DNA of 39,336 nucleotides from Bigelowiella natans CCMP2755 (Eukaryota; Protista; Cercozoa). The stretch covers positions 1-39,336 of the forward strand of contig ADNK01000727.1 in assembly GCA_000320545.1 (NCBI GenBank). Direction: 5' to 3'. Made by a program: the position numbers and the translations under genes. Below the pieces are notes generated by a model. That model had not been told where the DNA came from. It saw only the letters and a program-made list of their open reading frames with translations, and searched no databases. Of the stretch, positions 1 to 39,336 are shown piece after piece. Numbering within the stretch: position 1 is the first letter of the stretch; each line of letters starts with the position of its first letter.

Positions 1-112
1 AGGAACGTCCGATGGTCAGGGGATTTCATCCCCGCACAACTCCCCCCACCATCGCCATAATCCTCCTCTCCCCACCTCGCCCTCCTCCTGTTACCACCAC
101 CCATGCACACGC

Positions 113-149
<37 letters not shown>
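113..149. repeat. (CA)n microsatellite, intronic
   Basis: Seen directly. Confidence 0.9.
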
Positions 150-150
<1 letters not shown>

Positions 151-165
151 ACACATCAGCTACAG

Positions 166-707
166 GGGGATGACATCGATGACGCTGCGCACAGGGCCAT
201 TGTTGGACTTGGCCGAATTTCTGCGCCTACCGGAGAGGCTCAGGCTGGATGATCTAGTGAGAATCCTGCTGCTGCTACTCGAGGCAACGTTCCTTACCAA
301 AGCAATGACAAGGTCGACGTTCAGTCCCACCTTACGGATCTTTTTCTCTCTCCCTCCCCCATTCCCCCCCCTCTCTCTCTCTCTCTCTGCCACTTCACAT
401 CATCACCCCTCCTCTTCTCTCCCAAACACACATGTCTTGAAGGGGGTTCTGCGCCCTTTCTCCTTTCTTCTCTTCTCCCTACTGGCAATCTCGTAGGAAG
501 CTCCTCGCGTGCCGCCCGCACCTCGACTTAGTCTTGTTCGTGCACGAGAGCAACCGAAAGGCGCTGCGCTTTCAACGATTCATCCACAACGAGGAATGGG
601 ACGACAAGAAAGGGGAGTCGCTACTGCAGCCGAAAACACCCTCATCAAAAGCATCACCGACGTCCCCGTCGTATTCGCAATCCTCATCCTCACCACCGCC
701 ACCCCCC

Positions 708-739
<32 letters not shown>

Positions 740-1133
740 AGCAATGTTTTATCACCTCTCGAAAGGCGTCTGGGACCTCGTGGTCTCCTACATGTACGAC
801 GCCGAGTGCGCCGCGGACGAGATCACGATTGAGCCCGACGTCGGCACCGTGTTGCGCCGCATGGACGTGCGCTTCCAAAATACCCAACAGCAGCACCGGC
901 CCTTTCGCTGGGAGACGTTGCCGCCGTTATCGAACGACAACCGGGGAGAGGAGGGGGGGGAGGATGGTGATGTTAAAGCTCATAACCGTGGCCCCCATTG
1001 TAGTCCCGACAGCTCTACATCGGATTTTTCTTCTTCTCGATATAGCAACGGGGCTCGTGAGGCGGCGACTACCGACTTCACCTCCTGGGATTCCACCGTT
1101 CGTGAGGAGGAGGATACCAGCTTCAAGTGGTGA
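166..1133 (+). CDS. 3' exons of an unidentified host gene (exons ~166-312 and 497-1133)
   Basis: Splicing GT at 313 to AG at 496 joins the 170-frame (MTLRTGPLLDLAEFLRL...) in frame to the 534-1133 ORF. The intervening DNA is pyrimidine/microsatellite rich. Stop TGA at 1131-1133. No family recognised. Confidence 0.55.
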
Positions 1134-1602
1134 TCTCGAGCCAGGGAGCCATCGTTTCTCATCTCATCAATGCCGTCTGCATAGCTCTGCTGCTACGCTG
1201 GCAACAGGCAGTAGTCTAGGCCTGGTATCATGAGCGTGGTCGATTTAGCTTATTCGACGAGAAAATGTAATTAGGCCTGCATCATAGCGACATGTAGCGG
1301 ATTTGTCTTTGTTGTGCACATCAATTGACCTTGAGATTCTACGCGCTCAAACGATCTAGCAATTGCTGGGCGCGCTGAGGCTTTGCGCACATGATGTGGC
1401 TGAAAGTGTGTGGCAATTCGTGCAACGTGCAGGTGAACATAACGCTAGCTAGCTAGAATCTAGGAATGCTTATCACAACGTAAGCAAGCTAAGGCCTACT
1501 AGCCTGCTAGCCTGTCTACTTGCTGCTTGCGTAACATAGCACACCTACAAATACACAATTTCTTTTAACTGTAGGATGACGTGCTACATTAGATCGTATG
1601 CA

Positions 1603-2679
1603 TCACAAAACATCCGGCACCCCAGCGATAACATCCACTCCGTCAAATTGTATGCATGGTAGTAGGGCGGTGATCGCAGCCTCTGCTGGTGCGCCAAAGA
1701 GAATCTCCCTCTCTCCCTCAAGTACATCTCGCACGTCATCCGACAAAGATATTTGCTCCGCTGAGTTTGTCATTTCCCGCTTGAGCTGCTTCCCCATCTC
1801 AGGCTGATGTTGAGGTACAAATATACTGAACCCGGGTCTCAAGCGCACGCGTCGTGGACGCATCAGACGCAAAGGATAACGGAGCAAAGGAGTGTATTTT
1901 TCGCATTCCGTTTCGGAATCGTCCATCGACAATAAACCCGAGAAACTCGGCAAGTTTAGTCCCCCGTTACTCCCTTGGTCTACTCTCTCCGGGCCACAGT
2001 CGTCGGATTGAATCGACGACGAAAGAGACGCACTGAGGCTGCTACCGCCAGACAAAGTAGTGTTCTGCCGCATCTTGTTATCAGCCAATAACCAATTGTC
2101 CCATCCCCAAACTCTTATGGTGTTGTCACTAAGAAACTCGAAGACACCGCCCCCCTTACTAAATTGTGTTTCTATCTGACGATTTCTTTCTTCGTCAAAG
2201 CCAAGAGAGCGGCTTTTCTCTCGGCTCCTATCCCCAGCTTCTGCAGATGATGTCTTCGGAGCATTCGTCGCCATGTAATCAATTGAGCCTTTGTAGGCTG
2301 GCAAGCCGAAGACCCTGCGTCCTGTGTCTACAGCGGCATCACTGCTAACCTGGCATGAGCAAATTCTAATAATTATACAAACGAGCGTGAGGAAAGAGCG
2401 AAAAATGCTGTACCACAATATGTGAGGCCCACGCTCCGATCTCGAAGCCCCTCGCAATGAGACCGCTAAGCACCGCAACTTCCCGGTAGTAGCCGATGGG
2501 AGAATCCTGCCATTCGACGACGAACACGCCGCCGAGTGTCCATCCAAACAGAGACAGCAACCGCAGCCGCGAGAAAAAGTGGCCAAAAACGCCGGTTGTG
2601 GGACTTTGGTTATCATCGCTTGGATTGTTGTCACCAATACCACCTACAGCAGCGGTATTATTTTCTCCATAGTAATTGC

Positions 2680-2715
<36 letters not shown>

Positions 2716-3124
2716 CATCATTGTTATTTTTATTATTGTTAGTATCATTACTAATGTAATCGATGGGGGTGACTCTGAGAGCTGCGTCGGATCGAACGAG
2801 CAGAGGCTGGTAAAGGACTCTCGCGTTCCTGAAGAACATCCCTCCGGGAGGGATCTCGAAGGGAGGGCGGGGAGATGGGGCGGGAGAATGATCGCATGCT
2901 GCTCGTATCCGCCGGCCTTGGCTGCAACGCTGCATCAAGTCCTTTCTACTACGTCGTGACCATCTGCTTATGATGGTGCGCTGTCGCGAGATCGTGCTCC
3001 GCGCATTTACAGACGTCGAGGATAGCCCACCTCCACCATGCGACGGCCGAGGGCTGCTCGAGACCGCGAAGAGGCACGTTGCCACAAGGACGACGGGCGC
3101 CCCCTGCCCCGGCCATGCGAGCAT
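1603..3124 (-). CDS. NXD1-like (neoxanthin-deficient 1 / acetoacetate decarboxylase-fold) protein with probable bipartite plastid-targeting leader; exons 3124-2414 and 2349-1603
   Basis: Motifs LYQPLLV, FGWTLGGVFVVEWQDSPIG, AWASHIVV-SS...GRRVFGLP, LPSFSG and LLRY resemble the NXD1 family. A 64-bp GT-AG intron (2413-2350) joins two ORFs in frame. The N-terminus is hydrophobic and followed by a Ser/Arg-rich stretch. Contains an (AAT)n poly-Asn tract at ~2680-2715. Confidence 0.72.
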
Positions 3125-3639
3125 CCGACAGCTACGGTGGTTTTTCGCCGAACGACAAGTTCACTCGCCTCTCTTTTTCCAAGTTTTTCTTGTCGCGCAG
3201 TGCGAAAAGGGTCATAATGCGCGAAAGCCTGGAATCCATGCTACTCCTGATAACAGGATGAAATCGGCGGGGAAGAGAGGCTTTTGGCAGCCGCAACGCT
3301 GTTTGGGACAGTACTGCTATTTAGTTTTGGACCAAAATTCGTGCGGATCATATCCTACAATAGCTTCTCTTGGTCTGGAGGCGAGCAGGGGAGCAGCAAA
3401 CGCCTAACCGGCGTCCAGTAGCAGACTAGGTAGCAGGTGGGCAAGGGGGGAAGGGGGGGGGGAGAGATAAACGGGTCGTACTGATTGCTAGCACCTTGCT
3501 AGCACCTTGCTGCTAGCAATCTGCATGATTTAAAGAAGCTGGCAAGTTCGTTCCCCACCTCATTAAAGAGCCACAGACCACTTCATCATCCTCGCCCTTT
3601 CTTTCAGATCAACTGGCAGGGCAAGAATCAACCACGGAT

Positions 3640-4760
3640 ATGGGGGATAATTTCAATTTCGGTGGAGGCGGAGGCTTTGGAGGCGGGGGCGGAGGCTTTG
3701 GAGGCGGGGGCGGAGGCTTTGGAGGCGGGGGCGGAGGCTTTGGAGGCGGGGATGGAGGCTTTGGAGGCGGGGGCGGAGGCTTTGGAGGCGGGGGCGGAGG
3801 CTTTGGAGGCGGGGGTGGAGGCTTCGGAGGCGGGGGTGGAGGCTTCGGAGGCGGCAGCGGAGGCTTCGGAGGCGGCAGCGGAGGAGGGTACAGTGAACTT
3901 TATTTATTGCATCTCAAACCTCGACCATGCAATCTATCAACATCACCAAAACGCGCCGTTGCATTTGCACATAGCATGATACATTGCCACCAATTGCCGG
4001 AAACCGCGCGAATTATTGACTCTAGAATGCGTCCTACTCTCTTACAGCAATGGAAACTCGGGCGGGGGCGTGGGTAATACCAAATAAATGTAGCAGGAAC
4101 GCAGTAATGATAGATGTTGGAGGAAAACGTAGAAGAAGACTTAAGAGGAAAAAAAGAAAGGGACACTACTACTTCTCTACTACTAGTAGTAGCAGCTGTT
4201 GTTGATGTTGTTGTAGGAAGAGAGAGGAGGGAAGGGAGAAAAAGTTTTGTAGAAACATTGGTTTTTATATCTCCGGGGCGGCGGGACAGGATGATCAACT
4301 GAGCTACTATCATCTTCATAGGAGGAGGCAATAGCGACATTGTCAAACAGATATCAAGCATTATAGCCGAGGCCCAAGCAGTATGCCCATAAACGAATAA
4401 TAAATGATAATAACAATAAATGGATAGTATATGAGGGAGGTGTGATAGTGGTGGGGCCCGCACACATTTTGTGGGTCGCGTGAAACTAGAAGCTGAAAAG
4501 GGTATCATCGTGATGGCGCAATACTTTCTTCCTCCTCTTTACTACCTTGCCCAACATTGCATATGCTTGCATCATCTTCTCCAGGGCCCAGGAGCTCAGT
4601 TTCACACGATCCTTTATAACCACAACCCGAAGGTGCATGTGATGTGCCCTGCCAACCCGTTACCTTTGAAGCGTTTCTCTTTGTGTGTCGCAGCGCCTCG
4701 CAAGCCGCCCACACCCCGTTAAAAACATACAAGCTATTCGAGTGTGTCTGGCCTGCTCTC

Positions 4761-4808
<48 letters not shown>

Positions 4809-5067
4809 CGCTATTGCTACCCCGAGCTTAGCAGTACCTTTAATTCACTGCTGCCACGATGATGATGTTCAGGAGGCGCGAGAGATAAACGGGATTGGCG
4901 GAAGGTATCCGAAGAAGCCTGCCAATTTGAATCGGGAGCAATGGCGAAAGGTACGCAGCAGAAAGAAAGACAAATCCACAACGAAATTGAAGCAGGAGGG
5001 CCTCTCAAATGCAGATTTTTTTAATTCGATATACAAACACAGTCATAAACAATACATATTATATACT

Positions 5068-5142
<75 letters not shown>

Positions 5143-5764
5143 CATCATACCGTCAGGCCCTCTTGAACAACCCTGACCCCGAAAATCTAGTTCCGATTCC
5201 TGTGAAGAGTTTCGAGGAGCTCAAGCGGAGAATCGATAAGGGCCAGAAACCCGTGAGTCAGTCTGTCAGTCAGTCAGTCAGTCAATCAGCTAGTCACGAA
5301 AGACGACTACGATGAGAAGAAGTAACCGAAGTCATGAGTTTGATAACACGATGCCACCATCCATATATTACCCAGGCTTTTAATGAGGGCAAGGAAAAGA
5401 TCAAAGAGCTAAAGGTGGAGAAGGATAATGAGTAGTAGTTACCTGTCCTTAGAGGGAGACTGCACAATTCATGTGAAGTTTCTAATCTGACAAATGTCTA
5501 CACCCCACCTTCCCTTCCTCTTCCTCCTCCTCCCGTTTCCATGACGCTAAAGCAAAAAATCCAGAATATGAAGATTAATCACGAGAATGCAGTGGAAAAG
5601 GTGATGGGGATTAGATCTTGCAATACCCCCACCTAGATACTAGCAATGAGTGTATTCGCGATTTTACACCGTAGTCATTAAATGAGGTTTGTCATCATCA
5701 TCATCATAAGCAGCAGCAGCAGCAGCATTCGCTCAGTAATTATATTGGGCGACGTGGGCATCTT

Positions 5765-5818
<54 letters not shown>

Positions 5819-6963
5819 TGCATGAATAAAGTCGTGTGTTGATGCGAACGGATGTTCTCTGTGCACACATGGCAGATTATTCCAGAGTTGAAGATGAAGC
5901 AGAATAAGCTCGCTCACAGGTTGTGTGCTGTGTTCTTCTGTTTGATCATAAATGACGGAAAAAAGAGGAGTATCTGAGAATAGTAATAACCGGCTCGGAA
6001 CACCTTGACAAAACGCACATGCAACATTGTGATAATAACCAACAGCCCTTGTCTATTCCCAAACTCAGCTGAATAATGACGACGACGATGATGATGATGA
6101 TGATGATGTTACGTTTGCTTAATCGTTTTGTGTAGACTTCTGAAGATAATGAGTGCTTTAGAGAGGTTGAGGGCGCAAAGGTAGCAATGCTGCTCCTACC
6201 TCACTCACTACAGATTACCAATAACATGAGGCACACAACGCAGTGAATGAGGTCGGAGAGTGTCCTAATTTTAGCTGATAAATGTGTAGATCTAGAATCC
6301 CGCTTATGTCAAAAGAGATCGACTACTTGAAGCAGTTGGTAAGTGCATGCAGATATCCATGCATCCTATCCCCCTCCCCCCCGTCCTGTCAATAATCACA
6401 TATTTGCAGATAATAAACATTGAAACGCACCCTTTCATTCTCTATTACCAGTTGTACTTACCCTATGACACAGGGGCTTCCGGGGAAAATCATGCATATC
6501 ATTAAATCATGAATGTCATTAACCACAATTATTTTTGTTAGATTCACATCAACAGGGAGCTGAAAAAACCGACGCAGTTCAAAGCCAAAGTACGTTTTTG
6601 TGTCCTCAGAACAAATACAGCAAGATTCGATTCGCCTAACGAAACATTCATTCTATATCTTCCACAGGTGGAGGAACTCGACTCGATTGTACGGATTCAA
6701 GAGGTGTTAGTCATATAGCTTCGTCAAATGTTAGTTGTATAGGAAGGCCAAGTATTTATTCGATTGATTTTTTTGTTTGATAGGATCTGGGAGGGGATTC
6801 TTCCGTCACCCTGGATAGTGAGAATCTCGACGTGATCCAGAAGTTCTTGAAGAAACAAACGGACGGCCTCAAATATCTCTCCAAAGTTCTTAGAGATGGC
6901 GAACGAGACCTGGGAATCATCGAGAGGGGTTTAGAATATGGGTCTGAACGCCCTTACTTCTAG
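3640..6963 (+). CDS. NUP54: Nucleoporin Nup54/Nup57-like, multi-exon
   Basis: Exon 1 encodes GGGGGF (FG) repeats. Later small GT-AG-bounded exons read ...EQWRK|ALLNNPDPENLVPIPVKSFEELKRR, matching the Nup54 W..A...NPDP...VP....F..L..R signature, followed by coiled-coil exons. The last exon (6784-6963) reads ...KFLKKQTDGLKYLSKVLRDGERDLGII...*. Exon boundaries were read by eye. Confidence 0.82.
3661..3880 (+). repeat. 18-bp coding tandem repeat (ggaggcgggggcggaggcttt-type) encoding FG repeats
   Basis: About 12 units seen directly. Confidence 0.9.
4756..4805. repeat. (CT)n microsatellite
   Basis: Seen directly. Confidence 0.9.
5070..5138. repeat. Compound (TA)n(TG)n microsatellite in a Nup54 intron
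   Basis: Seen directly. Confidence 0.9.
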
Positions 6964-7624
6964 CTTACTTCTAACTGCACGACAAATTTTAACAAATGTG
7001 CAAACCGGGTTTGATGCGATGGGCAGCGGGAATCCAGGAACACAACACACAGCTCTGTTAGACATAAATATGTGCATGCATGGCCATGATGATCGATGCA
7101 TGTGCTTGCATACGCACGGCTGCGCACCATTCTAGCACTTCTGCTGTGCAAGATCGTGTCCATTATTGCTAGATCTAGAGGTAATATGATTACAGAGATT
7201 GCTGTTGCGCACGTACTGCGCCATTGCTAGATTGCTAGCATTGCCCGCGTGCCCTGGCTAGCGCGATGCGATGACATGCACGACGCTGCACAACAATCAA
7301 AGTGCCTGCGATGCTGCTGGCGGACGCATCGCATGCTAGCATGTCTGCTAATTAATGCATGTGCTGCTACGCACGCACGCGTCAATGTTGTCTACTTGTA
7401 ATTGCACGTACGTGCCGTGCTAGCGTGCGATCAGCTGTAGCTAGCTAGCTAGCAGGCAGACTGCGCAGCACTTCATCAGACATCGCTGCCATAGTTGATC
7501 GATCGCACAGCATGTCAGACATCACATCAGCCTCACCATGTGTCACATGCAGCATTCTACTTGTTGTGTGTCACAGTCTCGACATGGATGTTCTGCCGCT
7601 GTGCTGCAACATGATGTTGTTGCG

Positions 7625-8169
7625 TGATGTGCGCCATGCCATCAGAGCTGCGCCATTTCTCTGCTGAGACGCTCAACCCCACAGCAAGCAGCAGCAGCAA
7701 GCTCAATCCTTTAGCTAGACAAGTTGCAATCCAAATGTCCTTCCACATGGATGCAGCTCAGCTTCAAGGACATCGATCCTTGAAGCACAATTTGGTCATT
7801 GGACATCAGTTTGGATGTAGCTCTGGTCATTGGACATCAGTTCAGATGTAGCTCCAGTCATCAGCGTAGACGCAATCCACCGGGAGCTAGCACTCCGTGG
7901 ATGTGGTCAGCACAGTGCAGTTGGCACGATGTGGTGACGACAATCCTCTGACGGGATGTCGTGGTCCTTGTCGCAAGGAACAATGTCGCGATCAGCGCCC
8001 TTGCGACAGCACATCACGTTGACACGTGCAGACAGCCGAAGCTTCTCGAAAGCTTCGGGAAACAATTCGGAACATCAATTTGCGCGCCAAATGCTGTCAA
8101 TGCGCAAACATGTGACGGAAGCAAAATCGTGATTGCAAGTGAAACAGACAAGTGCCTTCGCGCATTGCA
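7625..8169 (+). repeat. 5' LTR
   Basis: tgatgtgcgcc...cgcattgca, colinear with 33872-34416 with no indels. Confidence 0.96.
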
Positions 8170-8172
8170 AAT

Positions 8173-8188
8173 TGGCTTCCACTCCAGG
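8173..8188 (+). promoter_or_regulatory. Primer-binding site (TGGCTTCCACTCCAGG)
   Basis: Begins with TGG (complement of tRNA CCA) after a 3-nt spacer downstream of the 5' LTR. The cognate tRNA is not identified. Confidence 0.7.
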
Positions 8189-8220
8189 AAAATTTTTTTT
8201 GCCCCCCCCCGGACCCTCCC

Positions 8221-11200
8221 ATGACCCCTCTTGACACCGCCGTTGACGCTGCAGTGGCCTTCACGAAGGATCCCACCGACAGCAAGGCGGTGCAGCACGC
8301 CCTCAGCGCCCTCACGCCGAATCCCATCTTTTGCGAGTTGCTTTGTCAGGGTGTGGAGAAGGCCACGGACGCTCGCATGTTCAGAGCTTTCAGGTCAATG
8401 TTGATTGAGGCCATCCCGGAGGGACAACCTCGCCAAGCTGACGTTGGTGCTGCCAACTTGCAACTTTGGCGCACCTTCTTCGCTGCGGACAACGGCAACT
8501 CGTTGCCCGCAGACGATGCTGATGCTGTTGAGTCCCCCTCTGCTGATGGCAAACGGGGCCAGCAAGTGCAACCTGAAGTCAGAATTGAATCCACGAATGA
8601 CATCAACAAAGTCAGTGTCACCCTCCCGAAGTTCAATGGCTCGAGAGGCAAGTGTGCTCGTTGGTGGAAGAAGGTTGGAAAGACTTTGGAAAGTGCTCAC
8701 CCCGGTTTCGACTTGAAGGAAAAGAACCAGTGGTTGCCCACGATCCGGGGATGCCTTCAAGGACACCAATCGGGTTGCGAGAGACTCGAGCAATGCGAGG
8801 ATCGAGAACCCAAGTTGATTGGCACGGCAGACAAGTTGGATGTTTGCCTGCTCATGGAGAAGTTCGTGAAATCTCACGATCGGAACTCCAAGGACCACTT
8901 GCTTCAGGAGTGGCGGGCGCTGTCCCAGAACGATCGCGAGCTCATCGATGACTTCAAGACTCGCTTCTTCGGATCAGTCGCCGACCTGAAAGAGCAAGGT
9001 CACGTGATCCCACCTGATCAACTTTGTGATTGCTTCAGGGACACGTGCAAAGAGTCCGCCACTTTGCGCATCAAGAAGAAAGAAATCACCGACATCGATG
9101 CTGCTGTGGATCACATCGCGGAAATTGAAGCGAATGCTGTCAAAGGCACGTCGAAAGGTCTGCACAATGTGCCCCGATCTGATCGAGCCGGTGGAAATGA
9201 AGGCACGAAAGAGACGTTCACCGACAGAAAAGGTGAAGTTGGGTGCACCCATTGCTGCGGGTTGAAGCACGGGCAGTCCCAGTGTCATCGCCGCAAGAAA
9301 GGGAAACCCAAAATGACGTTGAAAGAGAGAATTGACTTGGAGGATCAAAGGGATGAACGCAGGAATGGTCACAACGGGAGAAAGGGAAACTTGAGGGGAA
9401 ACTTGAACAACGCATCTCAGGTTCTTCAGCAGCAGGCGGAGAAGCAGGGCAAAGCGATGAACACGTTGCCAACGATGCTCGGGGGAGGCAAGGAGGCTCC
9501 GCAGGAGCCGACCCTCCAGGACGTGCGTTCTGTGCTTCACGCTGCATCACCTTGCGAGGCCGCGGGGCCTCCTCCGGATGCCGCTGATGTCCCGCCCGTT
9601 GGTCCTGTGCCCAGCGCTGAGGATTGCAAACCAGCTTCAGCCCCCACCCCGACCCCTTCTCCACAAAGCGCTGACTCTCTTCACGGCAGCCGCAAAGTGT
9701 CCATGACGAACATCGGCTTGCGCAACTCAAAGGGACAGTTTGTCACCTTTGCTGCCCTCTGGGATTCTGGTGCCATGCCCGAGTCACGTGTCAACCTGCA
9801 CACAGTCAAGGCATTGGGCCCACAGAGGTTGGTTGAGGTGCATCGAGAAAATCACAAAAACGCTCAAGACCAGTCGACTTTCTCGACCATCGGTTCCATC
9901 GAGCTTGAGGTCAACCTGAATGGTGAGGTTGTGCCTCACACCTTCAAGGTTGCCCCTGTTCATGTGAACATTGTTCTGGGACAGGGATTTTTGGAATTGG
10001 TGGGAGGGGTCATTGATGTGGTGAACCACACTGTTGCCTGTCTCCGCTCATCGCGACGCGTCCAGCAACCTGTGATCAAAGTGTCGGAGTGGAAATCAGT
10101 CGGCAACATTGGAGCCAAGGATCATGTGAACAGTTTGCCGCCTCCTGAAGAATGCCGCAAGATGTGTCCAGGGAAGAACTTGCGCCAAACAGCGGAGATC
10201 CTCGAGCGGACCCCGCCGGACGATGACCCAACGGTGGAGCAGGGGCGGGAACGTGTGAAGCATTCACTCGATGCGAAGTGTGAAAGCATCACCGTGCCGA
10301 GAACTTCTCCTTCTCCGCACATTCGCCCTGTGCGCCTGCGACTCAAAGAGGGGCACGAGGACGTCATTGTCAATGCACCTCCTCGCCCGAGGCCGGACCG
10401 CGACTGGGACCGGATCGAGAACCAGGTTGCGGAGTGGGAGCGCCAAGGGAAAGTGGTCCCCACCACCTCTGCATGGAACACCCCGCATGTCGTCGCCGCC
10501 AAGTCTGCACCCCCTCATTTCAGACCAGCGCAAGACTGCAGGAGAGTCAATGAAGTGTTGGCACCTGTGAAGTTCCCGCTTCACCGGATCGATCTCATCG
10601 TCGATGATTTGGCGCGGAAAAAGATTGAATCCATTCTGGATCAGATGGAGGCACACATGCAGACGCCGGTCCACAAGAGGGACCAGTTCATGCTCGCCTT
10701 CAGCACGAGGAAGGGCAAGCACATGTTCACTGTGCTGCCCCACGGGACAAAGGTGTCCGGGGACCTGTGCACGCAGCGGAAGTTCGAGATCCAGTCCTCC
10801 GATGGCGGTTCCGTCCTCCTGTGGCATTTCACATTTTCACACGTTGATGATGACGCAGCAGGTGCGGACACGGTTGCAGCACACATTTTCATCATGCAGT
10901 GTGTGTTGGACAGGTTCCTGAAATTCGGGATGGTGATCCGTCCGGAGAAGTGCGAGTGGCTGAAAAAGGAAGTTGTGCATTTGGGTCATTTGGTTGGCGA
11001 CGGCATTGCACGCCCTGACCCCAAGAGCCTTGCCGCGTTTGACAGTCTTCCCAAACGCCCCCTGAACCACAAGGAGTTGCGTCGGTTCCTCGGCATGGCC
11101 CAGTGGCACCTCAAGCGCTTCGCCCCCGAATGTGCAGAATGTGCGGCCGTCCTTTCCTCCACCTGCAACAGAAAGCCCAATTCGGAAAGTCCTCTCGCGG

Positions 11201-11634
11201 CAACGTGGAACGCAGCCTGCCAGTCGGCGCATGATGGGATCATCGCTGTGTGCAAGTCTGACCTTCAGAACAAAGCATTCGACAAATCCTGCCGGTCCTC
11301 GCAGGTCTGGTTTGACTGGAGCAAGTCAGGCATCAGTGCGGTGCTGGTGCAAGATGGTGAGGTGGTTGGGGTGCATGGGCGAGCCTGCAATCCTGCAGAA
11401 TCTCGCCACTCCCCTGCCAAAGGCGAACTCCTCGCTTTCACCGAAGCCCAGCTCCACTTCCGTCCCCAGCTCCTCAGTCTGGATGGCTTCCTGATGGTGA
11501 CGGATCACCGACCGCTCCCAGGTGTCATTGAGAAATTGGATTCAGATGATGAGAACCTTGCCTCCCTCAGGGTCAAAACTGAGGAGTTCAGGGATGGGCG
11601 GACGCTGGTGCATGTCAAGGGCGACTCCAATCTG
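8221..11634 (+). pseudogene. Gag-Pol, 5' part (Gag with zinc knuckle, aspartic protease, RT, RNase H); hypermutated and interrupted
   Basis: CTHCCGLKHGQSQC knuckle; ALWDSGA protease; RT motifs DCRRVN, LPHG, HVDD (YxDD), HLGH; RNase H motifs DWS, ELLA, TDHRPL. No Tyr in the 1198-aa translation provided. Confidence 0.93.
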
Positions 11635-11635
11635 C

Positions 11636-11984
11636 AGCAGACTGCTACACCACACCCCACATTTGATTTCCCATCTGCCGTCAGCAGGGGAATGACACAA
11701 AATTTTCATTTCAAAAATTCACCTGCTGACGACCTACTGCTGAACTGAATTGTTAGAATGACATGGCAAAATTGCACGAGCATGACATGTCAAGTGTTCG
11801 ACATTTGATTTCCCATCAGCAATCAGTAGCAAAATGTGCGAAAATGCGCAACATGAAAGCTTCACCTACTGACGACCTGCTGCTGAACTGAATTGCTATG
11901 ATGACATGATGAAAATCACAGGCACAATTATCGAATCCCATGTGTTTTGTGAAAACAATCTTTGTTAAAAATGACATAGCAAAA
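11636..11984 (+). repeat. Left terminal inverted repeat of PLV
   Basis: agcagactgctacaccacacccc... is the reverse complement of 31984-32323 apart from 15 transitions and a 9-bp indel (counted by eye). Confidence 0.95.
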
Positions 11985-12024
11985 AATCATCGCAATGTTG
12001 CCCGTCACTATAGTCTTTGCAAGG

Positions 12025-14007
12025 CTATTGAGGGGAAGTTCTCTCGAAATTGAACACGTCGCAATGGATTTTCACGTCGTCGTTTTTCGGCCAGAAGTGA
12101 GAGGTCTCTCCAATGCGGAACTTATGCATCTGTCCTGGAACAATTCTGGTCCACGCGAATTTTTCGTTGATTCTTTTTGTCGAACGAACCGCAGAAAATG
12201 ATATTCGTTTCGCTCCGATCTGCGTTGCCAAGGTGGAAACATAGTGCATCTTCAAGGTGTGACTCTTGGCATCAGCAACGTTAATGAGATGAAGCACTTT
12301 CTCCCCCTTGAATCGATAGATGCGAACTGCATCGAATGCTGCATTGTTCCATTCCAGAGGCACTGCCCAAACCTGTTCGCCATCTTTCACATCCTCAAAT
12401 ATTTTTTTCAGATCTTCAGTAGTTTCGTATTCGTGGACGGCATGGGCTTTCCAATCAACTGGAGCATTTTTTGAGTCGCAGACGATGACCTTTTTGTCTT
12501 CTGTTTTCATTGCTGCTTTTAGTTGAGCTAAGAAGTCCATCTCCACTACCCAGCCCATGAAAGAAGGGTTTTGAAGGTTTTCGGCAATGTTGTATCCCAT
12601 TTTCACCGCCAAAAAACTGTGCTTGATCACCAGTAGCTTTAACACGTATTTACTCACGAATACTGGATGTTTATTTGTCACCAATCCCGGAGTCTTCAAA
12701 GTGCACACCAGATGGTTTATGGCGTCAGCGCTCTCGTGTCCCGCGGTACCCTTCAAAAGAGATTCTGCGTTTCCCACTTTGTCAATCATCCGATTTATTT
12801 GTCCCTTCACTGTTTTTAGATCTGTTGCAAACATCCATCGTGCAGAATGACCTGCAAAGTAGAACTTCTCGCGGAGCTTCTCGGAAAATTCATTCTCCTT
12901 GTCTAGACAATCGATATACGTACAGACTTCTTTTTGGAATGCCTCGTCCTTTGATGCAGCAAGGTATTGCTCCAATGTCCACGGATGCATTGTATGGCGT
13001 ATCACTTCATCGAAGGCTTCTTTGCCAGCCAAAGACTTTGTAACGATGTTAACCCGTACATTGTCGTAGTGGCATGATTGCTCAAGGGCTTGGTGGTGCT
13101 GTCCATCTATCCTCAGACCATCGAGCACCACGATGTCTGCTTTACTACCATTCAAGGTTCCAGTTGCTACTAATCTCGATTTGTTCAGCTCTCCATCATT
13201 GATAAAGGAGAACATCCGGGCAGCTTTCTTGGTCTCTCCGTTGAGGAAAACCACTGTCGGAGGTCTAGCACGCAAAAAATGGACCCATAAGACGTTCTTC
13301 CCCGCAGTCCACCTCGAGACTGCCCAGCCCCAAGTCGTCACCGATTTCCCAAGTCCAGGTGTTCCAACTATTTCAAGTTCACGCTCCTCCTCCAGCTTAG
13401 TCCAAAGCTCAATGACTTCCTCCCGCCCATACAATCGGAGTTCGCCATTTCCGGTAGCATTGCGCAGACCAGCAATACCCAATCCGCTCACGACGAAGAA
13501 TTTCCCTCTCTGTGGTGTATCTGAAATGTATATCTGCGCTGAAATGTCTTCCCAGTGGGCCTCTTCCCCCCTGCCGCTTTCATCAATTTCCATGGCTGAA
13601 CACACAGGCAAAACTATCTCAGCACACCAATTGCTCATCAGATGTTACAAAAATACATTACCGGTTGCATCCTCGAATTTCTTTGACACGTCCTTCAGTT
13701 CTGCCTCCTTCGCCTGAATTTCCTCGTCCAATTTGTCAATAGCACCCTTGAGCGCCTCTTCTTTCTCCTTATTCTTCTCCGTTGCCCAAGCGATGCTCAA
13801 AGCTTTTCTTTCATCCCTCAATTTCTCGATTTGTTTGCTAATAGAGTCCATCTGATTTCCCCATGCCTCAGAACGCTGAGAACACATCAAAGCTTAAGCT
13901 CCCGAACGCAAGCCTCGTAGGATAAGTACCTGTGCTTTCGAACTTCTCCTGCTAGGGATTCTTTCATCTACCTTCCTTTTCTCGTCAAAAGATCCACTAC
14001 GCTTCAT
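12025..14007 (-). CDS. Crinkler (CRN)-like protein: coiled-coil N-terminus, P-loop NTPase and C-terminal restriction-endonuclease-fold domain; exons 14007-13930, 13875-13662, 13595-12025
   Basis: Walker A GTPGLGKS, Walker B IVVLDG, FYFAGHSARWMF and WNNAAFDAV...HTLK motifs typical of CRN NTPase-REase proteins. Two GT-AG introns (13929-13876, 13661-13596) keep the frame. The true 5' end is uncertain. Confidence 0.8.
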
Positions 14008-14294
14008 CGAGTCTGATTTCGAGTCTGGTGTGAAGATCTTCACGGGAGACTCTCGTTGCGGCGAATCCCCGGAAAGAGCATTACCGGGAGTATTACCGGT
14101 ATTGCCCGTTAGTGTCCGTTAGTGTCCGAAGATTAGGGACTCCCATTTTCATCCCGGAATGCCCAGCAGCGGGGAGAGTCTCCGGTGAAGAACTGACACG
14201 TGTGGCTGATATGGCAAAGACATTAAATGTCAAATTTTCGGGCACACGATGCCTCAAAGCTCCAGCCCAGTGATGGTGTTTTCGTACCCAGGTT

Positions 14295-17200
14295 TCACCC
14301 ATTGATCCTCAAAGCCATCTTCAAACTCAACATCCTGAGGGGTGTACTTACCAAATGCTGGGTATGTTTGTTGGTTATTCTACTAAGATTACACTCCACA
14401 CAAGTTAATCTACAGTTGTTCCAGAGATGGGGTAGATCATTATCAATTCTATCCACAGAAACATTATCAGCAGTAAATCCACATCTACACACAGGGCATT
14501 GTGGATGATTATTAACAGTTCTTTTTATCCATTCCTCATCAATATATTCTTTATCTTTCCAAGTTCTACCAGCTCTTTTGTCCTGAGATTTATATGAAGA
14601 TACTTTCATTCGTAGTTTTTGAGAAATCATACTTTCTTTTAATCTGTAGCATTCTTTATCGCTGTGCTGATATATTTGTATCTGTGATAGGTCAGTTGAA
14701 CGAGTTATAGCAGTCCAGAGCCACTTGCGAGTAATTCTACAGGTGTTAGTATCGAACACGGTAATAGGGCCATCTACTGATAATCCTTGAAAACTATGAC
14801 AGGTAGAGGCATATGATAACCTAAAATGCTTACTAATTAATTCTATAGGAATTCTTATTTCTTCCATATCACATACATCATGTGTTACAAATTCTTTTTT
14901 ATTTACTTTAATAATTTCATAAGTGTAGTTCACATATAGTTTTGGTTTCTTATTGTACTTTTTACATGCAATCTCCATACCAGCATAGTAGCAAATACCA
15001 TCTACATAAACCTTTTTTCTCGGTTTCTTTTGTAGACCGTGGATATACTTACCTACTGAACGGGATCTAAAGTTGTAGAAGGTAATATTGTTAAGAGTCT
15101 TTACTTTATCCATACTTTCAACAACTTTAAAATATTTTTTTAGCACATCAAATGGTTTAGTTTTTACATCAAATATTTCTTGTTTTAATCGTGCAAGAGT
15201 ATTTCTTTCCTCGTCTGTTTTTACTCTCTTACAGATTTTAAGAGTGATTTGATTAGGGAACATATCATTCATAGCTTCAGTTGTTCTAACATCAATGTCT
15301 TTGATGTCATTAAACAGATATTCGTTTTCAATGGGATCCAATTGAGCTAAATCACCAGTAGCAATAAATTTTTTATTAGTATGCTTATCCATAAATAACT
15401 TAATTTTTGATAGTTGATGTATTGAATACATGTAAACCTCGTCAAAGCATATAACATCATGTGGTGAAATATCAAATTTTCTTATGCATTTACATTCGTT
15501 GTTATGAATGTTAAGGCTAAATAATCTATGATAAGTAATAGCATCGTGTCCGCTCTCACGAACATTTTGGCATGATTTATTAAACGGTGCTACGAACAAG
15601 ATTTTTTTACCTTTATATTTTTTAACTGAATAACTCTTACCACTACCAGGTAGTAAAGCATTCACAAGAGTTCTATCATGCTTATCAAATGCGTTTTTAA
15701 TTACTTCTGTATTCCATTCATTCACAATATCAATCTTATTAATGTTAATTGTTTCAGGTTCTGCCACTTCATTTTCTAAAGGAACAAAGTATTGACCCAT
15801 AACCTTAGTTTTTTCCTCCAATTTCACACCACCAATGTCTTTATTAAAATCAAAGTAAGGTTTAATCTTATCAACTTTGTCTCTTACAATGATACAATCA
15901 GTTTCAATAGCTGTAGGATGTAATCCTACAGATGAACATTTATCATATAAATTAAACATCTTAACAGAAACAAGGTCATGTGTCATATCTTTAATAGGTT
16001 TGAATGTTTCTCTTACCAGTTTTTTAGTGGTTCTTACAAGTAAGAATAGATCATCACTGATAGGGTTAATTTCGCCGCCATGTAATTTCTTATAATGGTT
16101 TGCTTCATTCAAATTTTTGTAAATTTTACACACTGATTTATGATTGTATTTCTTCTCAAGCTGTCCTGTAATTTTATTACATATGAATTTATTAGCATTG
16201 ATGGTTCCAAGTTCTGTTTTGTGCAGTTTATCAACTGCTTTGCTAAATTTAACAGCAGCAACATTAGAAGGTCTAATGTAGTGTAGTATATCGTAACTGT
16301 TTTCATTCATTTGTTTCAATTTGAATCCACATGCTCTGTTGTGTCTTTTAGGTAACAAGATGTTGTGAGCTTCACCTCCATCTAAACTCATTACAACACA
16401 CATTGCAAGGTCTTCTACAGAATGATCATCACATTTAACATGATTATCAAAATAATGAAAAATAGGAATTCGAGAGATTGATTTTGAAGCCCAAGTGCAA
16501 CATTCATTAACATCAATGCCATTTCCAACAGCATCATCACTTAGTCTTCCTGCAGCAGGTCCTTTGGGACGTGCTTCATTCATTCTTAATGCTTCATTGT
16601 TAAAAATGCTTGTGTGTTCTTTTTTGATGATTTTTTGATAGAAGTCATCATCTGCTTTCACAAAATTTTCATGGTTGTTTTCATTTGCATCACAAGTAAT
16701 GATGTCATTCACGTTGTCATGGTCAGGATGAGATGTGACACATGGTTCATTGCCAATTCCAAATGACAAAGAAAGCATTCTGTCATGTTGAAAAAATGTT
16801 CTTGGTTCGCATTTGTGAACATTGATCATTTCAATTGACAATTCCCTCATGTCGCCACAATGAAAACATTCAATCCATTCATCATTCACTGTTTCAATGT
16901 GAGATGCGATGTCATTGAGGTTTTCAATGAATTTGAAACAATCACTTTTTTCTTCATCCATTGATCTGAATTTGTGTTTGTTGTGCACTTGTGATGTGCA
17001 TTTGTCACATTCTGCTTCTTTTTTTTTCTGTTCCAATTCTTTGATTTGGTGATTGAGCAAATGAGCATGATCATTGTGAACCATGACTCTGAAGTTTCGT
17101 GGTGAGATGTGCTCATTGTGTTTCTCAGGTGCAAACTTGTCAACTGAATTGTGCACGTCATCGCAAACGGTCAGCCCTGGTTCACATTTCTCAAAAAACT

Positions 17201-18083
17201 TTTTGATCTCTGCCAATGCAACAGCACCATCCTTTTTTTTTTCTTTTTTTCCTGCAATGTTGCAAAGAGCATTGTGAGCAAGATTTTTGCATCTGGATTT
17301 TTCAAATGATTTTTCACATGAGTTCATGACAGCATTGAACATGCAAGAATTCTCTCTGTTGCATTTTTCAGGTTGATGGAATGGTTCACCAAAAGTTTTG
17401 GCATCTTGGTCAATTTCACATTTGAGGCATTTGCAATTCATGGCCACATTGTTGTCATCATCTTTCACCACAATTTGACCAACATCATGATCACTTGATG
17501 ATTTGGAATCATGAGATCCATTGCAAATGATTTTGATGTGATCACCATGTTCAAATGAAGGGTCATTCATTTCCTCAGCCATGTTTTGGTTTCTCATTGA
17601 CACTCCACAAACTTGTCCATCAAGTGATTTTGATTTGATTTTGACAAATCTGCCAATGGCATTTCCAAATGCTTGAGCAGTTTTTTTCAAAACCACACCG
17701 TTGATGGTCATCACATTTGCTGGTCTCAGTCCTTTGTGATTGAATTCATCAACAGCATGTTTTCTTTCTTCATCTGCCCTGCGATGAACAAAAATTGTGC
17801 AACTTGCATTGGTTCCACCATGAATTGTGCGACATGTTTTTTTCAGTTGGCTTTCGTTGAGGTTTCTGAAAGAATTGAGACTGCCATTCACAACTTCAAA
17901 AGGTGATCCTTTGACATTCAATTTGTTGCAAGTTCCACCACCAATCTCAACCAATCGGTTGGTGTTGATGTTGCATCCATGACCATTTTTCATCTCTTTG
18001 TTTTCAATTTCAGTGAAAAGCTTTTGCAAGTTCTTTTTTTGAAGAGAACCAAACTTTCCAAATTTTTTCAAAAAACTTTTCAT
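14295..18083 (-). CDS. Fusion protein: degenerate family-B DNA polymerase, SF1 (Pif1/RecD-like) helicase and C-terminal HNH/EndoVII-like Zn domain; 5' half hypermutated
   Basis: PolB-like motifs GIDVNECCT (A), KFICNKITG (B), AIETDC (C). Helicase motifs PGSGKS, VAPFN, FDEVYM, GDLAQLDP, TCHSFQG, TAITR. C-terminal CPVC...VDRIDNDLPH...CVECN. The start at 18083 is inferred; the ORF track extends to 18365, probably through lost stops. Confidence 0.85.
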   Translation of the reverse strand: MKSFLKKFGKFGSLQKKNLQKLFTEIENKEMKNGHGCNINTNRLVEIGGGTCNKLNVKGSPFEVVNGSLNSFRNLNESQLKKTCRTIHGGTNASCTIFVHRRADEERKHAVDEFNHKGLRPANVMTINGVVLKKTAQAFGNAIGRFVKIKSKSLDGQVCGVSMRNQNMAEEMNDPSFEHGDHIKIICNGSHDSKSSSDHDVGQIVVKDDDNNVAMNCKCLKCEIDQDAKTFGEPFHQPEKCNRENSCMFNAVMNSCEKSFEKSRCKNLAHNALCNIAGKKEKKKDGAVALAEIKKFFEKCEPGLTVCDDVHNSVDKFAPEKHNEHISPRNFRVMVHNDHAHLLNHQIKELEQKKKEAECDKCTSQVHNKHKFRSMDEEKSDCFKFIENLNDIASHIETVNDEWIECFHCGDMRELSIEMINVHKCEPRTFFQHDRMLSLSFGIGNEPCVTSHPDHDNVNDIITCDANENNHENFVKADDDFYQKIIKKEHTSIFNNEALRMNEARPKGPAAGRLSDDAVGNGIDVNECCTWASKSISRIPIFHYFDNHVKCDDHSVEDLAMCVVMSLDGGEAHNILLPKRHNRACGFKLKQMNENSYDILHYIRPSNVAAVKFSKAVDKLHKTELGTINANKFICNKITGQLEKKYNHKSVCKIYKNLNEANHYKKLHGGEINPISDDLFLLVRTTKKLVRETFKPIKDMTHDLVSVKMFNLYDKCSSVGLHPTAIETDCIIVRDKVDKIKPYFDFNKDIGGVKLEEKTKVMGQYFVPLENEVAEPETININKIDIVNEWNTEVIKNAFDKHDRTLVNALLPGSGKSYSVKKYKGKKILFVAPFNKSCQNVRESGHDAITYHRLFSLNIHNNECKCIRKFDISPHDVICFDEVYMYSIHQLSKIKLFMDKHTNKKFIATGDLAQLDPIENEYLFNDIKDIDVRTTEAMNDMFPNQITLKICKRVKTDEERNTLARLKQEIFDVKTKPFDVLKKYFKVVESMDKVKTLNNITFYNFRSRSVGKYIHGLQKKPRKKVYVDGICYYAGMEIACKKYNKKPKLYVNYTYEIIKVNKKEFVTHDVCDMEEIRIPIELISKHFRLSYASTCHSFQGLSVDGPITVFDTNTCRITRKWLWTAITRSTDLSQIQIYQHSDKECYRLKESMISQKLRMKVSSYKSQDKRAGRTWKDKEYIDEEWIKRTVNNHPQCPVCRCGFTADNVSVDRIDNDLPHLWNNCRLTCVECNLSRITNKHTQHLVSTPLRMLSLKMALRING

Positions 18084-18229
18084 TGTGTTGTTGGACACAT
18101 CATCATTGCAGATTGGATTTCTTTGAGTGAGAATCAAACGAATGAAAATTTGAAAAAAATCCATGGTTTTTTTGAGAGTTTTGAAACGACCATGAAATGG
18201 TTTGAAAAGAAAAAATCTGCAGTGTTGCA

Positions 18230-18547
18230 ATGAGCGAAAACAACAAAACATTTGAATCCAAAACTTCAGGACATGTGAAAGAATTCTGCAAAAAGAACTC
18301 TCAAAAATGGCTGCGAAAGGTGGAATGCAAAGCCTGCAATTGCATGATTGGATCAGCATCACCATCTCGACACAAAAGAACCAAAAAACACATGTTCAAT
18401 GGCAATCCTAATCCATCCGAAGAGCAGAAAAAATTTGCAGATGACAACAAATGTGTCAAGTTTGGAAAATGCAAATTGGTCAAATTGGAAGAAAAATTGG
18501 ATTTTGTCATGAAGAAATTGGAAGAGTTAGGAAACAAAACACAATGA
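18230..18547 (+). CDS. Small viral zinc-finger protein
   Basis: CKACNC...SRHKRTKKH pattern followed by a coiled-coil tail. Confidence 0.6.
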   Translation: MSENNKTFESKTSGHVKEFCKKNSQKWLRKVECKACNCMIGSASPSRHKRTKKHMFNGNPNPSEEQKKFADDNKCVKFGKCKLVKLEEKLDFVMKKLEELGNKTQ

Positions 18548-18902
18548 ATGCAATTTCATGATCATCACAATGATTGTTGTGATCATGAAATTGAACAATG
18601 AATGAGTTGAACATTGATGGTTTTTGTTTTGTGACCATCAACATTGTCATTGTGATCATCAACATTTTTGAACCTTGCATGCCAAGATGGTTCACTGCAC
18701 ATTTCTTTCTCTTCAACATTGGGTTTCACAAGACCTGATTTGATCAGCATGTCCCCATTCTGTCCTTTGCAATTGTCAATGTTTTTCATGAATGCTTCTG
18801 CAGATTCATCACTAACTTCAGGTTTTGTTGGAACTTTTTCATCCTTGTCATCGTCACTCATTGTGATGTGACTGCACATTTTGTGATGATTTCAAACGAA
18901 TG

Positions 18903-19154
18903 TCAATCAAATGATGCTGTTGTGCCATCAACTTTTTCAGGAACCTTTGGAATTTCTTTTTTCTTCTTTTCCTCCTCTTTCATTTTTGGTTTGCGAACAT
19001 CCTCAAAATGTTTCTTGTTGCATTTGCTTGTCTTCTCTTTTTTTTCTTGACATCTCTTCTTTTGGCATGCTGTCATTTTTTCTCCATTTGATTTGCAATG
19101 TGCTTTTTGTTTTTCCTCATCAGACATTTGTTGAAATGGTTCAGATTTTTGCAT
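18903..19154 (-). CDS. Small basic viral protein, hypermutated
   Basis: Lys/Glu-rich. Back-mutating C/H to Y gives KAYYKSN...AYQKKRYQEKKEK, a pattern common in viral basic proteins. Confidence 0.45.
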   Translation of the reverse strand: MQKSEPFQQMSDEEKQKAHCKSNGEKMTACQKKRCQEKKEKTSKCNKKHFEDVRKPKMKEEEKKKKEIPKVPEKVDGTTASFD

Positions 19155-19185
19155 TTGAAAAAAATGATCTCAACTCAATTGACAC

Positions 19186-20367
19186 ATGATCAATTTGAGA
19201 GAAACAGAAAAAAGGTTCATGCGACAGTGGAACAATTGTTTTCCATTGATGGAAGAAGACAGAAAAGGAAACAAAGTTCCAAGTGAAGTCAATGTCAATC
19301 ATCTTCTTTGGATGATTTGCAACAAAGACGATGTTGGAGGTGATGGAAAACTTGTGGTGAGAAAAACAGACACTGAGGCAATCAATCCAATTGCAGGAAC
19401 AAGATTGCATTCATCGAACATGGAAAGGTCTTTGATCACGTGTGCTAACAACAACAGATTTGATGTTAGTGATCCAAGTGAAGATTCAAGAACTCCACCA
19501 AGATCATCAACACCGCCAAAAATGATGAGAACACCACAAAGATCACCACCACCACCACCAAGAAGACCACTGCCAAGAAGACCAGCACCAGGAGGACCAC
19601 CAGCACCAGCACCAGGAAATGGACAACAACAGATGGCACAAGAAGAAAAACTACCAGCATTGGCAAGATCAAATGACATTGACAGCAGAGAGACACAAGC
19701 AACACCATCACAAAGATTTGGTCAACAACCAGGTTTCAGTCTGACCCCAGTTGTTCCCACATCAGCACCTGCTGGATTCAAATCAACACCAGGTGACATG
19801 GGTGAGAAAAAATTGACAGATTCATCTTTGAAAGAAATTGAAGAGCACAACGACTTCCAAAGACCTTTACCTGACATTTTGGAAAGACAAAATGCAATCT
19901 GTCAGACCAAAATGAGGCAAGGGTCAATCCAAGAAGCAACTCATCCATTCGGAGGTAAATGCAATGCAACCAATGAATCACAAATCAATCATGACACCAA
20001 TTCTAAAAACCCATTTGTCAAATCTCAAGCAAGATTGAAGGTGAAAGAAACAGATGACACAAGTGAAATTTGCAGACCTCAATTGCAAGAAGCAATCGAT
20101 GATGCCAAACCACCTGCTAAATTGTTAGCAAAGATGGCCAACATGGAAGCACTCAAAGTTGAAGTTCCAGTTGAACCTCCATTCAAAGCAAGAGGTTTTG
20201 ATCCAAAGGAATTGCGACCGGTTTTCAAAATCAATTGCACTCACGGTGCAGTGCCTCATCATGTGTCTCAAGCACACAAAAAGAAGAAAGATGAAGTAGC
20301 AGATGTGCACACCAGCTACACGAAATCCAAACAAATGAAAGATGCCAGTGATCTGTTTTTTCAATGA
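19186..20367 (+). CDS. Viral hypothetical protein with Pro-rich region (possibly read-through of more than one gene)
   Basis: Long ORF with purine-rich coding bias and a PPPPPRRPLPRRPAP tract. Confidence 0.5.
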   Translation: MINLRETEKRFMRQWNNCFPLMEEDRKGNKVPSEVNVNHLLWMICNKDDVGGDGKLVVRKTDTEAINPIAGTRLHSSNMERSLITCANNNRFDVSDPSEDSRTPPRSSTPPKMMRTPQRSPPPPPRRPLPRRPAPGGPPAPAPGNGQQQMAQEEKLPALARSNDIDSRETQATPSQRFGQQPGFSLTPVVPTSAPAGFKSTPGDMGEKKLTDSSLKEIEEHNDFQRPLPDILERQNAICQTKMRQGSIQEATHPFGGKCNATNESQINHDTNSKNPFVKSQARLKVKETDDTSEICRPQLQEAIDDAKPPAKLLAKMANMEALKVEVPVEPPFKARGFDPKELRPVFKINCTHGAVPHHVSQAHKKKKDEVADVHTSYTKSKQMKDASDLFFQ

Positions 20368-20411
20368 TCATCGTTTCATCATGATCATCATTGTCTGTCA
20401 CAATTGCAACA

Positions 20412-21152
20412 ATGACCAAAAAAGCATGTGAAAAATTGGACACAAAACCCACATTGAAAAATGAATCTGAACAGATGCACAACAATTGCGGCTCAATTCC
20501 ATCTTTTCCTAACAGATGCTTGTTCACAGCTCCTACTGGATCAGGTGAAAGTGTTGCAACAGTGAATTTGCTCACTCGCAAAAGATGTTCAAGAAACTTC
20601 TTTGATGTCATTTCATTTTGCTCGCCCAATGTGAATTGCGAAGAAGAACACACAGAAATGAAAACAAAAAACGAAAAAGCAGAAACAAAATTTGAAGAAA
20701 AGTTCAAAGAGAAAGAGTTTGGTGCTGTGGTTGACAAATCAATGAAAGAACAAAAAGAACTAAAAGACAAAAAGAAACCCATGAAAAAAATGTTGGTGAT
20801 CATTGATGATTTCGCTTCAGATGAAAAAGTGATGAAAAGTGAAACATCAAAAGATTTGTTCTTTGCTGGTAGAAAACATGGTGTGTGTGTTTGGATCACC
20901 AGTCAGCATCACAAAATGGTTCAACCAGATGTTAGAACCAATGCGGAACATCTCATTGTGTTCAGTAGGCAACCCTCGAGTGAATTGAAAAAGATGGCTG
21001 AAGAAACATCAATGGGTGAATGCACCAAGAAAAAAATCATGGAAATGTTTGATGAAACATCCACCATGGATTGTTCATTTTCACATTGCAACAGAAAACA
21101 AAACATGAATGAAAGGTGCATGATTGATTTTCAAAGTTTTGTGAACATCTAA
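20412..21152 (+). pseudogene. A32/FtsK-like DNA packaging ATPase with Walker A Lys mutated
   Basis: APTGSGES (from GKS), VIIDDF, GRKHGVCVWITSQ, VRTN. Confidence 0.9.
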
Positions 21153-21441
21153 ACATGACCAATGTGGATGAACTTTTGCCAGAATTGCATTCAAAAAAAT
21201 CAGGAACAAATCATCATCATTCAACAGTCGTCCAAAAAAAAATAGCAAATCCTTTTTTGCATTTGAAAAAACCAGCTGCACATTCACCTCCAAAAAAACC
21301 AGCTGCACATTTGCCTCCAACAAAACCAGCTGGTTTTTTTGCGAGAGAATTTGTGAGAAAAGAAGTGCCTGTGAGCATCAAACGAACATTCAAAAAGCAT
21401 CAAATGTCAATTGATCATTGTCCAAATGTTGATGATGACAC

Positions 21442-22029
21442 ATGGGAAATGACAATTCTTCACCACCAAAACCAAAACCAATCCACATTCCAAAGCCACA
21501 TTTTCCAAAACCAAAACCAATTCATGTTCCAAGAATTCCTGTGGAAAAAGCAACTAAGCCTGTGAACAAAGGAATGAAAAAAGGAGCAAATTGTCTTGAA
21601 GATGAACCAACACATCCAGTTTCCACCACAAATGAAGCCAAACGAGCATTGAACAAATTGGATTCCATGTCCCACGGTGGTCTTGGTGTTGTTCATCAGG
21701 GATCTCAAGTTGTGTTTCCACAATTTGGATTGGCCGTTGCATTGGCTACTGTGGCAGATGAAATGGCTCATGATGATGGCAAGTTGTCAAAAAAAACATC
21801 AAAAAACATCTTGTTGAACCAGGCCACGGGAGGTGTTCATGGTGATTACCAAAATGTTGGAACCATTGAAAAATCTGAGCTTGTGAGTGAAATGGAAAAC
21901 AAATTCAATGCAGATTTACACGACTTACCAGATGTTGATGGAGCAATTCCAGTTTCTGTGGAAGGCAAAATTTCTGTTGATGATGCGACCAGAAAACTCA
22001 GACAAATCACCATTTCTCATCTTCTTTGA
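21442..22029 (+). CDS. Viral hypothetical protein with N-terminal MG..S (possible myristoylation) and PKP repeats
   Basis: ORF starting MGNDNSSPPKPKP with a central hydrophobic stretch. Confidence 0.5.
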   Translation: MGNDNSSPPKPKPIHIPKPHFPKPKPIHVPRIPVEKATKPVNKGMKKGANCLEDEPTHPVSTTNEAKRALNKLDSMSHGGLGVVHQGSQVVFPQFGLAVALATVADEMAHDDGKLSKKTSKNILLNQATGGVHGDYQNVGTIEKSELVSEMENKFNADLHDLPDVDGAIPVSVEGKISVDDATRKLRQITISHLL

Positions 22030-22330
22030 TTTCAGGACTTGGTGGAAATGTTCCAAGTGTCAGAATGACAACATTTGAAAAAGCATTTCTTTCTGCTACA
22101 TTTTCTGCTGTTGCAACTTGAAGCACACTGAATGTCAAAACACTAAACGTTGCACCAGATTTCAGGAAAAACTCCAAAGCCCTTTTGTCAGAAGTTGAAC
22201 AACAAGACTGGCACGCATTGATGCATTTTTCATCCTCCAATTCTTTTCTGTGCAGCATCTCTTCTGTCATTCTGTCTTTGTGTTCTTCAGAATCTTCAAC
22301 ATCTGAAGCTGCATCACTTTTTTCATCCAT
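22007..22330 (-). CDS. Small viral membrane protein
   Basis: Acidic N-terminus, SCC, two hydrophobic segments ending in PSP. Confidence 0.45.
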   Translation of the reverse strand: MDEKSDAASDVEDSEEHKDRMTEEMLHRKELEDEKCINACQSCCSTSDKRALEFFLKSGATFSVLTFSVLQVATAENVAERNAFSNVVILTLGTFPPSPEIKEDEKW

Positions 22331-22416
22331 TTTGCATTCCATGGATTGTGGAATGATCATCATGAACAGTCATGAACAAAATGCTGTGATGATTTTTTTC
22401 TGTTCTTGTGATGACA

Positions 22417-23310
22417 ATGGGATTGTTTGATGAGACAAAAGATGGAATCAAAAAAGCTGCTAATGATGCACAAAAATCATCAGGACACATCAGTAGACAA
22501 ACAAAAAAAGACTTTGCAAAAGCAGGAGATGCTGTCAAAGATGTGTCCATCATGGCAGGTGATGAAATTGAAAAAGGAGCCCATGAAGTTGGAGATCAAC
22601 CAAAAAAACAAGAAGTCCAACAAGCATTGGCTGGAACTGGAATGGCCATGGCCAATGTCGCTACAGGAGGGGCATTTGCTCCAGAACCAATGGCAGGTGG
22701 ATTGGCAATTCAAGGTGCCATTGAGTCAGCACATTCAAAATCTTCACCTCATGACACTGTGCCACAGGCAGGAACCGCATGTGCCACTGGTGAATTGGAT
22801 TTTGACAAAAGAGGACCAGGTGTTGGTTCATTTGGCGAAGGCATTTCTGATTTGAGAGAAGAAGGTGTGAAACGATTTGATGGTGTCAAAGACAAATTGT
22901 CAGATGAAGCTGTGAAAAGACATGATGATGTGAAAGGCAAAGTGTCAGCAAGATCAGGATTTGATCCAACACAAATGCAATCTGCAGATGAAGCCATGGA
23001 TTCATTGAAAGCACAAATTGATGGGAATGGAAGATCAGAGCAACAGCTGGTGGATTTGAGAAGTGGAAAAGCATCAGAAAATTTGACAAACAAAGCAAAA
23101 AGTGAATTGAAAAAAGAAGCAAGTAGTCAAGGCAATGAAATGCTAAATGATGTTTCAGGTGAAGTGTCTCAAAAGAAAAGCAAAGTGAAAAAAGCCACAA
23201 AAAAAGTCAAGAAGAAGGTGAAATCTTCTGAAGGTGAAATGGCTGATGTCATCAAAAAGGTGAAACAAAATCAACAGAGATGCAGAATGTCAAGTGCCAT
23301 TGTGAATTGA
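22417..23310 (+). CDS. Viral hypothetical Lys-rich protein upstream of MCP
   Basis: ORF MGLFDETKDG... with an Ala/Gly hydrophobic segment and a basic C-terminus. Confidence 0.55.
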   Translation: MGLFDETKDGIKKAANDAQKSSGHISRQTKKDFAKAGDAVKDVSIMAGDEIEKGAHEVGDQPKKQEVQQALAGTGMAMANVATGGAFAPEPMAGGLAIQGAIESAHSKSSPHDTVPQAGTACATGELDFDKRGPGVGSFGEGISDLREEGVKRFDGVKDKLSDEAVKRHDDVKGKVSARSGFDPTQMQSADEAMDSLKAQIDGNGRSEQQLVDLRSGKASENLTNKAKSELKKEASSQGNEMLNDVSGEVSQKKSKVKKATKKVKKKVKSSEGEMADVIKKVKQNQQRCRMSSAIVN

Positions 23311-23377
23311 AAAAAAAAACATCACAAAAAAATCACATTCGTTTCAATGCAATTTTTTTTGTCTGCACATTGTCAAT

Positions 23378-25069
23378 GTGGATGCAATTAGCAAAACTAC
23401 CGATGTTAGCAGTTGTGAAACTACCGATGTTGGTAGATTTCCAGAAATCGACTACAGTTTGCCCCCCATGGATGAAATTTTTGTTGATTCAGTCTCTTGT
23501 TTTAGAGAAGAGATGAAAAACAGCAACAATGCTAAAAAAGCAAATGCAAAAATGAGATTTTTCATTCCAGCTCAACAAAGAGCAGTTGACCCATCTGAAT
23601 TGTGTTTTCAATTGAACGTTGCTGCCAGAACAGCTGGAGATGCTGATTTACCAGCGGTTGACCAATCAAGATTGAGACTTGCTGAAGGTGGAGTTCATTC
23701 TCTCTTTGGAGAGATGATCATCAGAGATGGTGGAGGCAATGTCATTGAAAAAATTGACAACTGTGACCTCATTGCTGAAATTTTGCAAGACACTTTGTCA
23801 ACCAAAGAAGTCAAAAACAATTTGTTGAATGTGGAAGGTGTTTGTGATGACCAAGGATTGTTCAACACAGTTCATGGCAAATTCAATGTCAATGGCAACA
23901 CCTTGGAATTGAAAGCACCTGTGGCTCAGGTCGTAGCTAATGCTCTTCCAGCAGGACAAGCTGATTGCAATGCTGCTGCCAATGCTGCTGCTGTTGTAGC
24001 TGTGACCACTCCCGCTTCACCATCAAGAGCACTTGGTGTAGGAACTCAATTCTTGACTCAACTAAGACCAGGTTCTGTTGTCAAATTTGATGGAAATGGT
24101 CACACAGTTGCTTGTGTTGTGTCTGATGCAGAATTTGCATCTGCTACTGACATTGCTGCTGATGTTGCTGCTGCTAACATTGTTGTTGGCAGAGATTTTG
24201 TTGAAGGATTGCTTGAAACAGAAAGTCGTTGCAAAAAATTCCATCACGATGGACTTTTCACACCAGATGGAGCTGTTCATTGCTTCCAACCATGCTGCTC
24301 CGGATTTTCATCTCAAAACAAATGCCTTCATCTTGATCATCATGGTGGGTTGGAATTTGAATTCACTTTGGACAGCAATGCTGTGATTTTCGATGACACT
24401 GACACAAACAACAATGCTAACATTTTCATCAAAAAAGGACATGTCCATTGCACTGCTCTTGAATTCAGTCCAGTTGTTGAAGCAGCACTTGCCAAGGCAC
24501 ACATGAGAGGTTTGTCTGTGAGTTTCCCAGTTCACCATGTAGTTAGTAGAACACAAAATCCTTCTACCTCTGTTTCTCAGGAACATCAAGAAAGTTTAGC
24601 AATTCTCAAAATGGTCAAAATTGTTGGTAGACCAACTGGGTTTGACACAAACACTGGAGCATCATTTTTCTTTGAAGATCCAACCAGTGCCAAAAGAATT
24701 CACTGGGAGATCAACAAACAAAGATTTACTGAGTGTGGCAATGATGACATTTCACCTCAAGTTGTTTTCATGAATGACAGAATTGGCAAAAATCTGTTAG
24801 GAGATTGCAAACATGCCACAATTTCTCATGGAGAATTCAAAGAAGCAGGCAAATCTGCTTCAATTTTCAACACCCAAAACTGCAAAGAAGGCAATCACAC
24901 AGGAGTCAACACCAACCGAGCAACCATGAGACTCAAAATTGAAGGAGGAGATGGTGTTGGTTCCTCACAACCTGGCATTGTCAATCAAGGCAGACAAATC
25001 GATGTGTCAATGATGCACGAGCAACACATTGTGTTGAAAGATGGAGACAGTCTCACAGTGAGATCTCAA
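23378..25069 (+). CDS. Major capsid protein (double jelly-roll, PLV type); ancestral stop TAA inferred to have become CAA at 25067-25069
   Basis: MRFFIP...VDPSELCFQLNV...GGVHSLFGEMII...IEKIDNCDL resembles PLV MCP N-termini. Size about 560 aa, placed directly before the penton. Confidence 0.75.
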
Positions 25070-25123
25070 ACTTTTGTCATTCTCAAATTCCACCAAAATT
25101 TGCATCACAAAAATTCACTTCTA

Positions 25124-25852
25124 ATGCAAATCAATGTGAAACAACACAAAATTCATTTCAACAGCAAAGACAGAATTGCTGGAACAACCAACAATTCAAA
25201 TTGTCAATTGAACAGTGCAATTGATGATGCATCTTCTGTTTCCATTGCAAGAGTGAGATTTCCAATTACTTGTTGCAATGTGTCAGCTAAAAATGACATT
25301 TTGGAAATTGAGAACAGTTCTGGAAACAAAACAAGCATGGAATTGACAAAACAAAATTGTGGTGCTACTGAATTAGTGACAGAATTGCAAACTGAACTTT
25401 CAACTAATGCCTCATCAGTGGGAACTTTCACTCCTACACGCAATGCTGAAACAGGTAAATTCAGCATGGGTTGCAGTGACAATTTCAAAATGACCAAAAA
25501 CGAATGCTCTAAGTTTTTAGGTCATGATGACACTGCACCCCTTTCTGCATTGCATGTAGCAGATGACATGAGTGATCTGTCACCAAAACCTGTTCATGTC
25601 CAAACTGATTTGCAACTGGATGCAGAATTAGCAGGTCAATCATCAAACATGGTTTGTGAAGTTGGTGGCGATGTTTCTTTTGGTAGCATTTTGCATGACA
25701 ATGAAAAACCAAGTGAAAGGATTGAATCAATGAAAAAAAAGAATGCAAGCAACTTGAAATTTGCACTTGTAGATGGAGATGGAGATGAAATTGAAAACAA
25801 TGGTGTGGATTGTTCCATGACAGTGTCTTTGTTTCATGAGACTAATGAATGA
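25124..25852 (+). CDS. Minor capsid protein (penton, single jelly-roll)
   Basis: IHFNSKDR...SIARVRFPITCCNV...FALVDGDGDEIENNGVDCSMTV matches the penton pattern (SxDR...PxxxYNV...DxxGxxI). Confidence 0.78.
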   Translation: MQINVKQHKIHFNSKDRIAGTTNNSNCQLNSAIDDASSVSIARVRFPITCCNVSAKNDILEIENSSGNKTSMELTKQNCGATELVTELQTELSTNASSVGTFTPTRNAETGKFSMGCSDNFKMTKNECSKFLGHDDTAPLSALHVADDMSDLSPKPVHVQTDLQLDAELAGQSSNMVCEVGGDVSFGSILHDNEKPSERIESMKKKNASNLKFALVDGDGDEIENNGVDCSMTVSLFHETNE

Positions 25853-28062
25853 GAAAAAAAAATGTCCAATTGTTGTCAATGAAAATGAGTGTTAGCATCA
25901 CAGGTGAAAATGTCCCCAACCCCAATGCATCTGGTGGAACAAACAATGATGATCCATCAACAGGAGAAACAGATGGCATTGCAAGCAATTCAAATGACAT
26001 CAATTTTGATGAAGGTGCATCTGTGAATGGCACAAAATTTCAAAACACAGGAAATCAAAACGGACTTTTTGTGGGTCGTGATTTGTCTGGTAATTCGTCC
26101 ATGGAAATGGTCTCTCCAACAACCTGCATTGATTTTGTGCATCAATCAGGATCTGATTGTGCGAATCGCATTCTGTCAAATGATGATGGTGTTCACTTCA
26201 CAGGGGATTTGCACATGGGCATCATTGGACCCAATTGTGCATCTTCAAATCAAATGGCATCCACGACAGGAACTTTCAATGGAATCAATTTAGACGGAGT
26301 CCCTTTGAATCCAAGAAATTCTTCAGTTCACGGGATTGCATCTGACATTGCAAGTGGAAACATGAAATTTGCTGCAAATTCCAATTTTCAAGAAAAATTG
26401 ACTGCATTGGGTGATTTCAATCTTTCAAATGAAACAACAAATGATTCCATCAATGGATTAGTTGTGACAGGAAACAAAATCACATCATTAGATGACCTTG
26501 CAATGAAACATGTAGCCACAGGATCATCAGAGAATTTGCAATGCACAGCACAATTGTCCAATTTCACAGATTCATCACAAAACAACATGCCATCAACACC
26601 ATCAATGTTGTGCAATGAAAATGTTGACAATTTTGAAAGATTGACAGTTGGACAACCTGACCCTGACGATGCCTTTGGAATGGATGTTCATCAGAACTCC
26701 GGTGATGATTGCATGGGCAACACATCAACTGTTTGTGCAAAAAACAATTTGAGCATTGCAGAAAACGGTGAATGTTTTCAAGCCACACCTACTCAATTGA
26801 ACAGACGGACATTGTTCAATCAAAATGATGATTTCAGTTCTCAACCTGAAGAAATCACATCAGTTGGTTCCAATGATGACACAAATTGGACTCACATTCA
26901 AGATTGCAGTTTTGCAACTGAGAGAATGGTGGGTGATGCATTTGTTTGTTTTCAAATAGCTACGAGTGTTGATGATTTGAAAACCAAAGTCCCCCTTTCT
27001 GCCATTTCAAGTGTTCAATTGTCACAAGTTCAAGGGACATCGGTCAATGGTAGGGTTCACATCGATGAAAACATTGAAACAAACAACAATTTTTGTGAAC
27101 ATCACAGATGGATTGCAAAAAAGATGGAGGCATTTGATCACTGGAGCATGAACGAATTAGAATCATTTGGTTTTGAAAAAAAGGATGTCAATGTGAATCA
27201 AGAAGTTCTAAAAATGAAAGATGTTGAAACAAAAACAACAACATTGGAAACTGAAACAACCACATTAGAAACAAAAACAACAACAACAGAAAACAAACTT
27301 GATCCAATTACTTTGTCTAACAACGAACATCAATTTTCAAGTTCCATTTTTGCAAATGGTTTGAGAAGCACAACACAACCTCACATCGATGGTGTTTGTT
27401 TGGGAAAAGATGTTCATGATGGCAGTAGCATTGAATTCGTTAGTCCAACATGCTGCATTGATTTCGTTCATGACAATTTGGGAACAGATCATGCGAATCG
27501 CATTTTGTCCAATGATGATGGCATTCACATCACAGGGGATTTGCATGTTTTCAACACGAAAATTGCTGGAGATGTCACATTTCAAGGTTCATTGTTGTCG
27601 AACACATTGACAGATTCAACAAATGGATCAAGTGCAATTGAAGCATCAGCAACAAGTGATGGCAATGATGTTCAAAATGGATCAATTGATGCAAATGTCC
27701 CCATCATGCGAGTTGCCAATGATTCTTCTTCCATTGTCTTTTTTGAAAGTGGTGATCAGCCACCTTTTCATGATCCTCGTGCAGAAAGTGGCAAATCTAC
27801 CGTTTCAGAATGTGCTTCAAATGTTGTGTCATCAAATGTTCGTTCATCATCTCCATCGTGTGATTTGTTTGATCTCACAGCAGACAAAGCAGTTGGTGTG
27901 AATTCTGGTTCTGATCCCAACATGCCAACTGGAGCTCAACACAGAGTCGAATTAAATGGTCAGAATTTTGTCACTTTTGCTGTTTCCAATCCACAATTCG
28001 TTTGGAATGAAAAAAAAACATGCAGTTACATTGCAATCATGTGGATGATGTTAGCAATGTGA
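25849..28062 (+). CDS. Fibre/spike-like virion protein with a duplicated module
   Basis: Two copies of G..xGxD...S.E.VSPT.CIDFVH...D.ANRILSNDDG.H.TGDLH, plus a short TTTLET coiled-coil repeat. Asn/Ser/Thr/Gly-rich. Confidence 0.6.
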   Translation: MRKKNVQLLSMKMSVSITGENVPNPNASGGTNNDDPSTGETDGIASNSNDINFDEGASVNGTKFQNTGNQNGLFVGRDLSGNSSMEMVSPTTCIDFVHQSGSDCANRILSNDDGVHFTGDLHMGIIGPNCASSNQMASTTGTFNGINLDGVPLNPRNSSVHGIASDIASGNMKFAANSNFQEKLTALGDFNLSNETTNDSINGLVVTGNKITSLDDLAMKHVATGSSENLQCTAQLSNFTDSSQNNMPSTPSMLCNENVDNFERLTVGQPDPDDAFGMDVHQNSGDDCMGNTSTVCAKNNLSIAENGECFQATPTQLNRRTLFNQNDDFSSQPEEITSVGSNDDTNWTHIQDCSFATERMVGDAFVCFQIATSVDDLKTKVPLSAISSVQLSQVQGTSVNGRVHIDENIETNNNFCEHHRWIAKKMEAFDHWSMNELESFGFEKKDVNVNQEVLKMKDVETKTTTLETETTTLETKTTTTENKLDPITLSNNEHQFSSSIFANGLRSTTQPHIDGVCLGKDVHDGSSIEFVSPTCCIDFVHDNLGTDHANRILSNDDGIHITGDLHVFNTKIAGDVTFQGSLLSNTLTDSTNGSSAIEASATSDGNDVQNGSIDANVPIMRVANDSSSIVFFESGDQPPFHDPRAESGKSTVSECASNVVSSNVRSSSPSCDLFDLTADKAVGVNSGSDPNMPTGAQHRVELNGQNFVTFAVSNPQFVWNEKKTCSYIAIMWMMLAM

Positions 28063-28613
28063 GAGAAACTTCAAAAGGTCACAGAGCAACACAATCAAAA
28101 GAATCATGTCGTGAAGTAGGAATGTCTCAATGTGCCAGAAACAAAAAAACTTTGACAGATGGGTTGACACCTGTAGTTCTAAAAAGTGCTGGTCATGAAG
28201 TCATTTCTGTTGAAAAAGAAGAGGAGGTAAAAAAACCAGCTAAAACAATCAAAAGAGTTCCAGTTGAAAATGGTGTCAAAAAGAAAGAAGAGGAAAAAGT
28301 AGAGGAAGAAAAAATTGGTCTTGAATCAAAAGAAGACAGTAATGATGAAAAAGTGAGCATGGAAATGGAAGAAGATGGTGATGATGAGAGTTCAGCAACA
28401 GAATCAGATGTGGAAAATTGACTCTGTTCATGTGATGGAAGGAACAATGATTGTTTCATTGACTTTGGGTGTGTGTGTGATGATTGGATGCACACTTGGT
28501 GGAGTGTCGGCATCAATTACTGATTTAGACCCTGCTAACGATCATTTGATTGCAAGTTGAAAAAACATTTTTTTGAAATTTTGTTCACAAAAATCATCCA
28601 AATCTTTGCAACC

Positions 28614-29218
28614 ATGAGTTCTTCTGCCGCACATTTCCGCAATTCAGTTTCAATTGATGGATTGCTTGCCGGTCCTACCATTGTTGGAATGGACACCGAA
28701 AAAACTGCTGTTCTTGACAGTCTCAATCAACAAATTTCTGACTTTCAAATGGCAGAAACAAACAATGCTCAAGCAAGAGCAGATTTGCAAAATCAAATTG
28801 ACAATGCTAATGCTTCCATGACTCAGGCCATGGGTGATTTGACCCAACTTGTTGATGACAACAAAGCAGATGTTGAAGGCAAATTGGCAACAGAAACCAA
28901 TGAAAGACTTTATTGGCAAGTGAAGCAAGCAACAGAAATGCATTTGTAGATGGTGAAATTGCCAGACTTGACCAACAACATGCTGATGATGATGCCAGAC
29001 TTGCAGCTGTTGAAGCAACACAAGCTACTTTCAATTCAGATGTGGAATCCAAAATTCAAGAGAGAATCGATGCTCACAATGCTGATCTTGACAATGCCCT
29101 TCCTCGTTTAGCAAAATTAGAACATTGTGTTGAAATCGATGAATCAGGAACAGAACCAGTTGCAAGAATCAAAGGAGGTGTCAAATTTGAAGCAAGTGGT
29201 GATTTCGTCCAAGGTTAG
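28614..29218 (+). pseudogene. Coiled-coil viral protein with a frameshift near 28910
   Basis: ORFs 28557-28949 and 28913-29218 overlap and continue the same heptad-like sequence (ATETNER / ASEASNR). Confidence 0.55.
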
Positions 29219-29241
29219 ATCACAAATGTGATTCAAATGAC

Positions 29242-29520
29242 ATGCAAAAAATCCAACAATTAATGACAATGTCCAATGTCAAAGGTGGTGGTGCCATTTT
29301 TGAAGAAACACCTACAATGGCAAATGATGTAGCAGGTCAAACAATGGACACCATTGATCAACAATTGAACGATGATGATGCCCAAAATGCAGAAAACAAA
29401 TTGCAACTTGATTTTTCAAAAGAAGTTTTCACAATGGACAAAGAAAACAAAACTGTTGCGATGAATCCTGAACATGAACTCATCATTCCTAATGATTCAA
29501 TTCAAGGATGGTTCGTTTGA
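29242..29520 (+). CDS. Small viral hypothetical protein
   Basis: ORF with the same coding bias as its neighbours. Confidence 0.4.
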   Translation: MQKIQQLMTMSNVKGGGAIFEETPTMANDVAGQTMDTIDQQLNDDDAQNAENKLQLDFSKEVFTMDKENKTVAMNPEHELIIPNDSIQGWFV

Positions 29521-29551
29521 AACAGCACAGTTTTTTCATGGTCATGATGTG

Positions 29552-30169
29552 ATGACCATGAAAAAAGTGCATTTTTGCAGATCAACGTGTTCAAATGCAA
29601 GAGAAACACACATAGGTTCTGCCACTATGGATCCAAAATTGAGATTGCAAATGCATCTTGCTAATTTCAGAGCATGTGAAAAAGGTTTTGGTAATTTTTG
29701 CTCTTCGCATCAAATTTTAAAAAGAGACAATTGTGTGTTCAAAGTTGTGTTGGAAAAGGATGCTAAAAAAATGTCCGTTCATCAGAAACGAAAGAAAGAA
29801 GCAGAACTAACAGCTGAAGAAAAAACAAAAAGAAAATGTGTCAACAAAAATGTTCCAGGTAGAGATGTGAAACAATGTGGAACAGATGACAGAGATCACA
29901 TCAATTGTCATGCCAGAGATCATCATGAAGACAAAACAAAACACGATGAAACATGCTGTCCCTTCTGTGATGGACATGTGATCAAAAAATGTCACAAACA
30001 TCATGTGCACACTGAAAAGTATGCAAAAAATCTTCTCAAATCAAATGATGAAATCAAAAACACCAATGAAAGTGAGAAAGAAAGCAAGATTAGCATTGAA
30101 ATTGAAAAAATTAGGTTGGAAAGGAATGACAGAGACAGGAATGAACAGAGCAAAGCAATTAGCATGTGA
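29552..30169 (+). pseudogene. GIY-YIG endonuclease, hypermutated
   Basis: KVHFCRS...THIGSAT...RLQMH...CVNKNVPGR reads as VY...YIGST...R...H...VNK after restoring TA. The 3' end is probably extended by read-through. Confidence 0.75.
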
Positions 30170-30791
30170 CGATGCTGTGGACATTGAAGACATTGTGGTG
30201 ATGAATGCTTGGTTTAGAAGACATCAATGCGTGTCAAAAATGGGTCATGATGAATGGAAAGCACAAGGGAAACCAATGGATCAAGGACAAAGAAACAAGA
30301 GAAGAGGTGCCGCAAGTTGGGCCGGATGGGGGGGAGATGCTGGTTTTGATTGGATCAATGGCAAAAAGGTTCAAGATGAAATTGAAAAATGCAAGACAAG
30401 CAAGAATGAAAAGCATGTTCCAAAATCTCTCAGCAAAGAAGACAGGAAAAAACAAACAGAGAGCATTTTTTGTGGTGGAGACAGACCAAAGTTGAGAAGT
30501 TTCAAAAGCAAGAAATCCAAATGGACTGTTGAAGCTGACAAGCATTTCAAAGGTGACACATCCTTGTCCAACATGACCAAAGTTTCAGATGTTCCTTTGA
30601 AATCTTCAAGAGAAATTGTGAACAAAGGCAAAGGAGCTCACCATTCTGGAGGCAGTCGTCCAAATCAAAGTGCCGAGTCTTGGAGCAGAGCCCGTCTGTG
30701 TTCTGTTTCACTTGGAGGTCCCAGTCGTGACATTGACAAAAAGATTGCAAGCAAATGTGATGTTCCTTCATTGGAACAAAAAAATCTGTAG
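30045..30791 (+). CDS. Two-domain viral hypothetical protein (WGGDAG domain plus a domain resembling DUF5824 from memory)
   Basis: RAKQLA...AWFRRH...WAGWGGDAGFDW, then VPKSLS...VNKGKGAHHSGGSRPNQSAESWSRARL. Family assignment is from recall and needs an HMM check. Confidence 0.55.
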   Translation: MMKSKTPMKVRKKARLALKLKKLGWKGMTETGMNRAKQLACDDAVDIEDIVVMNAWFRRHQCVSKMGHDEWKAQGKPMDQGQRNKRRGAASWAGWGGDAGFDWINGKKVQDEIEKCKTSKNEKHVPKSLSKEDRKKQTESIFCGGDRPKLRSFKSKKSKWTVEADKHFKGDTSLSNMTKVSDVPLKSSREIVNKGKGAHHSGGSRPNQSAESWSRARLCSVSLGGPSRDIDKKIASKCDVPSLEQKNL

Positions 30792-30982
30792 CAATGCAAT
30801 GTTGAAAAAATCAACCAAAAGACAGAAAGATTTGTTAGCAGCTCACTAGCTCACAGCAAGCATCATGGCAAAAACATGTGGCTTCTGTGAGAATGAATCC
30901 AATGTTGGGTGAAACTTTCAAAGAAGCACACGAGATGGCAACTGAAAAGCATGGCAAGTGAATGATTTTTGTTGTTGTCATC

Positions 30983-31199
30983 AATGACAACAAATCTCAT
31001 TGAATGTTTGTTGAAAACAATGGAATTAGAGAAACGATCAAAAAAATTAGAAGAAAGGATGAACAAATTGCAAAAAATTGACAAGTTGTTGATGACAGAA
31101 AACAGTGATTTGTTTGTCAAATTGCAAATTGTGAAAAAACCATTTGATTTCAATGAAGATGTGAAATGGGCTGTGTGTGACATTTTGGTAGATGATTGA
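30983..31199 (+). CDS. Small coiled-coil viral protein
   Basis: ORF with a heptad pattern. Confidence 0.35.
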
Positions 31200-31927
31200 G
31201 TGCCAAGATGTTTTTTGCATTCATCTTCTAATTTGATGTTGTCTTTGTCATTTGATTTTTCACAATGTTCTCTAAATGACTTGTCAAAATTCTTTGATTT
31301 GACATCATTAGGTGACACATTTCCAATTGTTCCTTCAACACTGCCATCACTGCATTTCACTTTGAAGGTAGCAGGTTCTTGATGGTCATTTTTCTTTGCT
31401 TTGTTTGCATGGTCTGACATTTCAACGATGCATTTCTGCTTTTTGTTTCGCAAATTGCATGCAGGTTTTGACTCAATGTCTGCAAGTTTTTTGAATTGTT
31501 CATGATCTGGCATTCTCATTGATTTGCTCAATCTCATCAATGTCCTTTCATCGCCTCTGTCCACTAACAAGTTGTTTTTTTTGGCACACTGTTTCAATTT
31601 CAGTTCATGTTTGTGAACCATGGAGTTTGTAGCTGCCACTTTTTCACTCTTTTCAGTGATGAACAAATGATGCAATTTGCAACCCATCCAGGGCCTTTTG
31701 CCATCAGTGCATCCATGACATGACATGTGATCTTTTGATCTTGATGCTGGTTGAGTTCCCTTGCCTTGCCCAAATTCAACAACAAGTTCTTCAGTGGATT
31801 TCCTTTTGCATGTGTCCATGTCAGACGACATTGCATGCAAAAATCTTTTGTTCTTCAAAGATCCAAATTGTTTTTCAGTCAGCCATTCATCTGATGGTTT
31901 TCCTTTTTTTGATTTGAATGTTCTCAT
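31196..31927 (-). CDS. Lys-rich viral hypothetical protein next to the right TIR
   Basis: 5' two-thirds of ORF 30863-31927. The remainder looks like antisense read-through after a lost stop. Confidence 0.5.
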
Positions 31928-31983
31928 TTGTCACTTTGGGTGAGAATGAATTCACAGTGTTTTCAACGATGCTCTGCTGTGGA

Positions 31984-32323
31984 TTTTGCCATGTCATTTT
32001 TGACAAAGATTGTTTTCACAAAACACATGGGATGTGCCTGTGATTTTCATCACGTCATCATGGCAATTCAGTTCAGCAGCAGGTCGTCAGTGGGTGAAGC
32101 TTTCACGTTGCGCATTTTCGCACACTTTGCTGCTGATTGCTGATGGGAAATCAAACGTCGAACACTTGACACGTCATGCTCGTGCAATTTTGCCATGTCA
32201 TTCTGACAATTCAGTTCAGCAGCAGGTCGTCAGCAGGTGAATTTTTGAAGTGAAAATTTTGTGTCATTCCCCTGCTGACGGCAGATGGGAAATCAAGTGT
32301 GGGGTGTGGTGCAGCAGTCTGCT
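31984..32323 (-). repeat. Right terminal inverted repeat of PLV
   Basis: Reverse complement of 11636-11984. Confidence 0.95.
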
Positions 32324-33853
32324 GCGTCGGACTTCTGGTCAAGAACGTGGCCAAGTGAGAAGATGGAAAAGGGCTCCCTGACCAACACAGTTTGCAGCAT
32401 CACCCTTGAGGGTGGCGATTTCAAGCTGCGGAGCGAGGACCGTCGGGACCTCAGCGAGCGGAAAGAGAAATGTGGGTTGGTGTGCCAAGTCTCTGACACG
32501 CATGCTGAGGTCAAAACTGAAGATGCGCAGAGGATGTGCGTGCCCGCTCGCAGTCGCCGTTCTCTGCTCTGCAGTCTCCATTTCCCTGATCATCAGGGGG
32601 AGCACACTCTTGTCCGCAGGCTCCAGCCCCACTGCACTCCCAACAAGCAGGAACACGTGCGGGAGTTTCTGAAGCACTGCACCTGTTGCACCTCTGAGCC
32701 GCAGATGCTTCTCCGCCGCGAGTCCCCCAAGTCCAAGCAACAGTCTGTCATCCAAGCGGACAAGCACTTGGACGTGGCACAACTGGACGTGTGCTCTCGT
32801 GGGGACCAGAACTGCCTCACGTTTGCGGATGTCAAAACGAAGAGGGTGTGGGTCAGGAAGCTTCTCAAGAAGGGCGCCGCGAAAAAGAACAAGGGCGCCC
32901 ACAAGCGCAAAGTGCTGGAACAGCATGTGATCTGGGAGTCCAGCTTGGGCCAAGTGCCCAAGCAGTTGCGGATGGACAATGAGGATGCGTCAATCGCTGT
33001 TCCTCACAAGAACATCCGCGCTCACCCGGCTCACCGTCCCCAGAACAATGGCATCATGGAGAGGGCTCATCAGGAGGTTGCACGTCTGTGCAGGTCGATG
33101 AATTCGACCCCTGATGAAGTGTGCAAGTGCCTCCGTGTCAACTTGGAACCCCTCCAGCCTGCACTTGAAGCTGGGGGAGGCGAGGAGCACAAGGTGAAGT
33201 GTGGGCTAGCTTCAAAGCAAGCTCAGCCGTCAGCCAACATTGCCACGGCGTCGGCACATGACGGTGGGACTCTCGAACCGGGAAGCTTGGTGCTCGTCAA
33301 AGTGCACTCCCGCTCCCGGAAGAAAAGCGATCCTGCATGGGTGGGACCGTTTGAGGCACAGAGTCGTGCCTCCACCAAGTCACACTTCCTGAAGCGCAAT
33401 GACAGGCTGTCTCACCGTCACATCGACGATGTGAAACCGTTCTCCTTGGCCGACGAGACTTTCAAAGACTCCAAGGTGAACCCTGTTGTGTTCGAAAAAG
33501 GGAAAAGCCACTCAGGCAAGATGCCAAAGAGCTTCGACGTGAAACATGAGAACCTGAATGCGGACTGCTCCGGGGACTGGAAAGGTGAGACCGTGTGGTT
33601 GGGACGTCCGGGAGGGGAAGAGCTTGAACGAGTTGTGTCCAAGTTGAAGCTGCGAGGCTTCAAGTCAGCCGTGCTCGTCGTCCCCGAAGTTCCCTTCCGT
33701 GATTGGTGTGCCACGTTGGAGGGCATTCGGAACGCCCGTTGGCATGGAGTTGAGCCCGGAGATGAGCACCAGTTTTGGGTGGACTCATCGGGCCGCCCCC
33801 ACTGCAAGCCCCCTGTTGCTTGGTGGGTTGTGAGGATTGCTGGCAAAGGGTGA
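32324..33853 (+). pseudogene. Pol 3' part: integrase (HHCC, DDE, GPF) plus a C-terminal adenine-methyltransferase-like domain
   Basis: LHFPDH...CTCC; QLDV, RMDNE, PQNNGIMER; WVGPF. Begins ASDFWSR, completing the RNase H terminal motif. No Tyr in the translation. Confidence 0.92.
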
Positions 33854-33863
33854 ATTCGCGTCT

Positions 33864-33871
33864 GAGGGAGG
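33864..33871 (+). promoter_or_regulatory. Polypurine tract
   Basis: GAGGGAGG immediately before the 3' LTR TG. Confidence 0.75.
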
Positions 33872-34416
33872 TGATGTGCGCCATGCCATCAGAGCTGCGC
33901 CATTTCTCTGCTGAGACGCTCAACCCTGCAGCAAGCAGCAGCAGCAAGCTCAATCCTTCAGCTGGACAAGTTGCAATCCAAACGTCCTTCCACATGGATG
34001 CAGCTCAGCTTCAAGGACATCGATCCTTGAAGCACAATTTGGTCATCAGACATCAGTTTGGATGCAGCTCTGGTCATCAGACATCAGTTCAGATGTGGCT
34101 CTGGTCATTGGCGCAGACGCAATCCACCGGGAGCCAGTGCTCCGTGGATGTGGTCAGCACAGTGCAGTTGGCACGATGTGGCAACGACAATCCTCTGACG
34201 GGATGTCGTGGTCCTTGTCGCAAGGAACAATGTCGCGATTGGCGCCCTTGCGACAGCACATCACGTTGACACGTGCAGACAGCCGAAGCTTCTCGAAAGC
34301 TTCGGGAAACAATTCGGAACATCAATTTGCGCGCCAAATGCTGTCAATGCGCAAACATGTGACGGAAGTGAAATCATGATTGCAAGTGAAACAGACAAGT
34401 GCCTTCGCGCATTGCA
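33872..34416 (+). repeat. 3' LTR
   Basis: Direct repeat of 7625-8169, followed by TSD TGCG. Confidence 0.96.
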
Positions 34417-35123
34417 TGCGCACACTGGCATGCGACCAGCCTGCGCGTGCGCATCACAACTCCGTCAAACCCGCGGCAACGAGCGGGGTTTGCATGCAGC
34501 CCCACTAGCCCATGGAGCCATTGATCTTGCATCGACCTGCTGGCTAGCTGGATGAACACGCACGTGCTAGCATACATGCTCATCTAGTCATGTGTTCATG
34601 TGCCGCGCCTCATGCATTGCTACCAGTTACGTTGTTGCAGGTTTCGCGTACGTCAAATTTCATTTTGCACAATCACAGTGTGCATCGATCATGGTCATTG
34701 AAGTGATTTGAAGAGATGATTTTCTTCATCATTTGTGACGTGATTGACATGGAGATGAAACAAACATGAGCAATGCATGCAGATCACTCTCGTCCCATGT
34801 GTTTCTTCGGGTTCGTTATTCTAGTCTAACATGCCCTACGGGTTGATCATTCCCATCTAATATTCATCATGGCTAAAATTACTAACTAATTTACTCTGAA
34901 ACTTCTAAAAGTTAAGCGTTCTTCAAGGAAAACACACGTTAAGTACTACGGAGTTTCCGGCAAAATCACATTTTGCTTTCATTTAAAGGGGTTTTTAAAG
35001 GGGGTATGTACAATAAGATGAGCATCAGCTATAGCTCACTTCCGTAAATTATTCACTGCGTCACAACAAATGCAAAAGGATAAGAATTTTGCTTCGCTAT
35101 TGTGCGAGAATGTCTGAATTCCA

Positions 35124-35729
35124 TTAGGCCACTCTAATTGGGCTAGGAGGTGCAGTGGCAACTAACCACTTGCGTCTACTTTTCATCCGATACTCCATCC
35201 AACCAGCATCTGTTTTCATGCGCAGACTTGGCGATAAATGGGCATAGATTGCCTGTAAAAGAGAATTCGTATACTCTTGGTGGTCCAGTTTTCTAGGGCT
35301 ACGTCTAAGCAATTCAGCGATCGTGAAACCCCGTTTCGTAATACTGATTCCATTTTCTAAAGTATGGTCTCTGCAAAGGTTATCCAAGAAATCCCAAGTG
35401 AATGCCCATTTCTTGTTGTTATTAGAGTCTACGTATGTGACAATTTCGCCACGCTTGAATAAATTGTATAAGTCCGTCCATTTCTCCCTCGTAATTTTTG
35501 CAACGGCATCTTTCAGGACAAGATGGCAAGCCGTGATGGACTCCATGAGCTCCCCCATGATGCTTTTCTTCTCTGCTTGTGGGTACGAACGCACGGTAAC
35601 AGTAGAATCCGCATCGAACTTCTTCACCAGGTTCTCGCCAAAACTGACAACTCGATTAGTTGGCTTCCCCATTTTATGCGGCGAGAAAATCCCCCTCTCC
35701 ACCGCGCATATGCAAGGCATCGGAGGCAT
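35124..35729 (-). CDS. Hypothetical protein, intronless, about 200 aa
   Basis: ATG-started ORF with globular composition and normal Tyr/TA content. No family recognised. Confidence 0.6.
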   Translation of the reverse strand: MPPMPCICAVERGIFSPHKMGKPTNRVVSFGENLVKKFDADSTVTVRSYPQAEKKSIMGELMESITACHLVLKDAVAKITREKWTDLYNLFKRGEIVTYVDSNNNKKWAFTWDFLDNLCRDHTLENGISITKRGFTIAELLRRSPRKLDHQEYTNSLLQAIYAHLSPSLRMKTDAGWMEYRMKSRRKWLVATAPPSPIRVA

Positions 35730-36069
35730 AGTAATTAATGAAATCTGATCGTGAGGTGAGCCACGAATTGCGTGTCCTCCGTTGGCTATGGATAGCTAGC
35801 AGCCACGCTTGCCCCTACACGCTTTTCAAGACTGAAAGAGAAACAAATAGTAAGAGTTAAAGATATTCTTTAGGGTAGTATTATGACTATTTAATTAATT
35901 AGCGACAACATAATATACTTATTTATGTATGATATATATATTGTATTTATTCATTTTACTATATTTAGAAAAATATTATAGAGCTTAATAATGCTTCAAA
36001 TTAGTTGGTTTCTCTTGATTTACTCCTAATTGTTAAAAAAGCCTATGTATTATCAAAATAATGATGGTC

Positions 36070-39130
<3,061 letters not shown>

Positions 39131-39336
39131 AGCGTTTACTCTTCAATAAGTGCTCCCCCCCCCCCCCCCCCCCTCAAATCGGGATGTATGTTTTTAGTAA
39201 TTGGGAAGAGATGCAAATGATGTTATTAAAGATGCTCATTGTGGACGGGCGACACGCTCTAATCATGGACTCTGGGAAGGAACTCTAGGCCACATACTTT
39301 GTCATCGCACTAAGCTTACTCCGTACAATAATAAGC

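Follow-up and report, generated by a model that had tools for sequence, protein, structure and literature searches.

RIP, as known from Neurospora and other ascomycetes, kills mobile DNA by dense transitions in a dinucleotide context; it is cytosine-based, premeiotic and RID-dependent. Homology triggers it, it belongs to the sexual cycle, and besides leaking into flanks it generates TpA and stop codons. In Bigelowiella natans, TpA->TpG/CpA hypermutation of integrated viruses has been measured by Mettrop et al. (bioRxiv 10.64898/2026.01.13.699255), whose main text reports 231 mutations, nearly all at TpA, at about 6e-7 per site per generation in lines passed through single-cell bottlenecks. The same preprint draws the comparison with RIP, proposes an ADAT2 deaminase (candidate Bn78255) and describes 124 TpA-depleted clusters in which reverse-transcriptase domains are enriched. 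Its model for the enzyme is amphioxus ADAT2/3, which is described as having a natural A-to-I activity on DNA and as preferring A in GAA and C in TCG (PMC10354150).

The locus presented here lies in a window of 39,336 nucleotides, the whole stretch of DNA that was analysed, and it shares with the system of Mettrop et al. the species, the TpA->TpG/CpA change on both strands and the targeting of foreign DNA. The core claim, TpA hypermutation in B. natans, is thus already known, and the view of a first-pass annotation, which was aware of no characterised pathway of this kind, is not supported; the preprint made the same comparisons with RIP and deaminases. The two regions measured there retain TpA at 3.3% and 9.2%, whereas this locus represents the end state. 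The main text of the preprint contains no mention of LTRs, ApT, flanks or Polintons and reports neither a flanking-base preference nor a spared island; its TpA-depleted clusters (Table S10) may include this locus.

Two foreign elements are nested in the window (Table 1). The outer one is a Ty3/gypsy LTR retrotransposon by its LTR pair and its order of protease, RT, RNase H and integrase, the Pfam match of the integrase being weak (E 0.055). The inner one, 20.7 kb between inverted repeats (11634-32325), has the size (15-25 kb), terminal inverted repeats and A32-type ATPase of a Polinton-like virus. The two halves of pol are in frame across the virus, and this frame arithmetic, together with the spacing against the relative P0001, implies that the virus inserted without a target-site duplication. 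Of the Gag-Pol first given as 1198 aa, only the stretch up to 11633 belongs to the retroelement, and what follows in the 1201-aa ORF comes from the viral repeat.

Table 1. Coordinates of the features of the nested elements and their flanks.
Feature	Position	Strand	Remarks
Left flank, partly hypermutated (spread outside LTR)	7050..7623	.	CA+TG 228/kb vs 128/kb immediately beyond
5' LTR	7624..8169	+	6 TpA remain; 546-column match to 3' LTR
Ty3/gypsy-type gag-protease-RT-RNase H	8221..11633	+	Pfam RVT_1 and RT_RNaseH; no TpA, no Tyr
Left terminal inverted repeat, Polinton-like virus	11634..11984	.	partly mutated
Largely spared island	11961..16200	.	TpA o/e 0.48-0.87; repeated in genome; RNA-covered
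Crinkler/RHS-like NTPase gene, viral cargo	12025..13644	-	Atlas 0.98-0.99 to CRN-like clusters; 11 Tyr retained
Polymerase-superfamily-1-helicase fusion ORF spanning mutation front	14298..18395	-	Pfam AAA_30 and UvrD_C_2; polymerase label putative
Spared-to-erased gradient within single ORF	16200..16800	.	200-base bins of TpA o/e
Erased virus body	16701..32000	.	TpA o/e 0.10
A32-like packaging ATPase	20385..21152	+	Pfam Pox_A32 E 1.5e-05, exceeds curated cut-off
Likely major capsid gene (to 25066) and penton-sized gene (from 25124), fused by stop read-through	23471..25849	+	
Right terminal inverted repeat	32033..32325	.	no TpA
Remainder of pol (integrase region)	32326..33853	+	1 TpA, no Tyr; weak Integrase_H2C2 match
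3' LTR	33871..34416	+	no TpA
Right flank, partly hypermutated	34417..34800	.	CA+TG 227/kb vs 120/kb further out; 8 TA

The near-absence of TpA from the retrotransposon, noticed at first reading, is borne out by the counts: none in 7889-11645, where base composition predicts 178.8, and one in 32326-34416, where it predicts 98.6. For the viral DNA the same observation stands over 16701-32000 (141 TA). The virus extends further left than first read, and there 11961-16200 is not erased, with o/e ratios of 0.48 and 0.87. Host DNA in the window is rich in TA, as had been said (o/e 0.79-0.82), and the erasure is confined to foreign DNA apart from a spread of about 0.4-0.6 kb into the flanks, which takes the signature beyond the LTRs to ~7000 and ~34800, wider than first claimed. 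ATA/TAT sites make up 6 of the 29 TA in the left flank (7050..7623), against 20 of 38 outside. CpG had been called plentiful, which is true of the retroelement (o/e 0.7-0.8) and not of the virus (0.25). Since viral CpG per kb hardly changes between the spared part (11.5) and the erased part (9.2-9.6), the low viral ratio comes mostly from new C and G, which speaks against additional CpG decay there. A variant genetic code was likewise dismissed, because Tyr is used normally in adjoining genes.

The direction of change is read from proteins and from repeats within the window, since viral and metagenome contigs yielded no DNA from closely related free-living viruses. Not one Tyr remains in the 1138 codons of Gag-Pol (8221-11634) or the 523 of the integrase part, as the first-pass annotation had noted together with His and Cys at conserved Tyr positions; the catalytic YxDD is HVDD here and YVDD in P0001. 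In ten columns 70% or more of the relatives have Tyr; the element has kept it in none of them, with His in six, Cys in two, and Arg and Gln in one each. All ten close retroelement relatives carry Tyr, at 1.5-4.1%, which upholds the direction proposed, and the viral relatives likewise retain Tyr. The 17 differences between the 5' and 3' LTRs comprise 9 of CA/TG, 6 of TA against CA or TG and 2 of AT/GT type, and against the paralogue P0042, 96 of 135 differences fit one TA/CA/TG site, 25 of these being His/Cys swaps. The B. natans model Bigna1/70816 contains a 100% identical piece, and its N-terminal part matches Gag-Pol by inspection.

The virus tells the same story. All 15 substitutions between its inverted repeats have A/T at left and G/C at right. 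In the fusion ORF, whose first part we take from its motifs to be a polymerase and whose superfamily-1 helicase part is supported by Pfam, ancestral Tyr is retained at 0 of 27 positions over aa 30-490, 4 of 15 over 491-660 and 21 of 29 over 661-1278; the 27 are replaced about equally by His (12) and Cys (13), and both strands are affected. Such a fusion in a B. natans Polinton-like virus is mentioned in PMC12721341. Of the 107 differences that could be polarised in the N-part of the window's polymerase-helicase, 60 are single-step A>G changes at TpA and 1-2 are C>T, a spectrum unlike the C:G>T:A change, mainly at CpA, that defines RIP. The two halves of ORF 23471..25849 are matched separately by relatives, with a CAA at 25067, where the relative P0090 ends; opposite the 22 Tyr of P0090, a capsid relative, stand 11 Cys, 8 His and 3 Phe. 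P0092, which is 80% identical, shows 19 differences, of which 14 are A>G at TpA. The putative major capsid protein, which in a Polinton-like virus would be of the double jelly-roll type, reaches Atlas 0.95 to an NCLDV capsid cluster, a recognition below threshold, and no Pfam, PHROG or PDB sequence match names it as capsid.

LTRs, TIRs and paralogues differ almost solely at TA/CA/TG sites, and contigs from two DNA runs (X1, X2), compared over 5001-17000, equal the TA-free stretches with 0 differences. Other copies differ as CA/TG at five listed places. Among 40 of the ~965 variant rows there were 21 at TpA, 8 at ApT, 8 other transitions, five of them the partner base of a CA/TG swap, and 3 transversions. 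These results show that copies were hit independently, after insertion, in DNA; the first proposal, a host process that turns A:T into G:C at TpA on both strands of a retroelement and of an unrelated virus, is supported by the repeat and paralogue differences and by the Tyr->His/Cys replacements.

The virus is not erased evenly. From 16000, TpA o/e in successive 200-base bins is 0.79, 0.68, 0.40, 0.13 and 0.00, a front that fades over ~0.6 kb toward a transcribed island and lies inside one ORF. The CRN-like gene in the island is spliced and polyadenylated (RNA contigs 12094-12459 and 12449-13596, 0 differences; poly(A) at 11945 in 40 reads; splice joint 13595-13662), and only its mRNA matches the window copy exactly. 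Since RNA contigs over 14300-16500 differ from the window copy by 18-28 letters each, that RNA comes from paralogues. RNA depth is ~0 in erased bins and high in 11801-16200; across 24 element bins, which are autocorrelated and contain a single island, TpA o/e follows RNA depth with Spearman coefficients of 0.83 (X15) and 0.57 (X21), the environmental RNA runs X18-X20, whose shares are small, being left out. Within elements, the depth of DNA contigs is likewise correlated with TpA (0.56). The island is itself repeated, with as many as 10 different contigs covering a single place and two paralogous proteins whose fronts differ, P0064 keeping Tyr from ~aa 301 and P0063 being erased throughout. 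It has not escaped entirely, since A>G at TpA accounts for 17 of the 64 amino-acid differences in its polymerase-helicase part.

Sparing also depends on context. The island has 100 ATA/TAT and 38 CTA/TAG sites against 6 and 116 in the erased virus, where the latter class accounts for 116 of the 141 surviving TA, and TAG survives best. The preferred motif would be 5'-A-T-[A] with a bias against G at +1. After TpA exhaustion, A-N-[A]-T may come into use as a minor target: the support for an ApT target comprises only pairwise differences and a G/A ratio test, which gives an odds ratio of 1.82 (p 3e-5) for the retroelement, against 1.07 for the erased virus. A Markov-based 4-mer test found no depletion of A-N-A-T in any element, the polymerase-helicase protein has no excess at ApT (5/382 vs 5/401 positions), and ACGT/ACAT differences could alternatively come from CpG decay.

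We favor, at a probability of roughly 60%, the reading that A:T->G:C change at TpA on both strands was made by the host mutator measured in 2026, likely acting on transcriptionally silent foreign DNA, and most simply by an adenine deaminase making inosine. The retroelement would have inserted first and the virus then into its pol gene; the whole block would have been silenced, and A-to-I damage followed by replication would, in repeated rounds, have fixed TG or CA until targets were exhausted. Because the change creates no new stop codons, ORFs remain open and fuse while catalytic tyrosines vanish. TpA erasure is likely a genome defence. Like RIP it kills mobile DNA by dense dinucleotide-context transitions and leaks into flanks; it differs in its opposite direction and its open ORFs. 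As with AID/APOBEC3 and ADAR, context-dependent transitions fall on viruses and retroelements in a motif tuned by -2 and +1 bases, but APOBECs are described as changing C and ADAR as acting on double-stranded RNA, whereas here chromosomal DNA is changed on both strands (PMC10661471). ADAR-type hyper-editing fixed by reverse transcription was rejected, since both strands, a DNA virus and flanks are hit and TAG survives best. The activity described for amphioxus ADAT2/3 also differs, since TpA dominates here and polarised C>T is rare (PMC10354150).

The chemistry could be another under the same targeting: a modified thymine (e.g. oxidised) or adenine at TpA, mis-repaired or mis-copied, would give T>C or A>G without a free adenine deaminase. 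TpA is palindromic, and the spectrum cannot reveal whether A or the opposite T was damaged; moreover, the ADAR optimum given in PMC10661471, UAG, is the most resistant context here, and the sole natural DNA-active ADAT2 described has other preferences (PMC10354150). The change is, however, almost purely transition, as predicted for deamination, its 5' T requirement with graded -2 and +1 effects is deaminase-like (cf. the APOBEC motifs in PMC10661471), and no literature report of such modifications in B. natans was found; we regard this alternative as somewhat unlikely. An artefact of assembly or base calling, or an intrinsic composition of the element families, deserves almost no credence: the read comparison was limited to 5001-17000, but there both DNA runs refute an artefact, relatives of both elements keep their Tyr, and in the preprint the mutations were observed as they arose de novo, with some of them verified by Sanger sequencing (bioRxiv 10.64898/2026.01.13.699255).

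Targeting is where the remaining readings diverge. The first-pass annotation had spoken of an inverse RIP, which fits the effect; as a trigger, homology among repeated copies is quite improbable. Both elements are repeated, LTRs and TIRs are hit, and the leak of a few hundred bases into unique flanks recalls RIP, but the spared island is no less repeated, the left TIR carries fewer changes than the right one, and the main target in the preprint of Mettrop et al. is single-copy. Repetition alone is probably insufficient for mutation, given this island, which favors silent-chromatin targeting over RIP-like repeat counting; silence may also be a result of mutation and not its cause. Foreign DNA might instead mutate evenly, the island being kept by purifying selection on its cargo gene or by recent recombination with a fresh viral copy. 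The intact, expressed CRN-like gene agrees with this, and recombination could produce fronts that differ between paralogues, yet the spared zone takes in ~2.5 kb of the tail of a polymerase gene already inactivated in its front half, its boundary is a gradient, with the preferred ATA/TAT lost first, and not a breakpoint, and scattered hits are present inside; we consider this explanation unlikely.

With deamination of silent DNA as the preferred reading, the locus adds to the known process an LTR element that is saturated, its TpA wholly lost; a context preference, with ATA/TAT erased, CTA/TAG resistant and ApT as a putative minor target, which any candidate enzyme would have to reproduce; a measured reach into the flanks of ~0.4-0.6 kb; and a 4-kb island, repeated yet transcribed and largely spared, with a gradient edge within one ORF. 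It is thus a natural experiment, in which a spared transcribed island adjoins erased DNA in one viral genome. Annotation is affected as well, since erased elements with long and even fused ORFs are called genes, as with Bigna1/70816. Tentatively, a DNA adenine deaminase that is guided by chromatin and prefers 5'-AT[A] may be a general eukaryotic defence, in Rhizaria and diatoms, erasing silenced domains, whether transposon or virus, single or repeated, and blocked by transcription over a few kilobases. If true, chromosomal DNA would have a natural adenine base editor, and an enzyme that deaminates adenine there would be relevant to base editing.

Both nested mobile elements are strongly depleted of TpA. 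Counted against base composition, the Ty3/gypsy-type retroelement holds none of the 178.8 TpA expected at 7889-11645 and one of the 98.6 expected at 32326-34416; the observed/expected ratio is 0.10 in the virus body (16701-32000) versus about 0.8 in host DNA at either end of the window. CpA+TpG rises in step with the loss, and not one of the 1138 codons of Gag-Pol or the 523 of the integrase part specifies tyrosine. The first-pass annotation had reported both the near-absence of TpA from the retroelement and AT-rich viral DNA, but not host DNA, and the lack of Tyr; counting bears it out. This deficit is far outside chance, and the observation is real and striking. Nor is it an artefact in the stretch compared with reads (5001-17000): contigs from two DNA runs match the TA-free sequence at 9674-9992, 10084-10841 and 10135-10407 with 0 differences, and other genomic copies carry CA/TG swaps in read contigs. 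The 14 DNA data sets with a strong match are perhaps not independent of one another or of the assembly.

Nested elements and the neighbouring host gene
Feature	Position	Remarks
Left LTR of retroelement	7624-8169	
Right LTR of retroelement	33871-34416	
Virus	11634-32325	20.7 kb; flanked by terminal inverted repeats (TIRs); interrupts retroelement
Host gene	5148-7068	Spliced, GT..AG introns; immediately left of mutated flank

Reverse transcriptase and RNase H are recognised in the retroelement (Pfam), and part of its Gag-Pol has an identical search hit, the B. natans gene model Bigna1/70816, which identifies the host. Frame arithmetic and the spacing in the relative P0001 indicate that the virus landed in pol without target-site duplication (junctions 11633/32326). 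The virus is best called a Polinton-like virus because of its putative polymerase-helicase fusion, A32-type ATPase, penton-sized gene and likely capsid gene, the capsid label being a lead only; no integrase or recombinase was recognised within it. Its inverted-repeat sequence (11634-11984) reaches a contig depth of about 3900 versus 88 on host DNA in one DNA run (X2) and has several differing loose ends, suggesting that these ends are common to many elements or non-autonomous copies. A short tract at 1280-1600 with many GCTAGC-type words resembles the partly mutated flank at 7050-7623 and is possibly a small degenerate repeat.

The change occurs in DNA and runs from A to G at TpA. Gag-Pol has lost the Tyr from all 10 conserved columns, and the 10 relatives, far from being equally Tyr-free, hold 1.5-4.1% Tyr. 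When the viral polymerase-helicase was polarised with one paralogue and two environmental relatives, 60 of 107 differences in residues 30-490 were single-step A>G at TpA, with 5 more possible, 5 at ApT, 1-2 C>T and the remainder transversions or multi-step, so that the predicted dominant change was found. The capsid and penton-sized genes changed in the same direction. At 25067, where the relative's capsid gene ends, CAA replaces the stop and two genes are fused; hypermutation extends ORFs and misleads gene calling.

The first-pass annotation knew of no characterised pathway, and in this it was mistaken: an existing account of B. natans covers the core process, and ours is a rediscovery. In the preprint's main text, Mettrop et al. 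(bioRxiv 10.64898/2026.01.13.699255) report it from mutation accumulation, with 231 of 302 mutations inside two viral regions, nearly all TpA transitions, together with 124 depleted clusters and an enrichment of reverse-transcriptase domains; they compare it with RIP and name an ADAT2 candidate, Bn78255.

Comparing one LTR with the other gives 17 differences: 15 are TA/CA/TG changes, 2 are AT/GT changes, and there is no other background change. All 15 substitutions between the TIRs carry G/C in the right repeat. The paralogue P0042 shows 135 differences, including 25 His/Cys swaps. These swaps and the CA/TG pairs mean that a single ancestral TA was struck independently in each copy after copying. 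Numbers in the preprint's main text would give about 1.1e-5 mutations per TpA per generation, and hence complete erasure in about 5e5 generations, which fits the age limit estimated from the clean LTRs, less than about 8.5e6 generations.

When TA sites per kb of erased virus are compared with those of the largely spared island (11961-16200), survival, given in rough values since the baseline is a single 1.9-kb gene part, is 0-0.03 for ATA/TAT, 0.02 for TTAA, 0.06 for GTAA, 0.27 for CTAC and 0.53 for CTAA. At YTAT tyrosine sites, 8 of 9 clear cases became His, which places the change at the A of 5'-ATA on the opposite strand (p 0.04). A minor ApT target besides TpA is suggested by 7 of the 15 TIR differences, by the comparison with P0042, where 13 of 26 transitions outside TpA are of this kind (background 0.19, p 4e-4), and by the retroelement, where the odds ratio is 1.82; no ApT excess was seen in the erased virus, and CpG decay could explain part. 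Among 196 TA sites in spared viral DNA (14291-16200), the palindromes CTAG and GTAC number 0 and 2; such sites, which resemble restriction sites, may have been avoided since an earlier time.

We favour, at a probability of about 0.6, a process in which silenced foreign DNA would recruit a candidate host adenine deaminase; the enzyme would act at TpA on either strand, replication would then fix TG or CA, and a site once hit would be largely immune. The signature reaches 0.4-0.6 kb past either LTR, and RNA of the host gene stops at about 7068, where the signature starts. The island ends in a 0.6-kb gradient inside one ORF, which from its erased to its spared side retains 0/27, 4/15 and 21/29 ancestral Tyr. 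RNA is abundant over the island and near zero over erased DNA, TpA correlating with RNA at 0.83 and 0.57 (two runs, 24 non-independent bins), from which we infer the tie between mutation and silence. Several points call for caution here. Silence could also follow mutation rather than precede it; DNA contig depth, which is no copy number, correlates too (0.56); the RNA that covers the tail of the polymerase gene derives from paralogous copies; the island has itself taken some hits; and expression of the preprint's virophage target is described as not unusual. Repetition by itself is not decisive, since the island is repeated in the genome and two paralogues have differing fronts.

Inside the inverted repeats lies a spliced, polyadenylated Crinkler/RHS-like NTPase gene (12025-13644, minus strand); loose ends, and joints in the RNA at 11984-13682, suggest other virus copies without this gene or with different cargo there. 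Spliced RNA with GT..AG joints at 14360-16530 (plus strand), antisense to the polymerase-helicase gene and from paralogous copies, spans approximately the spared zone.

What this locus adds is an LTR element at saturation, a flanking preference, an ApT target and a spared island, all absent from the preprint's main text and from literature searches; the supplements may bear on them. The locus is thus a useful end-state example that limits possible targeting and motif.

Follow-up and report, generated by a model that had tools for sequence, protein, structure and literature searches.

Flanking-base preference and a weak second target of TpA hypermutation at a virus-bearing retrotransposon in Bigelowiella natans

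The window, i.e. the whole 39,336-nucleotide stretch analysed here (B. natans CCMP2755, contig ADNK01000727.1), contains an LTR retrotransposon, with the 4-base duplication TGCG on both sides, that encloses a virus bounded by terminal inverted repeats (TIRs). The features are as follows.

7624–8169 (+), 5′ LTR; six TA steps kept, all TAG
8221–11633 (+), gag-protease-RT-RNase H part of the retrotransposon (Pfam RVT_1, RT_RNaseH); TA count 0
11634–11985 (+), left virus TIR; carries A/T at each of the 15 positions substituted relative to the right TIR; nine TA steps
12000–16400 (no strand), left virus arm, lightly mutated; 288 TA steps, the baseline for TA contexts
12025–13638 (−), intact 537-aa ORF inside the virus with Crinkler/RHS-like features (Atlas feature matches 0.98–0.99)
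14295–18365 (−), large replication ORF with an SF1 helicase domain (Pfam AAA_30, UvrD_C_2); sisters/relatives P0001–P0004
16750–18250 (no strand), TA-free zone of the virus, from TA counts
18300–31700 (no strand), virus middle; about 11 TA per kb left
23468–25852 (+), 794-aa capsid-like ORF, split into two genes (515 and about 240 aa) in relatives
about 31984–32325 (−), right TIR; no TA, seven ApT changes, 6 of 13 A-V-A-T-G sites changed
32326–33870 (+), integrase half of the retrotransposon; a single TA left (CTAG, 33207)
33871–34416 (+), 3′ LTR; no TA left

The retrotransposon ORF matched JGI Bigna1 model P0005 (100 % identity over 64 % of the query), and the virus ORF matched other Bigna1 models at 80–92 % identity. 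The replication ORF straddles the boundary between the lightly mutated and the TA-free zones and was the source for the codon tests; the 794-aa ORF, the material for the site-level survival test, is probably a putative major plus minor capsid, although its relatives returned no Pfam name. An A32-type ATPase lies in the virus middle (20412–21152; Pfam match just over the cut-off), and the 537-aa ORF returned only a weak AAA match in Pfam, below the cut-off. A search of metagenome contigs with a 16-letter TIR pattern gave 119 loci, none of which resembled the window by blastn, and a scan of viral contigs found no relatives of it.

Loss of TA at the locus is restricted to the DNA of foreign origin, with the left virus arm only lightly affected: the TA ratio is 0.00–0.19 in the retrotransposon and most of the virus and 0.80 in both host flanks. 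The changes are A>G/T>C transitions at TpA on both strands, and affect 44 of 49 TpA sites in the TA-free part of the helicase ORF; Tyr is almost absent from the proteins. Tyr codons became TGY (16) and CAY (19), with both strands equally affected. In reads over 15000–17200, among the best-supported 40 of 551 differences, 30 of the 32 sites with G/C in the window were TpA-derived and the other two were CAT/CGT. A second process was considered as the reason for the virus's scarcity of CpG and rejected, as simulated removal of TpA alone takes the CpG ratio from 0.44 to the observed 0.25.

Hypermutation of foreign DNA from TpA to TpG/CpA has already been reported in B. natans (bioRxiv 10.64898/2026.01.13.699255), where the main text describes it as active and host-regulated, with a rate raised about 1000-fold in some lines only; all of 230 new A>G/T>C mutations fell on TpA, and an ADAT2-like candidate, Bn78255, was proposed. 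Species, changes on both strands and targets (virophage-like DNA and retroelements) are the same here. The main text, to which our comparison refers, gives TpA only and no flanking rule (the terms 'ApT', 'flanking', 'context', '6mA' and 'TAG' occur 0 times), and Figure 2B and Table S2 may contain flanking information. Our literature search turned up no publication that deals with flanking rules for B. natans hypermutation, and neither Bigelowiella nor TpA nor mutagenesis is mentioned in bioRxiv 10.64898/2026.05.21.726589. Beyond that main text, the present locus supplies a ranking among NTAN classes and, as a second target, ApT, which is hit weakly and late.

The ranking emerges from the TAs that survive. 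CTA/TAG contexts make up 120 of the 141 TAs in the virus between 16750 and 32000, compared with 63/210 in the lightly mutated 14300–16400 (P=2e-25) and 163/384 in host DNA. When TAs were removed at random (3×500 runs), the CTA/TAG share was 0.30–0.43 with a maximum of 0.59, compared with the observed 0.85. The original prediction that survivors in the virus are mostly CTA or TAG therefore holds for this part, but not for the left arm (12000–16400), where the rule is not seen (96/288). Its claim that CTA/TAG as such is resistant was too broad. TTAG/CTAA and GTAG/CTAC account for 115/141 survivors (45/210 in the light zone) and the ATA/TAT classes for 6/141 (103/210), and ATAG/CTAT is not spared, with only 4/141. 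Comparison of the capsid-like ORF with its relatives gave the same picture, as TTAG/CTAA plus GTAG/CTAC were kept at 17 of 27 sites and other contexts at 4 of 64 (P=2.5e-8), with ATAG/CTAT kept at 0/7. Resistance is thus confined to TTAG/CTAA and GTAG/CTAC, with CTAG probably resistant also. The survivors are old TAs and not newly formed ones, since in the capsid-like ORF the relatives show the residue encoded with TA at 22 of the 23 sites that are informative. Counts by the base after A, pooled from the light zone of the window and eight partly mutated sister proteins, were 29/140 changed for TAT, 12/84 for TAC, 19/204 for TAA and 1/39 for TAG (TAG versus the other TAs, 60/428, P=0.045; TAT versus TAA, P=0.004). 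The sister proteins alone did not confirm the resistant classes (3/48 versus 37/310, P=0.33); P0055 (35–37 % identical) was left out of this context test and of the P0001 test below, and the sisters' 'CA' rows were not used as support because a protein-only comparison cannot separate CA<>TG pairs at codon borders from CpA hits.

Alignment of the two TIRs (342 aligned bases, with one 9-base indel) reproduced the 15 predicted substitutions, all with A/T in the left and G/C in the right copy, eight at TpA and seven at ApT. All eight aligned TAs of the left TIR are changed on the right, and every one of the seven non-TpA changes is at ApT, which accounts for 63 of the 189 non-TpA A/T bases of the left TIR (P=5e-4). 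The LTRs differ at 26 of 546 positions, comprising nine adjacent CA<>TG pairs, six single TpA changes and two single ApT changes (7736 and 8129), the latter confirming that both non-TA single differences are at ApT; the statement that the 5′ LTR keeps six TAs, each in TAG, was likewise correct. No transversion occurs among the 15 TIR and 26 LTR differences. As the TIRs show no CA<>TG pairs and the LTRs show nine, the left TIR has not been independently mutated, and its ApT sites were therefore already ApT when the right copy changed. Six of the nine LTR pairs resolve to CTA/TAG contexts, indicating that CTA/TAG sites are also being lost.

Relatives set the direction of change (M>V, F>L, I>V, Y>H>R). 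Of five tests on DNA from the window itself, three showed a higher rate of change at ApT than elsewhere outside TpA: the TIR (7/63 versus 0/126 other non-TpA A/T bases, P=4e-4), the integrase against its sister P0006 (6/46 versus 1/353, P=1e-5) and the helicase ORF in its TA-free part (4/123 versus 0/292, P=0.007; the codon test omits 16 columns unexplained by A>G/T>C and columns without a residue shared by sister and relative). The predicted role of ApT as a secondary target was borne out in these three but not in gag-protease (4/110 versus 5/487, P=0.065, not significant), the capsid-like ORF (3/130 versus 6/340, no excess, with C at −2 in two of the three changes) or the TA-wiped sister copy P0001, which had 0/81 changes at unambiguous ApT sites and no excess of CAT changes (3/30) over other CA changes (3/29), 63 unexplained columns being skipped. 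The P0006 model is without the RT part, so that the integrase and gag-protease counts refer to 728 aligned residues, with rows beyond residue 735 dropped. The integrase half also has the lowest ApT ratio in the window (0.64).

All pooled ApT changes (n=25, leaving aside one two-route Tyr-to-Arg codon, sister-side changes and three capsid-ORF cases) carry either A or T at −2, A in 20 of them (background 0.29), and 18 carry G at +2 (background 0.38); A directly before the target is tolerated (8/25). Within the TIR, A-V-A-T-G sites were changed in 6 of 13 cases and ApT sites without A at −2 in 0 of 35. The pooled list is small and consists partly of repeated motifs within one TIR, and the motif is derived from the data that score it; in the hottest zone, ApT depletion is no stronger where −2 is A. 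Mutation at this locus is hence not confined to TpA, since ApT changes occur in TA-free zones, and they increase with TpA dose. ApT is hit weakly, late and in a context of its own, A-V-A-T-G, and only where TpA is exhausted. Given that all of the 230 new mutations in the preprint are on TpA, ApT makes up at most about 1 % of real-time events. We read the ApT changes as an extension of the published process, not a separate system, because the published claim covers those 230 mutations and this locus has received a far higher cumulative dose.

We consider it probable, if well short of certain, that a single host enzyme lies behind the flanking rule, a DNA adenine deaminase being the best candidate, with the site 5′-A-T-[A]-T-(G)-3′. 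This single logo would account for both TA resistance and ApT targeting. A T preceding the target A would be nearly obligatory; a following T would be favourable and G unfavourable; and two bases before the target, A would be favourable and C unfavourable. A TA step would then persist only if both strands are unfavourable, because each strand offers a target A. TTAG/CTAA and GTAG/CTAC would persist, and all steps with ATA/TAT, ATAG/CTAT included, would be lost first. Under long or intense exposure TTAG/CTAA and GTAG/CTAC would be lost as well, and A-V-A-T-G sites, which have no upstream T but the other favoured bases, would then be mutated at a far lower rate. The original claim of an enzyme's sequence preference stands as a preference of the mutator, supported by the old survivors (22/23) and the ApT excess in three of five tests; that the mutator is one enzyme serving both targets, and that it attacks adenine and not the paired thymine, we infer.

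The choice of adenine bears on the first of the alternatives, in which the same sequence rule holds but the attacked base is the opposite-strand thymine, for instance through TET/JBP-type oxidation and subsequent mispairing with G. Both TpA and ApT are their own reverse complements, such that A>G and T>C are indistinguishable from sequence, and 5-hydroxymethyluracil made by TET/JBP marks dinoflagellate repeats; however, the part of that work available describes it for silencing, not mutation (PMC11572971), and near-pure transitions at one dinucleotide suit a deaminase; an ADAT2-like candidate is proposed in the preprint (bioRxiv 10.64898/2026.01.13.699255). We regard this as unlikely. Somewhat less likely again is that the TpA rule is real and the ApT changes are by-products, through double hits at old TAT, bystander hits beside TA or CpG decay read backwards. 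Six of the nine ApT differences of the TIRs and LTRs are also CpA/TpG versus CpG (a point on which the original prediction was silent), Tyr columns turned Arg read CGT four times and CGC once, 18 of the 25 ApT changes are at ATG, the product of ATA, and ApT changes number 0/230 in the preprint's main text and 0/81 in P0001. Yet the absence of CA<>TG pairs between the TIRs leaves the left TIR without independent TA changes, A or G precedes the A in 12 of 25 ApT changes, where neither a double hit nor CpG decay is possible, none of the CpGs common to both TIRs has decayed, and TpA removal alone yields the CpG ratio of the virus.

Polymerase eta has A>G hot spots at TA and AA, and an error-prone polymerase or repair patch of the kind seen in antibody hypermutation would match both the TA changes and their equality on the two strands (TGY 16, CAY 19). 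The second target here is ApT and not ApA, however, with 0/145 changes at AAA/AAC/AAG in the TA-free helicase ORF, and neither other A/T bases of the TIR (0/126) nor transversions contribute, making this explanation quite improbable. The suggested link of ApT to AMT1/MTA1-type 6mA fared worse. AMT1 methylates in the ApT context (PMC7145601, from the text available) and B. natans has a METTL4 gene, but Supplementary Table 1 of a published survey gives AMT1 0, AMT6/7 0, AMT2/5 0 and METTL4 1 for the species (PMC12695648). Because the survey has no such methylase in B. natans, the link is unlikely, and we give it very little weight, as gene content already largely refutes it. The accessible part of the same survey places 6mA, where present, on expressed genes and not transposons, with ApT not depleted and little mutagenic effect found, and the ApT changes at this locus have the same −2 and +1 preferences as the TpA changes and rise with TpA dose. 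Finally, deamination at CAG/CTG yields TAG/CTA, so that the surviving steps might be new, or else kept by protein selection. This is scarcely credible and is already refuted at this locus, since for the CAG/CTG route the relatives show the residue encoded with TA at 12 of the 13 sites that are informative, CAG is not depleted in the middle zone (0.95), six of nine LTR pairs resolve to CTA/TAG, Tyr is nearly lost from the proteins and TAs survive in the non-coding LTR too.

Among known activities, the enzyme proposed here has partial parallels, each described here from the portions of the sources available. ADAR1/ADAR2 share A-to-I chemistry, which would give A>G, and a favoured U/T before A, a parallel also drawn in the preprint, but they act on double-stranded RNA and favour G after A (5′-UAG) (PMC10661471), the opposite of the present locus, where TAG is slowest (1/39) and TAG/CTA are the survivors. 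TadA editors cause A>G in DNA, most after T and less before A, but prefer C after A, disfavour a preceding A and readily edit sites other than TA (PMC8989541, bioRxiv 10.1101/2020.07.05.186544); at the present locus a following T is most favourable, sites other than TA are hardly touched and an A preceding the ApT target is tolerated. The predicted target logo could thus be derived as A-T-[A]-T-(G), but it is opposite to the UAG of ADAR and unlike that of the TadA editors. Fungal repeat-induced point mutation similarly wrecks foreign or repeated DNA by dinucleotide-specific transitions, but through C>T with a rise in A+T, whereas the B. natans process is A>G/T>C, raises G+C and also acts on a single-copy region (bioRxiv 10.64898/2026.01.13.699255).

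Our analysis refines a known process by the flanking rule and the weak second target, with the enzyme deduced from them; the DNA-level counts all come from one locus. More tentatively, and with less confidence than we place in the rule, B. natans may possess a distinctive DNA adenine deaminase whose consensus reads 5′-A-T-[A]-T-G, the reverse of ADAR at +1 and much stricter than the TadA editors, working through ATA/TAT, then TTAG/GTAG, then A-V-A-T-G in a fixed order. This order would serve as a dose clock for each foreign insert and would fingerprint the enzyme, other TA-erased lineages included. The five-base logo, the ranked sensitive and resistant sites and the second target provide a test for any candidate enzyme, such as the ADAT2-like protein proposed in the preprint's main text, and the logo already weighs against a preference like that of ADAR, a process of the polymerase-eta type and methylation by AMT1. 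Base-editing work would have an interest in a natural A-to-G mutator of DNA that acts strictly at TA. For B. natans itself, the ranking orders inserts by dose and allows TA-erased DNA of other organisms to be compared with its own.

The window carries an LTR retrotransposon, flanked by intron-containing host genes (Nup54 and a PX-domain gene), into whose pol gene a virus-like element bounded by terminal inverted repeats (TIRs) is inserted:

7624-8169 and 33871-34416, LTRs of the retrotransposon
11634-32325, TIR-bounded virus-like element inside the pol gene, encoding an A32-type ATPase and an SF1 helicase
within 3600-6960 (Nup54 exons) and within 37679-37822 (PX-domain exon), two host stretches of normal TA content

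All DNA-level counts come from this one locus, and the comparisons with sisters and relatives are protein-based, registering non-synonymous changes only. A JGI Bigelowiella natans model matches the retrotransposon ORF at 100% identity, and the sisters to the virus ORF come from the same genome. No clear target-site duplication was seen at the virus ends (11630-11635, 32324-32329); the retrotransposon frame continues across the virus insertion, as in the relative P0007, and both TIR junctions therefore belong to one insertion. An intact Crinkler/RHS-like NTPase ORF (12025-13638, minus strand; host-like G+C of 0.47) lies just within the left TIR.

Both host flanks have a TA ratio of 0.80, against 0.00-0.01 within the retrotransposon; in the virus, the ratio is 0.11 in the middle and 0.87 in part of the left arm. 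Expressed as density, the left arm (14300-16400) has 85-104 TA per kb, positions 16750-18250 have none, the middle has ~11 per kb and the 2.7 kb from the right TIR through the 3′ LTR hold a single TA. The dose varies sharply along one element (11634-34416). The TA-poor stretch reaches slightly past the 3′ LTR (34420-35795), where a 223-residue stop-free frame (35124-35795, minus strand) returned no Pfam match.

The process itself is known, as a preprint on the same species describes it: according to its main text, viral-origin DNA of B. natans mutated ~1000-fold faster during mutation accumulation, 230/231 mutations in two regions were A>G/T>C, every one on TpA, and an ADAT2-like deaminase is the proposed agent (10.64898/2026.01.13.699255). 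The terms ‘ApT’, ‘flanking’, ‘context’ and ‘TAG’ are absent from that main text, and flanking bases may be treated in Figure 2B and Table S2 of the preprint; a literature search for flanking rules of TpA mutation in B. natans found no other account. The finding here lies in the fine print and is a real refinement, beyond chance, of this recently described process.

CTA and TAG account for 120/141 TAs in the heavily hit virus (16750-32000) vs 63/210 in the light zone (14300-16400) and an expected share of 0.30-0.43 under the null, in agreement with the original prediction, and the six surviving TAs of the 5′ LTR are indeed all TAG. By strand-symmetric class, the 141 survivors comprise TTAG/CTAA (68), GTAG/CTAC (47), GTAA/TTAC (16), ATAG/CTAT (4), TTAA (3) and ATAA, ATAC and CTAG (1 each), with ATAT and GTAC at 0. 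A site-level test against relatives of the 794-aa capsid-like ORF (23468-25852, plus strand) confirmed resistance, with TTAG/CTAA and GTAG/CTAC kept at 17/27 sites vs 4/64 for the remaining classes (P = 2.5e-8); the rule is narrower than proposed, as ATAG/CTAT was kept at 0/7 and ATA/TAT thus overrides TAG/CTA. Relatives have the TA-coded residue at 22/23 informative survivors, so the survivors are old. A-strand hit rates in lightly mutated DNA were 29/140 for TAT, 12/84 for TAC, 19/204 for TAA and 1/39 for TAG. Sister proteins alone agree in direction (resistant classes 3/48 vs 37/310), not significantly. Almost every class is hit in P0001, a wiped sister copy of the helicase ORF, and likewise in the TA-free zones of the window; resistance is a delay rather than immunity.

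Counts for the second target also stood: the TIRs differ by 15 substitutions (8 TpA, 7 ApT), the right copy always having G/C, and the two single non-TpA differences between the LTRs are both ApT. Three regions showed ApT changed more often than other non-TpA A/T bases: the right TIR, with 7/63 vs 0/126; the integrase half (32326-33870), with 6/46 vs 1/353; and, within the helicase ORF (14295-18365, minus strand), its TA-free part, with 4/123 vs 0/292. No significant excess was seen in gag-protease (4/110 vs 5/487) or, with resistant TAs still present, in the capsid-like ORF (3/130 vs 6/340), and P0001 had 0/81 ApT changes. The ApT ratio reaches its window minimum (0.64) in the integrase half, and simulated TpA-only loss left this ratio unchanged; at several codons, relatives fix the direction toward G/C. 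Among 25 pooled ApT hits, -2 is A in 20 and T in 5, and +2 is G in 18. In the TIR, A-V-A-T-G sites (V = A, C or G) were changed at 6/13 and ApT sites without A at -2 at 0/35, the motif having been derived from the very data that score it. ApT changes at this locus appear where TpA is exhausted; since the preprint shows 0/230, they must be rare in real time and visible only at that stage. The sequence data support ApT as a secondary target of a weak, late kind, probably with its own context.

CpG decay or double hits might instead produce these changes, and six of the nine TIR/LTR ApT cases do oppose CA/TG to CG. However, CA<>TG pairs number nine between the LTRs and none between the TIRs, so the left TIR retains its state at insertion; no CpG common to both TIRs has decayed, 12/25 pooled ApT hits come after A or G, and TpA loss alone accounts for the reduced CpG ratio in the virus. 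The same pair counts suggest that the retrotransposon was hit first, that the virus inserted later and that most subsequent hits landed on the right. The proposed link to AMT1/MTA1-type adenine methylation (6mA) found no support, and 6mA was rejected as the source of the ApT changes: the supplementary table of PMC12695648 records METTL4 alone for B. natans, and no AMT1, AMT6/7 or AMT2/5, and the same paper places 6mA on expressed genes, not transposons, and finds ApT hardly depleted.

In the helicase ORF, the sister P0002 shares the polarity of the window (gene start Tyr-wiped, later part light), unlike P0001, which is wiped across the whole gene; mutation may have spread from the helicase gene start or a divergent promoter region. 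The 794-aa ORF corresponds to two separate proteins of relatives (515 aa and ~240 aa). TA-to-TG/CA change creates no stop codons and can remove them; wrecked genes therefore stay open or fuse, seeming intact to gene callers. The virus gene at 15000-17200 is multi-copy, its divergence mainly transitions, in all four read runs compared (run X2: A>G 109, T>C 122, C>T 80 and G>A 99 places; 2.2 kb compared, 40 of 551 places listed individually).

A single A-strand logo would unite both rules, with A good and C poor at -2, T almost required at -1, T good and G poor at +1 and perhaps G at +2. A TA step would last only when its context is poor on both strands, and the best sites without T at -1 (A-V-A-T-G) would be the last to be hit. 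One enzyme, a deaminase acting on adenine, is the agent we somewhat favour, although the paired thymine may be attacked instead, the sequence being compatible with either. Polymerase eta has ApA among its mutation targets, which is missing here (0/145). In the accounts covered, ADAR favours UAG, the opposite of this logo, and TadA editors, favouring C after A and no A before it, also differ. The logo offers a direct test for the enzyme behind the hypermutation.

What the first reader, a model, noticed from the sequence alone, without database searches (positions are those of the whole stretch)
11985..14380. Spliceosomal-intron-containing Crinkler-like effector gene enclosed within viral TIRs
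A host-like, higher-GC segment with a CRN NTPase-REase gene starts where the left TIR ends and abuts the 3' end of the helicase ORF in the same orientation. The helicase ORF runs on into this segment before stopping. I see no TSD or terminal repeats around the segment. Either the virus captured a eukaryotic toxin/effector gene, or a CRN element (a family proposed to derive from transposons) inserted later and replaced part of the left arm. Its unmutated state favours recent arrival or active protection.
Basis: partly seen in the sequence, partly recalled or inferred. Interest (0 to 1): 0.7.

Follow-up and report, generated by a model that had tools for sequence, protein, structure and literature searches.

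The report
Algal provirus carries swappable spliced effector
An integrated polinton-like virus of a marine alga carries an intron-containing Crinkler-type gene; several virus copies likely share its front end while swapping its predicted nuclease-bearing back end, and the host's anti-virus mutation process fades out around it.

Summary
The gene is real: three exons, GT-AG introns at the stated coordinates, a 620-aa frame, and both junctions spliced in RNA of wild relatives. It encodes a coiled-coil header, an AAA+/STAND-like NTPase and a REase-like tail; a homologue of this core carries a Pfam Crinkler header. The host is Bigelowiella natans and the element is a PLV-Bnat inserted in a gypsy element.

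Viral helicase sequence continues to 14254; the 'run-on' is a one-base loss in this copy. Contigs at 5-7 times single-copy depth cover the helicase tail, promoter and exon 1, so the gene looks like a resident slot of the virus sub-family, not a one-off insert. Sister gene models keep the header but carry unrelated NTPase-REase modules, swapped at 13574.

The unmutated state is positional. TpA hypermutation spares about 2 kb of viral helicase and part of the left TIR, fading with distance (Tyr kept 19/21 near, 1/32 far). Best reading: a virus-borne, host-transcribed polymorphic effector cassette. Nuclease activity, target and expression of this copy are untested, and no genome assembly was available.

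The parts
11634..11984 (+). Left terminal inverted repeat of the PLV; only partly TpA-mutated
   Evidence: 13 differences to the right TIR in the 293-nt core, all A/T left versus G/C right; loose ends at 11634 and 11984/11985
11985..12024 (-). 40 nt of 3' untranslated sequence between the stop codon and the TIR
   Evidence: sequence; X2 contig 11948-12192 and X15 RNA contig 11990-12723
12025..13595 (-). Exon 3: last 22 nt of the shared header, then the type-A module (AAA+/STAND-like NTPase, helical linker, REase-like domain)
13574..13574 (-). Header/module swap point, just after the M-E-I-D-E-S-G motif
   Evidence: loose ends at 13574 in X1, X2 and X15; protein mosaics
13596..13661 (-). Intron 2, 66 nt, GT-AG
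   Evidence: RNA joint 13595-13662 in X15
13662..13875 (-). Exon 2: coiled-coil header (94% to P0024, 40% to P0001)
13876..13929 (-). Intron 1, 54 nt, GT-AG
   Evidence: spliced loose end in X15
13930..14007 (-). Exon 1 coding part: basic 26-aa N-terminus with no hydrophobic signal stretch
   Evidence: identical in P0001 and P0024
14008..14253 (-). Shared 5' and promoter region; likely 40-nt 5'UTR intron at 14245-14206
   Evidence: multi-copy contigs with 0 differences; GT-AG; X15 joint 14206-14247 (one contig, depth 3.45)
14254..14379 (-). True C-terminal tail of the viral helicase; out of frame in this copy (one base fewer at 14377)
14295..18395 (-). Tlr1-like SF1 helicase with C-terminal HNH motif; 3' part nearly unmutated, 5' part saturated with TpA mutations
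   Evidence: Pfam AAA_30 and UvrD_C_2; homologues; Tyr gradient
11636..16700 (.). Zone spared from TpA hypermutation, fading on both sides
20385..21152 (+). A32-like packaging ATPase
   Evidence: Pfam Pox_A32 E 1.5e-5, above cut-off
29465..30169 (+). Likely GIY-YIG nuclease (weak)
   Evidence: tblastn E 0.013 to the L042 ORF
31984..32325 (-). Right TIR; no TpA left
7624..11635 (+). Gypsy-type LTR element, left LTR (7624-8100) and gag-RT-RNase H, interrupted by the PLV
32324..34347 (+). Rest of the gypsy element: integrase region and right LTR (33871-34347)

Best explanation
This spliced gene is likely a resident accessory cassette of a Bigelowiella natans polinton-like virus sub-family: a shared coiled-coil header joined to an exchangeable NTPase plus predicted restriction-type nuclease module, likely transcribed by the host from the integrated virus and likely serving as a conflict effector. 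SHOWN: the gene lies between the helicase stop (14254) and the left TIR; it has canonical introns; sister gene models combine two header variants with three module types; TpA mutation fades with distance from the gene. INFERRED: (1) an ancestor of the sub-family captured a eukaryotic CR gene into the slot after the helicase; (2) the virus multiplied with it, and recombination between copies at the end of the header (13574) swaps modules; (3) the host-type promoter in the helicase tail keeps the locus transcribed or host-like in chromatin, which shields about 5 kb from the TpA mutator while the rest of the provirus is destroyed; (4) the protein is an NTPase-gated DNase aimed at incoming giant viruses or rival elements, or a maintenance toxin.
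For: Multi-copy linkage: in X1, contigs 13926-14052, 14086-14201, 14172-14273 (0 differences; depth 380, 507, 489) and 14296-14495 (depth 443), against about 72 per copy (the module contig 13011-13581 has depth 144 and matches two 99.6%-identical models). X2 gives 28-46 against about 5. A 1800-nt contig of a divergent copy ends on the same path at 14318. X15 record 13 joins 14386-14433, 14247-14289 and 14161-14206. The first 14 aa of P0033 equal window 14249-14290 read on the + strand, and P0033 has a header and a type-C module. Mosaics: P0009 shares its coil with P0024 (94%) but their modules give no BLAST hit at E 0.01; P0001 shares its coil with P0020 (100%) but not its module; P0009 and P0001 share the module (99.6%) but not the coil (40%). 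The family also appears in Lotharella oceanica and B. longifila transcript-derived proteins. Core family: 1798 representatives at E<=0.001; P0204, a cluster mate of core homologue P0175, has a Crinkler header above the Pfam cut-off. Model pLDDT 88; best Foldseek match is the STAND protein Avs5, E 1.2e-6. Conserved E351, D421 (109 of 111) and H445 (102 of 111). Gradient: Tyr kept 19/21 below 16000, 4/12 at 16000-16500 and 1/32 above, P 3e-11. Paralogue P0005 keeps 0 of the 11 Tyr of P0010, against 9 of 11 here.
Against: No genome assembly was held, so no second complete TIR-to-TIR copy with a different module was read. Linkage rests on short contigs and their depth, and no listed DNA contig bridges the helicase stop with 31 letters on each side. 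The read-laying tool itself warns that depth is no copy number. A 3401-nt contig of a divergent copy leaves the path at 14321, so not all copies carry the gene. In P0033 the helicase tail is inverted relative to the header. The family's Q-x-T motif (Q in 89, T in 99 of 111) is N438-x-A440 here, so this module may be a weak or dead nuclease. The REase fold was not shown by structure search (one search covered residues 16-308). One X15 contig holds intron 1 unspliced (13866-13943). Transcription of this copy was not shown. No free virus with the gene was found: 0 of 40 and 0 of 6 distant helicase loci had a CR match (one E 0.008 hit lies inside a helicase ORF).
Confidence: 0.58

Rival explanations
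1. The NTPase-REase protein is the virus's mobility enzyme, having replaced the retroviral-type integrase in the same slot.
For: In distant PLVs with the same helicase, an rve integrase follows the helicase: Pfam rve in L001, L002, L003 and, after a GIY-YIG-like ORF, L043, i.e. 4 of 13 full or partial helicase loci (two of the four are under the Pfam cut-off); L041 and L042 have look-alike cut ORFs, judged by eye. No rve was found in this PLV and I saw no clear TSD. NTPase-REase pairs are linked to transposons (PMC5289972 passages).
Against: The modules are unrelated or about 30% alike while the TIRs are shared, which is odd for an end-recognising enzyme. The motif is degenerate in type A. The integrase search is insensitive on hypermutated DNA: it also missed the gypsy integrase. 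Many PLVs use a tyrosine recombinase (PMC5499653), which was tested only by Pfam, PHROGs and the Atlas.
Confidence: 0.12
2. The amplified unit is a host-domesticated or non-autonomous fragment (helicase tail, promoter, CR gene) copied by duplication or gene conversion; the virus is a dead scaffold and the gene serves the host alone.
For: Summed depth is higher at 13660-15240 than further into the helicase. The orientation in P0033 is rearranged. Most of this provirus is saturated with mutations. The type-A module also occurs with SAM-like headers (P0012, Pfam SAM_PNT E 0.004), so modules also live in other gene contexts.
Against: The gene lies inside intact paired TIRs with a viral gene set. 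Divergent helicase copies lead into the same tail. Lower depth further in is expected when copies are mutated independently (23-48 differences per contig).
Confidence: 0.2
3. The spared zone is a recent recombination patch from a young, unmutated virus copy that brought the module with it; nothing is protected.
For: Module swapping shows recombination among copies. Promoter and exon 1 are identical to the multi-copy contigs. Some other copies keep ancestral letters where this one is mutated (for example 17085).
Against: The load is graded (Tyr 10/10, 5/6, 4/5, 4/12, 1/8, 0/24 in successive 500-nt bins) and the left TIR is only half spared (TpA o/e 0.30 against 0.00). This copy differs from the main family by 12 substitutions and a gap at 14296-14495.
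Confidence: 0.2
4. One reading: a CRN element inserted late into this copy and replaced part of the left arm.
For: Host-like GC, GC3 and introns; homologues are eukaryotic.
Against: Multi-copy continuity from helicase to header; no TSD or repeats; intact helicase tail up to 14254; protection reaches into viral DNA.
Confidence: 0.06

Closest known systems
PLV-Bnat ('transpovirons' of B. natans, reclassified as polinton-like viruses; PMC5499653)
   Same: TIR-bounded ~20-kb element with Tlr1-like SF1 helicase with C-terminal HNH, A32 ATPase and GIY-YIG; same host
   Different: In the passages, section 6 and the supplement search I saw no CR gene, intron or variable cassette is mentioned. Blanc et al. 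2015 was not held and might note it.
CR/Crinkler effectors with NTPase+REase C-termini (Zhang et al. 2016, seen only as cited in PMC5289972 and PMC6131194)
   Same: Header plus NTPase plus REase-like architecture; recombination hot spot at the end of the header; the core is homologous to proteins with a Crinkler header
   Different: Coiled-coil header, no LxLFLAK or HVLVxxP; non-pathogenic alga; sits inside a virus; the Q-x-T motif reads N-x-A
Punuivirus latency genes (bioRxiv 10.64898/2026.10.09.758095; abstract and section 5)
   Same: An endogenous virus with spliceosomal-intron genes read as host-like genes during latency
   Different: Giant virus with 61 such genes and 5mC silencing; here a 20-kb PLV, one polymorphic effector slot and a TpA mutator
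TpA hypermutation of viral DNA in B. natans (bioRxiv 10.64898/2026.01.13.699255; parts 1-3 of 5)
   Same: TpA to CpA/TpG changes in virus and retroelement DNA
   Different: The parts I read describe no local sparing or gradient around a gene inside a target; its supplementary tables were closed and may list this locus
Bacterial polymorphic toxin systems and prophage accessory defence slots (recalled, not from a call)
   Same: Constant N-terminus with swappable C-terminal nuclease; variable cargo at a fixed position in a temperate virus
   Different: Eukaryotic and spliced; no immunity gene was identified

Membership tests
PLV-Bnat / Tlr1-helicase PLVs | Terminal inverted repeats around a 15-25 kb element | tested here: met
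   11634-11984 and 31984-32325
PLV-Bnat / Tlr1-helicase PLVs | Large SF1 helicase with C-terminal HNH | tested here: met
   Pfam AAA_30 E 3.6e-8; 19 homologues of 1205-1419 aa; conserved D-R..H..N..C..C columns
PLV-Bnat / Tlr1-helicase PLVs | Inactivated pDNAP domain in the helicase | not tested
   from PMC5499653; the 5' half of this copy is hypermutated
PLV-Bnat / Tlr1-helicase PLVs | A32-like packaging ATPase | tested here: met
   Pox_A32 25 bits, cut-off 22.8
PLV-Bnat / Tlr1-helicase PLVs | Double jelly-roll major and minor capsid proteins | tested here: inconclusive
   no relevant Pfam or PHROG match for 23306-25852 or other ORFs; not folded
PLV-Bnat / Tlr1-helicase PLVs | Integrase (rve or tyrosine recombinase) | tested here: inconclusive
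   no hit; the rve profile also missed the gypsy integrase
CR proteins, NTPase+REase type | P-loop NTPase | tested here: met
   Walker A G77-K83-S84 and D158 conserved in 90% or more; AAA+/STAND fold, Z 11.2, rmsd 5.8, 184 aligned
CR proteins, NTPase+REase type | C-terminal REase-fold domain with catalytic residues | tested here: inconclusive
   helix-3 strands-helix-strand core with conserved E351, D421, H445; Q-x-T is N-x-A here; fold searches did not test this domain; no Pfam REase among the top 25 families of 80 sequences
CR proteins, NTPase+REase type | Core homologous to proteins with a recognised CR header | tested here: met
   P0175 at E 7e-47; its cluster mate P0204 has PF20147 at 28.5 bits, cut-off 24.6
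CR proteins, NTPase+REase type | Separable header with recombination at the header/C-terminus boundary | tested here: met
CR proteins, NTPase+REase type | Assignment to a numbered CR-NTPase or CR-REase family of Zhang et al. 2016 | not testable with these tools
   paper and profiles not held
Canonical oomycete Crinkler (CRN) | Ubl header with LxLFLAK and HVLVxxP | tested here: not met
   header is a coiled coil; no PF20147 match in the exon ORFs or in header-bearing relatives
Canonical oomycete Crinkler (CRN) | Delivery into another organism's cells | not testable with these tools
   exon 1 is basic with no hydrophobic stretch
Autonomous DNA transposon inserted in the virus | Own terminal repeats or target-site duplication | tested here: not met
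   none of 7 nt or more at either candidate boundary

The most novel reading that the evidence does not exclude
Chlorarachniophyte polinton-like viruses run a eukaryotic polymorphic-toxin locus: a fixed spliced header with nuclease modules exchanged between proviruses, expressed during latency as an anti-giant-virus or addiction weapon, and able by looking like a host gene to shield itself and nearby viral DNA from the host's TpA mutator.
Probability: 0.35. Interest if true: 0.88.

Novelty: new variant of a known kind. Interest (0 to 1): 0.7.

Why it matters
How integrated PLVs and virophages benefit or manipulate their hosts is largely unknown. A spliced, swappable nuclease-type effector at a fixed slot gives a concrete candidate, and giant viruses of chlorarachniophytes are in culture (PMC13196603, search listing only). 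It also gives CR effectors a role in a non-pathogen and a possible vehicle for their spread. Separately, the locus is a natural experiment on how the newly described TpA mutator picks targets: within one provirus the load goes from near zero to saturation over about 2 kb from a host-like promoter, which points to transcription or chromatin rather than sequence origin. Seven literature searches listed no paper on a CR gene in a PLV; Blanc 2015 and Zhang 2016 could not be read.

Tried and rejected
No genome was held, so paralogous loci could not be read directly. Scans for the module, the header or a close helicase in viral contigs found nothing; the header scan of metagenome contigs found nothing. 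Searches gave only distant helicases (40 and 6 loci), none with a CR gene. A first fold with 8 sequences was poor (pLDDT 44) and was dropped for the 111-sequence model. Foldseek and VIA matches covered only the NTPase; the absence of a REase match is no evidence either way. The PDB sequence search gave only P-loop matches. The ESM Atlas gave nothing usable. PADLOC matched some homologues weakly but not this protein. The fused helicase-CRN JGI model P0009 was rejected as a real protein: its joins at 14568-14209 and 14096-13995 appear in no listed RNA joint and it skips the conserved HNH. Selection on protein was rejected as the cause of TpA retention, because the spared zone includes non-coding TIR and the 3' half of a helicase whose 5' half is destroyed. 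Earlier findings of this scan returned nothing.
Full report
Setting. Database labels of near-identical proteins place the window in Bigelowiella natans: P0009 is the JGI model of this locus and P0001 a 99% paralogue. A 20.7-kb element bounded by inverted repeats (11634-11984, 31984-32325) interrupts the pol gene of a gypsy-type LTR element between RNase H and integrase (LTRs 7624-8100 and 33871-34347). It encodes a large SF1 helicase with a C-terminal HNH motif, an A32-like ATPase and a weak GIY-YIG match. This fits the PLV-Bnat elements of PMC5499653 (passages and section 6). Capsid genes and an integrase were not identified.

The gene. Exons 14007-13930, 13875-13662 and 13595-12025 with GT-AG introns of 54 and 66 nt give 620 codons. 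RNA run X15 (marine metatranscriptome) shows a joint 13595-13662 and a loose end at 13930 equal to the end of exon 2 at 27 of 30 letters. These come from relatives or paralogues; no run showed transcription of this copy, and one X15 contig has intron 1 unspliced. The stop lies 40 nt from the TIR, and an X2 DNA contig crosses that junction with one difference.

The protein. Exon 2 is a coiled coil. The exon-3 product belongs to a large family (1798 representatives at E<=0.001). With 111 sequences it folds at pLDDT 88 into an AAA+/STAND-like NTPase and a C-terminal alpha/beta domain with conserved E351, D421 and H445 (numbering from the ATG at 13593). That pattern fits a restriction-endonuclease fold as I recall it, but the structure searches did not test this domain, and the family's Q-x-T is N-x-A here. 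A cluster mate of homologue P0175 carries a Pfam Crinkler header above cut-off. So it is a CR-type NTPase-REase protein in the broad sense summarised in PMC5289972 (passages), not a canonical LFLAK Crinkler.

The right-hand boundary is not 14380. Contigs of other copies have one more base after 14377 (X2 48.2 of 48.2 depth; X1 826.6 of 977.7). In that frame 14379-14254 encodes a tail that matches wild helicase P0038 (E 4e-7) and resembles the end of P0037. The helicase therefore ends at 14254, and the run-on is a defect of this copy or of the assembly. GC declines smoothly.

The slot is shared by several copies. In DNA run X1, contigs of depth 380-507 with no differences cover 13926-14052, 14086-14201 and 14172-14273, and one of depth 443 covers 14296-14495. 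A module contig shared by two models has depth 144, so one copy is about 72. X2 gives 28-46 against about 5. That suggests 5-7 copies or more, with the caveat that contig depth is a rough measure and that no listed DNA contig formally bridges 14254. One wild RNA contig (depth 3.45) joins 14386-14433, 14247-14289 and 14161-14206. JGI model P0033 begins with 14 residues encoded by the helicase tail on the opposite strand and continues into a header and another module. One divergent copy leaves the path at 14321, so the gene is not in every PLV-Bnat.

The module is swappable. A header search returned 7 proteins of 367 candidates. B. natans models carry three module types: A (P0009, P0001, P0005), B (P0020, P0025) and C (P0024, P0032, P0033). 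Transcript-derived proteins add B in Lotharella oceanica and two further types. A gives no BLAST hit to B or C at E 0.01, and B and C are about 30% alike. Header variants and modules assort crosswise. Contigs in X1, X2 and X15 leave the window at 13574, right after the shared motif. The type-A module also occurs with SAM-like headers. Whether each of these models lies in a PLV was not read directly.

The spared zone. B. natans hypermutates TpA in viral DNA (bioRxiv 10.64898/2026.01.13.699255, parts 1-3 of 5). Here the gypsy element has 0 TpA against 177 expected and the bulk of the virus 141 against 1268. The helicase 3' part keeps 125 of 138 and 86 of 105, falling to 11 of 33 and then 0 of 167. 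Where wild helicase P0037 has Tyr and the window has Tyr, His or Cys (columns with other residues left out), Tyr is kept in 19 of 21 below 16000, 4 of 12 at 16000-16500 and 1 of 32 beyond (P 3e-11). The left TIR keeps 9 TpA and the right none; all 13 differences run A/T to G/C in the right TIR. The gene keeps 9 of 11 Tyr of transcript-derived P0010, while paralogue P0005 keeps none, so the gene can be hit elsewhere. Sparing is thus positional and graded. Protection around an active host-like promoter is the simplest reading; a recombination patch is not excluded.

Mechanism. I infer an ancient capture of a CR gene into the position after the helicase, where 4 of 13 distant helicase loci have an rve integrase. 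The virus then spread with it, modules were exchanged by recombination at the header end, and the host expresses it from the integrated state, much as for the intron-bearing latency genes of punuivirus (abstract and section 5). The likeliest role is an NTPase-gated nuclease used against giant viruses or rival elements, or for provirus maintenance. Rivals are a mobility enzyme, a domesticated host fragment and a recombination patch.

Novelty and limits. Seven searches listed no report of a CR gene in a PLV; passages of PMC12220804 on cryptophyte PLVs had no hit for toxin, Crinkler or cargo. Blanc et al. 2015 and Zhang et al. 2016 were not held, and the preprint supplements were closed; any of them may mention this gene. 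Each part is known; the combination appears new. Interest 0.7.

Noticed in passing
window 7624-11635 and 32324-34347: The gypsy element hosting the virus is almost TpA-free (0 of 177 and 1 of 69 expected) while its long ORFs stay open, with Tyr largely replaced by His or Cys: an extreme end state of the TpA mutator on a retroelement. The left LTR keeps a few TpA.
   Followed up: partly
window 11634-11926 versus 32033-32325: Of 13 TIR differences, 6 are in TpA and 7 in ApT context, all towards G/C in the right TIR. ApT may be a secondary target; ApT o/e is 0.64 in the right gypsy part.
   Followed up: partly
window 14292-14387, + strand: A GT-AG stretch on the + strand is skipped in an X15 RNA contig, and the first exon of JGI model P0033 ends at the same donor: a hint of an antisense transcript into the helicase 3' end, which would match the reach of the spared zone. 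One contig, depth 3.45.
   Followed up: partly
window 11926 to 16863: One X1 contig (depth 67.5, 26 letters on the short side) joins the TIR directly to the helicase interior: possibly a copy lacking the gene and the helicase 3' end.
   Followed up: no
window 18401-31980: TpA left in the mutated virus lies mostly in CTAA, TTAG, GTAG and CTAC contexts (115 of 144 counted from 16600), suggesting a wider sequence preference of the mutator or spared stop codons.
   Followed up: no
L001:13840-14850, L002:4102-5136, L003:13268-14422, L043:2058-3023: Distant PLVs with the same helicase type carry an rve integrase directly or nearly directly after it.
   Followed up: yes
window 30863-31930, - strand: A 355-codon ORF next to the right TIR has no Pfam, PHROG or Atlas match; it is a candidate for the missing recombinase.
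   Followed up: partly
window 25849-28062: A 737-codon ORF has an internal repeat about 1330 nt apart (26149-26213 and 27481-27545), like a fibre protein.
   Followed up: no
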